Source of the DNA: Candidatus Liptonbacteria bacterium
GTDB taxonomy: Bacteria; Patescibacteriota; Minisyncoccia; UBA6257; Colwellbacteraceae
Assembly (NCBI GenBank): GCA_019923695.1
Contig: JAHXGO010000002.1
Coordinates: 1-37,741, forward strand
Length of the DNA: 37,741 nucleotides
Reading direction: 5' to 3'
Shown in pieces: positions 1 to 37,741 of the stretch. The notes beneath the pieces are model-generated. The model ran no database searches and was not told the DNA's origin. It saw nothing but the letters and a program-made list of their open reading frames with translations. A program made the position numbers and the translations under genes. Every line of letters begins with the position of its first letter. Positions within the stretch are counted from its first letter, which is position 1.

Positions 1-40
1 GCTGGGCGGACAAAAAAACGGAATCAAAAAATAAATTAAA

Positions 41-2620
41 ATGGTTTCGCTTCAAAATTCTTTATCCGAAGTAAAAGGCATTGGCCCGAAGTTTATCGCA
101 AAACTCAAACGGCTTAAAATAGAAACCGTAAAAGATATTTTATGGCACTTTCCCGTTTATTATCAGGATTGGAATAAAATCACTTTAATAAAAAACTTAA
201 AAGCCGGTGAAAGAGCGGTAATTAAAGCAAAAATTTTAAATATTAAATATCGAAGAACCTGGAGAAAGAAAATGGCTGTCATTGAAGCTCTGATTAATGA
301 CGGTTCTGGGACAATTAGGGTTATTTGGTTTAATCAATATTACATAAAAAATATTTTAACTAAAGGAAAAGCCGCTTTTTTTGCCGGAAAAGTTATGGCT
401 AGCCCGGACGATATTTATCTTTCCAACCCTCATTATGAAATAATCAACGAACAAAACGAAAAACCTTTTTTAACCGGTCTTTTGCCAATATACCCTGAAG
501 TTAAAGGTCTTACCTCAAAAGGTATCAGATTTGTCATAAAAAAAATTATTCCTTCACTTGAAATAATTCAAGAATTTGTCCCAAAAAAAATTTTAACTGA
601 TTACGGTTTACCAGAAATAAATAAGGCAATCTTTCAAATCCATAACCCTGGAACAGAAAAAGAAGCGCAATTAGCAAGAAAAAGATTTGAATTTGAGGAG
701 TTGTTTCTTCTTCAGTTAAACAACCTTACCCAAAAAAGAAAATTAAGAAATGAAAAAGCCATTCAAATCCAAACTGACATTGAGTTTATAAAAAAAATAA
801 TAGAGAGTCTTCCGTTTAAACTTACTTTCCCTCAAAAGAGAAGCTTATGGGAAATTCTGCAGAATCTAAATCGTCAATTTCCGATGAACAGGCTTCTTCA
901 AGGAGATGTGGGTTCAGGTAAAACCGTAGTCGCGGCCATAGCGTCGGTTCTAACCGCAAAAAACGGCTTTCAGGCCTGTTTTATGGCGCCAACCGAAATT
1001 CTGGCTAATCAGCATTATCAAACTTTCAAAAAATTATTCGGTCAATTTAACTACCCTATTGCTCTGCTAACATCAAAATCCGCCATTATCTTTTACGCTG
1101 AAGGATTGGAAACCGAAATTAAAAAACAAAAAATCATTGAAGACATAAAAAACGGAAAAATAAAAATAATAATTGGAACACATGCTTTGATCCAAAAAAA
1201 CATAATTTTCAACAACCTGGCTTTTGTGGTGATTGATGAACAGCATAGGTTCGGCGTTCGTCAACGAGCCTTACTGACACAATCTCAAGTCGTCAATACA
1301 TCCGAGTTTATAAACAATGATAAAATTGCAGAAAAAAAATTATTCTCTAAGTTAAAAAATATTTTTTTAAAAATTCAAGAAGAAATAGGAAGTTTTTGTC
1401 AGGAGGAACAATATGCTGATGTATTAGAAAAAAAATTGAAAGAAGAAAAAATAAATTTTAAAAGAGAGCTCCCAACTGAAGTTGAAGATAAAAAACCCAA
1501 TTTTATTAATTTTATCATTGAAAACAGAATTTTAATTAATCTTAAATCAAAGCCGCTTATAGAAAAAAGTGATTACTATCAAATGAAGTATTGTTTAGAA
1601 ATTACTAATTTGGAATTGGGTTTAATAATAAATTTTCAAGATAAATATCTAAAGTTAAAAAGAATTTTAGGAGATAAAAAAATTGTAAACTCGAATAACT
1701 TAATGGTTTCAAATCAGTTTTTACCGCATTTTCTTTCTATGTCAGCCACTCCGATTCCACGCACATTGGCAATCACGATTTTTGGAGATCTTGACCTTTC
1801 AATTATTGACGAACTTCCTTTGGGAAGAAAACCAATTATCACAAAAATAGTGGCTCCAATAAACAGAAATAAAGCTTATGATTTCATTCACGATCAAGTT
1901 AAAAAAGGAAAACAAGTTTTTGTTATCTGCCCCAGGATAGACAATGCGCGGACCGAAACAGATTATGAACAAACTAACCCAGATAATCAGTATGAGTCCG
2001 TGTCAAATAAACATAGGCCTACTTTATTATGGGAAGTCAAAGCAGTCAAAGAAGAATACAAAAAACTATCAGAAGAAATATTCCCCGACCTTAAAGTAGC
2101 GATGGTTCACGGCAAAATAAAAGCAAAAGAAAAAAACCAGATTATTTCCGACTTCAAAGACAAAAAATATGATATTCTTGTTTCTACTTCTGTTGTTGAG
2201 GTTGGGGTGGATATCCCCAACGCTACAATTATGATGATTGAAGGAGCGGAAAAATTCGGTTTAGCTCAACTTTACCAATTCAGAGGCCGAGTCGGAAGAA
2301 ATATTTACCAGTCTTTTTGTTTTCTTTTTACCGACTCATTTTCAAAAGCAACCCATTACAGATTAAGAGCTTTAATTGAAGCAAAAAACGGCTTTGAGCT
2401 TGCCGAAAAAGATTTACGGATTAGAGGTCCGGGAGAATTTTTAGGGACAGAACAAACCGGATTGCCGGATACGGCAATGAGGGCCCTAAAAAATCCAAAA
2501 TTAATTAAAGAAAGTCGCGAAGCCAGCCAAAAAATTCTAAACAAAGACCCATATTTAGACACTTATCCTTTGTTAAAAAATAAACTTTCGACTTTTCAAA
2601 AAGCAATCCACTTGGAATGA
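41..2620 (+). CDS. recG: ATP-dependent DNA helicase RecG with an inserted GxxExxY (PD-(D/E)xK-fold) domain
   Basis: Motifs QGDVGSGKT, MAPTEILA, DEQHRFG, SATPIPRT, QFRGRVGR and DLRIRGPGE. 859 aa, longer than typical RecG because of an insert of about 145 aa and one of about 28 aa. Confidence 0.97.
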   Translation: MVSLQNSLSEVKGIGPKFIAKLKRLKIETVKDILWHFPVYYQDWNKITLIKNLKAGERAVIKAKILNIKYRRTWRKKMAVIEALINDGSGTIRVIWFNQYYIKNILTKGKAAFFAGKVMASPDDIYLSNPHYEIINEQNEKPFLTGLLPIYPEVKGLTSKGIRFVIKKIIPSLEIIQEFVPKKILTDYGLPEINKAIFQIHNPGTEKEAQLARKRFEFEELFLLQLNNLTQKRKLRNEKAIQIQTDIEFIKKIIESLPFKLTFPQKRSLWEILQNLNRQFPMNRLLQGDVGSGKTVVAAIASVLTAKNGFQACFMAPTEILANQHYQTFKKLFGQFNYPIALLTSKSAIIFYAEGLETEIKKQKIIEDIKNGKIKIIIGTHALIQKNIIFNNLAFVVIDEQHRFGVRQRALLTQSQVVNTSEFINNDKIAEKKLFSKLKNIFLKIQEEIGSFCQEEQYADVLEKKLKEEKINFKRELPTEVEDKKPNFINFIIENRILINLKSKPLIEKSDYYQMKYCLEITNLELGLIINFQDKYLKLKRILGDKKIVNSNNLMVSNQFLPHFLSMSATPIPRTLAITIFGDLDLSIIDELPLGRKPIITKIVAPINRNKAYDFIHDQVKKGKQVFVICPRIDNARTETDYEQTNPDNQYESVSNKHRPTLLWEVKAVKEEYKKLSEEIFPDLKVAMVHGKIKAKEKNQIISDFKDKKYDILVSTSVVEVGVDIPNATIMMIEGAEKFGLAQLYQFRGRVGRNIYQSFCFLFTDSFSKATHYRLRALIEAKNGFELAEKDLRIRGPGEFLGTEQTGLPDTAMRALKNPKLIKESREASQKILNKDPYLDTYPLLKNKLSTFQKAIHLE

Positions 2621-2839
2621 TAGTTTCGTCTACAATCTGCATAAATTCAGATATATAAATTTTTTTTAGATGGCAAAAATATCTTAACGAAGGAGGCGAA
2701 AAACTAAACACTGTTCTGACAACAAAACGAATTTGTATTATTCTGAAAGCCACAAAAAATTTCATCACTAAAAATCTTCTTATGAAAAGATAGATAAAAA
2801 AGTTATTTGTCTCATTTAAATTAAAATATATTTCGACAA

Positions 2840-3109
2840 AAAAATATCATTTATTTTTATAACTTTCTTAAATACCCAAGAATGAACGCTGTTGCAGAGA
2901 GACCTAACCGAACCTTACGAGAGGAATTCATTGATTGGGATAAAGAGACTTTGGCTTGCGATTTAGAGAGATTCAACAAAAAGTTCATTAACTGGCTTGT
3001 GTGATATAATACCCAAAAGTCTCATTACATTTCCCAAAACAAGCTGTCTCCTGTACAATTTATGATATCAATACGATATTCCATTATCCAAAGAGGTTGA
3101 TTGGATACA
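2840..3109 (+). pseudogene. Decayed IS481-family (rve/integrase-core) transposase, C-terminal remnant
   Basis: Frame from 2840 reads KNIIYFYNFLKYPRMNAVAERPNRTLREEFIDW...FINWLV*YNTQKSH...SPVQF...G*LDT. This matches the integrase-core pattern PxxNxxxERxNRTLxEEF...YNxxRPH...SP. In-frame TGA at 3002 and 3098; ends in ACA at 3107-3109, like IS481 termini. More degraded sequence probably extends upstream to about 2650. Confidence 0.8.
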
Positions 3110-3218
3110 TGGTTTTTTATTTCAAAATAAATGGGGTTGGGATAAATATATAATTAAAAAACACCCGGGAATTAAAAAGATTTTTTCTTTCAAGAGAGAA
3201 GCTGAGCAGATAAAATTT

Positions 3219-3809
3219 TTGAAAAAATATATTATTGAATTTAGAAAAGAAAATAAAAAACTAATAGAAGAAAATAAAACAAGATACCAAAAAGAATGGC
3301 AAAAAATTGAAAAAGATTTTTTCATTGTACTTCCAAAAATTTTGCAAATTGATTGGCCTCAAGATAAAACAATTAGGGCTATGATTTCTATCAACCCAAT
3401 TTGCCCTCGTTTCTTAAATGATTGGAGTTTCTCTATTTTTTATAACTACAAAAAATCATCTCATGCGATGGAAGTTATTATGCACGAGTGTTGCCATTTT
3501 TTGTATTTTGAAAAATGGAAACTATTATATCCAAAAGTAAATAATAAAAAATTTGAATCGCCTTATTTAGAGTGGCATTTGAGCGAAATTTTAGCGCCAA
3601 TCATCTTAGGTGACATACGAATTCAAAAAATGTTAAAACGTAAGGCAGATTTTTATACCGAACATAAAAGAATAAAAATAGGTGATAAAACTGCTCCTAA
3701 ATATTTTAATGATTTATATAATAAAACCGCCAAAAGTAAAAATTTTGATGAATTTTTAAAAGAATCTTATCAGAGAATTAAAAAGAATAATGAATTATTT
3801 AAAATATAA
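3219..3809 (+). CDS. HExxH zinc-metallopeptidase-like protein, probably 5'-truncated
   Basis: MEVIMHECCHFLYF motif plus a downstream Glu in WHLSEILA. The frame stays open upstream of the TTG, through the IS end at about 3110, with no ATG. Confidence 0.7.
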   Translation: MKKYIIEFRKENKKLIEENKTRYQKEWQKIEKDFFIVLPKILQIDWPQDKTIRAMISINPICPRFLNDWSFSIFYNYKKSSHAMEVIMHECCHFLYFEKWKLLYPKVNNKKFESPYLEWHLSEILAPIILGDIRIQKMLKRKADFYTEHKRIKIGDKTAPKYFNDLYNKTAKSKNFDEFLKESYQRIKKNNELFKI

Positions 3810-3847
3810 AGTCCAATCGGCGTTTTAATTTTTGATGATTTTCGGCG

Positions 3848-3935
3848 AGCGGGCAAAAAATTTCCTCCCCCCTCAAATTTACCCTCGTAGGGAAACTTTG
3901 TTTCTCCTTCGGGGTTCCCCAAATTCTTGCCCGCT
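3848..3935 (+). other. GC-rich multi-branched stem-loop element
   Basis: Outer stem agcgggcaa (3848-3856)/ttgcccgct (3927-3935) encloses hairpins ccct-cgt-aggg, gaaac-ttt-gtttc and tcc-TTCG-ggg. Confidence 0.55.
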
Positions 3936-3975
3936 ACCTGCATAAATCAATAGATTATGCTATTTTCATACTAGA

Positions 3976-3996
3976 AAAAACTCACTGTGAGTTTTT
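3976..3996. promoter_or_regulatory. Perfect inverted repeat (terminator or operator) upstream of the Cys-rich peptide
   Basis: aaaaactca-ctg-tgagttttt. Confidence 0.4.
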
Positions 3997-4036
3997 CAAA
4001 ATCAAGCACTTTTACAACCGAAAGGAGATGAGAAGA

Positions 4037-4180
4037 ATGAATGAGTCGGAAATTCTCGTCGTCCCCGATACCGAGACGCGCGTGCGAGTCGCCGAAAAAA
4101 TCGACCTCAAAGATGCGGTCGATGTGCGACCCTGCGACTGCACATCCTGCAGTTCCTGTAGATGCACTCCGTGCAAGTAG
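4037..4180 (+). CDS. 47-aa Cys-rich small peptide, RiPP-precursor-like (not in ORF track)
   Basis: AAAGGAG SD at 4021-4027, 9 nt before the ATG. MNESEILVVPDTETRVRVAEKIDLKDAVDVRPCDCTSCSSCRCTPCK*. 80/144 nt G+C by hand count. Alternative ATG at 4028. Confidence 0.8.
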   Translation: MNESEILVVPDTETRVRVAEKIDLKDAVDVRPCDCTSCSSCRCTPCK

Positions 4181-4380
4181 TACGGCATCACTAAAGACCC
4201 GAACATGTCTATAAACTGCTCTTTTTCTTTGTAAAATAAATTATTAATTATATATTGCATCGGGGATATTTATTTTAATGTCCAATGTGATCTTTCTGTA
4301 TTATACCACGCAAATCAATCAATAAATTTTCTGTTGAATCTCTCTAAATCATAAACTAAGGTCTCTCTTTTAAGACATCG

Positions 4381-4564
4381 TTATATGTAAAAATCTCGAG
4401 TATTATTTACACTTTTAATTTTATATTCAAGGACAGGTTGTCTTGAAGAACATCTTACAGATGCGCTGGGCTTGGTGTCGCCGCTGGAGCAAAAATATTC
4501 TGGTTCTGAAAGACAATCTGTCCGAAAATGTAAACAACGCTATGAAATTTTACACGTTATATAA
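4381..4564. repeat. Hairpin-forming dispersed element, copy 1 (MITE-like or structured ncRNA)
   Basis: Near-identical to 32359-32533; nested inverted repeats with TGTAA...TTACA ends. Confidence 0.85.
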
Positions 4565-4705
4565 ACAAGCAAAACCTTTAATACCATAACTAATGCTTAT
4601 TATTTTCATACATATTTAAACTCCTACAGAGTCCAATATGTATCTGAACTTATGCGCCCCTTATATCAAACGGCGCGCTACTCACTATAGCGAACCGTAA
4701 ATTCG

Positions 4706-5014
4706 CTATTCAGTTTTAATAATCTTAACTTCAGTAAAAAGTTGACGGTGTCCTTTCTTTTTTCTATAACGAGTTTTTGATTGATAGCGAAAAACTATTT
4801 TTTTATCTCCTTTGCCTTGGCATAAAACTTCCGCTTCCACTTTTCCGTTTTTAAGATACGGCTCGCCTATTTCAACATTTGCGTTATTGGCCTTAAGTAA
4901 AACTTTCTCAAAAAAAACGCTGGCGCCTTTTTCGCCTTTAATTTTTTCTATTTTTATTATATCGCCGGCTGAAACCAAATATTGTTTTCCGCCACTTTCA
5001 ATAACTACTAACAT
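4706..5014 (-). CDS. rplU: 50S ribosomal protein bL21
   Basis: VIESGGKQYLV...KKKGHRQLFT. Confidence 0.97.
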   Translation of the reverse strand: MLVVIESGGKQYLVSAGDIIKIEKIKGEKGASVFFEKVLLKANNANVEIGEPYLKNGKVEAEVLCQGKGDKKIVFRYQSKTRYRKKKGHRQLFTEVKIIKTE

Positions 5015-5023
5015 TAAAATATC

Positions 5024-5326
5024 TTACCAAAAAAAAATCCGAGATGCAACTGAAACGAAAATTATAGCGCTTACAAATAAACTTACCGCGCCAAAAATAT
5101 AAGAAACAACCCTTTCTCTTTTAAAAACAAATTCAGCCAAAACAAAATTCATTACCACAATAAAAAAATTAATGCCGACTATTTTTAAGATAGAAATTTG
5201 GTCACCGATAAAACCGGTTATTATAATAAAATTCCCCTCTATTTCAAAAACAGCGATTAAAAACGAAGACAAAACAAAAAATAAAGCTAATAAATATATC
5301 CCAAAATAATAAAATCTTTTTTTCAT
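5024..5326 (-). CDS. Hypothetical membrane protein
   Basis: Three hydrophobic segments; tightly packed between tRNA-Glu and rplU. Confidence 0.75.
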   Translation of the reverse strand: MKKRFYYFGIYLLALFFVLSSFLIAVFEIEGNFIIITGFIGDQISILKIVGINFFIVVMNFVLAEFVFKRERVVSYIFGAVSLFVSAIIFVSVASRIFFW

Positions 5327-5349
5327 TTTTTTAATATTTCTTCTTTAAA

Positions 5350-5422
5350 CGCCCCCACGGGGAATCGAACCCCGGTTTTCGGATTGAGAACCCGACGTCC
5401 TAGGCCTCTAGACGATAGGGGC
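5350..5422 (-). tRNA. tRNA-Glu(CTC), CCA not encoded
   Basis: Reverse complement GCCCCTATCGTCTAGAGGCCTAGGACGTCGGGTT-CTC-AATCCGAAAACCGGGGTTCGATTCCCCGTGGGGGCG folds as a cloverleaf with GTTCGA T-loop. Confidence 0.96.
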
Positions 5423-5514
5423 CAAATAATTTATTTAATCTGATAATTGAAGAATAATCTTAATACTTCTCCAATAGTTAATCAAATTTCATTTTAATCA
5501 ATAAAGCAATAATT

Positions 5515-6852
5515 TTACTTCAGCCATTTCCCATATTGACGAGGCAATAATTGCCCTGCCTTTGCCGGTTCTGCCATTATTTTAAAACTGATTTTCTCCA
5601 TTCTGACGCCTTGAGAGCCTTTAACAAGAATCAAATCATTCGGTTTGATTATTTTTTCAATATTTATTTTTGCTTCATCAGAGTTTGCAAAACTTATGAC
5701 CAAGGGGCAATCTATGACCAAGGGGCAATCTATGACCAAGGGGCAATCTGAAATATTTTTTTTTATAAATTTTGTTTTTCTCGCGCCTTCAGCTATAAAT
5801 TTTGCTTTTGTCCCAACCGTAATCAAAACATCAACAAAACCAGCAGCTAATTTTCCAATATTTTTATGAGCTTCAACAGAATACTCCCCCAATTCTAACA
5901 TATCTCCTAAAATCGCCACCTTTCTTTTTGCTTTCAAATCTTTCAAAACATCAAGCGCTTCTTTTGCTGAAGATGGCGAAGTATTATAAGAATCATCAAT
6001 AAGATAACAAGATTTAATTCCTTTAATAAGTTTTAATCTCCCGGGCAAAGATTGATAAAAAGGAAAAATATCAGCCATTTCCTTAAGAGTAAAACCTAAA
6101 ATTAACCCCACGGCCGCGCTAACTGCTGTCGCGTAAGCCTGGCCCTTGCCAAAAACTCCGTCAATTTTAACTGTTACGCTTTGTTTTTGATATTGTAATT
6201 TAAAAATAATACCTAAAGGATTATACCCCTGACAACAATTTTTAAAACCGGTAATTCTGACATCAGCGCCTTTATTAAATCCGTAAGTTAAAACTTTTGC
6301 TTTTGTTAAATTTTTTGAGGAAAGAACCGTTTTGTCGTCAAAATTTAATATCGCGAAACCTTTTTCCGATAAACTTGAAATTATTTTTGCATCCTCTTCA
6401 GCCACTTCTTTTGGACAACTATAAAATTCAACATGAACCGGCACATCCGAAGAAGAAACAAAAACACCAATCAAAGGACTAGTAACTTGCAGTAAATAAT
6501 CAATGTCTTTTGGCTTATCGGCGCCATACTCTAAAATAAGAAATTTAGGGTAATCGCTTTTAAAAATAATTTTAAAAAAAGCCAAAAAAAACACTTTTAA
6601 CCAAAATAAAAACCCGCCGGTTTGATAATACTCGCCTAAAATAGTTAGAGGTAAGCCGATTTCATTGTTAAAACTTCCGCGACTTGCCCGAACTTTGTTC
6701 TTAGCTTTCAAAACATTGTATATCGCCTCTTTGGTTGAACTTTTGCCAACCGTGCCTGACACCCCTATAATTATCGGTTTATATTTTAAAATAATTAATC
6801 GGCTAAAGTGTTTTAAAAGAAAAATTAGAATTTTTAATAAAATTTTTCGCAT
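5515..6852 (-). CDS. murF: UDP-N-acetylmuramoyl-tripeptide--D-Ala-D-Ala ligase (MurF-type Mur ligase)
   Basis: GTVGKSSTKE, NNEIGLPLT, IDDSYN, LGDMLELG, LVKGSQ; dcw context. Confidence 0.92.
   Translation of the reverse strand: MRKILLKILIFLLKHFSRLIILKYKPIIIGVSGTVGKSSTKEAIYNVLKAKNKVRASRGSFNNEIGLPLTILGEYYQTGGFLFWLKVFFLAFFKIIFKSDYPKFLILEYGADKPKDIDYLLQVTSPLIGVFVSSSDVPVHVEFYSCPKEVAEEDAKIISSLSEKGFAILNFDDKTVLSSKNLTKAKVLTYGFNKGADVRITGFKNCCQGYNPLGIIFKLQYQKQSVTVKIDGVFGKGQAYATAVSAAVGLILGFTLKEMADIFPFYQSLPGRLKLIKGIKSCYLIDDSYNTSPSSAKEALDVLKDLKAKRKVAILGDMLELGEYSVEAHKNIGKLAAGFVDVLITVGTKAKFIAEGARKTKFIKKNISDCPLVIDCPLVIDCPLVISFANSDEAKINIEKIIKPNDLILVKGSQGVRMEKISFKIMAEPAKAGQLLPRQYGKWLK
5695..5748. repeat. Perfect 3 x 18-bp tandem repeat inside murF
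   Basis: (tatgaccaaggggcaatc)x3, encoding (DCPLVI)x3. Confidence 0.98.
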
Positions 6853-6925
6853 TTGTTAAAATAAATAAGCTATGGCAAAACAAAACTTAAGATATTCAAA
6901 TCTTATTTTATTATAACAATTTAGA

Positions 6926-7024
6926 TTAATATAGCGAATAATAAGCCGCTCAATATGTTGAGCTCGAGACTCGCTATAACAAACTGTAAATATATTATAT
7001 CGAACCTACGGTTCGCTATAATAT
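6926..7024. repeat. Array of 12-bp palindromic cores at 24/21-bp spacing
   Basis: Cores at 6926, 6950, 6971, 6992, 7013 (e.g. ttaatatagcga, tcaatatgttga, tcgctataacaa). Confidence 0.75.
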
Positions 7025-7100
7025 ATTTGACAATCTTCATTACACAACGCTTTGCTACTATGACACATCATAGCGCTATGCTATAGCATAGATATTATTA

Positions 7101-7138
7101 TTACTATTATATTTTCCGATCGGAAAGTATAATAGTAA
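7101..7138. repeat. 38-bp near-perfect palindrome
   Basis: ttactattatattttccga|tcggaaagtataatagtaa, one mismatch, no loop. Confidence 0.85.
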
Positions 7139-7367
7139 AGTAGAATTAAAATAAAAAATATACTCAATGAAAAACTGCCTAAAAGTCTTTTGGCCGGGTA
7201 AGCGCGGGCAGTTTTTCTAACAGGGCCAACCCCGTTAAAAATCCCCGCCAAAAACGGGGCAATCTACCTTTGGTAGTCTACTTCTTTTATTATTTATTTT
7301 ACCACCTCTTTCCCAAAATATTAGTTCTGTATTAATCTATATCAAATCTAATAATTCGTTTGATTCA

Positions 7368-8972
7368 CTATAACCTATCAGGCGAAACTTCGTAATAATT
7401 TAAAATAAACTGCGCCAATTCTCTAAAAGCCGGCATAATCGTCTGACTTGCAAAAATAGGTCCTTTCCCTTTATCCATTCTAATTAAAGCAATAAAACGC
7501 GGGTTATAAGCCGGAGCAAAACCAACAAAAGTATGAATTAATTCGTCAGTATATCCTCCTTTTTGAAAATCGGGAATCTGGGCTGTTCCAGTTTTTCCTG
7601 CTACGCTATAACCACTAATTTGGGCTGACCTAATTTCGTCAACCTTTGCAATCATCATTTCTGTTACCTGACGGCTGGTTTCTTCACTGATTACTCTTCC
7701 TAAACACTCTTGATTGCCCGCTAACAAATGAGGCTTGACCATTAACCCATTATTAGCAATTACATTTATAGCAGTTAAAAGTCTGATAGGAGTAACAGCA
7801 ATGCCTTGACCAAACGAAGCTGTCGCCAAATTAATATCTCTGCCATCTCTTAAGGTCCTTAAGTTGCCAGTTACTTCTCCCGGTAAATCAATGCCTGTTT
7901 TTTTATTTAAGCCAAAATTTTTCAAATAATCATAAAATACGCTCTTGCCTATTTGTTGGGCAACAAAAACAATACCGGTATTAATAGACTTTTCAATAAT
8001 TTTGCTCATATCGGTTTTTCCGTAAGCTCTAAAATCCCAATTTCTAATAGTTCTGTTGTTTAAAGTCACATAACCTTTATCGACGAATTCGGTATAAGGA
8101 GTAATTTTTCCAGTTTCAATGCCAATTGCCATTGTGATAGGTTTTAAAACCGAGCCAGGCTCATAAACACTTTGAACCGCCGGATTCAAAAAATTTTTGA
8201 CTTCAAGTTCTCCGAAATTATTAGGATCAAAATTAGGTAAAAAACTCATCGCTAAAATTTCTCCATTTTTCGGATTCATCACAATTATCATTCCAGATTC
8301 AGCTTTATGTTTAGCAACCGCGTCTCCCAAAATTTTTTCAGCTGCCGCCTGAATATTTCTATCTATGGTTAAATATATATCCTCCCCTTTTTTCGGAGGA
8401 ACTATTTTTTCACCCAAAATAACTCCGGGCTCGCCTTTTAAAATATGATTATAAAAAGATTCAATACCATAACGACCGGAATTTTCAGAAACAAAACCAA
8501 GGAGATGACTGGCCAATCTTTCGTTTGGATAAAAACGATAAGGCTCTTGGCTTATACCAATTCCTTTTAAATTAAGTTTTTGAATTTCTTGAGCTTGTTC
8601 TAAAGAAGCTTTTCTTAATATTATTTCATAAGGGTCTTTTTTATTTGAAATCCTTGATAAAATTTTTTTTTCTTCAATGTTTAAAACTTTTGCTAAAATT
8701 GAAGCGGTCTCATTAATGTTAACAATGTTTTTTGGAACGGCAAAAATTAAAGGATAATATTTTTTTACCGCCACTGGCACAGAGGCTTTATTTTTATCCG
8801 TGAAAAAAATATTTCCCCTTTCCGGTTCAAGGTCAAAAGCTAAACGCCGATGAGCTTCGGCTCTAACCATAAAATAATCTCCTCTGTTCAGTTGAAGATG
8901 ATAAAAATTCGCCAAAAGAACGGCATAAACTAAAGTAAAAATTATAAAAATCAGCGAGAAGCGAATTCCCAT
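7368..8972 (-). CDS. ftsI: Class B penicillin-binding protein (FtsI-like)
   Basis: YEPGSVLK (SxxK), KSIN (SxN), KTGTAQ; N-terminal TM segment; follows mraZ-rsmH-ftsL. Confidence 0.92.
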   Translation of the reverse strand: MGIRFSLIFIIFTLVYAVLLANFYHLQLNRGDYFMVRAEAHRRLAFDLEPERGNIFFTDKNKASVPVAVKKYYPLIFAVPKNIVNINETASILAKVLNIEEKKILSRISNKKDPYEIILRKASLEQAQEIQKLNLKGIGISQEPYRFYPNERLASHLLGFVSENSGRYGIESFYNHILKGEPGVILGEKIVPPKKGEDIYLTIDRNIQAAAEKILGDAVAKHKAESGMIIVMNPKNGEILAMSFLPNFDPNNFGELEVKNFLNPAVQSVYEPGSVLKPITMAIGIETGKITPYTEFVDKGYVTLNNRTIRNWDFRAYGKTDMSKIIEKSINTGIVFVAQQIGKSVFYDYLKNFGLNKKTGIDLPGEVTGNLRTLRDGRDINLATASFGQGIAVTPIRLLTAINVIANNGLMVKPHLLAGNQECLGRVISEETSRQVTEMMIAKVDEIRSAQISGYSVAGKTGTAQIPDFQKGGYTDELIHTFVGFAPAYNPRFIALIRMDKGKGPIFASQTIMPAFRELAQFILNYYEVSPDRL

Positions 8973-9244
8973 TGGGGGTTTTTATCTTTTATTAAACCTT
9001 TTTCTTGAGCTAATATTTCTAAATTCTTGATATCCGTCAACCCAAATAAATTATTATTAAGTTCGGCATTTGAAAGCTTTAAATCCGCAATTTTATTCCC
9101 AAGCGAGTTTATTTCATGACGGTAAGTGACAGAATAAGCATAAAAAAAGACTGAAACAGCAAGGCCGACCAAAACCCCTCCTCCAAAAAATAAAATAAGG
9201 GTATCTAAAAAAGTTTTTTTTCTACTTGGTTGAATAACGGTCAT
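8951..9244 (-). CDS. FtsL-like bitopic coiled-coil protein
   Basis: One TM segment plus heptad Leu region, at the ftsL position between rsmH and ftsI. Confidence 0.7.
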   Translation of the reverse strand: MTVIQPSRKKTFLDTLILFFGGGVLVGLAVSVFFYAYSVTYRHEINSLGNKIADLKLSNAELNNNLFGLTDIKNLEILAQEKGLIKDKNPQWEFASR

Positions 9245-9271
9245 TTTTTTATTAATTATTTTAATTTTTCA

Positions 9272-10141
9272 TTAATTAATTTTTATCGCCCTTAATTTGG
9301 CTGATCTGCTCCGAGGATTATTTCTGATTTCCAAAAAATTTGGAACTAAGGGTTTTTGATTTATTAATTCAGCTTCTTCTTTTTGAACCATTTTTTTAAA
9401 TTGTTCTTTGACTATTTTGTCTTCAAGCGACTGAAAAGTAATAATCGCCACCCGGCCGCTTTTTTTAATAATTTCAGGCAAAATTGCTAAAACTTCCACT
9501 AAATTTTTCAATTCATTATTAATATAAATCCTAAAAGCCAAGAAAGTTTTTGTGGCCGGATGTATTTTCCCTCTTTTTGGGACAACCGACTCTATGACTC
9601 TAACTAAATCTTCTGTGGTTTCAATCCATTTTTTTCTTTCTGTTTTAAAAATAGCTTCGCTTATTCTTCCGGCATAACGCTCGTCGCTTAATCTAATAAT
9701 CTCAAAAATTTCTTGTCTACTTAATCGTCTTAAAGCTCTGTAAAGAGGTTCTGCTTTTTTATCGTAAGTCATTAGTAGCGGCTCGTTTCTCAAAAAACTA
9801 AATCCCCTTCCTGATTTTTCAAGTTGTTCAGAAGAAACGCCAAGATCCAATAAAAGACCGTCAGCTTTCGATAGTTTCTTTTTTTTCAAAACTTCTTTTA
9901 GTGCCGTGTAATTAGCTTTAACTAAAATAATTTTTGAACTATGATTCTGCCATTTTAATTTTGCCGCTCTTATCATTTCTTCGTCTAAGTCCAACCCCAA
10001 AAATATGCCATTAGGAGAAATTACTTTTAAAATTTCAAACGCATGTCCTCCTCCATCAATAGTGCCATCAATAAAAAAATCGCCGGGCTTAGGATTCAAT
10101 ATATTTATTACTTCTTGTAAAAGAACTGGTTTATGATTCAT
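9272..10141 (-). CDS. rsmH: 16S rRNA m4C1402 methyltransferase RsmH
   Basis: HKPVLL, DGTIDGGGHA, DLGVSS, NPRSRSAKLR. Confidence 0.97.
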   Translation of the reverse strand: MNHKPVLLQEVINILNPKPGDFFIDGTIDGGGHAFEILKVISPNGIFLGLDLDEEMIRAAKLKWQNHSSKIILVKANYTALKEVLKKKKLSKADGLLLDLGVSSEQLEKSGRGFSFLRNEPLLMTYDKKAEPLYRALRRLSRQEIFEIIRLSDERYAGRISEAIFKTERKKWIETTEDLVRVIESVVPKRGKIHPATKTFLAFRIYINNELKNLVEVLAILPEIIKKSGRVAIITFQSLEDKIVKEQFKKMVQKEEAELINQKPLVPNFLEIRNNPRSRSAKLRAIKIN

Positions 10142-10181
10142 ATTAAAATTTTACATTGTTATTTTTGATTTTATGAAATTT

Positions 10182-10613
10182 TTATATTCCCAGCGCCGAC
10201 AATTTTTCCGCTATTTCGTCAGAGGCGTTCTCGGTTTTTTCTTTGTATATTCTCCAGCTTTCTTTGTCCCAAATTTCAATTCGATTGTACAAACCGGCGA
10301 CTACAGACTCCTTTTCTAAATTAGCGTATTGTCTTAAATATTCAGGAAGCAAAACTCTGCCCTGATTATCCAGCTCACAATCAACAGCCCCGGCAAGCAT
10401 AAGTCTGACAAAAGCCCTTGAATTAGCTTGAGCTAAGGGCAAAGCAATAAGTTTTTGGGCTAAAACTTCCCAATCTTTTGAGGTAAAAATAAAAAGACAT
10501 CGATCTAATCCTTTAGTCACAATTGCCCCTTCTAAAAGCTGACTTCGAAATTTAACAGGAACGGCAATTCTACCTTTTAAATCAATATTGTGTTTGTATT
10601 CGCCTATAAACAT
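10182..10613 (-). CDS. mraZ: Transcriptional regulator MraZ
   Basis: MFIGEY, DLKGRI, DNQGRV, RIEIW. Confidence 0.97.
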   Translation of the reverse strand: MFIGEYKHNIDLKGRIAVPVKFRSQLLEGAIVTKGLDRCLFIFTSKDWEVLAQKLIALPLAQANSRAFVRLMLAGAVDCELDNQGRVLLPEYLRQYANLEKESVVAGLYNRIEIWDKESWRIYKEKTENASDEIAEKLSALGI

Positions 10614-10655
10614 ATTAAAAATTTTTTAATTTTACAGGGGTTTAATAGTTTAAAG

Positions 10656-10813
10656 TTATCCACAGAAATAACCAGTTCTCCACATAGTTATCCACAATTC
10701 CCCACTTTTATTAGAATCCTATTCTATTCCTTGTCTTAAGTCAAAGTTTAAACAAAACCCTAAAAAAATGAGTATTTTAAAGGATTTTTAAACAATTTAT
10801 AAAATTATCCACA
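10656..10813 (-). promoter_or_regulatory. GTGG (MraZ-box-like) repeats overlapping DnaA-box consensus sites upstream of mraZ
   Basis: CCAC at 10660, 10680, 10692, 10702; exact TTATCCACA at 10656, 10688, 10805. Confidence 0.7.
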
Positions 10814-10989
10814 TGTGCTAAACAAACTTTTTTATAACCAACTAACGAATTTATAATTTAATATGTTTCTATAAAATATATTTTGAACAAAAACGCCAAG
10901 TATCCACTTTACTATATGGTTTCAATTTCATTTCTATTACGCAAAAACACGCAAAAAAAACATAAAAATACCGCTAATCTAAAATACAA

Positions 10990-11013
10990 ACCACTATGCT
11001 ATAGCATAGTGGT
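10990..11013. repeat. 24-bp perfect palindrome, repeated at 15377-15402 and partly at 7076-7091
   Basis: accactatgcta|tagcatagtggt. Confidence 0.9.
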
Positions 11014-11122
11014 CAAAAAATATAAAAATAAATCTCATTAAAAACGGAATAATTTAAACATAGCGAACTTTAGACTTAATGTAGTTCTCCATAAAGAATC
11101 GGAGATCTAATATATTAAAAAA

Positions 11123-11833
11123 TTAAAATTTTAAATATTTAAACCATCTTTCGTAAAGCTCTTTGGTCGCTCTTAAATCTCTAACATTATATCGAGCAAT
11201 ATCCAAAAATTTTTTTTCGGAAAAAAGTTTAGCTACTTCGTCTCCAGTTGTCCCGCCAACCTTGGGACTTGGGATATTAAACGCCCTACTCCATAAATGA
11301 AGATTCCCCTTTTTTCTTACAGCTCCGTAAAAACTTAATTGGTCCATAAGATCAACATGTATAACTCCAAATTTTTGACGTTCAAGATAACGATTTGACA
11401 TTAAATCTTTAGTCGACTTTATCCCCAAAATAGCAGAACGAATCATAATAAAAGGAGCATCAAATCCCCTGCCGTTAAAACTTATAAATTCGTCGTACTT
11501 TTCCGCTATCTGCCAAAATTGGTTTAAAATTTCCAGCTCGGACATCTGCTTAAATTTAATATTATCCTCAACAAAGTCTTCAATTTGCTTTCCGGGCGCC
11601 TGAAAATAAACCCCGCCTTGATTTTTTTCCGAATCTAAAATACCCAAAGAAACAATTTCCCCGGTTAAAGGTGAAAACCCCAAACCGCTTATTATATCCT
11701 CCAGGGCGCTATCGTATTCCTCTTCGTTTAATGATTCTTTTTTAAGCCAATTAGTCAAAAAAAATTTTGTGGTTTCATCAATAGAGCCGAAATCTTCGCC
11801 CACAGTTTCAATATCAAAAATAAGTTTTGGCAT
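11123..11833 (-). CDS. DEDDy 3'-5' exonuclease / RNase H-like domain protein
   Basis: IFDIET (ExoI), FNGRGFD (ExoII), YNVRD (ExoIII). Confidence 0.88.
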   Translation of the reverse strand: MPKLIFDIETVGEDFGSIDETTKFFLTNWLKKESLNEEEYDSALEDIISGLGFSPLTGEIVSLGILDSEKNQGGVYFQAPGKQIEDFVEDNIKFKQMSELEILNQFWQIAEKYDEFISFNGRGFDAPFIMIRSAILGIKSTKDLMSNRYLERQKFGVIHVDLMDQLSFYGAVRKKGNLHLWSRAFNIPSPKVGGTTGDEVAKLFSEKKFLDIARYNVRDLRATKELYERWFKYLKF

Positions 11834-11850
11834 ACTTTTATAAATTTTAA

Positions 11851-12246
11851 TTAAAGCTCTATCTGACAGCCGCTAACTTGACTTAATTTTTCAAAGTTTT
11901 GGAGACCAACTAATCTTTCATTGTTAGGAAAAACCCAAGTTGGAAAATTATTAATTTTTTTATCAATACATTTTTGAGGCTCTAACCTACAATTAACATA
12001 ATTAATAAAACGAAAAGATTGACTAAACATTCTCCTTTGTTCTTTACAGGCCGGACAAAAATCATTGCCATACATAATAATTCCAGTTTTACTTAAGCAA
12101 TCAGCGAATTTATCTATTTTCGAAATAGGCAAATTATCAACGATTTCTTGATTTTTATTTTGACTAAAAACATAAAACGAAACAATAACCCCAACTAACA
12201 AAATCAAGATTAAAGCGATTGCAAAGATAATTATTTTTTTATTCAT
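11851..12246 (-). CDS. Membrane-anchored thioredoxin-fold protein
   Basis: N-terminal TM segment, CPAC motif, FPTW cis-Pro loop. Confidence 0.85.
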   Translation of the reverse strand: MNKKIIIFAIALILILLVGVIVSFYVFSQNKNQEIVDNLPISKIDKFADCLSKTGIIMYGNDFCPACKEQRRMFSQSFRFINYVNCRLEPQKCIDKKINNFPTWVFPNNERLVGLQNFEKLSQVSGCQIEL

Positions 12247-12277
12247 ATTATTTATTTTTTAAAATTATTTTCCTTAT

Positions 12278-12778
12278 TTATTCATCGCAACAATCAACAA
12301 GTTTATTAACTATATCTTCTAAACTCCAAGCCTTGTCTTCTTTAGCAACTTTTTTAATATCTGTAATGTTGATAAGTTTTAATTTTAACCCCCAAAATAA
12401 AGAATAAAGTTTATAGGCGTAAGAAAAAATTTTTTGAGCTTCTTCTTTTTTACCGTCACTATAAAGCTTTGTCCCAACCTCCATCAGTCTCATTGTCGCC
12501 GCTAAAAGATGTTTTGCGGCGCACCAAGTCTCACCTTCATGTTTTTCAATCATTCTGGCAAGAAGTTCTTTTCTTAATGACCGTGTTTCATCAAGCAAAT
12601 TATAATAACTTGGATCTTCAGTGCGACTGGCGGTAAAGAAAAAATGTTCTTCAAGACTTATTAAATTCATAATAGCAATACTTAAGTCCTCTTCTGACGA
12701 AAGGTCAATATCTTTTTTCTGATTAAAGTCCTTTATTTTCTCAAGAAGTTTTTCCAACCCGCCTTTTTTATCTTCCAT
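12278..12778 (-). CDS. Hypothetical alpha-helical protein ending in DCCDE
   Basis: Clean 166-aa ORF operonic with ccdA-like and Trx-like genes; EEH, WCAAKH and CC motifs. Confidence 0.8.
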   Translation of the reverse strand: MEDKKGGLEKLLEKIKDFNQKKDIDLSSEEDLSIAIMNLISLEEHFFFTASRTEDPSYYNLLDETRSLRKELLARMIEKHEGETWCAAKHLLAATMRLMEVGTKLYSDGKKEEAQKIFSYAYKLYSLFWGLKLKLINITDIKKVAKEDKAWSLEDIVNKLVDCCDE

Positions 12779-12791
12779 AATAAAAATTTAA

Positions 12792-13595
12792 TTAAAACTT
12801 AATAAAAAAAATTATAACCCCTAAAATGATCATTGCCAAGCCGGCAAAAACTTGGCGTTTTAACGAGCTTTTTTCTTTCCATTTATTAATAATCTCCAAA
12901 AACTTTTTGTCCAAAGCCAAAAAAAGAACTATTACAAGAGGAAGAACAAAAATAAGGTTATAAACTAAAAGATACCCAACCCCCTGTAAAAAAGTAGCCC
13001 TATCGCTTAAAAAAGCTAAAATCGCTAAATAAACCATCCCCGTGCAAGGAAACTCAAAAACTCCAACCAAAGACCCTAAAACAAAAGCCGCGCCAACTGA
13101 ACCCTTTTGTATCAAAACGGCGATTCGTTGGTGAATAAAAGAAGGAACCTTCAATTTTACCGGGGACTTAACCCAAAAAACATTTATTAAACTAATTGAA
13201 CCAGCAAGTATCAAAAAAATAGAAGCGAATTTGGAAAGTATCCCTGAAGGCAGATTTAAATGTCCGATGATATTAAGAAAACCAAGCCCTATGAGAAAAT
13301 AAGTTATAAATATCCCCAAAATATAAGAAATTCCTATTTTAAAAATATTCATTTTCAAAGTCCCCAAGGATAAAAGAAAAGCAACACTAACAAGCAAAAT
13401 CGAAATAGCGCAAGGATTTATTGAATCAATAAAAGCGGCGACGCTGACTAAAAGAAAAAAAGCCTTAGGATTATACAAATAATCATCAAGATTCCCATCT
13501 CTGGGAAGAAAATTTTCATTAAAAAGAAAAGCTCCGAATAAAATAATGAAAAAAAGAACTGTTATTATTAAAATTTTTCTTTGTATAAATTTCAT
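12792..13595 (-). CDS. CcdA/DsbD-type transmembrane disulfide-exchange protein
   Basis: Multiple TM helices with paired PC motifs (DSINPCA, EFPCTG). Confidence 0.87.
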   Translation of the reverse strand: MKFIQRKILIITVLFFIILFGAFLFNENFLPRDGNLDDYLYNPKAFFLLVSVAAFIDSINPCAISILLVSVAFLLSLGTLKMNIFKIGISYILGIFITYFLIGLGFLNIIGHLNLPSGILSKFASIFLILAGSISLINVFWVKSPVKLKVPSFIHQRIAVLIQKGSVGAAFVLGSLVGVFEFPCTGMVYLAILAFLSDRATFLQGVGYLLVYNLIFVLPLVIVLFLALDKKFLEIINKWKEKSSLKRQVFAGLAMIILGVIIFFIKF

Positions 13596-13900
13596 AATAA
13601 AATGAAGCTTTGATATTGAATATGAATCTTATTTAAAAGATTTTGATATAACCTCTAAAAAGACGCATAAAATATAGTAAATTAACTCAATCGTCAGATT
13701 AAAAAAATTTTTATGGCATTTTATGTCGAACTATCTCCCCCTTAAAATATCAAACAATTGGGCCAAATCGCCATACTATTAAAAAGTATTATACCATTTT
13801 CAGAAAAAATCGCCAGTATGATAAAACAAAGCTTAACATATTGAGTTTATATTTCACTATGACAAACTTTAGTTTAATATAAAATATACAATCCTTAATA

Positions 13901-14659
13901 TTACAAAGTTAAAACTTTTGGGCCTGATTTTGTAACAGCAATTGTATGTTCAAAATGAGCTGATAAACTTCTGTCGCTGGTGATAAAACTTCCATCATCA
14001 AGTTCTAAAATGATAGAAGAACCCAAACTAAACATCGGTTCAAGAGCAATAACCATTCCCTCGACAAGAGTCATTCCTTTTCCTTTTTCTCCAAAATTAT
14101 AAACCATCGGCTCTTCATGAGGATAAAAACCAACTCCATGACCGCCTAACCCCCTAATAACATTAACTCTATTTTTCCGGGCAACTTTTTCAATTGCCGC
14201 GCCAACATCGCCAAGTTGATTTCCGATTTTTAAGACTTTAATACCAGCTGTTAAGGCCTGTTTTGTTGCTTTAATTAAACGACAAACATCAGAAGAAGCC
14301 GAACCAATTATCAAAGTTGTTGCGGCATCGCTAATAAGTCCTTTATATTTTATACCAACATCAATTTTCAATAAGTCCCTATCTTTTAAAACATAATCAT
14401 CGGGAATACCATGAACAACGGTTTCATTTAACGATAAACAAATATGGCCGGGAAAACCATAACGACTGCCTAAAGGTCTGTAATACAAAAAAGCTGATTC
14501 CGCTTTTTTTGATTTAATTATTTCAGCCGCTAATTTATCAAGCTCGATTAAACTAACCCCAATTTTCGCGGCTTTGCGTAGTTTTTTTAAAACTAAAGAC
14601 AAAATTCGTCCGGACTTTCTTATCCCATCTATCTCTTTTTTATTTTTTAGAAGAACCAT
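13901..14659 (-). CDS. map: Methionine aminopeptidase type I
   Basis: VVHGIP, KIDVG, GHGVG..HEEP, ALEPM, SAHFEHT. Confidence 0.97.
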   Translation of the reverse strand: MVLLKNKKEIDGIRKSGRILSLVLKKLRKAAKIGVSLIELDKLAAEIIKSKKAESAFLYYRPLGSRYGFPGHICLSLNETVVHGIPDDYVLKDRDLLKIDVGIKYKGLISDAATTLIIGSASSDVCRLIKATKQALTAGIKVLKIGNQLGDVGAAIEKVARKNRVNVIRGLGGHGVGFYPHEEPMVYNFGEKGKGMTLVEGMVIALEPMFSLGSSIILELDDGSFITSDRSLSAHFEHTIAVTKSGPKVLTL

Positions 14660-14665
14660 AAAAAT

Positions 14666-15313
14666 TTACAATTCGTGATTAACGGATAATCTAAAATTCA
14701 GTTTTTTTAAATTTTCAATAATTAATTTAGTAACTTTAGACGGAGAAGGGGTTCCGTCTATTTTTATTAATTTATATCTCTGTTTTTTTAAAATACTAAA
14801 AATGGGTAAAAGATTAGTATTATATACTTGAAATCTTAATTTGATTTTTTCTATCTTGTCGTCCTCTCTGCCTCTTTTGCTGTTTCTTTTTATAGATTCA
14901 TTTAAACTAATATTTATCCAAACAATAAAAATGTTCTTTTTTTCAATTGTTTTTTCTAAAAATTCAAATAAACCCTTTGTCCTTCTGTCGCCAAAAGCCT
15001 GATAATAAGATCGAGGAATTCCCGTTATGACAAGCCCCCTGTTTTGTTTTACTCCGCCTTGTTGGTTAAAAAGTTTTTTGATTTCTTTTTTAACAATTCT
15101 TAAAAGCCAACTATGGTTAACCAACCCCCCTGCCAAAGACAAACTCCTTTGTTGTTTTATAAAAGGATTTTGAAGTTTTTTAGGATCTTCAAATATTGTT
15201 CTAAGATAAGAACCAGCGTCAAAATAACCAAATTTGAATTTTTTTGCCAAAAACTCTCCTTGGGTGTTTTTCCCCGAACCCGGAGGTCCTAAAATAATTA
15301 AAACTGACTGCAT
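14666..15313 (-). CDS. adk: Adenylate kinase, short LID-less type
   Basis: GPPGSGKNTQ, GIPR, RGREDD; lies between secY and map. Start placed at ATG 15313 because the TTG at 15334 lies in a repeat array. Confidence 0.88.
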   Translation of the reverse strand: MQSVLIILGPPGSGKNTQGEFLAKKFKFGYFDAGSYLRTIFEDPKKLQNPFIKQQRSLSLAGGLVNHSWLLRIVKKEIKKLFNQQGGVKQNRGLVITGIPRSYYQAFGDRRTKGLFEFLEKTIEKKNIFIVWINISLNESIKRNSKRGREDDKIEKIKLRFQVYNTNLLPIFSILKKQRYKLIKIDGTPSPSKVTKLIIENLKKLNFRLSVNHEL

Positions 15314-15322
15314 AAATAAATT

Positions 15323-15441
15323 ATAGCATATCAAAGCTTCGCTTCGATATAGTGAATCTCGTTCAATATATCAAACCACCACTATGCTATAGCATAGTGG
15401 TGTACCGCTCGATATATCGAACCTGCGGTTCAAAAATTTAA
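15323..15441. repeat. Palindromic-core array between secY and adk
   Basis: Cores at 15323, 15344, 15363, 15384, 15409, 15430; includes the 26-bp perfect palindrome 15377-15402 and perfect tcgatatatcga. Confidence 0.8.
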
Positions 15442-16718
15442 GTAAATTCTTCGTATTCCCTGATTTTTAATTCAGAATCAATTTTTTTAGTAATTTCTAA
15501 AGCAACGGCAACCACAATCAATAAAGCCGTGCCGCCGATAGTAAGATTAGGTAGGTCAGTTAAAAATTGAGTAATAATCGGTAAAATAGCAACAAAACCA
15601 AGGAACACTGCGCCAAACAAAGTAATTCTGCTAATAACCGAAGAAAGATAACTTATGGTTGGCGGCCCCGGCCTAACCCCCGGAAGAAAACCACCGCTTC
15701 TCTGAAGATTTTTAGCAATTTCTTTGGGATTAAAAACAATCGCAGTATAAAAATAAGTAAAAATAAAAACCAAAATAAAATATAAAATTCCATAAATAAG
15801 ATTATTATTTTGAATTTTAGTGAAAAACTCAAGTATCCTTTCTCCGGCAACAGGAGAAATTCCGGATAAAACCTGACCAATAAATTGGGGAAATATTAAA
15901 ACCGAAACCGCAAAAATAATTGGAATAACGCCGGCCTGATTTAATTTTAATGGTAAATAAGTTGAAACTCCTCCGTAAACCCGATTCCCCCTTATTCTTT
16001 TCGCATAAGAAACAGGGATTTTTCTTTCGGCAGCGTTAATAATAGTAATACCTACTATAACAGCCAAAGCTAAAATAGCAAAAATTAAAATCATATCAAG
16101 CCTCAATATACCCAAACGAAAATTCTCTAAACCGCCGCCTAAGGACATCGGTAAACCGCTGACAATCCCCGCAAAAATAATTAATGAAACTCCACTTCCT
16201 AACTGCTGTTTATTGATTAACTCTCCAAGCCATAAAATAACCATTGAACCAGCAGTAATAACAATCACATTACCTAAAACATTTAATAAAGCGGTTTCGG
16301 CAAATATTCCTTGAGCGGAAAGAAATCTCAAAAAACCGAAGGATTGAAGCGCGGCTAAAGGGACAGTCAGCAAGCGTCCTAAGCGTTCAAATTTTTCCCG
16401 GCCAATAGCTCCTTCTTCATAAAAAATTTCTTTTAATTTAGGGAAGACAACGGTTAAAAGCTGAAGAATAATTGTCGCGGTAATATAAGGAGCAACCCCA
16501 AGCATAGCAATTGAAAGATTCCCCAATGCTCCGCCAGAAAAAATATTTAAATAACCAAGCATCTGATTGCCAGCAACTAATTCTCTTAACCTCTCTTCGT
16601 TTATGCCGGGAATAGGAATAGCGATAAAAATCCTAAAAACAATAAGAAGAAAAATAATTATAAGAATTTTTTTTCTTAAATCTGGAATTTTAAAAACTTG
16701 CTTAATTTTTTCAAACAT
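15438..16718 (-). CDS. secY: Preprotein translocase subunit SecY
   Basis: LGVAPYITATII, AGVIPIIFA, PGVRPG, GGTALLIVV. Confidence 0.98.
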   Translation of the reverse strand: MFEKIKQVFKIPDLRKKILIIIFLLIVFRIFIAIPIPGINEERLRELVAGNQMLGYLNIFSGGALGNLSIAMLGVAPYITATIILQLLTVVFPKLKEIFYEEGAIGREKFERLGRLLTVPLAALQSFGFLRFLSAQGIFAETALLNVLGNVIVITAGSMVILWLGELINKQQLGSGVSLIIFAGIVSGLPMSLGGGLENFRLGILRLDMILIFAILALAVIVGITIINAAERKIPVSYAKRIRGNRVYGGVSTYLPLKLNQAGVIPIIFAVSVLIFPQFIGQVLSGISPVAGERILEFFTKIQNNNLIYGILYFILVFIFTYFYTAIVFNPKEIAKNLQRSGGFLPGVRPGPPTISYLSSVISRITLFGAVFLGFVAILPIITQFLTDLPNLTIGGTALLIVVAVALEITKKIDSELKIREYEEFT

Positions 16719-16741
16719 CTTTTTACTCTTTGCTTTGCGGT

Positions 16742-16927
16742 TTATTTTTTGCCTCTTAACTTCGGAAGTCTTAAGACAAATTCGCGTTCAGCTGGGCGAA
16801 TACGGTGGCCAGCCCGAGATTTCTGTCCTTTAAGACCGCGACCGCAATAATTCCCTTTTTTCCCTCCGCGGCCAATTCTTTTTTTAGGTTTATTTTTATA
16901 AATTGGTTGAAGCTCGTGTAATTGCAT
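16742..16927 (-). CDS. rplO: 50S ribosomal protein uL15, N-terminal part only (61 aa)
   Basis: RIGRGG..G..GRGLKGQKSRAG...RLPKLRG; position before secY. Confidence 0.92.
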   Translation of the reverse strand: MQLHELQPIYKNKPKKRIGRGGKKGNYCGRGLKGQKSRAGHRIRPAEREFVLRLPKLRGKK

Positions 16928-16979
16928 AATGATAATTTAAAATATAAATATTAAAAAATAAATGTTTGAATTTTCAATT

Positions 16980-17462
16980 CTAATTTATTATTTTAATTTT
17001 TGGTTTTTGATTTTTAATTTTTTTTAACGCTTCTATAGTTGCCATAGCGTTAGTTAATTTATTTTTAGTAGTACCCAAACATTTAGCGGTAATATCAGTA
17101 ATTCCGGCAAGCGAAAGAACTGCCCTAACCGCCCCTCCGGCAAGCAAACCATGACCATGTTTAGCCGATTTAAGTAAAACTTTAGCGGCGCTAAATTTTG
17201 CCATAACTTCATGAGGGATTGTTCTTTTTTTTAAAGGAACAAAAATAAGATGCTTTCTAGCTTCGATTTTAGCTTTTTGGACTGCCTGATTAACATCAAC
17301 TCCTTTAGCAATACCAACCCCAACTCTGCCTTTACCATTACCAATTGCCACTGTTGCCCGAAAACGAAAACGCTTTCCTCCAGCAACAACTCTAGTTACC
17401 CTTCTTAAGTCCAAAACTTGTTCTTGGAATTCTTCTGTATTAGCTCTTTTGAATGGAAGCAT
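16980..17462 (-). CDS. rpsE: 30S ribosomal protein uS5
   Basis: RVTRVVAGGKRFRF, AGGAVRAVL. Confidence 0.98.
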   Translation of the reverse strand: MLPFKRANTEEFQEQVLDLRRVTRVVAGGKRFRFRATVAIGNGKGRVGVGIAKGVDVNQAVQKAKIEARKHLIFVPLKKRTIPHEVMAKFSAAKVLLKSAKHGHGLLAGGAVRAVLSLAGITDITAKCLGTTKNKLTNAMATIEALKKIKNQKPKIKIIN

Positions 17463-17466
17463 AATA

Positions 17467-17856
17467 TTAGATTTTTATTCCTTCTTTTCTTAAAATCTCG
17501 ACAATAATTTTTATCCGACCATGATATTTATAACAACCGCGGTCAAAGACCATTGCGCTAATTCCAGCTTCTTTTATTTTTTGAACTAAAATATCGCTAA
17601 CTTTCAAAACCTGATCCGATTTTTTTATTTTTTTCGCCAGAGGCGAATCCGCCGTAAGCGGGAGCTTTGACTTCAACTGAAGGGTAGAAGCAGAAATTAA
17701 AGTATGACCTTTTTCGTCGTCTATCGCCTGAAGATGAATATGATTATTACTTCTTTGAACGGTTAAACGAGGACGTTCTTTAGTGCCTAAAATTTTAGAC
17801 CTTGTTCTTTTTTTTCTTTTTAATCTCTGCTGATTTTTAATAATTGCTTTCTTCAT
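17467..17856 (-). CDS. rplR: 50S ribosomal protein uL18 with short insertion
   Basis: RPRLTVQRSN, VFDRGCYKYHGRI. Confidence 0.97.
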   Translation of the reverse strand: MKKAIIKNQQRLKRKKRTRSKILGTKERPRLTVQRSNNHIHLQAIDDEKGHTLISASTLQLKSKLPLTADSPLAKKIKKSDQVLKVSDILVQKIKEAGISAMVFDRGCYKYHGRIKIIVEILRKEGIKI

Positions 17857-17867
17857 TGTATAATATA

Positions 17868-18419
17868 TTATTTATTATTTGTTGCGGCAGCCAGTTTCTT
17901 TCCGGCCTTTCTCTTAATAATTTCGTCAACATACATAATACCCGTTCCTTTATAAGGTTCAGGTTTTCTAATCCTTCTAATTCTGGCGGCTGTTTCGCCG
18001 ACTAAAAATTTATCCGGCCCGGTAATTTTAACAATGTTTTTTTCAACTGAAATTTTAATACCCATTGGTATAAGAAATTCTACCGGATGAGAATAACCAA
18101 CATTTAAAATCAATTTTTCTCCCTCAATATTTGCCCGGCAACCAACTCCTTCGATTTTCAATGCTTTAACAAAATCTTCCATCGAACCTTTTAAAGCATT
18201 ATTTGACAAAGCGCGTATCGTTCCCCAATTAGATTTTGCTTGTCTTGTATGTTTCTTAATTGAAAAGATAATATTATTATTTTCTATTTTTACTTCTACA
18301 TCAGCTAAAAACTTAACTTTTAATTCGCCATTTTTTCCGGCAAAAACTAAAAACCCCTCCTCTAAACGGACTTTTACTTCTTCTGGAATAAATATCGGTT
18401 TTTTCCCAATTTTAGACAT
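17868..18419 (-). CDS. rplF: 50S ribosomal protein uL6
   Basis: MSKIGKKPI, PEPYKGTGI. Confidence 0.98.
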   Translation of the reverse strand: MSKIGKKPIFIPEEVKVRLEEGFLVFAGKNGELKVKFLADVEVKIENNNIIFSIKKHTRQAKSNWGTIRALSNNALKGSMEDFVKALKIEGVGCRANIEGEKLILNVGYSHPVEFLIPMGIKISVEKNIVKITGPDKFLVGETAARIRRIRKPEPYKGTGIMYVDEIIKRKAGKKLAAATNNK

Positions 18420-18587
18420 ACTAAACTAAAAATTTTAACGAGCCACAAATTTAAATACCTAATTTTTCTTACTAAAGACTAACACTGTTTTAAAAAAATA
18501 TCAATATTTTTTTTAAAAGAAAAAGCGAGATAAAAATCTTATATTTAAAGCCTTGCGTTTTCAACTTGAAAATTTAAACAAAGTCTT

Positions 18588-18971
18588 TTACCAAATTTCA
18601 AAAAGCATTTCTCCGCCAACTTTCATTTTTTTTGCTTCTACATCAGCTAAAATTCCTTTTGGCGTACTTAAAAAATAATTGCCATAACCTTGTTTTGAAA
18701 ATCTAATTTCGTTATAACCTTTATAAACTCTTCTTGAAGACTTACTTAAAAACTTTATGTTTTTTATCGCTGATTCTCCTGATTCGTCGTAATTAAGATC
18801 AATGGAAATTATTTTTTTAACCGTTCTTCCTTTTTTTTGAGCAGACTTTAAATAACCAAATTTAACTAAAGATTCCGCAATCGCCAAATTAATTTTTGAA
18901 TAAGGAACTTTTAGGCTTTTCTTTTTAGCCATAATAGCATTATTAATCATTGTTAACATTATTATATGCAT
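18588..18971 (-). CDS. rpsH: 30S ribosomal protein uS8
   Basis: MLTMINNA, LSTPKGI, VGGEMLFEIW. Confidence 0.96.
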   Translation of the reverse strand: MHIIMLTMINNAIMAKKKSLKVPYSKINLAIAESLVKFGYLKSAQKKGRTVKKIISIDLNYDESGESAIKNIKFLSKSSRRVYKGYNEIRFSKQGYGNYFLSTPKGILADVEAKKMKVGGEMLFEIW

Positions 18972-18986
18972 AGATTTTAAAAAAAA

Positions 18987-19172
18987 TTACCAAGACGCTT
19001 TTTTAACTCCTGGGATTAAACCCTTAGAAACCATTTCTCTAAAACAAATTCTGCAAAGATTAAAATCCCTAATATATCCTTTTTTTCGACCACACTTAAA
19101 ACACCGCCTCACTATACGAGATGAAAACTTTGGTTCTTTTTTTGCTCTTGCGATTACTGATTGTTTTGCCAT
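18987..19172 (-). CDS. rpsZ: 30S ribosomal protein uS14, zinc-binding type Z
   Basis: RCFKCGR...LCRICFRE...PGVKKASW. Confidence 0.97.
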
Positions 19173-19181
19173 TTTATTTTA

Positions 19182-19217
19182 ATTTATTCTCCAGCCATAG
19201 ACTACCCCTAGGCCATA
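19182..19217. repeat. Two units of the 18-bp repeat family, intergenic
   Basis: Reverse complement tatggcctaggggtagtc and tatggctggagaataaat. Confidence 0.65.
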
Positions 19218-19226
19218 AATAATCTT

Positions 19227-19826
19227 TTATTTTTTAAATGGTACTCCTATTTCTTTATAAAAATCAATTGCTTTATTACGATTCCCAGTATTCAAAGCAA
19301 CCGTCACCTGTAAACCAAAACTTGCTTTTGAAATTTCCTGATTTATTTCCGGAAAAACTACCTGCTCTTTAAAGCCAATATTCAGGCCTCCATTTTTATC
19401 AACGCTTTTCAAATCAATCCCTTTAAAATCTCGAACTCGAGGTAAGACCGTATTGATTAATCTTTTAAGAAAATCATTCATCCTTTTTCGCCTTAAAGTA
19501 ATTTTAAGCCCAACAACCTCTCCCTCTCTAACTTTAAAACCAGCTATGGATTTTTTCGATTGAGTGTCTGTTGGTATCTGGCCAGTAATCAAACTTAGTT
19601 CTTTTTTAATTTCCGGTAAAATTTTCTCGTCAAACTGGGAGTTTAGTTGACGGGACTTACCTATCCCAACAGAAACAATAATCTTTTCAATTTTAACCCC
19701 TTTTAAAGAGGCCTCTGTCGAAGATAAGTTTTTAATAAGACCAACATCAAGCGACATATCACTCGATATATTTAATGTCTTATCTACTATATCAGTATTC
19801 TTTTTTTTCTTCTCTTTTTTTATCAT
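19227..19826 (-). CDS. rplE: 50S ribosomal protein uL5 with atypical N-terminus
   Basis: KIEKIIVSVGIG, ITGQ, SIAGFKVREG, LPRVRDFKG. Confidence 0.96.
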   Translation of the reverse strand: MIKKEKKKKNTDIVDKTLNISSDMSLDVGLIKNLSSTEASLKGVKIEKIIVSVGIGKSRQLNSQFDEKILPEIKKELSLITGQIPTDTQSKKSIAGFKVREGEVVGLKITLRRKRMNDFLKRLINTVLPRVRDFKGIDLKSVDKNGGLNIGFKEQVVFPEINQEISKASFGLQVTVALNTGNRNKAIDFYKEIGVPFKK

Positions 19827-19837
19827 TTAAAAAATAA

Positions 19838-20146
19838 TTATTTAAAATTAGAGTCACACTTTTTACAATTTCTTAATTTATTCTCTCCTTCAAATTTAAA
19901 CCCTACTCTTGTTTTTTGTCCACATTTCGGACAAATAATTTTAACATTTGGAGTTGAAATCGGCATAGAAATCAAAACTGTTCGTCCTTTTTCTCCTTCT
20001 TTTTTAGGTTTAATGGATTTTTTATATTGGTTTAGTTCTTGAATAAGAATTTTATTTTTTTGGGGGAAAACAGAACTAACCTTGCCGCTTTTGCCGCGAT
20101 CTTTACCCTTAACTATATAAACATTATCCCCTTTTTTTATTTTCAT
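19838..20146 (-). CDS. rplX: 50S ribosomal protein uL24
   Basis: KIKKGDNV..VKGKDRGKSG (KOW motif); C-terminal CxxC pairs. Confidence 0.97.
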   Translation of the reverse strand: MKIKKGDNVYIVKGKDRGKSGKVSSVFPQKNKILIQELNQYKKSIKPKKEGEKGRTVLISMPISTPNVKIICPKCGQKTRVGFKFEGENKLRNCKKCDSNFK

Positions 20147-20149
20147 ATT

Positions 20150-20518
20150 TTATACAATATTTTTTGCCATTGATACTATTTTTTCAAACCCTTTTTCTTT
20201 AAGTTCTCGAGGGATAGGACCAAAAACTCTTGTTCCCAGCGGTTCGTTTTTATTATTTATCAAAACAACGGCATTATTGTTAAACCGAACATATAATCCG
20301 CCAGCGCGTTTAAAATTGTTTTTTGCTCTTACAATTACAGCTCTTACTTTGTCTTTCTTCTTAACATTTTTTCTCGGTTCTGCCTCTTGAACCGAAGCAA
20401 TAATAATATCTCCGATTCCGGCGTATCGTTTTCTACTACCTCCTAAAACTCTGAAGCACCGAATTAATTTTGCTCCAGAATTATCAGCTACCGTTAAAAT
20501 TGCTCTTTCTTGAATCAT
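20150..20518 (-). CDS. rplN: 50S ribosomal protein uL14
   Basis: VADNSGAK, GTRVFGPIPREL. Confidence 0.98.
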   Translation of the reverse strand: MIQERAILTVADNSGAKLIRCFRVLGGSRKRYAGIGDIIIASVQEAEPRKNVKKKDKVRAVIVRAKNNFKRAGGLYVRFNNNAVVLINNKNEPLGTRVFGPIPRELKEKGFEKIVSMAKNIV

Positions 20519-20528
20519 AGTTTTTATT

Positions 20529-20783
20529 TTAAATCTTTAACGAGGAAACTACCCTCCATCTTTTATCTTTTGATAACGGCCTTGTTTCTTCAATAGTCAC
20601 CTTATCGCCAACTTTGTATTCATCATTTTCATCATGAGCCTTAAGTCTTTTTCTGACCTTAAAATGTTTCTGATATTTTTTATCTATCTTAAAACGATTA
20701 ATTTCAATGACTACGGTTTTCTGCATTTTATCAGAAACAACTATTCCTTCTAATTTTCTTTTCTTTTTTATATTATTTTTCAT
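20529..20783 (-). CDS. rpsQ: 30S ribosomal protein uS17
   Basis: GIVVSDKMQKT, ETRPLSKDKRW. Confidence 0.98.
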   Translation of the reverse strand: MKNNIKKKRKLEGIVVSDKMQKTVVIEINRFKIDKKYQKHFKVRKRLKAHDENDEYKVGDKVTIEETRPLSKDKRWRVVSSLKI

Positions 20784-20792
20784 ATTTTATAT

Positions 20793-21206
20793 TTATTTTT
20801 TTGATATAAATTTAGTTTTAAAAGGAAGTTTATAACTCGCTAATTTTAAAGCTTTTTCAGCAACATCTTCAGAAACACCATCCATTTCAAAAATAATTCT
20901 TCCTGGTTTAACTGGAAAAACATAATATTCAACCGACCCCTTGCCTCCGCCCATTGTCACTTCCGGCGGTTTTTTAGTTATCGGTTTATCAGGAAAAACT
21001 TTAATAAAAATCTTTCCATCTCTTTTAATAAAATGAGACAATGTTTTTCGAGCCGCTTCAATCTGATTTGAAGTTAACCAAGCGCTTCCTAAAGCTTTAA
21101 GACCATATTGGCCGCAAGATAACTTCGTCCCCCTTGTCTCCACCTTTCTTTTTCGAGAACGCCCCTTGTGCCATTTTCTATGTTTTACTTTTTTAGGTAT
21201 TAACAT
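20793..21206 (-). CDS. rplP: 50S ribosomal protein uL16
   Basis: MLIPKKVKHRK, QIEAAR, MGGGKG; start set at the canonical ATG 21206. Confidence 0.97.
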   Translation of the reverse strand: MLIPKKVKHRKWHKGRSRKRKVETRGTKLSCGQYGLKALGSAWLTSNQIEAARKTLSHFIKRDGKIFIKVFPDKPITKKPPEVTMGGGKGSVEYYVFPVKPGRIIFEMDGVSEDVAEKALKLASYKLPFKTKFISKK

Positions 21207-21213
21207 ACTAACT

Positions 21214-21978
21214 TTATTTTTCAGAAAACATTTTTCCTTTATAAATCCAAACCTTGACACCTAAAGTCCCATAAATTGTAAAGGCGGTTATTTCGCCATA
21301 ATCAATATTCGCTCTTAAAGTAGTAAGAGGAAGATTACCAGCTTTAAGCCATTCTCTTCTGGCTATTTCTGCTCCATCAAGTCTGCCTGCAACCTCAATC
21401 TTAGCCCCTTCAACAATTTTATAAGCCATCATTTCGCTCAAATATTTTTTAATTGTTTTTCTAAACTTATATCGTTTTTCTAAATCACTAGCAATGTTTT
21501 GAGCGATAATTTGGGCTGAACATTCATTTCTTGATAATTCTAAAACACTTAAATTAATGCCTACGGTTGTCTTATGTCGATTATCCTGTTCATTATGACC
21601 AGAAGATGGTCTGTGACCAGAAAATAATCTATGGCTAGAGGATAACTTATGATTAGAGGACGGTCCAATATCAATATTTTTCCTAAAGGCAAAAACTTCT
21701 TTGTTTATATTTTTAGTTAATTCTTCAATTCCTTTGCCGCCTCGACCAATAATTAAACCGGGCTTTAAAGCCTTAATCATAATCTTACAAACTCCCGGAA
21801 CTCTCTCTATTTCAATTGAAGCAACACCAGCTTCTTTTAAACGCTTGTTTATAATTTTTCTAATTAAAATATCTTCTTGAAGAAGATAAACGCTAATTTT
21901 TGAATTGCTAAACCAGCGAGAATCCCAATTCTTTAAACTTCCTAATCTTAACAATGTTGGTTTAATTTTTTGCGCCAT
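21214..21978 (-). CDS. rpsC: 30S ribosomal protein uS3 with repeat insertion
   Basis: MAQKIKP..LRLG, KPGLIIGRGG, GRLDGAEIAR, GTLGVKVWIY. Confidence 0.97.
   Translation of the reverse strand: MAQKIKPTLLRLGSLKNWDSRWFSNSKISVYLLQEDILIRKIINKRLKEAGVASIEIERVPGVCKIMIKALKPGLIIGRGGKGIEELTKNINKEVFAFRKNIDIGPSSNHKLSSSHRLFSGHRPSSGHNEQDNRHKTTVGINLSVLELSRNECSAQIIAQNIASDLEKRYKFRKTIKKYLSEMMAYKIVEGAKIEVAGRLDGAEIARREWLKAGNLPLTTLRANIDYGEITAFTIYGTLGVKVWIYKGKMFSEK
21594..21665. repeat. Four degenerate 18-bp units inside rpsC
   Basis: tatgaccagaagatggtc, tgtgaccagaaaataatc, tatggctagaggataact, tatgattagaggacggtc. Confidence 0.9.
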
Positions 21979-22046
21979 ATATGTAATATTTATCAAAACG
22001 ATTTATCAAAATAACTTATTAAAATAATCTAACTAAATAAATATGA

Positions 22047-22586
22047 TTAAACAGCTTTTCGACGAAAAACACGACGGTAAAAATTAGGTTTTTCCGGTTT
22101 GTCAATCCTCTGTTCTTTTCCTTCTTCTTTTTTCTCTATTTGCAATTCTTTCTTTTCGGATTGTCTTTTAACCGCAGACAAAGACTTTTTAGTAATTTTT
22201 TTGTCCTTTTTTTTGCCAACAAATTTAAACCTACTCTTCTTTTCGGAAGATTCTGATAAAATAAGAATAACATGACATCTTTGTTTATGTAAGGGTGTTG
22301 CCCGGCCTTGAGCCCGAGGCAAAGACCTTTTAAGTCTTATTCCTTTATCAACCAAAATATTTTTAATATAAAAATTTTCGATTTTTATTTCTTTATTTTT
22401 ATTATTGACAACATTAGCGATAGCGCTTCTTAATAATTTTAATAAAGAAGCAGCCGCTCTTTCTTTTCTAAACATCAATTCCGCTTCAGCGTCTCCAACC
22501 GGCATACCGATAATAATCCGACTAACGCTTCTAGTTTTTCTCGGAGTTATATCTAAGTTTGATAATTTTACTTTAATTTCTTTCAT
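22047..22586 (-). CDS. rplV: 50S ribosomal protein uL22 with Lys/Glu-rich C-terminal extension
   Basis: ITPRKTR, LLRSAIAN, PRAQGRA. Confidence 0.96.
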   Translation of the reverse strand: MKEIKVKLSNLDITPRKTRSVSRIIIGMPVGDAEAELMFRKERAAASLLKLLRSAIANVVNNKNKEIKIENFYIKNILVDKGIRLKRSLPRAQGRATPLHKQRCHVILILSESSEKKSRFKFVGKKKDKKITKKSLSAVKRQSEKKELQIEKKEEGKEQRIDKPEKPNFYRRVFRRKAV

Positions 22587-22607
22587 CTTAAATTAATTGC
22601 AATCTAA

Positions 22608-22925
22608 TTATTTCTTACGGCTGGAAGAAGGAACATTTTTCCCTGCGGCAGTTTTTTGTTCCATTTCTTTTTGTATTTTTCCGCCATGTCTAAAAAATTT
22701 TTTAGTCGGAGAAAACTCTCCCAAATGATGACCTATCATTTCTTCAACCACTTTGACATTAATAAAATCTTTGCCATTATGAACTGCAAAAATATGACCG
22801 ACCATTTCTGGACAAATTTCGCTATTTCTCGCCCAAGTTTTAATCGACGTACCGATTGGGACTTTGGTTATTTTCTTTAATAATTTTTGATCCACATAAG
22901 GACCCTTTTTAGAACTTCGGCTCAT
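22608..22925 (-). CDS. rpsS: 30S ribosomal protein uS19
   Basis: [27 protein letters not shown]. Confidence 0.98.
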
Positions 22926-22929
22926 TTTT

Positions 22930-23769
22930 TTATCTTTTTTTCTTTTTAATTCTTCTTTTTACAATCAAAATATTTGACCATTTATTTTTTTTCCTTGTTC
23001 TTTTCCCGCCGGTTACTTTCCCCCATTTAGTTTTAGGCTTTTTAGTCCCTCTTGGTTGACGACCCTCTCCTCCACCGTAAGGATGATCCCTAGGATTCAT
23101 TGCAGTACCACGAACTGTCGGCCTAATCCCCATCTTTCTTGAGCGGCCAGCTTTGCCAATATTAGTCAATGTCCAATCAGGATTAGAAACCTGACCAATA
23201 CAAGCAAAATTATCCCATAAAACTTTTCTTATTTCTCCGGACGGTATTTTAATATGGGTATAACCAGCGTCATGAGCCAAAACTTCACTGCTTGAACCAG
23301 CTGAACGAATGATTTGTCCGCCTTTTCCGGGATTTAATTCAATATTATAAATGCGATAACCAACAAAAATATTTTTAAGCCGCATTCTATTACCTGGTTT
23401 ATAAGACGCAGAATCTGCAGTAATAATCTCATCTCCAACTTTAACACCTTGGGGGGCCAAAACATACCGACGCTCTCCATCTTTATAAAGAATTTTCATA
23501 ATAAAGGCTGTTCTATAAGGATCATATTCGATGGTTTCAACTTTTGCCGGAATATTTAATTTATCGGCTTGATTAAAATCAACCAAACGGTAAAGTCTTT
23601 TTACTCCTCCACCTTGATGTCTAACCGTTATTCTTCCTTGATTATTCCTGCCGGAAAAAGAAGATAATTTAACTAATAAATTTTTTTGAGGTTTAACCTT
23701 GCTTAATAAACCGTATTCAACTACGGTCATTTGACGCCTTGATGGAGTTGTTGGTTTAAACCTTTTCAT
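22930..23769 (-). CDS. rplB: 50S ribosomal protein uL2
   Basis: [30 protein letters not shown]. Confidence 0.98.
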
Positions 23770-24062
23770 TTTGATATTGATATAGTTTGACCTTTTTTTA
23801 AAGTGACAATGGCTTTTTTTAAAAAAATTAACTTTTTTGATTGTCCTTTAGTTATAAATTTTCCTTTAGCCATTGATTGTCTTTTAGTTACACAAATTAT
23901 ATTTATCGAAACCGGTTCAACTTTATATTGTTTTTTTATCTCTTTTTTTATCTCATTCTTATTAGCATTTTTATCAACTAAAAAAACATATTTATTTAAA
24001 CCGCCCATTAATTGGGCCTTTTCACTCAAATATATTTTTTGCGCTAACTTAACTTGTTGCAT
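23766..24062 (-). CDS. rplW: 50S ribosomal protein uL23 with repeat-derived loop
   Basis: SEKA, NKYVFLV...ANKNEIK, KKAIVTL. Confidence 0.94.
   Translation of the reverse strand: MQQVKLAQKIYLSEKAQLMGGLNKYVFLVDKNANKNEIKKEIKKQYKVEPVSINIICVTKRQSMAKGKFITKGQSKKLIFLKKAIVTLKKGQTISISK
23839..23892. repeat. Three 18-bp units inside rplW
   Basis: Reverse complement tgtaactaaaagacaatc, aatggctaaaggaaaatt, tataactaaaggacaatc. Confidence 0.85.
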
Positions 24063-24831
24063 GATAATGATTATCTATAATAGAAATCGCATCCTTGTCT
24101 AAAAGAATATGTTTATAACGAAGTAAATCATAAACATTCAAAGAACGAGGGTCAAGACTTTTTGTTCTTAAAATATTTTTAGCTGCCCGAATCAAGTTTT
24201 TTTGGCCAACAGACAACCCTTGACCAAGAGGCAACTCATTAACTCCAGCCGGAATTATTAAAACGCTTATTTTCTGATTTTTATGGCCAACGGACAATCC
24301 ATGGCCGAAGGACAATTTTTTTACCCTTGCTAAAGATAGTTCTGTCTTGGTAAGAGAAGACGCTTGTTTTTGTTGTTTCTCTCTGGGAACAAAAATTTTT
24401 TTTAAAATTTCAGCAACCAATTTCGTTTTTGGTTCGCTAATTTTTAATTGGTCAACTATTTTTATTTCACTATCATTAAATTTTTTTGCCAACGTACTAA
24501 AAATAGCGGCTTGCTTCATTTTTTTGTTAATTTTTATTTTATAGTTCCGGTCTTTTGTCGGTCCGTGAGTAACACCTCCTCCTTTCCAAATAGGAGAACG
24601 AATCGAACCATGTCTTGCCCTGCCTGTTCCTTTTTGACGCCAAGGTTTTTTTCCCCCTCCTCTTACTTCTCCTCTTCCTTTAGAATGAGCTAAAATTTTA
24701 CGGCTATTTTGAGACTGAACATTTAAAGCCTGATAAACAAGGTCCGGATTCCAAGGATATTGAAAAATACGATCTGGAAGATCGGTCTTTCCAATAATTT
24801 CTCCTTCTATATTGTATAAATCAGTATTCAT
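24049..24831 (-). CDS. rplD: 50S ribosomal protein uL4 with insertions
   Basis: RGEVRGGGKKPWRQKGTGRARHGS. Confidence 0.98.
   Translation of the reverse strand: MNTDLYNIEGEIIGKTDLPDRIFQYPWNPDLVYQALNVQSQNSRKILAHSKGRGEVRGGGKKPWRQKGTGRARHGSIRSPIWKGGGVTHGPTKDRNYKIKINKKMKQAAIFSTLAKKFNDSEIKIVDQLKISEPKTKLVAEILKKIFVPREKQQKQASSLTKTELSLARVKKLSFGHGLSVGHKNQKISVLIIPAGVNELPLGQGLSVGQKNLIRAAKNILRTKSLDPRSLNVYDLLRYKHILLDKDAISIIDNHYHATS
24201..24317. repeat. Two separate 2 x 18-bp insertions inside rplD (24201-24236 and 24282-24317)
   Basis: tttggccaacagacaacc+cttgaccaagaggcaact; tatggccaacggacaatc+catggccgaaggacaatt. Confidence 0.9.
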
Positions 24832-24835
24832 AAAA

Positions 24836-25255
24836 CTATATAAAAATTTTTATTTTTACTCCCCTAGCTCCCGGTAAAGGTCCTTTTAGGGCCAAAATTC
24901 TATTCTTATCATCCCATTCAATAATCTTCTTTTTTAAAGTGATTGTTTCGCTTCCGGTTCGACCGGCCATTTTTCTTCCGGGCCAAACTCTTTGAGAGGC
25001 AGTATCGCCGATAGAACCCGGAGCCCGAAGTCTGTTTTTTTGACCGTGAGTTTTCGGTCCACCCCTAAACCCATAACGTTTAACAACTCCTTGAAACCCT
25101 TTTCCCTTAGAAACACCAGTAATTTTTAATATTTTTCCTACCTCAAAATTTGTGTCTTGAACACTATCCTCAATTTTTACCAATGTAACCGGAACTACAT
25201 CGTCTTTGATAAAAATCTGACTCATATTTAATTTTTTAGCGGTAATGTAATTCAT
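24836..25255 (-). CDS. rplC: 50S ribosomal protein uL3, shortened (139 aa)
   Basis: VVPVTLV, SKGKGFQGVVKR, RAPGSIG, KMAGRTG. Confidence 0.95.
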   Translation of the reverse strand: MNYITAKKLNMSQIFIKDDVVPVTLVKIEDSVQDTNFEVGKILKITGVSKGKGFQGVVKRYGFRGGPKTHGQKNRLRAPGSIGDTASQRVWPGRKMAGRTGSETITLKKKIIEWDDKNRILALKGPLPGARGVKIKIFI

Positions 25256-25268
25256 TAAATCTACTTAC

Positions 25269-25324
25269 TACAAAAAAACCGAGTAACCTCCGTAAAAAAC
25301 GAAGTAAACGCGGTTGTTTTTGTA
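25269..25324 (-). promoter_or_regulatory. Long hairpin plus U-tract between rpsJ and rplC (possible attenuator/leader)
   Basis: Minus strand tacaaaaacaaccgcgtttacttcg-tttttta-cggaggttactcggtttttttgta. Confidence 0.45.
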
Positions 25325-25374
25325 TTATTTAAATTTTTATAATTGACTACCCGCGCTTCAATATATTAAATATA

Positions 25375-25680
25375 TTACATCATTTTTATCTCAATGTCCA
25401 CTCCCGCAGGTAGATTAACATCATTTAAAGATTCAATTAATTTTTGAGTCGGCTCTATAATATCAATTATTCGTTTATGAACTCGCATTTCAAATTGTTC
25501 CCTTGAATCCTTATGAACAAAGGTTGAACGATTAACCGTGTATCTTTTAAACTCTGTAGGTAATGGAATTGGGCCAACAGATTTACCATTCAGTCTTCCT
25601 AAAACATCAAAAATCTGCCGGCAGGAATTATCTACTAATTTTTGATCATAAGATCTGATTCTTAATCTTAGTTTTTCCAA
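25375..25680 (-). CDS. rpsJ: 30S ribosomal protein uS10
   Basis: GPIPLPT, HKDSREQFEMRVHKR. Confidence 0.98.
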   Translation of the reverse strand: MEKLRLRIRSYDQKLVDNSCRQIFDVLGRLNGKSVGPIPLPTEFKRYTVNRSTFVHKDSREQFEMRVHKRIIDIIEPTQKLIESLNDVNLPAGVDIEIKMM

Positions 25681-25693
25681 GGTTAAATAAAAA

Positions 25694-26893
25694 TTATTTT
25701 ATAATTTTAGTAATAATCCCAGCGCCAACGGTTTTTCCTCCTTCACGAATAGCAAATCTCTGTTGTTCTTCCATAGCTACCGGAACTATTAATTTAACAC
25801 TTATTTTAACAGTATCTCCTGGCATTGCCATTTCAATACCGCTTGGTAAAATCATTTCTCCGGTTACATCAGTTGTTCGGAAATAAAACTGGGGTTTATA
25901 TCCAGCAAAAATAGGAGTGTGACGGCCTCCTTCTTCTTTACTCAAAAGTAAAATTTCCGCTTCAAATTCAGTATGAGGAGTAATTGAACCAATAGCCGCA
26001 ATAACCTGACCTCTTTCAGCATCTTCTTTTTTAATGCCGCGAAGTAAAATTCCAACATTATCTCCAGCCTGACCTTCTTCAAGTAGTTTATTAAACATTT
26101 CAATACCAGTAACAATCGCTCTCTGAACTGGCCTTAAACCGACAATTTCTATTTCTTCATTAAGTTTAATTTTCCCTCTTTCGGCGCGGCCGGTGACAAC
26201 CGTCCCACGACCTTCAATTGAAAAAATATCTTCAATCGGCATAAGAAATGGTTTATCAATTTCTCGAGTCGGTTGAGGGATATTTTCATCAACTACATTA
26301 ATAAGTTCAAAAATAGGTTTAAGCGCCTCATCGTCAACAGATTTAGCTTCTAAGGCCTTCAAAGCTGACCCCTTAACTATAGAAATTTCATTTCCCGGAA
26401 AGCCATATTTTAATAACAACTCTCTAATTTCAGCTTCAACCAAACTAACAAGTTCAGGATCATCCACAATATCAACTTTATTTAAAAATACGACAATCGC
26501 TGGAACCCCAACTTGACGCGCAAGTAAAATATGTTCTCTAGTTTGAGGCATTGGTCCATCAGCCGCAGAAACTACTAAAATCGCTCCATCCATCTGGGCT
26601 GCGCCGGTAATCATATTTTTAATGTAATCAGCATGACCAGGAGCGTCAATATGAGCATAATGCCTTTTTTCCGATTCATACTCGGAATGATGAAGAGCAA
26701 TAGTAATTCCTCTTGCTCTCTCTTCTGGAGCATTATCGATTTGATCGACTGTTTCCTTTTTTTTAATATAGCCTTTTAAAAATAAGGCATTCATAATAGC
26801 TGCGGTAAGAGTAGTTTTGCCGTGATCAACATGACCGATTGTCCCAATATTGATGTGCGGCTTAACGCGTTCAAATTTTTCTTTTTCTGCCAT
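25694..26893 (-). CDS. tuf: Elongation factor Tu
   Basis: [34 protein letters not shown]. Confidence 0.99.
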
Positions 26894-26989
26894 AGTAATT
26901 TATTTAATCTATTTTTATTTTTTACCTTCTTATATTTTTTTATAAAAACTTAGGAAGGCGAATTTTTTATTAATTTCTTCGACTTTAAA

Positions 26990-27017
26990 ATTATAATAAA
27001 TATTCCTCTAATGTCAA
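26990..27017 (-). promoter_or_regulatory. Consensus sigma70 promoter for tuf
   Basis: Minus strand TTGACA (27017-27012)-N16-TATAAT (26995-26990). Confidence 0.7.
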
Positions 27018-27037
27018 TTCATTTTATTACAAAACAA

Positions 27038-29176
27038 CTATTTTTTACCTTCTATAATTGCCGACTCAACATTTTTTGGAACACGCTCATAATTAGAAAA
27101 CTCCATTGTAAAAACTCCTCTTCCTTGAGTCATTGAGCGCAAATGAGTCGCATAACCAAACATTTCAGATAAAGGAACCATTGAATCAATAACTTTAATA
27201 TTATCTCTGTCGCTAATAGAATCAATTCTCCCTCTTCTTGAAGAAAGGTTGCCAGCAACATCTCCCAAGAAATCAGACGGAATAATCACCTGAAGTTTCA
27301 TTATTGGTTCCAAAATAACAGGTTTGGCATTCTTTACCGCCTCTTGTAAGGCAATAGAAGCCGCGATTTTAAAAGCTATTTCAGAAGAATCAACATCATG
27401 AAAAGAACCATCATAAAGTGTAACTTCCATATCAATTAAAGGATAGCCGGCAACCATTCCTTTGCTCATTGATTCTTTAACGCCTTTTTCAACCGCGGAA
27501 ATAAATTCTTTTGGAATTACCCCTCCTTTAATCGCGTCAATAAAAATAAATCCTTTCCCACTTTCCAGAGGAACAACTTTTAACCAAACATGTCCATACT
27601 GACCTCGACCGCCAGACTGACGAATATATTTTCCTTCTGCCTTAGAAGTTTCTTGAATCGTTTCTTTATAAGCGACTTGCGGGCGTCCGACATTAGCGTC
27701 AACAACAAATTCTCTTCTCATTCTTTCAACCAAAACATCAAGATGTAATTCTCCCATACCGGAAATAATCGTATCCCCAGTCTCTAAATCTCCCGAAACT
27801 CTAAAAGTAGGATCTTCTTCCATAAGCCTTCTCAAAGCCAAGCCCATTTTTTCTTGGTCAGCTTTTGTTTTCGGAGAAATTCTTTGAGAAATAACCGGTT
27901 CTGGAAAAACGATTTTTTCTAAAATAATAGGATTTTCCACATCGCATAAAGTATCTCCTGTAGTCGTATCTTTAAGTCCGACTAAGGCGCAAATATCACC
28001 CGTATAAACTTCTTCCACTTCTTCTCTTTCATTAGCGTGCATTCTTAAAATTCTGCCCGCTCTTTCTTGATTCTCTTTTACGGCATTTAAAATATAACTG
28101 CCTCTTTTAAGGACGCCGCTGTAAACCCGAAAATAAGTAAGAGAACCGACAAAAGGATCAGCGGCAATTTTAAAAGCTAAAGCTGAAAATGGTTCACCGT
28201 CTTCAGGTCTCCTCTCGACTTCACTTTCGTTTTTCAAATTAATTCCTTTAACAGGAGGTAAATCAACAGGCGAAGGCAAATAATCTATTACCGCATCCAA
28301 AATCAACTGAACCCCTTTGTTTTTTAAAGCAGAACCGCAAAGAACTGGAACTAAATTATTATTTAGGGTCGCTTTTCTTAAAACTCTTTTTAAATCGTCT
28401 TCTCCAATTTCCTTTTTTTTGGACTGCCCTTCGGCCGCAGATTGTTCTTCGATCATAGTAAGATAATCATTAAGTAATTCCTCGTCATTCTCAACCACTT
28501 TTTCAACTAAGATAGAACGCATCTGAATTGCTTGTTCCATAAGTTTCTCCGGGATATCATAACTTACTATTTTTTCGCCATGTTCCCCCTCAAACCTGAA
28601 AGCTTTCATTTTTATAAGATCTATCACCCCTTCAAATTCCGATTCGTTTCCAATCGGCAATTGAATAGCAACAGCGTTTGGAGTCAACCGTTCAATAATT
28701 GATTTAAAACTTTTTTCAAAACTTGCCCCTATCCTGTCTATTTTATTAATAAAACAAATTCTCGGAACTTTATAATCATCGGCGTAACGCCAATTAGTTT
28801 CTGATTGTGGCTCAACTCCAGCTACTCCGTCAAAAACAACAACCGCTCCATCAAGAATTCTTAAAGAACGCTTAACCTCAACAGTAAAGTCAATATGACC
28901 CGGAGTATCAATAAGATTTATTCTGTGTTTATTTTCTTCGCCTTCTTCAATATAACTCGGGGCCCAAAAACAAGTGGTGGCAGCAGCAGTAATAGTAATC
29001 CCTCTTTCTCTTTCTTGTTCCATCCAATCCATAACCGCGGCCCCCTCATGAACTTCGCCTATTTTATAAGAAGTACCGGTATAAAAAAGAATTCTTTCAC
29101 TAACTGTTGTTTTACCAGCGTCAATGTGAGCGATTATACCTATATTTCTATATTTTTCTAACGGATATTTTCTCAT
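27038..29176 (-). CDS. fusA: Elongation factor G
   Basis: [43 protein letters not shown]. Confidence 0.99.
28422..28457. repeat. Two 18-bp units inside fusA
   Basis: Reverse complement tatgatcgaagaacaatc+tgcggccgaagggcagtc, encoding [12 protein letters not shown]. Confidence 0.82.
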
Positions 29177-29267
29177 AATTAAAAAATAAAATTCAAATAT
29201 TTTACCATGCTCTTTTGAATATTCACTAAAATAACAAAATAAAAAAACTATAACTCAAAATTAAAGA

Positions 29268-29319
29268 GATTATCTTTTGGCCAGAGGTTGTCCCTTTACC
29301 CTTTGACCAGAGGAAAACC
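29268..29319. repeat. 18-bp family units in the rpsG-fusA spacer
   Basis: gattat-cttttggccagagg-ttgt-ccc...cctttgaccagagg-aaaacc. Confidence 0.7.
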
Positions 29320-29783
29320 TACCATGAAAAATGACCAAAAACGCGATTAGATTCAGCCATCCGGTGAATATCCTGCTTTTTTTTAATAGCAGCTCCTTCG
29401 TTTTTAGAAGCTTGTAAAAGTTCTTCGACCAATTTTTCAGTTATTCCCTTGCCCTTTTTTGACCGAGCAGATTCAATAATCCATTTGCAAGCAAGCATAA
29501 ATTTTCTTTCAGGCCGAACCTCTCTGGGAACCTGATAATTGGCTCCTCCAATTCTCTTTGAAGCCACTTCAACAAGCGGCATAGCATTTTGAACCGCTTT
29601 TTCAAAAATCTCAATAGGATTATGTTTCTCCTTTTCCAAAACTTTAAAAGCCAAATAAAGGTTTTTTTCCGCAATAGATTTTTTCCCGTCAATCATCAAA
29701 TAATTAATAAACCTACTAACAGCTATATTATTATAAAGCGCGTCTGGTTTGCGTTCTCTTTTATAATTTCTTTTTTTTCTCAT
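29319..29783 (-). CDS. rpsG: 30S ribosomal protein uS7
   Basis: MIDGKKSIA, RIGGANYQVP, HRMAESN. Confidence 0.98.
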   Translation of the reverse strand: MRKKRNYKRERKPDALYNNIAVSRFINYLMIDGKKSIAEKNLYLAFKVLEKEKHNPIEIFEKAVQNAMPLVEVASKRIGGANYQVPREVRPERKFMLACKWIIESARSKKGKGITEKLVEELLQASKNEGAAIKKKQDIHRMAESNRVFGHFSW

Positions 29784-29832
29784 AAGGAATAATAATAAAA
29801 TTTTATAATTTTAATATATTGAATCTAAACTA

Positions 29833-30255
29833 TTATCGAGACTCTTTTTTTGGCGCTTTCGCCCCATATTTACTTCTTTGTTGACGACGATTAGAAACAC
29901 CTTCAGTATCTAAAATACCACGAACAACATGATATCTAACTCCCGGCAAATCTTTAACCCTGCCGCCACGAATTAAAACAACTGAATGTTCTTGAAGATT
30001 GTGTCCTTCTCCGGGAATATAAGCGGTAACCTCCATACCATTAGTTAAACGAAGACGGCAAACTTTTCTTAAAGCAGAGTTTGGTTTTTTTGGAGTAACC
30101 GTAAAAACTTTTAAACATACCCCTCTTTTAAAAGAAGAATAAGACTTAACGGGTTTATTTCTCAAAACATTAAAATATCGTCCAAGAGCTGGAGTTTTTG
30201 TTTTTTTAGTTATTTTCCGTCTACCTCTTTTTACCAATTGATTAATCGTAGGCAT
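29833..30255 (-). CDS. rpsL: 30S ribosomal protein uS12
   Basis: [28 protein letters not shown]. Confidence 0.99.
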
Positions 30256-30262
30256 ATTTATT

Positions 30263-30292
30263 AATATAAAAGAAAAATAATGTTTGTGTCAA
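30263..30292 (-). promoter_or_regulatory. Probable sigma70 promoter of the str operon
   Basis: Minus strand TTGACA (30292-30287)-N18-TATATT (30268-30263), only 7 nt from the rpsL ATG. Confidence 0.55.
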
Positions 30293-30342
30293 TCCTGAAA
30301 AGTCTAATAGGCTTTTACTTTATCAAAAACTTCTTTAAGAAA

Positions 30343-30963
30343 TCAATAAAACAACGACCCAGTGATTATTCTGAAAATAATATTAGCTAAAGGCCCTAAG
30401 ATAAACATTGCGGCTAAAAACGCAAATAAAATTCCAAAAATTCCCAATCTTTCTGAAATCTGCCTAAAAAATTTAGGAAACAAATCTTCAAATATTTTTG
30501 AGCCATCAAGCGGAGGAAGGGGCAATAAATTAAATAAAGCCAAAAAAATATTTATATAAATAACAAATCCCCAAAAATCCCAAAACCCAGCTGGCGCATA
30601 AATACTTGGTTCTAAAAATCTTAAAATTAATCCAAAAAAAACCGCAATTATCAAATTAGTTAAAGGCCCGGCAGCCGCCACTTTTAAAGAGCCGTATCTT
30701 TGATCTTTTAAAGCATAAGGATTATAAGGCACCGGCTTAGCCCAACCAATAAAAACTCCAGAATAAAAAAGCAAAAAAAGAGGGACAATTACCGTTCCTA
30801 ATGGGTCTAAATGCGCTAAAGGATTAAGAGTTAAACGGCCTTCTCTTTTAGCGGTGTCATCTCCTAAGGCATAAGCTGCCCAAGCATGAGCATATTCATG
30901 AAAAATAGCTGACGCAACAATTACCGCATATATTAATAATTTAATCACATTAGGATCGTTCAT
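30343..30963 (-). CDS. Site-2 protease (M50) family membrane metalloprotease
   Basis: FHEYAH, AAAGP, FNLLPLPPLDG. Confidence 0.95.
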   Translation of the reverse strand: MNDPNVIKLLIYAVIVASAIFHEYAHAWAAYALGDDTAKREGRLTLNPLAHLDPLGTVIVPLFLLFYSGVFIGWAKPVPYNPYALKDQRYGSLKVAAAGPLTNLIIAVFFGLILRFLEPSIYAPAGFWDFWGFVIYINIFLALFNLLPLPPLDGSKIFEDLFPKFFRQISERLGIFGILFAFLAAMFILGPLANIIFRIITGSLFY

Positions 30964-31160
30964 TAAAATATTATATCAGAGTTTTGTTTTGTCGTAAAAT
31001 AAAGTTTTTATAGATTAGATGACACATTACTTAATATATTGAATTTAAAGCTCTCCATAGTGAACTATTTAATTCAATATAATCACAACTTTTGATGATT
31101 CAAAAAATCTTTATTATTTAGCCAAGCGTTAGTTAAAATGAAAATAATAAAACTTATCAA

Positions 31161-31862
31161 CTAAATTCTAAGTTCTCTTAAAATTAGAATAGGAGTCTGA
31201 CAATTAGATTGAGTGGCTGGATTATCTTTTAAAATTTCCAGCATTAATTTTTCCTTACCTATTAAATCCCGACTTTTTCCTAAAATGTTCCCCCCTAAAT
31301 CATTGACATCAGCCACCAGAAAAAAAAATCCATATTTTTCTTTGAAGTTTTGACAAAGATTGTCGCAATTTTTTAAACCGAGAATACCCATCTCACCATA
31401 TTGGGGAAATATTTTGTCATAAAAACCATCAATTTGAGAAATCTGATGGCCAGCCACCCAATAAAAAACACCATAAATTTTAAAAACTTTACAGACCCCA
31501 GCCAAAATTGAAGCCAATAAAATTCTTGGCAAACCAGCCAAATTAATGGCTAACTGCATTTTTAAAGGATTGCCAACCGAAAAACCGGCTGTTGTCTTTT
31601 TAACAAACCCTGAAAGAAAAGAAGCCCAAAAACCTATTTTTAAATCTTTTTTATAAACAACTTTTCCTTCTAAGATTGAAATAATTTTTTGACCCAAAAC
31701 CACAATATCCCCTTTTTCTAAATAGGCCAAAACATAATTTTCTAAAATTTCTGCCAAAGAATCTTTTTCGCTAATAAAATGTGTTTTTATTGGATAGCGA
31801 GCCCACCTTTGGCCCGAAACTTCAATTATTAGTTTTTTACCAGGATTAGGTTGAAACTCCAT
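31161..31862 (-). CDS. F420:gamma-glutamyl ligase-like (CofE-fold) protein
   Basis: PIKTHFI...D, KIISILEG, IDG, ADVNDLGG, DNPATQ..QTP resemble the F420_ligase family; the true substrate is unknown. Confidence 0.7.
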   Translation of the reverse strand: MEFQPNPGKKLIIEVSGQRWARYPIKTHFISEKDSLAEILENYVLAYLEKGDIVVLGQKIISILEGKVVYKKDLKIGFWASFLSGFVKKTTAGFSVGNPLKMQLAINLAGLPRILLASILAGVCKVFKIYGVFYWVAGHQISQIDGFYDKIFPQYGEMGILGLKNCDNLCQNFKEKYGFFFLVADVNDLGGNILGKSRDLIGKEKLMLEILKDNPATQSNCQTPILILRELRI

Positions 31863-32358
31863 TAATTTTATTTTAATCTTTTTAAGCTAAAATTAAAAAT
31901 CTATACATAAGTCCATAATATTCTGGAAAACCCAAAATTTTTTATTAAATATTATATCAAACTTTGATTGTTTAAAAAAAAGCGTGTATAAGGCTAACCA
32001 AACTTATGTCTCTAAAACCATTTAAATTATTAATCTTACAACGATATTATAAAATGGTTTATTGAATCTTCCTTACGAAGTTCAATTTTACAAGAAATAA
32101 AAAATAATGTAAAATTCAAAAATCAAAAATTTCTTTCGTTAGTTTTCAATTTTCAATTTTCAATAAATTTTACAATTTTATAATTTCCAAACTTACGGTT
32201 ATTCTTATAAAGTTAAACTTCAATAGACTTCTCCAAAAAATCACTAATTTGTTAAGAAATAAAAATGTTTAGAAATTGGAAATTCGAATTATCAAGATAT
32301 ATCTTATTGTAAAACTCTATAAAACTAAAGTTCTAAAGAATACAATATATTTATAACA

Positions 32359-32533
32359 TTATCTGTAAGAATCTCGAGTGTTATTTACACTTTTAATTTT
32401 ATATTCAAGGACAGGTTGTCTTGAAGAACATCTTACAGATGCGTTTTTGCCGCTGGAGCAAAAATATTCTGGTTCTGAAAGACAATCTGTCCGAAAATGT
32501 AAACAACATTATGAAATTTTACAGATTATGTAA
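32359..32533. repeat. Hairpin-forming dispersed element, copy 2
   Basis: Near-identical to 4381-4564 except a 9-nt shorter central segment and a few substitutions. Confidence 0.85.
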
Positions 32534-32538
32534 TCAAT

Positions 32539-32574
32539 AAAAAATCCCTCCTTTTTTAATACGGGAGGGATTTT
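32539..32574 (-). terminator. Intrinsic terminator
   Basis: aaaatccctcc...ggagggatttt stem with U-tract on the minus strand. Confidence 0.7.
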
Positions 32575-32595
32575 GGTTAAGCAATAAAAAGAATT

Positions 32596-32634
32596 TTATT
32601 TCTTTTTTTTCTTAGCCACTTTCTTTTTTGCCAT
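32596..32634 (-). CDS. Candidate 12-aa Lys-rich micro-ORF MAKKKVAKKKKK
   Basis: ATG GCA AAA AAG AAA GTG GCT AAG AAA AAA AAG AAA TAA, followed about 20 nt later by a terminator. Confidence 0.45.
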   Translation of the reverse strand: MAKKKVAKKKKK

Positions 32635-32964
32635 AAAAAGTTTTTTATATATAGTGAGGCTAATAAAAGTTGCCGACCATTCAATTCCATTAGCTCTTGT
32701 TTAATTTTAGAACAAATAACTTTTAAAAAAAATGTGGATAACTTCTATTGATCTTAAAACTTTAATTTATCAATTAATAAAGTAAAAATTTTTGTTAAAA
32801 TAATGATGTCCTGCCTTTTTTCTTCTATACTAACTTTGTTTTAGATAAAAAACGAAGGCTCAATAACAACAAAATAAATTTTTTAGAAAAGATAAAATTT
32901 TAATTTTTATAACTAAAGCTCCTTAATTTTTAATTAAGATTTTCGGAAGTTTTTCACTGAAGTT

Positions 32965-33915
32965 TTAAGACAAAATTTGGATTTCTTCTTCCAGTTTAAT
33001 GTCAAACTGTTTTAAAACCTCTGATTTAACAAGGTTGATCAAATAAATGACATCATTAGAAGAAGCGTTATCAATATTAACAATAAAATTTGAATGTTTG
33101 TCGGAAATCATCGCGCCACCTTGACAGACTCCCTTAAGCCCAGCCTTATGTATAAGATAAGCGGCAGGAATAACTGGGAAAGGATCAGTTTTAATTACTT
33201 CGGCGAATAATTTTCGTTGATCCAAAGGAACTTTTTCAATCGCAACATTTTTAAAAACGCTTCCGGCGTTTGGATATTCCAAGGGTTGTTTTTCTAAACG
33301 ATAAGAAAAATTTTTTTCGATTTCTTTTTTCATAAGCTCTTTATCAGCCGAAGTAAAGGATAAAGCCGCCTTTAAAATAATTTCATTATCGTTAGTTTTA
33401 AAAATACTTGAACGATAGTTAAACTCGCAATCTTTATTTTTTCTTATAACAAAATTATCAGGATTTTTTATTTCAAGACTTAAAACCTCATAAACCGATC
33501 CTTTTATTTCTTTTCCGAAGGCGCCAGCATTCCCTCTTATAGCCCCGCCTAATGTTCCGGGCAAACCAGCTGCCCACTCTAAACCGGACAAGCTTCTTTC
33601 CTGCGAATAATTAACCAAGTTATTCATTAAAACGCCAGCGCCTGCTTCAATTAAATAATCGTCAATTAAATTTATAAAATCAAAATTTATTTTCAAAACC
33701 AAACCATTAAATCCCTCATCGCTAAATAAAACATTTGTCCCGCCGCCTAAAATAAAAATCTTTAAGTCTTTGTTTTCAGAAAAAAGTTTTTTAAATGTTT
33801 TAAAAACTTCTTTTATATCCTTAATATCAGAAACCTCGAAAAAAAAACGCGCCGGACCACCAATGCGATAATGAGAATAATCTTTTAATAAGATATTTGT
33901 TTTAAAATTAATCAT
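32965..33915 (-). CDS. murB: UDP-N-acetylenolpyruvoylglucosamine reductase
   Basis: RIGGPA, LGGGTNVL, GLPGTLGGAIRGNAGA, AGSVFKN, HSNFIVN. Confidence 0.97.
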   Translation of the reverse strand: MINFKTNILLKDYSHYRIGGPARFFFEVSDIKDIKEVFKTFKKLFSENKDLKIFILGGGTNVLFSDEGFNGLVLKINFDFINLIDDYLIEAGAGVLMNNLVNYSQERSLSGLEWAAGLPGTLGGAIRGNAGAFGKEIKGSVYEVLSLEIKNPDNFVIRKNKDCEFNYRSSIFKTNDNEIILKAALSFTSADKELMKKEIEKNFSYRLEKQPLEYPNAGSVFKNVAIEKVPLDQRKLFAEVIKTDPFPVIPAAYLIHKAGLKGVCQGGAMISDKHSNFIVNIDNASSNDVIYLINLVKSEVLKQFDIKLEEEIQILS

Positions 33916-33954
33916 TAAGGTTGACGAAAATTCAACTTAGAAATAAATAATGCT

Positions 33955-34104
33955 TTATTTTTTGGTTTTAATATCATTATTCCTTAAATTAAATTTGTAT
34001 ATTTTAAATACTTTATTCCGAAGCCTATAAATAAAATTATTAAAAACAAAAAAAACAAAATAGAAGAAAATTATTACTAAAATCGCGATTAATATATTAA
34101 ACAT
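33955..34104 (-). CDS. Possible 49-aa small membrane protein
   Basis: MFNILIAILVIIFFYFVFFVFNNFIYRLRNKVFKIYKFNLRNNDIKTKK; could arise by chance in AT-rich DNA. Confidence 0.3.
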   Translation of the reverse strand: MFNILIAILVIIFFYFVFFVFNNFIYRLRNKVFKIYKFNLRNNDIKTKK

Positions 34105-34275
34105 AATTCTATTTTTTAGCAAAACGAAACTTCAATATAATGCTAAAATCTAATTTTACAAGAAAACTATATCAAATAACTGTCGATGATGAAATACCCC
34201 CTGCTTAAAAAGAATAAGAAAAAAACTCAACCCCCTTGTCCTATTTAAAAATAAATTTTTAACAGAATCAAAAAA

Positions 34276-35076
34276 TTAATGATGGTTATTACTATTACGG
34301 CCCAGTCTTTTTAATAATTCGCCGGCTGCTCTTAATTCAGCTTCTTGCTTTGATTCCCCTAATCCCTCGGCTTTTATCTCATTATCAAAATAAACTCCAA
34401 CTTTAAAAATCTTTTCATGATCAGACCCCATTTCGTCCAAAACTTTATAAGTCGGAGTAATTTTATATTCGCTTTGAATAATTTCCTGAAGCAAGCTTTT
34501 AGCGTCTTTATAAAGACCTTTTTCTTCTATCTCCGGAAGGTATAAAATAAGAAAGCTATCAACAAAATATTGAGCCTTTTCATATCCCTGGTCAAGATAA
34601 ATCGCGCCAATTAACGCTTCAAAAGCATTTGCCAATATTGTTTCAAACGAACGATTATTCATTTGAACCTCTCCCTTAGAAAGTAAAATATAATCTTTTA
34701 AAGAAAGACTTTCCGAAGCCTTAAAAAGCATTTTTGAATTCACTAAAGACGCCCTTAAAAGAGTAAGTTTCCCCTCTTCAAGTTGAGGATATTTTTCAAA
34801 AAGATAGCGGGTGACAATAAGCTCTAATACAGCATCGCCCAAAAATTCTAACCGTTCATTATGAGGAAGTTTCCAAAAAAAGTTTTCATTCAAATACGAA
34901 CGATGAGTCAGTGCTTCTTTTAATAAGTCTTTATTATTAAAATTTGTTCCTATTTTTTTTTCTAAAACTGATAAATCCATAAACTGTCCGTTGACCAAAG
35001 GTTGTCCATTAGTCAAAAGTTTTCCATTAGCTAAAGGTTTTGTTTTTTTATTTGATAATTTAATTTTAATTTTCAT
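34276..35076 (-). CDS. rnc: Ribonuclease III
   Basis: [19 protein letters not shown], dsRBD ([14 protein letters not shown]). True start is either 35076 (overlapping the nusB stop) or 34980. Confidence 0.97.
34982..35035. repeat. Three 18-bp units at the rnc 5' end
   Basis: Reverse complement tttagctaatggaaaact, tttgactaatggacaacc, tttggtcaacggacagtt. Confidence 0.88.
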
Positions 35077-35566
35077 TTTTTACTTTTCTGTTTTTTTCAA
35101 TTGTTTTTTTTGGTATTTCGTTTTTATCAGGCTCTCCAATTTCCCGATAAACAGTCCCTAAAACGCCATTGATAAATTTTCCGGCATTAGCGCTGCCATA
35201 AGCCTTTGCCAGTTCAATCGCTTCATCAATAGCAACCCGAGGAGGAACTTCCTGTTTATCAGCAAAAAGAAGCTCGTATAAACCTATGCGTAAAATATTT
35301 CGGTCAATCAAAGAAACTTGTTCAAGGGGCCACCCTGGCGCCGCCTTTTTAATAATTTCATCAAGCTCCCTTTGTTTATTTAAAACGCCATTAATAATCT
35401 TAAAAACAAAGTCTTTGCCATCTAAATCAGGGCCAAACTCTTCAATATTTCGATTAACAATTAAATTGATATCACCAAGATGACCGTTAAAATGTTTTTC
35501 AAACATAAAGTCCCATTCATACAAAGACTGTAAAGCAATAGAACGGCTTAATTGGCGACTAGACAT
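35066..35566 (-). CDS. nusB: Transcription antitermination factor NusB
   Basis: [35 protein letters not shown]. Confidence 0.98.
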
Positions 35567-35586
35567 TTTTAAAGATTATATAAAAC

Positions 35587-35745
35587 TTGATATAGCGAAC
35601 TTCGGACTCAATATATTAAGCGGCATACCGCTTGCTATGGCAAATCATAAATTTAATATATTAAACTGACTATTCACTATAGTAAACCTTGAATTCAATA
35701 TAGCAAAATAAAATTTAACGCATTGAGCTTTATTCAATATATCAA
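35587..35745. repeat. Eight-core palindromic array at about 21-bp period filling the rpmF-nusB spacer
   Basis: Cores at 35587, 35608, 35632, 35653, 35674, 35695, 35715, 35734. Confidence 0.82.
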
Positions 35746-35894
35746 GTTTTGTAAAATCCACAATTTAAACAAACGCAATGAGGCTTAAGAGGGCCTTTAC
35801 ATTTAAGACAAGTAGAGAGTTTCTGATTTTTTTTTCTTAAATTCGCTCTCCTTCGTCCTACTTTCGATCTTGTATGATGTTTGACTGGCGGCAT
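35742..35894 (-). CDS. rpmF: 50S ribosomal protein bL32, zinc-binding (not in ORF track)
   Basis: MPPVKHHTRSKVGRRRANLRKKNQKLSTCLKCKGPLKPHCVCLNCGFYKT*. Confidence 0.95.
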   Translation of the reverse strand: MPPVKHHTRSKVGRRRANLRKKNQKLSTCLKCKGPLKPHCVCLNCGFYKT

Positions 35895-36007
35895 ATTTTA
35901 AAAATTAAATTTGTAAGAATAATAACTATTTTTTCAAAAATAGTCAACTTCTTATTTTATATAACCACGCTTTATTTTAAACTCCAGAAAAGCTTTAAAC
36001 AATATTA

Positions 36008-36035
36008 TTGACTTTCAACCGTTTTTTAGTATACT
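36008..36035 (+). promoter_or_regulatory. sigma70 promoter for rplJ-rplL
   Basis: TTGACT-N16-TATACT. Confidence 0.65.
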
Positions 36036-36043
36036 TAATAAAA

Positions 36044-36176
36044 GTCCGCAGACAGCAGGTCTACCCTGTAAAATTATTTAACAGGGTAACAAATCCTACC
36101 GAGGACAGCAAAATGCTTTTTTGTTTGCGGATTTATATTTAGGGCTGTTTTACGGTCATAAGATAAATCCGTTTTT
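36044..36176 (+). ncRNA. L10 leader (autoregulatory RNA) with downstream attenuator-like hairpin
   Basis: gtccgcagacagcaggt...ttaa...cctaccgaggac resembles the L10-leader core; hairpin cggatttat/ataaatccg plus T-run before rplJ. Confidence 0.75.
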
Positions 36177-36190
36177 TATTTTTAAAAAAT

Positions 36191-36670
36191 ATGTTAACTA
36201 AAAAACAAAAAAATAATCTTATTCAAGAAGGGATTGAGGAATTAAAAAAAGGCAAATCTTTAATCTTTATTGATTTTTCCGGGTTAAAAGGAAACGATTT
36301 AGCCAATCTTCGAAATAATTTAAAAGAAATCGAAAGTACAATGAAAGTTATAAAAAAAAGACTTTTAAGAATTATTTTTGAAAGAAAAAGAATTGATTTT
36401 AACCCCGAAATTTTTGAATCCCAGTTAGGCACGATTTTCTCTTCAGCTGAAATTTATTCAGTCGCCGCTGTTGCGGGGAAATTAGAAAATTTAAAAATTT
36501 TAGGAGGATTTGATTTAGAAAAGAAAGAGTTTATCAAAGCTGATTTGGTTATTAAATTAAGTAAGCTTCCTTCAAAAAAAGTTTTACTTGGTCAATTAGT
36601 GGGAACTATTGTTTCCCCTCTTCGCGCTTTTCTTTATGTTTTGACAGAAAGGTCGAAAAAGATTGCTTAA
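36191..36670 (+). CDS. rplJ: 50S ribosomal protein uL10
   Basis: MLTKKQK, IDFSGL...LR, KVIKKRL, LSKLPSKKVL. Confidence 0.94.
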   Translation: MLTKKQKNNLIQEGIEELKKGKSLIFIDFSGLKGNDLANLRNNLKEIESTMKVIKKRLLRIIFERKRIDFNPEIFESQLGTIFSSAEIYSVAAVAGKLENLKILGGFDLEKKEFIKADLVIKLSKLPSKKVLLGQLVGTIVSPLRAFLYVLTERSKKIA

Positions 36671-36702
36671 ATTAAATAAAATTATTTAAACTAAAATTAT
36701 TT

Positions 36703-37065
36703 ATGGATAAATTACAGGATATTATTTCAAAAGTAGAACAACTCAATGTGGCTGAATTAGCCGAACTAGTTAAAATAATGGAAGAAAAATTCGGGGTTTC
36801 GGCGGCTATGCCGATGGCAGTCGCGGGCGGAGCCTCCGGAAGCGTTGAAGAAAAAACATCATTCAGCGTTTTACTTAAATCAACTGGCGAACAGAAAATT
36901 AATGTTATCAAGATTGTTAGGGAGGTCACTGCATTAGGATTAAAAGAAGCAAAAGATTTGGTTGATGCTGCGCCGAAAGTGGTTAAAGAAGAACTAAAAA
37001 AAGAAGAAGCTGAAGAGTTAAAGAAAAAATTTGAGGAAGTCGGAGCAGTTGCAGAAATTCAATAA
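36703..37065 (+). CDS. rplL: 50S ribosomal protein bL12
   Basis: [29 protein letters not shown]. Confidence 0.98.
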
Positions 37066-37080
37066 AATCTTGCATTTCAC

Positions 37081-37138
37081 AAGCGGTTAGCAATTTCTAA
37101 TTTTTTATTTTAAAATTAGACATTGTTAATCGCTTTTT
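37081..37138 (+). terminator. Long hairpin plus U-tract after rplL
   Basis: aagcggttagcaat...attgttaatcgcttttt. Confidence 0.65.
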
Positions 37139-37212
37139 GATTTTTTAAAAACGGTTTATTACAATAACGCAAAGTCTTAATATATCAAGCAGCACCCAGC
37201 TCGATATAATAT

Positions 37213-37287
37213 GGGCAATTAGCTCAGTGGTAGAGCGCTTCGTTCACATCGAAGAGGCTGTTGGTTCGATCCCAACATTGCCCACCA
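37213..37287 (+). tRNA. tRNA-Val(CAC), CCA encoded
   Basis: GGGCAATTAGCTCAGTGGTAGAGCGCTTCGTT-CAC-ATCGAAGAGGCTGTTGGTTCGATCCCAACATTGCCCACCA. Confidence 0.97.
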
Positions 37288-37569
37288 AAACCAGGCGTTC
37301 CGATTTTTTGGGAATCAATCAGTAGAAAATATATATTGCCGTTCATTATATTTTGTTCTAATAAATCCTCGCCACTTGACCTGTATAAATGCGCTTCACA
37401 ATTGACCAAAACGAATTTCATTTTTATACGATTTTAATTTTATATCAAATTTGACTTGCTCAACAAAAAAATTGCGATAATAAAATAATATTTTACATAA
37501 TATTCATATTGAAAACTTAAATAATCACTCTAATACGACAAACCAAAAAATCTTGATTATCCTCAAGTC

Positions 37570-37741
37570 TAACTTTATCGAAAACCAACCTCGATAATTA
37601 CTCCAAAACCAATATATTGACTTACGAAGTCGATATATTGATTATAGCGAGATAACACACAAATTATTGACTTCGTAAGTTAATAGATTATTAAATTTCA
37701 ATAAATATAGCCTTGATAGACAACAAGCTTCGATATAATCT
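37570..37741. repeat. Palindromic-core array, running to the window edge
   Basis: Core pairs at 37570/37591 and 37609/37630 (ccaatatattga-cttacgaag-tcgatatattga), plus further half-sites to 37741. Confidence 0.7.

Follow-up and report, generated by a model that had tools for sequence, protein, structure and literature searches.

In this work, a stretch of 37,741 nucleotides from a Candidatus Liptonbacteria genome, hereafter called the window, was analysed around a gene for a 47-aa peptide. This gene most likely encodes the intact precursor of a mobile radical SAM (rSAM) RiPP of the FibroRumin branch, which in this genome has recently become a stranded, orphan relic. The peptide gene is real and conserved, the cassette to which it belongs is truncated in the window, and the maturase is absent from the assembly. 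The initial annotation of this DNA overlooked that the gene sits in a stranded cassette fragment.

A conserved gene for a six-cysteine peptide

The features at the gene itself are the following.

4021-4027, plus strand: Shine-Dalgarno (SD) sequence AAAGGAG, separated by 9 nt from the ATG at 4037
4037-4180, plus strand: precursor peptide gene, 47 aa (leader of 32 aa, then the 15-aa core CDCTSCSSCRCTPCK) before a TAG stop
4012-4260, minus strand: antisense ORF of 82 aa, which begins in the tail of a transposase remnant and crosses the peptide gene antisense

The translation of the ORF at 4037-4180 is MNESEILVVPDTETRVRVAEKIDLKDAVDVRP followed by CDCTSCSSCRCTPCK. The leader contains no Cys, 8 acidic and 5 basic residues, and the core has 6 Cys and 5 Ser/Thr within its 15 aa, with the spacing CxCxxCxxCxCxxC. 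The composition described in the initial annotation (47 aa, Cys-free leader, six-Cys core) was reproduced from the sequence, and the SD sequence with the ATG 9 nt on was verified, as was the presence of an antisense shadow ORF. The G+C excess reported there (56%) was also borne out, with 0.556 at 4037-4180 compared to 0.316-0.329 in the flanks and 0.323 (about 32%) in the entire window. The SD consensus of the peptide family is AAAGGAGGTG; the window copy has a G-to-A change, and the same change also makes an ATG at 4028, an in-frame alternative start that would give 50 aa. In 40 of 49 loci, an SD-like motif lies at most 20 nt from the start assigned there, and the start at 4037 is preferred to 4028 because the SD-to-ATG geometry across relatives points there.

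Protein searches retrieved seven homologues with 47-90% identity and an invariant core. The same CxCxxCxxCxCxxC peptide was located in 72 loci (10 genome and 62 metagenome), from which 53 non-redundant loci, the window included, were used for all locus counts. On other contigs the gene occurs in 50 distinct DNA versions, all of which keep the reading frame, and both the Cys pattern and the frame, which the initial annotation had singled out for checking, are conserved among the homologues, with the plus strand favoured. The invariant pattern of the family core, at the C-terminus, is C-x-C-T-x-C-x-S-C-R-C-T-P-C-K. The window peptide has the same core as its nearest relatives and departs from theirs in the leader alone. 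Variation falls mostly at third codon positions: the entropy over the 15 core codons is 17.6 at the third position compared to 4.1 at the first and 1.5 at the second, and pN/pS is 0.079 in the core and 0.53 in the leader. No difference from the window was present across 4037-4180 in the contig of a sister strain (L017), and neither contig shows damage to the ORF, the SD, the core or the 5' region. A DNA search of 40 relatives gave only four short matches (34-45 nt), none of them within the ORF. These data show that 4037-4180 is a real, conserved plus-strand peptide gene.

G+C-rich islands in AT-rich genomes are frequently RNA genes, so the segment could also be read as a structured RNA, or the minus-strand 82-aa ORF could be the true gene. 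A minus-strand hairpin with a T-run at 4095-4125 gave a weak Rfam match to Hrs13 (E 0.044; 20.6 bits, where the gathering threshold is 52). On the other hand, no Rfam family reached its threshold in 3000-5200, the substitution pattern is compatible with the plus-strand frame only, and the SD-ATG geometry is conserved among relatives. The minus-strand ORF, for its part, starts within a transposase remnant and matches no family. We regard both versions of this alternative as extremely improbable. The Rfam scan of 3000-5200 (E up to 1) gave weak Hrs13 (inside the ORF) and weak IMES-1 matches, which were both rejected as chance. The antisense ORF was likewise rejected as a gene, having no Pfam or NCBIfam match and a codon-position pattern that favours the plus frame. 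Neither the peptide (searched to E 1) nor the ORF at 3219-3809 had a Pfam or NCBIfam match, and a tRNA scan found nothing close to the peptide gene.

Regulatory surroundings of the gene

The regions on both sides of the gene are shared with other loci.

3916-4036, plus strand: conserved 5' region of the cassette, from the alignment with other loci
3938-3966, plus strand: promoter-like element suggested by the alignment, CTGCAT, 17 nt including TG, TATTTT
3976-3996, plus strand: hairpin/palindrome AAAAACTCAC-T-GTGAGTTTTT in what is presumably the 5' UTR
4181-4249, plus strand: conserved 3' intergenic stretch, homologous to intact cassettes

In other loci, about 105-125 nt of the 5' region recurs inverted before the convergent rSAM gene. 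An inverted copy of at least 50 nt was found in seven loci, and in one of them (L007) the copy on the rSAM side is 93.8% identical over 128 nt. The element at 3938-3966 is a candidate promoter according to the alignment; the conserved upstream element was not among the predictions of a generic promoter/terminator scan. Its first hexamer is TTGCAT in the family consensus and CTGCAT in the window; the -35-like hexamer and the SD of the window differ from the family consensus by one change each. In the hairpin at 3976-3996, 80.9% of cells are paired, compared to 25-61% when the partners are slid, both partners vary in six of the nine pairs, and some pairs are G-U. A riboswitch is not claimed, as folding of 3840-4040 gives only z = -2.5.

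A single study provided two RNA libraries, in which DNA carry-over is possible, with contigs that span 3944-4233. Since they cover the gene, it may be transcribed; transcription is not claimed, because the depth of these contigs over the gene is flat relative to DNA runs.

The three-gene cassette in other genomes

Elsewhere, the peptide is part of a cassette that consists of the precursor, a HExxH zincin-fold protein of about 235 aa and an rSAM/SPASM enzyme of about 460 aa. The gene of the 235-aa protein adjoins the peptide in 43 of the 53 loci. A full-length rSAM gene is present in 25 of 53, and four further loci have it at full length in two pieces; wherever an rSAM of the cassette type was seen, its distance from the peptide was about 2.3 kb or less. 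The initial annotation had proposed a RiPP precursor with a leader/core layout and had suggested looking for radical SAM-SPASM genes around its homologues. Such an enzyme is indeed present in these neighbourhoods, and the proposal holds. No enzyme of the LanB, LanC, LanM or LanKC type was found by Pfam among 100 neighbour proteins from 15 long loci, nor among the conserved clusters, and the cassette neighbourhoods contain no conserved exporter.

The rSAM enzyme has the motifs CNIRCRYC (CxxxCxxC) and, in the SPASM part, CKNCIALGNCGGGC (Cx2Cx5Cx3C), and matches PF04055 with E 1.6e-19. Its structural model (pLDDT 83.9) matches 5wgg, which we take to be the CteB structure, over 479 columns with E 1.5e-17, the N-terminal strand/helix domain included. 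Residues 1-85 of the model form strand and helix elements with pLDDT 92-97, and no Pfam RRE/PqqD match was listed. We infer that the 32-aa leader of the precursor would dock on this N-terminal, putatively RRE-like domain of the adjacent enzyme, and that the enzyme would cross-link the Cys-rich core, most likely by thioethers as in its nearest characterised relatives.

All 28 sequences of the HExxH protein keep H144, E145 and H148, and most of them also have a SEIFN-type Glu. The model (pLDDT 95.5) has its best folds among the catalytic domains of M1-type aminopeptidases, with Z 7.0-7.6, a range that the tool rates as common. Foldseek gave no match at E of 0.001 or below (best E 4.6e-3), the Pfam family DUF3267 'putative zincin peptidase' matched with E 0.009, which is below the cut-off, and no NCBIfam family was found at E up to 0.1. 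On the basis of its predicted fold, the protein is probably zincin-like, and it may remove the leader. A predicted complex of the HExxH protein with the precursor scored 0.01 against a mark of 0.32, a result that is neutral and speaks neither for nor against such an interaction. If the organisms with the cassette are anaerobes, as CPR bacteria generally are, a hydroxylase that depends on O2 would be less probable. The protein might also be an alpha-ketoglutarate-dependent hydroxylase instead of a peptidase, as an excerpt of the literature would allow; the same excerpt gives IPR026337 as the HExxH beta-hydroxylase family (PMC12636437).

Mobility of the cassette

Between genomes in which housekeeping proteins share only 37-57% identity, the DNA of the cassette is 73-95% identical. 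It occurs in differing genomic contexts, and the flanking genes vary between loci; a 15-kb locus (L019) has just 314 nt (91%) in common with the genome of the window. Of 401 genomes sampled from the phylum, 3 carry the peptide. Horizontal acquisition, which had been proposed earlier from the G+C content, is retained on the strength of the cassette identity, the contexts and the transposase remnants, and the G+C argument itself is given up. In 17 of 19 long loci, the G+C content of the peptide gene exceeds that of its cassette and of the flanks; this richness is therefore in part intrinsic to the gene, and because most loci show it, it was rejected as evidence of transfer. Sequence comparison thus supports the view that the cassette moves horizontally.

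No relative of the peptide was found in viral contigs. A spread to archaea (DPANN) was considered from a single 2.8-kb contig binned as Nanoarchaeota (L015) and rejected. Cross-domain spread is not claimed, because this is the one such contig and a similar variant, L076, is flanked by the bacterial genes for DnaB and L21.

A truncated cassette in the Liptonbacteria genome

Three further features surround the gene in the window.

2882-3065, plus strand: remnant, in degraded form, of the C-terminal part of an rve-type (IS) transposase; its 3' end faces the fragment
3066-3809, plus strand: HExxH (HECCH) paralogue of the cassette zincin-fold protein, 30% identical to the 235-aa type
4250-4368, minus strand: second, inverted remnant of that transposase C-terminus, also degraded, which abuts the end of the cassette homology

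The homology to intact cassettes ends at 4236-4251 (4249), about 50 nt short of the position where the HExxH gene starts elsewhere. The first remnant translates as ...ERPNRTLREEF...WLV*YNTQKSH...SPVQF (Pfam rve_3, E 0.012) and the second as ...DLERFNRKFID*FAWYNTERSH...SPMQYI; a transposase paralogue in the same genome, at C19:26497-26913, matches rve_3 with E 2.1e-6. The two remnants form an inverted repeat (2944-3031 and 4366-4277) with 77% identity. The sister contig L017, an independent assembly, spans the junction at 98.9% identity. The HExxH paralogue has an ORF of 196 aa from TTG 3219 to 3809, and it is 5'-truncated, because its frame is open back to 3066 without an ATG, GTG or TTG. It is the sole HExxH homologue in the window, and its copy in L017 is a pseudogene with two stops, a His-to-Tyr change in HExxH and indels. 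All that survives here is a fragment of 1.2 kb with the truncated HExxH paralogue, the 5' regulatory region that is shared with other loci, and the precursor gene; it is bracketed by two decayed IS-transposase ends.

The initial annotation found no maturase in the window, and this extends to the whole assembly of 422 kb in 22 contigs (95.9% complete). No radical SAM gene was detected in the genome with a single rSAM protein query or with PF04055, whose best score was 12.6 bits, and when 73 rSAM and HExxH queries were run by tblastn, the best rSAM match had E 0.032. The window is the only long locus without both partners (the rSAM and the 235-aa HExxH protein).

A gene missing from 22 contigs at 95.9% completeness could still belong to the cell. 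The cassette might be split, with its rSAM/SPASM enzyme in the unassembled 4% or so, on an extrachromosomal element or in a host or partner cell, and maturation would then be normal. Assemblies break at repeats such as the shared leader, and runs X1 and X6, from the same samples, have a loose end at 4236 that continues like the intact L007 cassette, which points to intact cassettes in the community, although these contigs may come from another organism. This reading is very unlikely. The contig extends 33 kb past the peptide gene without an rSAM gene, the junction is confirmed in L017, an rSAM of the cassette type, where seen, has never been farther than about 2.3 kb from the peptide, the genome-wide PF04055 score is low, and no viral contig carries the peptide.

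We hypothesize instead that the precursor is an orphan relic, as stated at the outset. Since there is no rSAM enzyme in the assembly, the peptide could not be matured here and would have lost its function, even if it may still be transcribed. The absence of damage in the peptide gene is a counterpoint to this reading. Another is that the core is intact in seven other loci, on long contigs, where the rSAM of the cassette type is truncated or absent (8 of 53 with the window), which could mean that the peptide is used without that enzyme.

Alternatively, the peptide might work in this genome without an rSAM, as an unmodified, Cys-rich metal, Fe-S or redox binder or after processing by other enzymes, and its gene would be kept by selection and not because the truncation is recent. 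In addition to the eight loci, this is favoured by the intact ORF, SD and upstream region with no substitution relative to L017, the much stronger conservation of the core than of the leader, the RNA-library contigs that cover the gene, and the missing exporter, which is compatible with an intracellular role. However, seven of the eight rSAM-defective loci keep the 235-aa HExxH partner, and some have other rSAM/SPASM paralogues nearby (L009, L026). The neighbouring HExxH paralogue in the window is 5'-truncated and a pseudogene in the sister strain, the -35-like hexamer and SD depart from the consensus, and the window differs from L018 by three nonsynonymous changes and one synonymous change, a pN/pS of about 0.95 from tiny counts. 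The metallothionein-like alternative of the initial annotation gained no positive support, as the peptide has no match to a metallothionein or other metal-binding family in Pfam or NCBIfam at E up to 1. We consider function without an rSAM in this genome unlikely, and a general maturase-independent role of the Cys-rich peptide, for example by metal or Fe-S cluster binding or by acting with the HExxH protein, somewhat less likely again. The latter would explain the intact, invariant core in at least eight lineages that lost the rSAM gene, among them the present genome, in which no radical SAM enzyme was found. If it were true, such 'RiPP precursors' would be bifunctional small proteins, beyond mere substrates.

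Significance of the cassette

To our knowledge, sub-megabase CPR genomes are usually considered devoid of secondary-metabolite genes. One survey reports no gene clusters whatsoever in its Patescibacteria MAGs (PMC11613949). A limited look at the literature on CPR, radical SAM and RiPPs, partly at the level of titles and the beginnings of abstracts, encountered no such cassette, and nothing was found on Parcubacteria with SPASM enzymes and a precursor peptide. The search for ranthipeptides and Patescibacteria returned survey-type papers, the search for Fibrobacter or Ruminococcus rSAM peptides found almost nothing, and the sole passage on CPR in one paper is general background (PMC8597712).

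The results show that a compact three-gene rSAM RiPP cassette circulates among CPR genomes. Its near-invariant 15-residue core is unusual for antimicrobial RiPPs and closer to SCIFF-type signals or cofactors. FibroRumin is known as database models alone, and the CPR branch adds a defined pair of substrate and enzyme. The window would illustrate how such a cassette decays, when IS elements remove the enzymes and leave an intact orphan precursor. Genome miners that score isolated leader/core peptides should expect orphan relics of this kind.

Comparison with known systems

The initial annotation regarded the peptide as a member of a possibly undescribed family. This has to be revised, since the cassette rSAM is nearest to TIGR04136, the FibroRumin maturase, and the peptides are linked by profile search to TIGR04135 / PF27848, 'FibroRumin family radical SAM-modified Cys-rich RiPP'. 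The rSAM aligns with TIGR04136 end to end (residues 7-449 on positions 3-454, E 5e-85) and reaches 278-286 bits (cut-off 400), compared to 143 bits for PapB (340) and 142 for the SCIFF maturase TIGR03974 (425). When 30 CPR-type peptides were built into a profile, it recovered P0020, P0027 and P0028 (E 2.8e-8 to 2.9e-4), which all score above the TIGR04135 cut-off of 45 bits (55.0, 47.3 and 60.7, respectively). Sub-threshold scores of 15-33 bits were obtained for 13 of the 23 hits of this profile, and four of eight members of the peptide family score 16-20 bits; the window peptide itself has no match to TIGR04135 even at E up to 10. The atlas look-alikes are FibroRumin RiPP clusters. Because the rSAM is nearest to TIGR04136 and the peptide profile retrieves TIGR04135 members, the peptide family is, judging by these profiles, a divergent, sub-threshold CPR branch of the catalogued FibroRumin RiPPs.

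Like FibroRumin, the CPR branch has a short precursor whose leader is N-terminal and whose Cys-rich core, ...RCNCTxCxSCRC..., lies at the C-terminus, and an adjacent rSAM/SPASM enzyme that aligns to TIGR04136. The two differ in that the CPR-branch core ends with ...SCRCTPCK at the C-terminus, whereas FibroRumin has ...CRCDCSC... and a tail. Moreover, the hosts of the present branch are CPR-type genomes, and its scores are all below the curated cut-offs for both the rSAM and the peptides. On the side of the CPR branch, the cassette includes the 235-aa HExxH protein. The window locus itself departs further, with no rSAM beside the peptide or anywhere in the assembly. No paper mentioning FibroRumin was found among the papers searched, nor any characterised member of FibroRumin or the CPR branch, and the cross-link chemistry proposed above is for this reason extrapolated.

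The SCIFF systems (CteA/CteB, Tte1186a) and freyrasin/PapB are alike in their precursor of about 45 aa with six Cys, the core of which is more conserved than the leader. SCIFF also has a SPASM rSAM maturase with an N-terminal RRE and no dedicated exporter, and the solved structure nearest to the cassette rSAM is 5wgg. According to one paper, SCIFFs contain beta and gamma thioethers from Cys to Thr or Asp and are too widespread for antibiotics (PMC8326336). Unlike SCIFF, the present peptide has the Cys spacing CxCxxCxxCxCxxC and no match to SCIFF precursor models, the maturase stays far below the TIGR03974 cut-off (142 compared to 425 bits), and the cassette has the extra HExxH gene. The pairs of rSAM and HExxH enzymes in RiPP clusters, with ChlB-type fusions and alpha-ketoglutarate-dependent HEXXH hydroxylases, offer a third parallel, in which both enzymes act on one precursor, as they probably do here; the rSAM domain (9gm3) and the HExxH domain (8s5f) of ChlB are among the structural and sequence matches. 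In ChlB-type fusions the two domains are joined, whereas the cassette encodes them as separate genes, and the HExxH model resembles 8s5f weakly (Z 4.7, rank 40) in comparison with the M1 peptidase domains (Z 7.0-7.6).

The peptide gene and its conservation

The sequence was reread and the ORF and G+C content were computed; all agreed with the initial annotation, which had described a Shine–Dalgarno sequence, a 47-aa ORF with leader and core, and high G+C. The features are as follows.

4021-4027, plus strand: Shine–Dalgarno sequence AAAGGAG, read from the sequence, with the ATG 9 nt further on
4037-4180, plus strand: precursor ORF of 47 codons, ATG at 4037, TAG at 4178-4180
4012-4260, minus strand: 82-aa antisense ORF from the ORF scan

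The leader is MNESEILVVPDTETRVRVAEKIDLKDAVDVRP and the core is CDCTSCSSCRCTPCK, and G+C is 0.556 in the ORF versus 0.32 in the flanks and in the whole window. An in-frame ATG further upstream, at 4028, is peculiar to the window's GGAGATG; relatives read GGAGGTG there. The spacing between Shine–Dalgarno sequence and start is conserved, so the start was placed at 4037; of 49 loci, 40 have an SD-like motif no more than 20 nt from the start.

A word-indexed protein search returned seven proteins with 47-90% identity and the same C-terminal RPC.C..C.SCRCTPCK, and pattern scans with tblastn confirmation yielded 62 metagenomic loci and 10 from species-representative genomes. The CxCxxCxxCxCxxC motif lay within an open frame in 72/72 loci. 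Across 50 distinct DNA versions of the gene, column entropy summed across the 15 codons of the core was 4.05 at first, 1.54 at second, and 17.63 at third codon positions. The leader had a pN/pS of 0.53, the core one of 0.079, with pS saturated at 0.83. As judged from this conservation, the plus-strand reading of 4037-4180 is a gene. The antisense ORF was rejected as a gene, because it matches no Pfam or NCBIfam family and its start lies within the tail of a transposase remnant. An Rfam scan of 3000-5200 gave no family at threshold. The peptide gene may be transcribed, as RNA-library contigs cover it, although such coverage is no proof of transcription.

Cassette partners

When the ORFs lying up to 6 kb from the peptide were all clustered over 53 non-redundant loci, the window included, two conserved neighbours emerged, a ~235-aa HExxH protein and a ~455-494-aa radical SAM (rSAM)/SPASM enzyme, and neither a conserved transporter nor any further conserved gene was found among these ORFs. 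The three genes occur in three orders: peptide and HExxH genes convergent with the rSAM gene, peptide and rSAM genes convergent with the HExxH gene, or all on the same strand.

The rSAM enzyme carries the motifs CNIRCRYC and CKNCIALGNCGGGC and matches PF04055 (E 1.6e-19). Among NCBIfam models, TIGR04136 ('FibroRumin system radical SAM peptide maturase') fits it best; the alignment runs end to end and scores 286 bits, where the cut-off is 400. PapB (143), the SCIFF maturase (142), and then CefB and QhpD-type models follow. The closest solved protein is 5wgg, which we take to be CteB (sequence E 4e-25); the enzyme's structural model (pLDDT 83.9) matches it in Foldseek with E 1.5e-17 over 479 columns.

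In 43/53 loci the HExxH gene has its full length or nearly so. Its product reaches the cut-off of no Pfam or NCBIfam family; the best Pfam match, DUF3267 'putative zincin peptidase' (E 0.009), is below it. All 28 sequences compared share H144, E145, and H148. The AlphaFold model (pLDDT 95.5) gives its best alignments, at Z 7.0-7.6 (a range rated as common by the tool), with zincins, M1-type aminopeptidase catalytic domains among them, and Foldseek gave no match for it at E ≤0.001. HEXXH proteins paired with or fused to rSAM enzymes have proved to be alpha-ketoglutarate-dependent hydroxylases (PMC12636437). The model reaches only Z 4.7 against such a hydroxylase structure, 8s5f, and the protein is most simply a putative leader peptidase.

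The flanks of the cassettes vary from housekeeping genes (IF-2, CTP synthase, DnaB, FtsEX) to more RiPP-type genes. The latter lie beside several cassettes (L010:12745-15026, L013:4738-7076, L013:11156-12136, L046:12475-13488, and L009, which has three rSAM paralogues) and comprise a second rSAM/SPASM type followed by a nucleotidyltransferase, and also MvdD-like ATP-grasp ligases. This suggests small RiPP islands in CPR genomes.

Upstream region

The ~105-125 nt 5' of the peptide start recur inverted 5' of the convergent rSAM gene of the same locus. The inverted copy is at least 50 nt long in 7 loci and 99, 100, 99, and 100% identical in L007, L020, L027, and L032, respectively. The region holds a promoter-like TTGCAT-17-TATTTT (CTGCAT in the window). 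It would be natural for the two transcription units to be co-regulated. A hairpin at 3976-3996, with G-U pairs, had 80.9% of cells paired versus 25-61% when slid; after folding, no riboswitch is claimed. Just 5' of the regulatory region, a long G+C-rich hairpin (GAGCGGGCAAAAAATT ... AAATTCTTGCCCGCTAC) at 3848-3948 may be a terminator, an insulator, or the end of a repeat element; a simpler version of it flanks the L007, L018, and L020 cassettes and follows tRNA-Pro on another contig of this genome (C18:33020-33075).

The broken cassette in this genome

The window is homologous at the DNA level to intact cassettes over 3916-4249, and from 3849 on in the case of L007. In every comparison the homology ends at 4236-4251, ~50 nt ahead of the expected HExxH start. 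The surrounding features are as follows.

2882-3065, plus strand: second copy of the transposase tail at 4250-4368 (Pfam rve_3 E 0.012)
4250-4368, minus strand: degraded rve-type transposase C-terminus, beyond the end of cassette homology (sequence, translation)
4381-4574: multi-copy MITE-like repeat (repeat comparison)

The two transposase tails form an inverted repeat of 77% identity and point inward, bracketing 3066-4249; a paralogue in the same genome matches rve_3 with E 2.1e-6. The bracketed fragment holds an ORF at 3219-3809 as well as the precursor gene and the region upstream of that gene. The ORF has only 30% identity to the cassette HExxH protein and lacks ~85 N-terminal aligned residues; its frame stays open as far back as 3066, and this extension contains no common start codon. 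A sister-strain contig from an independent assembly (L017) is 98.9% identical over window 53-4437. Its peptide gene is identical; its version of the ORF contains indels and two in-frame stops, and a His of HExxH is replaced by Tyr. Of the 49 differences, 29 are concentrated in the 460 nt of 3161-3624, where dS is ~0.11 versus 0.011 in recG, and the alternative allele is also present in metagenome runs X1, X5, and X6. Import of a divergent (pseudogene) allele seems likelier here than mutation in place.

Some metagenome contigs have a loose end at 3075, others at 4236. Past 4236, contigs of runs X1 and X6 continue as the intact cassette of the L007 type, so such a cassette is also present in the community. 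The genome itself (422 kb, 22 contigs, 95.9% complete) gave no maturase match with a single rSAM protein query, and PF04055 scored at most 12.6 bits in it, against matches in each of the 14 control genomes; tblastn with 73 rSAM and HExxH queries found nothing in it except ORF 3219-3809. The organism may lack any radical SAM enzyme, and the peptide gene in this genome is a stranded fragment without its enzymes.

The MITE-like repeat (~190-230 nt, TGTAA...TTTACA ends, an internal G+C-rich hairpin in full copies) has no Rfam match and many copies in the 422-kb genome, among them window 4381-4574 and 32359-32543, C12:41701-41926, C2:7633-7922, C17:19121-19205, several on C1, and C5. Its summed contig depth was ~15-140 times that of neighbouring bins in four groundwater runs. 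The RecG-like helicase ORF (41-2620, plus strand, 859 aa) seemingly has ~170 extra residues between its DEQH box and MSATPIPRTL, judging from the translation and the usual spacing of RecG motifs. The MurF-like ligase ORF (5515-6852, minus strand) repeats DCPLVI three times in perfect tandem (DCPLVI-DCPLVI-DCPLVI) close to the C-terminus.

Horizontal transfer and maturase loss

Of 401 genomes sampled from the phylum, 3 have the peptide, this one included, and the gene has no DNA match in the 40 nearest relatives. The window's cassette DNA is 73-95% identical to that of loci otherwise sharing no flank with this genome (L019 has 314 nt of its 15 kb in common), and their housekeeping proteins show 37-57% identity to its own. 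This disparity, with the differing flanks, supports the horizontal acquisition proposed in the initial annotation. The G+C of the peptide gene (0.39-0.58) exceeds both flanks in 17/19 long loci; it is therefore largely a property of the gene and was set aside as proof of recent transfer.

State of the rSAM gene in 53 loci
Full length: 25 (24 by script, plus L035, flagged merely for an extra fragment)
In two pieces: 4 (L016, L018, L055, L056)
Truncated within a long contig: L019 (32 aa left), L026 (84), L042 (126)
Absent within a long contig: L009, L024, L036, L063, window
Not judged, contig ends: 16 (L017, L021, L022, L025, L037, L051, L059, L060, L062, L065, L067, L075, L077; and L023, L029, L061, with ~1.1-1.2 kb of downstream sequence and no rSAM seen there)

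In all 8 loci with a truncated or absent rSAM gene the peptide core is intact, and 7 of them keep the HExxH gene; the window is the sole long locus among the 53 without both partners. The rSAM gene is in two frames in L018, L055, and L056, and in L075 (764-3287) ~1.7 kb interrupts it between residues 111 and 110-250. Such split or interrupted genes are signs of frequent maturase decay, or of assembly errors.

Relation to the FibroRumin system and other families

The window peptide has no match in Pfam or NCBIfam. TIGR04135, 'FibroRumin family radical SAM-modified Cys-rich RiPP', gave weak matches with 4 of 8 family members (16-20 bits, cut-off 45). A profile of 30 family peptides retrieved 23 proteins from 1.84 billion representatives; P0020, P0027, and P0028 (core ...RCNCT.CNSCRCDCSC...) exceed the TIGR04135 cut-off at 47-61 bits, and 13 more score 15-33 bits. 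Protein-atlas look-alikes fall in clusters named FibroRumin RiPP, PF27848 (score 0.75-0.76, a lead only). The profile thus retrieves TIGR04135 members and TIGR04136 is the best model for the enzyme, which argues that the peptide family is, on sequence grounds, a divergent branch of the FibroRumin system. The RiPP precursor proposed in the initial annotation is upheld by homologues beside rSAM/SPASM genes; 'possibly undescribed' is not, since the system is catalogued, albeit untested. Our literature search found no paper containing 'FibroRumin' and no account of an rSAM RiPP cassette in CPR.

For the chemistry of the cassette we infer from relatives only. SCIFF and ranthipeptide maturases produce thioethers from Cys to the beta- or gamma-carbon, with the leader held on an N-terminal RRE and the donor Cys by the SPASM clusters (PMC8326336). 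Compared with the FibroRumin system as catalogued, members of the CPR branch score under its cut-offs, and they have their own C-terminus, ...SCRCTPCK, and an HExxH partner.

Follow-up and report, generated by a model that had tools for sequence, protein, structure and literature searches.

The DNA examined here raises the question of why one 18-bp sequence recurs, often in tandem, within and between unrelated genes, and by what process it came to be there. The window, a stretch of 37,741 nt, belongs to the CPR genome of a tiny groundwater bacterium, recovered as a metagenome bin of 22 contigs (0.42 Mb, 33% G+C, 95.9% complete). An earlier note on this DNA had placed arrays of the unit at nine sites, and all nine were found where it placed them.

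A position matrix seeded with the window's units, iterated, and scanned genome-wide, as the earlier note had advised, revealed a repeat family that far exceeds the window. At 14 bits or more, the 422-kb genome contains 164 units, whereas twenty dinucleotide shuffles average 4.65 and never exceed 10; at 18 bits or more, there are 99 units versus 0.45. The shuffles predict about 5 to 10 chance matches. Within the window, the exact murF unit has four matches with at most three mismatches, where 0.02 are expected. The consensus, TATGGCCAAAGGACAAYC, combines a TGGCCA palindrome with a 7-nt direct repeat inside the unit (GGCCAAA/GGACAAY). In total, we counted 200 units in 115 arrays of one to six units, 67 of the arrays being single units; 92 arrays lie in open reading frames (ORFs), 15 are intergenic, and 8 are at gene edges. 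On average, intergenic arrays hold more units (40 in 15 arrays versus 144 in the 92 ORF arrays).

The unit is conserved at the DNA level, not the protein level, as had been claimed. Shuffling synonymous codons with all proteins kept left 67.6 matches (maximum, 81), and permuting codons within genes left 37.3 (maximum, 40), versus the 164 observed; intergenic arrays were unchanged in both of these codon-preserving controls. The earlier note had named parity with such shuffles as refuting, and no such parity was seen. Chance is ruled out by the shuffle controls, and it is hardly credible that the pattern is an assembly artefact. That the genome is a bin of 22 contigs calls for one caution, but contigs of several other assemblies encode the same array-bearing proteins, six runs from two studies contain between 86 and 92% of the words sampled along a 9.9-kb stretch, and an assembler cannot produce decayed copies.

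Five of the six possible reading frames are used. The sixth, which contains a TAR stop, holds 1 of the 92 ORF arrays (p = 2e-6), and because this lone array aligns gaplessly to its orthologue, we regard it as a chance match. The readings reported earlier (DCPLVI, LSxGH, and MTKGQS-like) are correct, but the three frames then described have become five, with the sixth barred by its stop codon. The open frames are unevenly used (MAKGQS, 32 arrays; YGQRTI, 7; chi-square p = 7e-4). Orientation relative to the gene (53 same, 39 opposite) agrees with the 3:2 proportion among open frames (p = 0.67), and the frame and strand check that the earlier note had proposed found no replication-strand bias (61:46).

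The family shows no specificity for ribosomal or highly expressed genes, and the suggested preference for essential, highly expressed genes does not hold: array density is 0.29 per kb in the window versus 0.27 per kb in the genome, and the share of arrays in ORFs (92 of 115) is near the coding fraction (0.85). No pattern of position relative to genes emerged among the genome-wide arrays. Arrays are over-represented at protein ends; about ten lie within 60 nt of an ORF start and may fall outside the real coding sequence.

Site by site, the window illustrates both genic and spacer arrays. The murF array (positions 5695 to 5748, plus orientation, with the gene on the minus strand) consists of three identical units read as DCPLVI three times over; TRF gives a period of 18, 3.1 copies, and 100% matches, and the score is 24.6 bits per unit. 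An exact 18-amino-acid (aa) gap stands at this array in MurF orthologues, among them P0138, which shares its genome with L001, and P0136 carries two units there. The rpsC, rplW, rplD, and fusA arrays are likewise gaps in L001. In rpsC (21594 to 21665, plus), four decayed units are read as xLSxGH-like hexapeptides, and L001 lacks 31 aa there. The three units of rplW (23839 to 23892, minus), read as TKRQSMAKGKFITKGQS, correspond to a 20-aa gap in L001, and the two units of fusA (28422 to 28457, minus) to a 13-aa gap in an EF-G that is 76% identical. The rplD gene holds two arrays of two units each: array 2 (24201 to 24236, plus; LPLGQGLSVGQ), a 12-aa gap in orthologues, occurs in every one of the four strain alleles examined, and the presence of array 1 (24282 to 24317, plus; read as KLSFGHGLSVGH) depends on the strain.

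Two further arrays lie in spacers. Two decayed units (19182 to 19217, minus) separate the rplE stop at 19227 from the rpsZ start at 19172 (rpsZ being a 61-aa ORF at 18987 to 19172), and in the rpsG-fusA spacer (29268 to 29319) two minus-orientation units (29268 to 29303) abut one plus-orientation unit (29302 to 29319). The three units assigned to rnc (34982 to 35035, minus) are indeed present at the 5' end of the longest rnc ORF, but the array probably sits upstream of the true start, in the leader and not the coding sequence, judging from an alternative gene call (P0130) that begins at M33 and an RNase III domain that starts at residue 48.

Genome-wide comparison with the nearest genus (G041) also indicates that the units are insertions. 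For 55 of the 92 genic arrays, an orthologue alignment spans the site, and 26 of these 55 show a gap, defined as at least 60% of array residues opposite a gap; these comprise 14 of the 21 arrays with several units and 12 of the 34 with one. At 18 of the 55 sites there is no gap (15 single units and 3 multi-unit arrays). The three gapless multi-unit arrays lie in poorly aligned regions. Several of the gapless single units fall in orthologue-conserved motifs and are probably chance matches. A single matrix match of uncertain status in the C-terminal tail of rplV (22159 to 22176, minus, 15.8 bits) may also be one, since it aligns gaplessly to the G041 orthologue.

Whole units are gained and lost between close strains or sister lineages. 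GluRS has zero or three units, a difference of exactly 18 aa; DnaG has zero or one, exactly 6 aa; MurF has two or three; and YchF has one or two in conspecific strains. Protein comparisons, from which the filled and empty junctions were read, show none of the unit in the empty GluRS and DnaG alleles. The search for empty sites and target duplications that had been proposed thus found the former but not the latter, flanking 4-mers being identical at 5 of 115 arrays versus 5.3 expected. Because strains differ by whole units, the data support a process that is recent or ongoing, as the earlier note had suggested. Array 1 of L4 (rplD), with zero or two units, counts against the explanation that we favor below: its polymorphism, absent in P0002 and P0122 and present in P0001 and P0121, is 13 aa (39 nt), which is not a multiple of 18, and is accompanied by an additional residue change.

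The quasi-palindrome described earlier is weak. Six of seven pairs of the 14-nt palindrome are complementary in the consensus, but folding z-scores for six arrays (-0.46, -0.09, +0.88, -2.97, -1.30, and -0.13, with -1.30 for the rpsG-fusA spacer) are mostly near zero, five of the six folding no better than shuffles, and a unit covariation test found no compensatory change across the palindrome. Units decay with no such sign of constraint. Mismatches to the consensus comprise 181 transitions and 54 transversions, and in the rpsC of strain P0124, five of six substitutions lie inside the insert; together with the lack of covariation, these patterns argue for neutral decay. In models of folded proteins, array inserts are predicted to form low-confidence loops, in keeping with the new loops that had been postulated. 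The only segment of the MurF model (mean pLDDT, 92.4) below 50 is residues 366 to 382, that is, the array, and residues 175 to 180 of the L4 model (rplD array 1) are also below 50.

The repeat family is restricted to this lineage. Fifty-two other species of the same GTDB family have 0 to 2 matches each, versus 36 here, and the 18-bp unit had no match in viral contigs. This distribution bears on whether the arrays are selected, either as tandem binding sites for a DNA-binding protein (iteron-like or in nucleoid organisation) or through their encoded peptides. The TGGCCA palindrome with its 7-nt direct repeat and the uneven use of open frames would suit such a role. Even so, we consider it improbable, and the selected binding site proposed in the earlier note fits poorly with neutral decay, with absence from all relatives, and with presence or absence between conspecific strains. 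The same DNA is moreover read in five frames, the encoded loops have low model confidence, units decay freely with no covariation, and the arrays follow no positional pattern relative to genes.

Among the origins that the earlier note had listed (a selfish micro-element, a templated or reverse transcriptase [RT]-like addition, or a selected binding site), selfish DNA is the best reading. We propose, with a probability of roughly 0.6, that these are selfish, codon-compatible, lineage-specific micro-repeats that spread at the DNA level, grow by slippage, are filtered by selection, and decay, with copy-choice as the leading model of seeding. Whole 18-bp units would enter DNA anywhere, in either orientation, regardless of genes. 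Because 18 bp is six codons, an insert would never shift the frame, and with five of six readings free of stops, selection would remove only the sixth reading and intolerable positions. Surviving inserts would be translated as floppy hexapeptide loops or lie in spacers. Replication slippage or unequal exchange would add or remove units, giving arrays of one to six, and might sometimes re-homogenise them, as in murF, after which ordinary point mutation, mostly transitions, would erode them. Local amplification of this kind is suggested by within-array identity (11.67 of 18 positions versus 10.49 in label shuffles; maximum, 11.0); this is only modestly above identity between arrays, which leaves most array content unexplained by slippage. 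Copying between loci is suggested by a two-position variant (C3+G15) that recurs at many loci (p = 2e-7).

As to how new sites are seeded, we infer copy-choice, or slippage in trans. A 3' end finishing in two or three pyrimidines would leave its template, pair with identical pyrimidines that terminate a unit of an array already present, copy n units, and return to its point of departure. Such an event would yield exactly 18n bases without duplicating the target or favoring an orientation, and it would require no dedicated enzyme. Several observations count for this model. The 5' flank has a pyrimidine at -2 in 80% and at -1 in 88% of arrays, the GluRS flank ends in TC like the array end, DnaG has CTT on both sides of a 15-nt core, no strand bias is seen, and searches for RVT_1, rve, DDE_Tnp_1, TnpB, and Cas1 found none in the 95.9% complete genome. 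On the 3' side, +1 is T and +2 is A in 62% of arrays each, as if the pattern continued for 2 nt. Against copy-choice, most arrays begin and end in one register, and microhomology alone should permit other phases, for example at the unit's AAA. Partial units on the 3' side show only a weak excess (R5, p = 0.008; R7, p = 0.03).

The shared phase also bears on telomerase- or RT-like addition, in which tandem copies would be made at DNA breaks on a template of RNA or small DNA. Arrays that are tandem, variable in copy number, and found in either orientation would be expected of it, but break healing should begin and end at any point of the unit, single units make up 67 of the 115 arrays, and the genome, at 95.9% completeness, yields no RVT_1 match. 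We therefore think RT-like addition very improbable.

Fixed array ends fit an enzyme better than microhomology. The unit could be a non-autonomous micro-transposon moved in trans, either by a single HUH/Y1 (IS200/RAYT-like) transposase or by an unrecognised protein; it would insert just after a short pyrimidine motif equal to its own 3' end, and new copies would land behind old ones to give head-to-tail arrays. One-register ends with no detectable target duplication, as in IS200/IS605 elements, a 5' flank that resembles the unit's 3' end, and the exact whole-unit insertions in GluRS and DnaG are consistent with this. No mobilising enzyme lies in the window, as had been noted, but the genome encodes one Y1_Tnp protein (G000:C7:8577-9275; 29 to 30 bits versus a cut-off of 23). 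Its best NCBIfam match is a REP-associated tyrosine transposase, at 26 bits versus a cut-off of 80. The gene is, however, flanked by an unrelated 20-nt hairpin of its own (four genome copies, three at the gene), and no 18-bp unit adjoins it. Y1 homologues occur in 9 of 40 relatives, with the repeat family absent from all nine. The unit has no convincing hairpin or covariation, and the replication-strand ratio of 61:46 shows none of the bias that single-strand HUH transposition typically leaves. Searches found no other transposase family, although a gene could be missing since the genome is only 95.9% complete. On balance, a micro-transposon is possible but unlikely. Its boldest form is doubtful: the unit would be the smallest mobile element yet seen, a dedicated enzyme (a diverged HUH or an unrecognised family) would insert its fixed ends behind a pyrimidine motif matching its own 3' end and build tandem arrays, and the unit's length of six codons, with five readings free of stops, would have adapted it to residence within genes of a spacer-poor genome.

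Selfish micro-repeats of this kind partly resemble several known systems. The small dispersed repeats (SDR) of cyanobacteria, reportedly described by Elhai et al. in 2008, are similar in secondary description: a unit of about 20 bp, dispersed and tandem, with variable copy number. Their hosts are large cyanobacterial genomes and not a 0.42-Mb CPR genome, and our unit differs in being exactly six codons, about 80% in ORFs, and read in five frames with no convincing hairpin. REP/REPIN elements with their RAYT share shortness, abundance, and imperfect palindromy with the family, alongside a Y1 transposase gene in this genome. REPs lie outside genes, next to the RAYT gene that they flank, whereas 92 of our 115 arrays are in ORFs and a different hairpin, of 20 nt, borders the Y1 gene (C7:8577-9275). 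Unlike MITEs, the unit has no terminal inverted repeats and no target-site duplication (5 of 115 versus 5.3), and no DDE-type parent transposase (rve, DDE_Tnp_1) was found in the 95.9% complete genome. Whole-unit changes at a fixed locus, as in MurF (two versus three) and YchF (one versus two), recall slipped-strand VNTRs or minisatellites. The unit of an ordinary VNTR is confined to one locus; the 18-bp unit, in contrast, appears at empty sites in other genes (GluRS and DnaG) and not from local sequence.

Two systems come closer in their effect on proteins. Rickettsia palindromic elements, in the account given by a review (PMC10969869), are selfish and lie in frame in unrelated housekeeping genes, adding a fold-compatible extra peptide; they are single palindromic elements of about 150 bp with one conserved peptide reading each. 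The 18-bp family matches that account in its in-frame insertion into unrelated protein-coding genes. It differs in being tandem, in using five frames instead of a single peptide reading, and in not being a long palindrome of about 100 to 150 bp, five of six arrays folding no better than shuffles. The Borg aaTRs, as described in PMC9879509, are fast-evolving in-frame tandem repeats that create disordered protein regions. At every locus they "arise independently"; their copies are perfect, and strong selection reportedly acts on them. Our family resembles them, on that description, in a unit divisible by three and in array-coded segments of low pLDDT, but it has one unit common to 115 arrays at more than 100 loci, with most copies decayed.

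The genome under study is a metagenome assembly of 422,137 bases in 22 contigs (33% G+C; completeness, 95.9%; contamination, 0.06%). Within it, the window, which is the first 37,741 bases of contig C12, holds murF, the spc, S10, and str ribosomal-protein operons, tuf, fusA, and rnc, nearly all on the minus strand. An earlier note on this window had described an 18-bp quasi-palindromic repeat at nine sites, and laying these sites out in 18-base lines recovered the unit at all nine, in both orientations. Tandem Repeats Finder reported three period-18 arrays in the window, where the murF unit has four matches with at most 3 mismatches (0.02 expected). A position matrix was started from 17 units picked by window coordinates and then iterated over the whole genome, yielding the consensus unit TATGGCCAAAGGACAAYC. 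Arrays were built from seeds of at least 14 bits extended by 18-base steps, with neighbors accepted from 6 bits, a membership threshold that lets in about 5 to 10 chance matches. By this definition, the genome carries 115 arrays (67 single units, 29 doublets, 9 triplets, 4 arrays each of four and five units, and 2 of six).

We compared the number of units found with the iterated matrix, 164 at ≥14 bits and 99 at ≥18 bits, with three kinds of control. Twenty dinucleotide shuffles gave means of 4.65 (maximum, 10) and 0.45 (maximum, 2) at the two thresholds. Permuting codons within each open reading frame (ORF) gave 37.3 (maximum, 40) and 23.5 (maximum, 24), and shuffling synonymous codons while keeping the proteins gave 67.6 (maximum, 81) and 32.3 (maximum, 35); both codon controls kept the intergenic arrays intact. 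Because the observed counts exceed both codon controls, the signal lies in the nucleotides and not in the encoded peptides. Conservation at the nucleotide level, as first proposed, is therefore upheld, with matches commoner than in codon-preserving shuffles (164 versus 67.6), and we consider it unlikely that the family is an artefact. A preference for highly expressed core genes, suggested at the same time, is not borne out: the window contains 25 units in 11 arrays, or 0.29 arrays per kb versus a genome average of 0.27, so neither ribosomal genes nor others with high expression are favored.

The consensus does contain a 14-nt imperfect palindrome centered on TGGCCA, with an ACAA linker, as the earlier note had read it, and six of its seven pairs are complementary, but the palindrome is not maintained in the copies. 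Among 198 distinct units, Watson-Crick pairs occur at the frequency expected under independence at all seven pairs, and in five of the six arrays folded, folding is no stronger than in shuffles. These pair counts and the unremarkable folding speak against selection for a hairpin or palindrome. Mismatches to the consensus are rich in transitions (transitions to transversions, 181:54 at up to 4 mismatches and 81:23 in interior units), a pattern of ordinary decay; an apparent restriction to transitions was an artefact of the biased first matrix. By inspection, decay has no consistent direction along arrays. Units within an array are slightly more alike (11.67 of 18) than units from different arrays (10.49; shuffle maximum, 11.0). 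The linked variants C3 and G15 recur at many loci (P = 2e-7), which argues for copying between loci. The three murF units of the window are identical at every base, pointing to recent local amplification or homogenization.

To place the arrays relative to genes, we used a simple longest-ORF picker (384 ORFs; coding fraction, 0.853), and named genes by orthologue alignment (ribosomal proteins, EF-G, and MurF) or by Pfam matches (GluRS, YchF, DnaG, PheT, an SMC-like protein, and RNase III). ORFs contain 92 of the arrays and intergenic sequence 15, with 8 more crossing a gene end; the host genes include those for ribosomal proteins, EF-G, MurF, aminoacyl-tRNA synthetases, and primase. The unit is read as MAKGQS in 32 ORF arrays, LSFGH in 22, DCPLAI in 16, WPKDN in 14, and YGQRTI in 7, and in a single array as IVLWP followed by the stop TAR. 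The idea of one DNA repeat read in multiple frames thus stands, with the count raised from three to five of the six. The stop frame is used by 1 of 92 arrays versus one in six expected (P = 2e-6), and since this array is a single match aligned to its orthologue without a gap, it is a chance match. Orientation relative to the gene (same to opposite, 53:39) is compatible with open frames in a ratio of 3:2 (P = 0.67), and relative to the G-rich strand we found no bias (61:46; P = 0.18). Successive tenths of gene length hold 16, 9, 6, 6, 5, 8, 7, 15, 11, and 9 arrays, an enrichment toward the ends; for 10 arrays, the distance to the ORF start is no more than 60 nt, and these may fall outside the real gene, as exemplified by rnc. 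Arrays are longer between genes (40 units in 15 arrays) than in ORFs (144 units in 92). The combined patterns of frame, orientation, position, and length indicate insertion blind to gene and orientation, followed by purifying selection. It is unlikely that the units are instead binding sites maintained by selection.

The rRNA genes hold no units in 6.3 kb, a sequence too short for this to carry meaning. The 16S rRNA match (contig C21, 16331-19263) spans 2,933 nt against a model of 1,533 positions and the 23S rRNA match (contig C20, 5213-8581) spans 3,369 nt against 2,925, lengths which imply that both genes carry large insertions; no unit scores 10 bits or more in these insertions. Also on C21 (13878-15059), most of one ORF is made up of a 78-bp (26-amino-acid [aa]) repeat in at least 12 tandem copies, unrelated to the 18-bp family. 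An ARAGORN-predicted tRNA on the complement strand of contig C4 (4489-4562) has the anticodon TTA ("tRNA-Stop") and would read UAA; it may be a genuine suppressor, a false call, or a mark of unusual decoding, and translation table 11 gives normal readings for the ORFs of the window. A shared 13-base word stands within about 10 bases after each of two long intergenic five-unit arrays (contig C1, 31938-31961; contig C2, 7629-7652) and may be a promoter or a further small repeat.

Compared with orthologous genes, the arrays are insertions. A search for near-identical strain DNA gave at most 50% identity among metagenome contigs and 73% at best among genome contigs, and the closest genome reached (G041) is from a different genus within the same GTDB family (L2, 73% identical). 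At the array positions, gaps in this relative measure 31 aa (uS3), 20 aa (uL23), about 37 and 12 aa (uL4), and 13 aa (EF-G), and MurF orthologues have a gap of exactly 18 aa, the length of the murF array. Genome-wide, a tblastn search with the 92 array-bearing ORFs against 355 kb of G041 gave 55 alignments spanning the site. In 26 of these, a gap stands opposite at least 60% of the array's residues (14 of 21 multi-unit arrays and 12 of 34 singles); 11 have a partial gap (4 multi-unit, 7 single) and 18 have none (3 multi-unit, 15 single). The three ungapped multi-unit arrays all lie within poorly aligned regions. The ungapped singles, some of them inside motifs conserved in orthologues, are probably chance matches, their number being of the order that shuffles predict. 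In the AlphaFold2 model of MurF (mean pLDDT, 92.4), the only segment predicted below 50 is the array itself (residues 366 to 382); in the uL4 model, array 1 is predicted below 50 and array 2 at 67 to 79.

Adjoining array 1, uL4 (rplD, window 24049-24831) has an extra segment specific to the lineage and about 24 aa long (residues about 147 to 169), which bears no likeness to the unit and has 4 substitutions in one strain. The 179-aa uL22 (rplV, window 22047-22586) ends in a Lys-rich C-terminal extension. Both could be remnants of older arrays, now completely decayed, or inserts of unrelated origin. The longest uL3 ORF (rplC, window 24836-25255) has only 139 aa, which is short for uL3.

Protein look-ups brought to light several further assemblies from this lineage or a sister lineage, and strain variation was read from their protein alleles. 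The differences between assemblies fall on arrays, indicating that the family is still changing. Array 1 of uL4 has zero or two units (13 aa; two alleles with and two without, otherwise 0 to 4 substitutions apart), GluRS has zero or three (exactly 18 aa; a relative about 90% identical), and DnaG has zero or one (exactly 6 aa; a more distant relative in the same 90% cluster). YchF differs between conspecific strains by one versus two units (exactly 6 aa), and MurF of a relative 87 to 89% identical has two units, read as GCPLVA GCPLVI, instead of three (6 aa). An "18n+3" length rule hinted at by L4 and fusA is refuted by MurF, GluRS, and DnaG, where the differences are exactly 18 or 6 aa. Between conspecific strains, 5 of 12 residues differ in the first two GluRS units versus about 7 of 470 elsewhere, and in one strain 5 of 6 uS3 substitutions lie inside the insert; on these alleles, the substitution patterns appear roughly like those that unconstrained sequence would give.

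Outside this lineage, the family is absent as such. The consensus has 36 matches with at most 3 mismatches in the genome under study versus 0 to 2 in each genome of the 52 other species in its GTDB family, likewise 0 to 2 in each of 16 genomes outside that family but in the same order, and 0 to 2 for a reversed-pattern control. In 355 kb of G041 (48% G+C), 17 matrix matches reach 14 bits or more, none of them in arrays, and isolated matches in three other relatives (G008, G069, and G045) are single sites. A search of the same 355 kb for a repeat family of its own found no dominant dispersed 11-mer, by a method that would also miss the family described here. A phage origin was rejected, as viral contigs contain no exact match. 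Taken together, these observations provide good support for a selfish, DNA-level, lineage-specific micro-repeat, in which whole units are gained and lost and then decay.

How might new sites be seeded? Pyrimidines occupy flank positions -2 and -1 in 80% and 88% of arrays, and T and A occupy +1 and +2 in 62% each. No target-site duplication could be detected outside this flank consensus (flanking 4-mers identical in 5 of 115 arrays versus 5.3 expected). The GluRS array sits exactly between codons (ATG, array, GAA), with both the flank and the array ending in TC, and in DnaG, CTT stands at both sides of a 15-nt core; in both cases the empty allele is known from protein. We favor copy-choice from existing arrays, guided by microhomology of two to three pyrimidines, which would account for the exact multiples of 18, the flank pattern, and the lack of duplication, strand bias, and a matching enzyme. 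Its weak points are that array ends are nearly constant in phase and that the L4 alleles differ by 13 aa.

The main rival is an enzyme with fixed ends, for which tandem arrays would likewise follow from the placing of units behind the 3' motif of the element itself. The sole transposase-like gene in the genome is of the Y1/HUH type (contig C7, 8577-9275), and such an enzyme could be this protein or an unrecognized one. The 20-nt hairpin of the Y1 gene has four copies in the genome and is distinct from the 18-bp unit, and Y1 homologues occur in 9 of 40 relatives without the family. This IS200/RAYT-like gene (232 aa) is bracketed by two direct copies of the hairpin (C7, 8554-9325); a third lies reversed and in frame inside the gene, read as SYDVGNRKV, and a fourth, at position 6573 of contig C5, is followed by the same 10 bases as the right-hand copy. 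RVT_1, TnpB, rve, DDE_Tnp_1, and Cas1 were not found in this 95.9% complete genome, and addition of units by a reverse-transcriptase-type process is unlikely. Strain-level polymorphisms make the mechanism of insertion, whether copy-choice as we favor or enzymatic, directly testable in existing groundwater metagenomes.

A 0.42-Mb genome of about 85% ORF would be expected to have little room for selfish DNA, yet this one carries about 3.6 kb of the repeat (200 units of 18 bp), mostly in genes. An insert of six codons that is stop-free in five of six frames can survive inside genes, and so offers a route for junk DNA to persist in a streamlined genome. Such arrays may account for part of the unexplained insertions in proteins of the candidate phyla radiation (CPR). 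They also matter for annotation, as they inflate protein lengths and can move start-codon calls, as in rnc. In full-text searches of open-access papers and bioRxiv preprints, we found no account of repeats like these in CPR bacteria.

Among known systems, the 18-bp family fails the tested features of the REP/RAYT and MITE definitions. Rickettsia palindromic elements, described as single palindromic elements of about 150 bp (PMC10969869), resemble it in lying in frame inside housekeeping genes. Borg tandem repeats likewise form in-frame disordered segments and differ in arising independently at each locus (PMC9879509). Nearest in kind, to judge from a secondary description, appear to be the small dispersed repeats of cyanobacteria, which are about 20 bp long, tandem in variable number, and possibly mobile (PMC2884548).

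Follow-up and report, generated by a model that had tools for sequence, protein, structure and literature searches.

What kind of element fills the gap between rpmF and nusB in a groundwater bacterium belonging to the candidate phyla radiation, a group whose genomes are thought to be streamlined and almost free of repeats, is the question raised by positions 35587..35745 of the window, i.e. the 37,741-nt stretch of Candidatus Liptonbacteria DNA analysed here; the host genome measures 422 kb and is 95.9% complete. Eight copies of a 12-bp core succeed each other between rpmF (L32; 35742..35894, minus strand), whose TGA stop lies inside the first of them (TTGA...), and nusB (35066..35566, minus strand), with rnc next (34276-35076); when folded, the array is one long nested palindrome. 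A TATAAT box, of the type expected for a leaderless -10, occupies 35575..35580 (minus strand), 6 nt past the last core and 8 nt before the ATG of nusB, and in an alignment with the congener L016 it is kept as TATAAG.

Regarding the reality of the array, the spacings given in the initial annotation (21, 24, 21, 21, 21, 20 and 19) were reproduced exactly from cores starting at 35587, 35608, 35632, 35653, 35674, 35695, 35715 and 35734, which score, in this order, 11, 11, 9, 10, 11, 11, 8 and 11 of 12 against TCRMTATAKYGA; six are good and two degenerate. The whole window holds 43 cores of at least 10/12, compared with 20.6 ± 4.7 (maximum 37) in 200 order-3 Markov simulations, while the exact IUPAC core pattern has just 4 matches, with none in 100 shuffles. 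Core pairs 20, 21 or 24 bp apart number 7 against a simulated mean of 0.04 (maximum 1), so that the array observation withstands a test based on the absence of a 21/24-bp peak over controls, and the phased core arrays in the window are confirmed as real. The motif itself is degenerate and not a strict palindrome, since perfect 14-bp palindromes around TATA are scarce (20 genome-wide, 7 of them belonging to another repeat). Among the 31 core positions first listed outside the 15323-15430 range, 19 score at least 10/12, 5 score 9 and 5 score 8, whereas those at 19739 (6/12) and 37591 (7/12) are poor.

The other sites in the window vary in length and quality. At the 3' end of rplU (4658..4714), a perfect core at 4682 (12/12) is accompanied by two of 8/12, at 4658 and at 4703, the latter overlapping the stop; the array between secY and adk (15344..15441) has its best cores at 15344 (12/12), 15363 (11/12) and 15409 (12/12), a central 20-bp palindrome CACTATGCTATAGCATAGTG, and weaker cores at 15384 and 15430 (both 8/12), with the degenerate last one on the secY stop. 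Thus terminal cores do overlap the stops of rplU, secY and rpmF, as had been annotated, but those of rplU and secY score just 8/12. A five-core array (6926..7024) has spacers of 12, 9, 9 and 9 nt and ends on TCGCTATAAT, and a three-core array (31031..31085; spacings 21 and 22) ends on TCAATATAAT, which is also the second core of a site where two cores are 43 nt apart (34089..34143). Weak pairs are present at 11055..11087 (10/12 and 8/12) and at 13833..13865 (10/12 and 9/12), and a single good core (11/12, 19763..19774) lies within the called rplE ORF, towards its 5' side, with poor neighbours at 19739 and 19784 (8/12). Finally, two cores with a 12-nt spacer occupy 37177..37212 (plus strand), the second of which, TCGATATAAT, ends 2 nt before tRNA-Val (37213-37287), and the array at 37570..37650, with the module TTGACTTACGAAGTCRA, contains a 55-nt block in common with C20 at 89% identity.

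At the genome level, the expected spacing peaks are present at 21 bp (n = 17) and 24 bp (n = 13), together with one at 20 bp (n = 11), while spacings of 19, 22 and 23 bp occur twice each, and harmonics appear at 40-45, 66 and 87. Cores of at least 10/12 total 367, of which 152 lie in the 53,455 nt outside ORFs (12.7% of the genome) and 215 in the 368,682 nt inside, a density 4.9 times higher outside, on a split that rests on a crude in-house ORF caller; intergenic DNA has 147 cores against 46 ± 7 simulated. Some 53 array loci of 2-8 cores account for 145 cores, and the modular repeat covers about 3 kb, or some 5-6% of intergenic DNA; a pristine array stands on contig C21 at 1048-1185. Its placement mainly at gene 3' ends, as first proposed, did not hold up: core density per kb is 2.9 in tandem gaps, 3.0 in convergent ones and 2.1 in divergent ones, and in 18 tandem gaps the median array distance is 63 nt to the stop and 47.5 nt to the start, with neither side preferred and a stop codon touched in five. 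Composite blocks of 44-79 nt are common to different loci at 88-100% identity. Around the 44 contig ends, cores no more than 300 nt away number 17 where 9.8 would be expected, a weak enrichment only; the arrays probably cause breaks in the assembly. A phage origin was considered and discarded: viral contigs had 0 matches to two module patterns.

The repeating unit of the arrays is a module of 20-24 bp, made of TATA, a short hairpin of 16-20 nt and a second TATA; the hairpin has the form KYGA, then a spacer of 8, 9 or 12 nt, then TCRM. Cores begin with TC or TT and finish with GA or AA, and two types of 12-bp palindromic junction can be told apart, ATATAT (TYGATATATCRA) and CTATAG (TCRCTATAGYGA), both of the form TCR-N-TATA-N-YGA. 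Adjacent modules have opposite polarity, so the two junctions alternate: among 55 distinct modules, the succession is 1 to 2 in 20 cases, 2 to 1 in 16, 1 to 1 in 7 and 2 to 2 in none (Fisher p = 9e-7). Where the initial annotation saw two classes of spacer, there are three, of 8 nt (16 modules), 9 nt (27) and 12 nt (14), conserved rather than variable and fixed in polarity relative to both junction types; all but the 12-nt class give AT-rich hairpins. The spacers are self-complementary, with 117 Watson-Crick pairs out of 201 against 57 ± 6 after shuffling, and covariation is confined to the 21-bp class (111/175 against 87.7 ± 6.1), with none in the 20- and 24-bp classes. The repeat-spacer logic suggested at first finds no support, because these spacers are three conserved self-complementary classes that recur at many loci.

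Comparison with relatives reveals a repeat that is restricted in lineage and changes by whole modules. L016 has a homologous array at the same rpmF-nusB junction, and the two differ by one indel of 24 nt and one of 22 nt, each a whole module bounded by TATA, which bears out the suggestion that arrays change by modules within the core; as read from the alignment by eye, identity is ∼78% in the cores, ∼40% in the spacers and 85-90% in the flanks. Since module number varies, the arrays would be usable as strain markers. In more distant relatives the rpmF-nusB junction measures 18-140 nt and is free of arrays. This genome has 29 module matches; three distant genomes, whose SecY is only 48-49% identical, have 4-5 apiece, and 30 closer relatives 0-1 apiece. 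Near-identical modules in distant genomes that are absent from 30 closer ones are not explained by slippage alone.

The two junction types, which had been missed at first, are here read as putative -35-like and -10-like boxes placed before leaderless ATGs and tRNAs. The ATATAT junction reads TTGATA, and the next junction, 18-19 nt on, is often TATAAT; at array ends, TATAAT is followed by an ATG 7-10 nt later, as at C1 32110, C20 979 and C20 19002, or by a tRNA further on. Genome-wide, 35 of 781 TATAAT hexamers have an ORF-opening ATG at 5-11 nt, compared with 8/832, 8/781, 11/1180 and 13/1286 for four control hexamers. This genome contains 11 instances of the combination TYGATATA-N16/17-TATAAT, and 30 relatives have 0-1 apiece; the targets of the 11 include six ORF starts (at least 90 aa, within 103 nt), one tRNA and one four-copy element of 70 nt, while two of the remaining sites lie inside called ORFs and one is antisense. 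Three other genomes of the candidate phyla radiation have the same cassette upstream of gene starts, composed of the CTATAG junction, a GC hairpin, TCGATATAT, 8-9 nt and CTATAAT, TCGATA and the -10 being 17-19 nt apart.

This reading has its bounds. With TATAAT at the right distance, the terminal cores, and only these, would qualify as sigma-70 -10 boxes; the symmetric forms TATAGC, TATAGT and TATATC precede a start in 1/224, 1/237 and 0/327 cases, so that interior cores are unlikely to act as -10 boxes. In modules of 20 and 21 bp, 18-19 nt separate the -35-like from the -10-like element; in those of 24 bp the separation reaches 22 nt, too long for a sigma-70 promoter. An ATATAT-type core sits at the -35 position in 8 among 66 of the 76 leaderless-promoter rows, and about 4 of 38 tRNAs have an array upstream; hence, the motif is not the general promoter of this organism. 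Of the stringent core pairs, 24 face the next ORF, 17 face the opposite way, 5 lie in ORFs and 3 at contig ends, and the fact that convergent gaps hold arrays as densely as tandem ones counts against a promoter role. A sigma-70 and terminator scan of 30000-37741 returned 41 promoter-like sites against 34.4 ± 4.9 and 6 terminator-like ones against 4.5 ± 2.1, values that are uninformative in such AT-rich DNA. The sigma factor of the organism has 431 aa. The CTATAG junction presumably resembles the promoters of phage-type single-subunit RNA polymerases; the PF00940 profile for this polymerase had no match, in a search where the control matched in no genome either.

The explanation preferred here, to which roughly an even chance is given, is that of a lineage-amplified mosaic repeat derived from a promoter and stacked by gain and loss of whole modules, in the manner of REP/BIME and Correia elements. 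The modules would be promoter parts, with the ATATAT junction offering a -35-like TTGATA or TCGATA and the next junction, 18-19 nt downstream in 20- and 21-bp modules, supplying the -10; the gene-proximal -10 of each array, reading TATAAT, would drive leaderless mRNAs as well as some tRNAs and small repeated elements. Copies of the cassette would have reached about 50 intergenic places and then been stacked in tandem by module gain and loss at TATA, for which slippage across the hairpin between TATA direct repeats is the simplest route, while interior copies, symmetric and not employed as -10 boxes, would be decaying.

Mycobacterial interspersed repetitive units are also tandem and intergenic (40-100 bp), vary in copy number between strains and overlap stop and start codons; they differ from the modules in being direct repeats with small ORFs and not alternating palindromes. 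Among the closest known counterparts are the REP/BIME mosaics of enterobacteria and pseudomonads, described as high-copy extragenic palindromes, regularly spaced, in alternating orientation and with conserved types of linker (PMC2817692). The module arrays share all these traits, being high-copy, short and mostly extragenic palindromes with regular spacing, alternating polarity and conserved linkers, and on this point the initial annotation was right; no description of such a system was found in the literature searched. A REP is further described as a GC-rich stem-loop of 20-40 bp with a tetranucleotide tag, GTAG or CGTC, at one end (PMC3733652), and the modules have a tetranucleotide by the hairpin as well; this is TATA, it stands on both sides, and the modules are half the size, AT-rich except in the 12-nt class, and with junctions that can be read as -35 and -10 boxes. 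As for promoter reuse, or putative mobile promoters, highly similar promoters before unrelated genes of one genome, common to distant taxa, have been reported (PMC3575422), and the promoter-like cassette likewise recurs at many loci and in distant taxa; the promoters described in that account are single, without tandem alternating half-promoter palindromes and hairpin spacers. Overall, the BIME-like mosaic and the change by whole modules survive from the first interpretation, while the repeat-spacer logic and the gene 3'-end placement do not.

A possible but unlikely alternative is that the modules are selfish REP- or MITE-like units, non-autonomous hairpins of 16-20 nt that insert into the TATA of -10 boxes and duplicate it, mobilised by a single-strand (HUH) transposase or by an enzyme of another, unknown kind, so that their likeness to promoters would stem from the site they target and not from function. 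TATA flanks each module on both sides, close relatives differ by indels of precisely one module, hybrid junctions are frequent (50 and 35 among the 367 cores), identical composite blocks stand at separate loci, and the patchy spread over genomes also agrees with mobility; yet slippage between TATA repeats accounts for the indels equally well and without an enzyme, and empty sites at new loci were not observed. Correia elements offer a precedent, as their termini read TATAG[CT]GG, close to the module half-junction TATAG[CT]GA, and they are described as creating sigma-70 promoters at their ends (with a -10 inside the initial 6 bases, or with a -35 and part of a -10), as lying 5' of many Neisseria genes, and as giving hairpin RNAs cleavable by RNase III (PMC2649163); they are 69-157 bp long, single and with 26-bp inverted repeats, whereas the modules are chained and of 20-24 bp, outside the range of tens to hundreds of base pairs and single insertions typical of MITEs and Correia elements.

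No mobilising enzyme was identified. No cas, RAYT or integrase gene is present among the 53 ORFs checked in the window, as already annotated, and the genome encodes one RAYT-like Y1 (Y1_Tnp) transposase outside it (232 aa; Pfam 29 bits; NCBIfam REP_Tyr_transpos 26 bits, with a cut-off of 80), a point in favour of this alternative. The genome search yielded no RAYT flanked by the core motif, which is a difference from REP/BIME: beside the sole RAYT-like gene stands another hairpin, 21 nt long and with 4 copies genome-wide, and not TATA cores. Nor do Y1 genes track the modules across genomes: those of G031 and G032 carry other hairpins, G033 has modules without a Y1 match, and a Y1 gene is present in 7 of the 30 relatives, which have 0-1 module matches apiece. 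REPINs, inverted doublets which fold as long hairpins and are amplified in a lineage-specific manner (PMC3337134, PMC3116915), are similar in that the modules too are inverted, form long hairpins and are lineage-amplified; they differ in that no RAYT is flanked by modules. A search of the genome for TnpB found no match. The modules are not RAYT-linked, and a unit of 16-20 nt is far smaller than known mobile elements; indeed, we know of no mobile element so short. The boldest version, i.e. that these hairpins are the smallest known proliferating DNA, colonising the -10 TATA, rebuilding the -10, stacking like BIMEs and crossing between distant lineages of the candidate phyla radiation without a transposase of known kind, is held to be unlikely.

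Phased operator arrays, on which a dimeric regulator or nucleoid protein would bind the 12-bp palindrome TCGNTATANCGA cooperatively, with two-turn spacing, over promoters, are quite unlikely. The shared form of both junctions, the clustering of centre-to-centre distances at 20-21 bp, and the far better conservation of cores than of spacers between the window and L016 are consistent with such a protein, as is the lack of strand asymmetry, expected of a signal at the DNA level: sense-strand mismatches are 33 G-T against 28 A-C, and the sense-minus-antisense fold energy over 14 arrays is -0.3 kcal/mol. Conversely, the conservation and self-complementarity of the spacers are not required by a reader of cores only, the 24-bp spacing sets sites ∼100 degrees out of phase, arrays also occupy convergent gaps, the 30 closer relatives are without sites, and no candidate protein was identified.

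A role at the RNA level is very unlikely, with the transcribed arrays acting as long hairpins that terminate or insulate transcription from one gene to the next, or as elements for RNase III processing or stability. The transcribed strand of the focal array folds at -44 kcal/mol (z -4.5 against shuffles; -8.65 in the congener and a median of -2.9 over 23 arrays), Rho has no match in this 95.9% complete genome, the second gene downstream of the focal array is rnc, stop codons mark the start of three arrays, and the array region is present in contigs of four metatranscriptome runs. On the other side, the transcribed strand has neither a preference for G-U over A-C nor a bias in stability, true covariation is limited to the 21-bp class, the hairpins have no U-tracts, the terminator scan of 30000-37741 found no terminator-like site within arrays, and the arrays are not bound to stop codons, which 5 of 18 touch.

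Lastly, dispersed TIGR-like guide arrays for a highly divergent Tas protein are scarcely credible, and the modules are not a TIGR guide array: although two alternating 12-nt repeats with segments of 8-12 nt resemble the published TIGR arrays (two alternating repeats of 8-12 nt, 9-12 nt between them), and stem-loop versions are known in members of the candidate phyla radiation, the published repeats start with TG and end with CCA (PMC12045711), unlike those found here, which are spread over ∼53 loci of 2-8 cores and not placed beside one effector gene, have conserved and palindromic segments, and come with no Nop-domain match (PF01798, E up to 10) in the 95.9% complete genome, a profile that a very divergent Tas could escape.

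In conclusion, the meaning of these arrays depends on which of the readings applies. To our knowledge, promoters and gene regulation in the candidate phyla radiation are essentially uncharted; should the modules work as promoter parts, they would give a first sequence-level handle on the transcription signals of this group, as well as a natural example of how promoters propagate and stack. If the modules are mobile, the size limit of proliferating DNA would be pushed lower, and if hairpins do colonise -10 boxes, they would amount to a promoter part that propagates itself and shapes how an ultra-small genome expresses its leaderless genes.

The arrays of the 12-bp palindromic core are a real and statistically solid repeat system. 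In the focal array (35587-35745), flanked by two minus-strand genes, rpmF (35742-35894) and nusB (35066-35566; rnc follows it), the eight cores proposed in the initial annotation were all found in place, at spacings of 21, 24, 21, 21, 21, 20 and 19 bp; against TCRMTATAKYGA, six score 10-11 out of 12 and two are degenerate (9 and 8). Of its 31 positions elsewhere in the window, 19 reach 10/12, and two (19739 and 37591) are poor. A strict core pattern matched the window 4 times and none of 100 shuffles; in 200 order-3 Markov simulations of the window, cores at 10/12 or better numbered 20.6 ± 4.7 (maximum 37) against 43 observed, and pairs 20, 21 or 24 bp apart averaged 0.04 (maximum 1) against 7. 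The whole genome (422,137 bases in 22 contigs, ∼33% G+C, rated 95.9% complete with 0.06% contamination) has 53 loci with at least two cores, spanning 2,991 bases. Core pairs there lie at 20 (11), 21 (17) and 24 bp (13), with just 2 each at 19, 22 and 23 bp and harmonics at 40-45, 66 and 87; the peaks at 21 and 24 bp expected in the initial annotation do appear. By crude ORF calls, cores are 4.9 times denser outside ORFs (152 in 53,455 nt) than inside (215 in 368,682 nt), and the 147 intergenic cores amount to about three times the number in simulated intergenic DNA (46 ± 7).

The organism is a candidate-phyla-radiation bacterium, and the window, which makes up positions 1-37,741 of contig C12, carries the str/S10/spc ribosomal-protein cluster with fusA, tufA, secY, adk and map, the cell-division genes mraZ-rsmH-ftsI, murB, rnc, nusB, rpmF, rplJ-rplL, and two tRNAs. 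At 41-2620 it encodes a RecG helicase whose two helicase domains are separated by an inserted PD-(D/E)XK nuclease domain (residues 434-537). At 10674-10696, some 60 nt upstream of mraZ, AGTTATCCACAT occurs twice in tandem and includes what we take to be a DnaA-box-like nonamer.

As for the DNA between cores, the two spacer classes first suggested gave way to three, which are conserved rather than variable: 8 nt (ACTAAAGT-like), 9 nt (ACTCGAAGT, AACTTCGTT and CTTACGAAG-like) and 12 nt (GCGGCGTACCGC-like). With its flanking half-cores, every spacer folds into a hairpin, so that the natural unit, or module, is TATA, hairpin, TATA; spacers are strongly self-complementary, with 117 of the 201 pairs open to them complementary (57 ± 6 in shuffled spacers). 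The base adjoining each TATA defines two alternating junction types, ATATAT (type 1) and CTATAG (type 2), whose order in 55 distinct modules is 1 to 2 in 20, 2 to 1 in 16, 1 to 1 in 7 and 2 to 2 in none (Fisher p = 9e-7). Since the polarity of every spacer class is also fixed relative to the junction types, successive modules are inverted copies and the whole array is a nested palindrome. Under a slightly looser core definition, the periods of 68 adjacent modules are 21 (27), 20 (16), 24 (14), 19 (6) and other (5).

A link to promoters emerges from the sequences next to the cores. Of 781 TATAAT occurrences, 35 have an ATG that opens an ORF 5-11 nt further on, with a peak at 6-9 nt, against 8/832, 8/781, 11/1180 and 13/1286 for four control hexamers, which marks TATAAT as a putative working -10 of leaderless genes in this genome. 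Such starts appear common: at least 35 ORFs have TATAAT or TAAAAT 6-9 nt upstream of their ATG, for the most part with no recognisable -35. Cores whose right half is TATAAT mostly have an ATATAT-type core (TTGATA or TCGATA) 8-9 nt upstream. This genome has 11 copies of the exact form TYGATATA-N16/17-TATAAT, and each of 30 relatives has one or none. Six of the 11 aim at the start of an ORF of at least 90 aa within 103 nt, three of these with an ATG 8-16 nt past the box; the others precede a tRNA (one) or a four-copy 70-nt element (one), lie in called ORFs (two) or are antisense (one). At nusB, TATAAT comes straight after the final core of the focal array, 8 nt ahead of the ATG, and a two-core unit ending in TATAAT lies upstream of tRNA-Val.

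The reach of this link is limited. Only 8 among the 66 listed of 76 leaderless promoters have an ATATAT-type core at the -35 position, about 4 of 38 tRNAs have an upstream array, and stringent core pairs aim towards the next ORF in 24 cases and away from it in 17; the interior-core hexamers TATAGC, TATAGT and TATATC practically never precede a start (1/224, 1/237 and 0/327), and in 24-bp modules the gap between boxes is 22 nt. Together these points suggest that the motif is a special copied promoter cassette and not the general promoter of the organism, most interior modules probably not being active -10 boxes.

Three other genomes, belonging to Candidatus Paceibacteria and Candidatus Nealsonbacteria, carry the cassette as a CTATAG junction, a GC hairpin (the 12-nt-spacer module), TCGATATAT, 8-9 nt and CTATAAT or a near variant; TCGATA lies 17-19 nt from the -10-like hexamer, and genes start downstream. 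They were recovered with a 28-nt pattern for this module, matched at 8 places in three species among the 185,579 searched (∼0.3 chance matches estimated), and have 4-5 modules and 2-3 exact cores each, against 20 exact cores here. The module pattern itself occurs 29 times in this genome. Among 18 genomes from other genera of its family it is absent, and of 12 genomes of its order two have a single match each. Searches of viral contigs for module patterns gave no match. By SecY, the module-bearing genomes (48-49% identity) are more distant than module-less relatives (56-58%), which points to a patchy distribution with a single strong expansion in this genus.

Regarding turnover, the rpmF-nusB junction also has an array on a metagenome contig from a congener (L016, whose NusB is 84% identical). 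This array is homologous to that of the window, with flanks and first 50 nt matching well. The change by whole modules that had been proposed is borne out by two indels of one module each, both TATA-bounded: 24 nt that only L016 has and 22 nt that only the window has. A junction in the window with a CTATAG-type left half and an ATATAT-type right half would be what deletion of a whole module leaves, and hybrid junctions are frequent genome-wide (50 and 35 of 367 cores). Different loci also share composite blocks, 44-79 nt long and 88-100% identical; contigs C7 and C16, for instance, have a block of 75 nt in common that is 100% identical. Copies have therefore spread or been homogenised recently. 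That all this reflects a purely selfish hairpin element targeting TATA is somewhat unlikely; TATA-bounded indels and patchy occurrence agree with it.

Concerning the factors that might act on the modules, one Y1 (RAYT-like) transposase gene is present (C7 8577-9275; 1246-1944, minus strand, on metagenome contig L001; 232 aa), scoring 29 bits with Pfam and 26 bits with NCBIfam REP_Tyr_transpos, whose cut-off is 80. It is flanked not by TATA cores but by its own 21-nt hairpin, TTACGATGTCGGGAATCGTAA, which has four genome copies, including an inverted one inside the gene and a fourth on C5; gene and hairpin would make up a small unit of the REPtron kind, with no relation to the TATA cores. Of the 30 relatives, 7 have a Y1 gene, and these have 0-1 module matches apiece; of the three further genomes with modules, two have a Y1 gene, again with different hairpins. 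Searches of this genome gave no match for TnpB or Rho or, with E values as high as 10 allowed, for a Nop-domain protein; it has two sigma factors, of 431 aa and 185 aa, the latter in our reading of ECF type.

A phased array of protein-binding sites, the other proposal of the initial annotation, is unlikely. The clustering of spacings at 20-21 bp agrees with it, as does the better conservation of cores. Between the window and L016, cores are ∼78% and spacers only ∼40% identical, as counted on the alignment, with the adjoining promoter and coding DNA at 85-90%.

A role of the arrays at the RNA level is quite unlikely. Folding gives -44 kcal/mol (z -4.5) for the focal array, whose first core pairs with its last, and -73 kcal/mol (z -8.65) for that of L016; real compensatory variation is limited to the 21-bp class (111/175 against 87.7 ± 6.1), palindromy in the 20- and 24-bp classes being conserved sequence. 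The transcribed strand has no advantage in mismatch types, with 33 G-T and 28 A-C in the sense orientation, or in fold energy, where subtracting the antisense from the sense value leaves -0.3 kcal/mol over 14 arrays, so the symmetry looks like a property of the DNA. A TIGR-like role is very unlikely: the resemblance to TIGR arrays, which are known from candidate-phyla-radiation bacteria, is one of form, two short repeats alternating with segments of 9-12 nt between them, and every other defining feature tested failed to hold here.

Other repeats accompany the arrays. One family of ∼190 nt, with internal complementarity and often adjoining a core cassette, has window copies at 4381-4574 and 32359-32543 (88-96% identical) and others at C12 41701-41926, C2 7633-7922, C1 31935-32060, C1 18954-19031 and C17 19121-19205; no Rfam model matches it at the gathering score, and it may be a structured small RNA or a mobile module of another kind. 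The 70-nt element, nearly identical at C1 47715(-), C2 8257(-), C7 7157(+) and C16 39180(-), runs from immediately behind a core-type TATAAT into the following core. It would either code for a hydrophobic peptide of 21 aa (MKFLYTSFAIASSVYKKFILL) or fold, around GCGATCGC, into a long hairpin; possible identities are a small RNA and a toxin-like small gene. Another TATA-centred module family, the 20-bp perfect palindrome CACTATGCTATAGCATAGTG, has 9 loci (window 7077, 10995 and 15383, and six on C1, C15, C16, C18 and C20), often with a ∼30-nt conserved stretch upstream that holds a second hairpin, GCTATGAC..GTCATAGC.

Among known systems, REP/BIME mosaics are the closest in architecture and dynamics: both are regularly spaced in alternating orientation and have linker classes and a tetranucleotide tag, and the initial annotation was right to call the mosaics BIME-like. 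Their size and composition, TATA tags on both sides and the absence of a RAYT that matches them place the arrays outside that family's definition. The nearest functional analogue is the Correia element of Neisseria, whose ends begin TATAG[CT]GG, which creates -10 and -35 boxes and forms RNase III-sensitive hairpins (PMC2649163); it is single and 69-157 bp long, whereas the modules here are chained. The idea of copied promoters has been published as 'promoter reuse' (PMC3575422). Literature searches found nothing relevant on extragenic palindromic repeats in candidate-phyla-radiation groups and no paper on leaderless promoters in Patescibacteria; the system is apparently undescribed.

More distant relatives have 18-140 nt at the rpmF-nusB junction and no array. 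Two metagenome relatives (L018 and L019, NusB 55% identical) have their own TTCGAA/TCGATA-rich palindromic repeats in this spacer, ∼140 nt upstream of nusB, with ACTTGGTATAATTG four times in L019; other lineages may thus have their own copied promoter-like motifs. In conclusion, the reading we favour, with middling confidence, is that the modules would be a promoter-derived mosaic repeat, REP/BIME- and Correia-like, expanded in one genus of ultra-small bacteria and turning over as whole modules at their TATA brackets.
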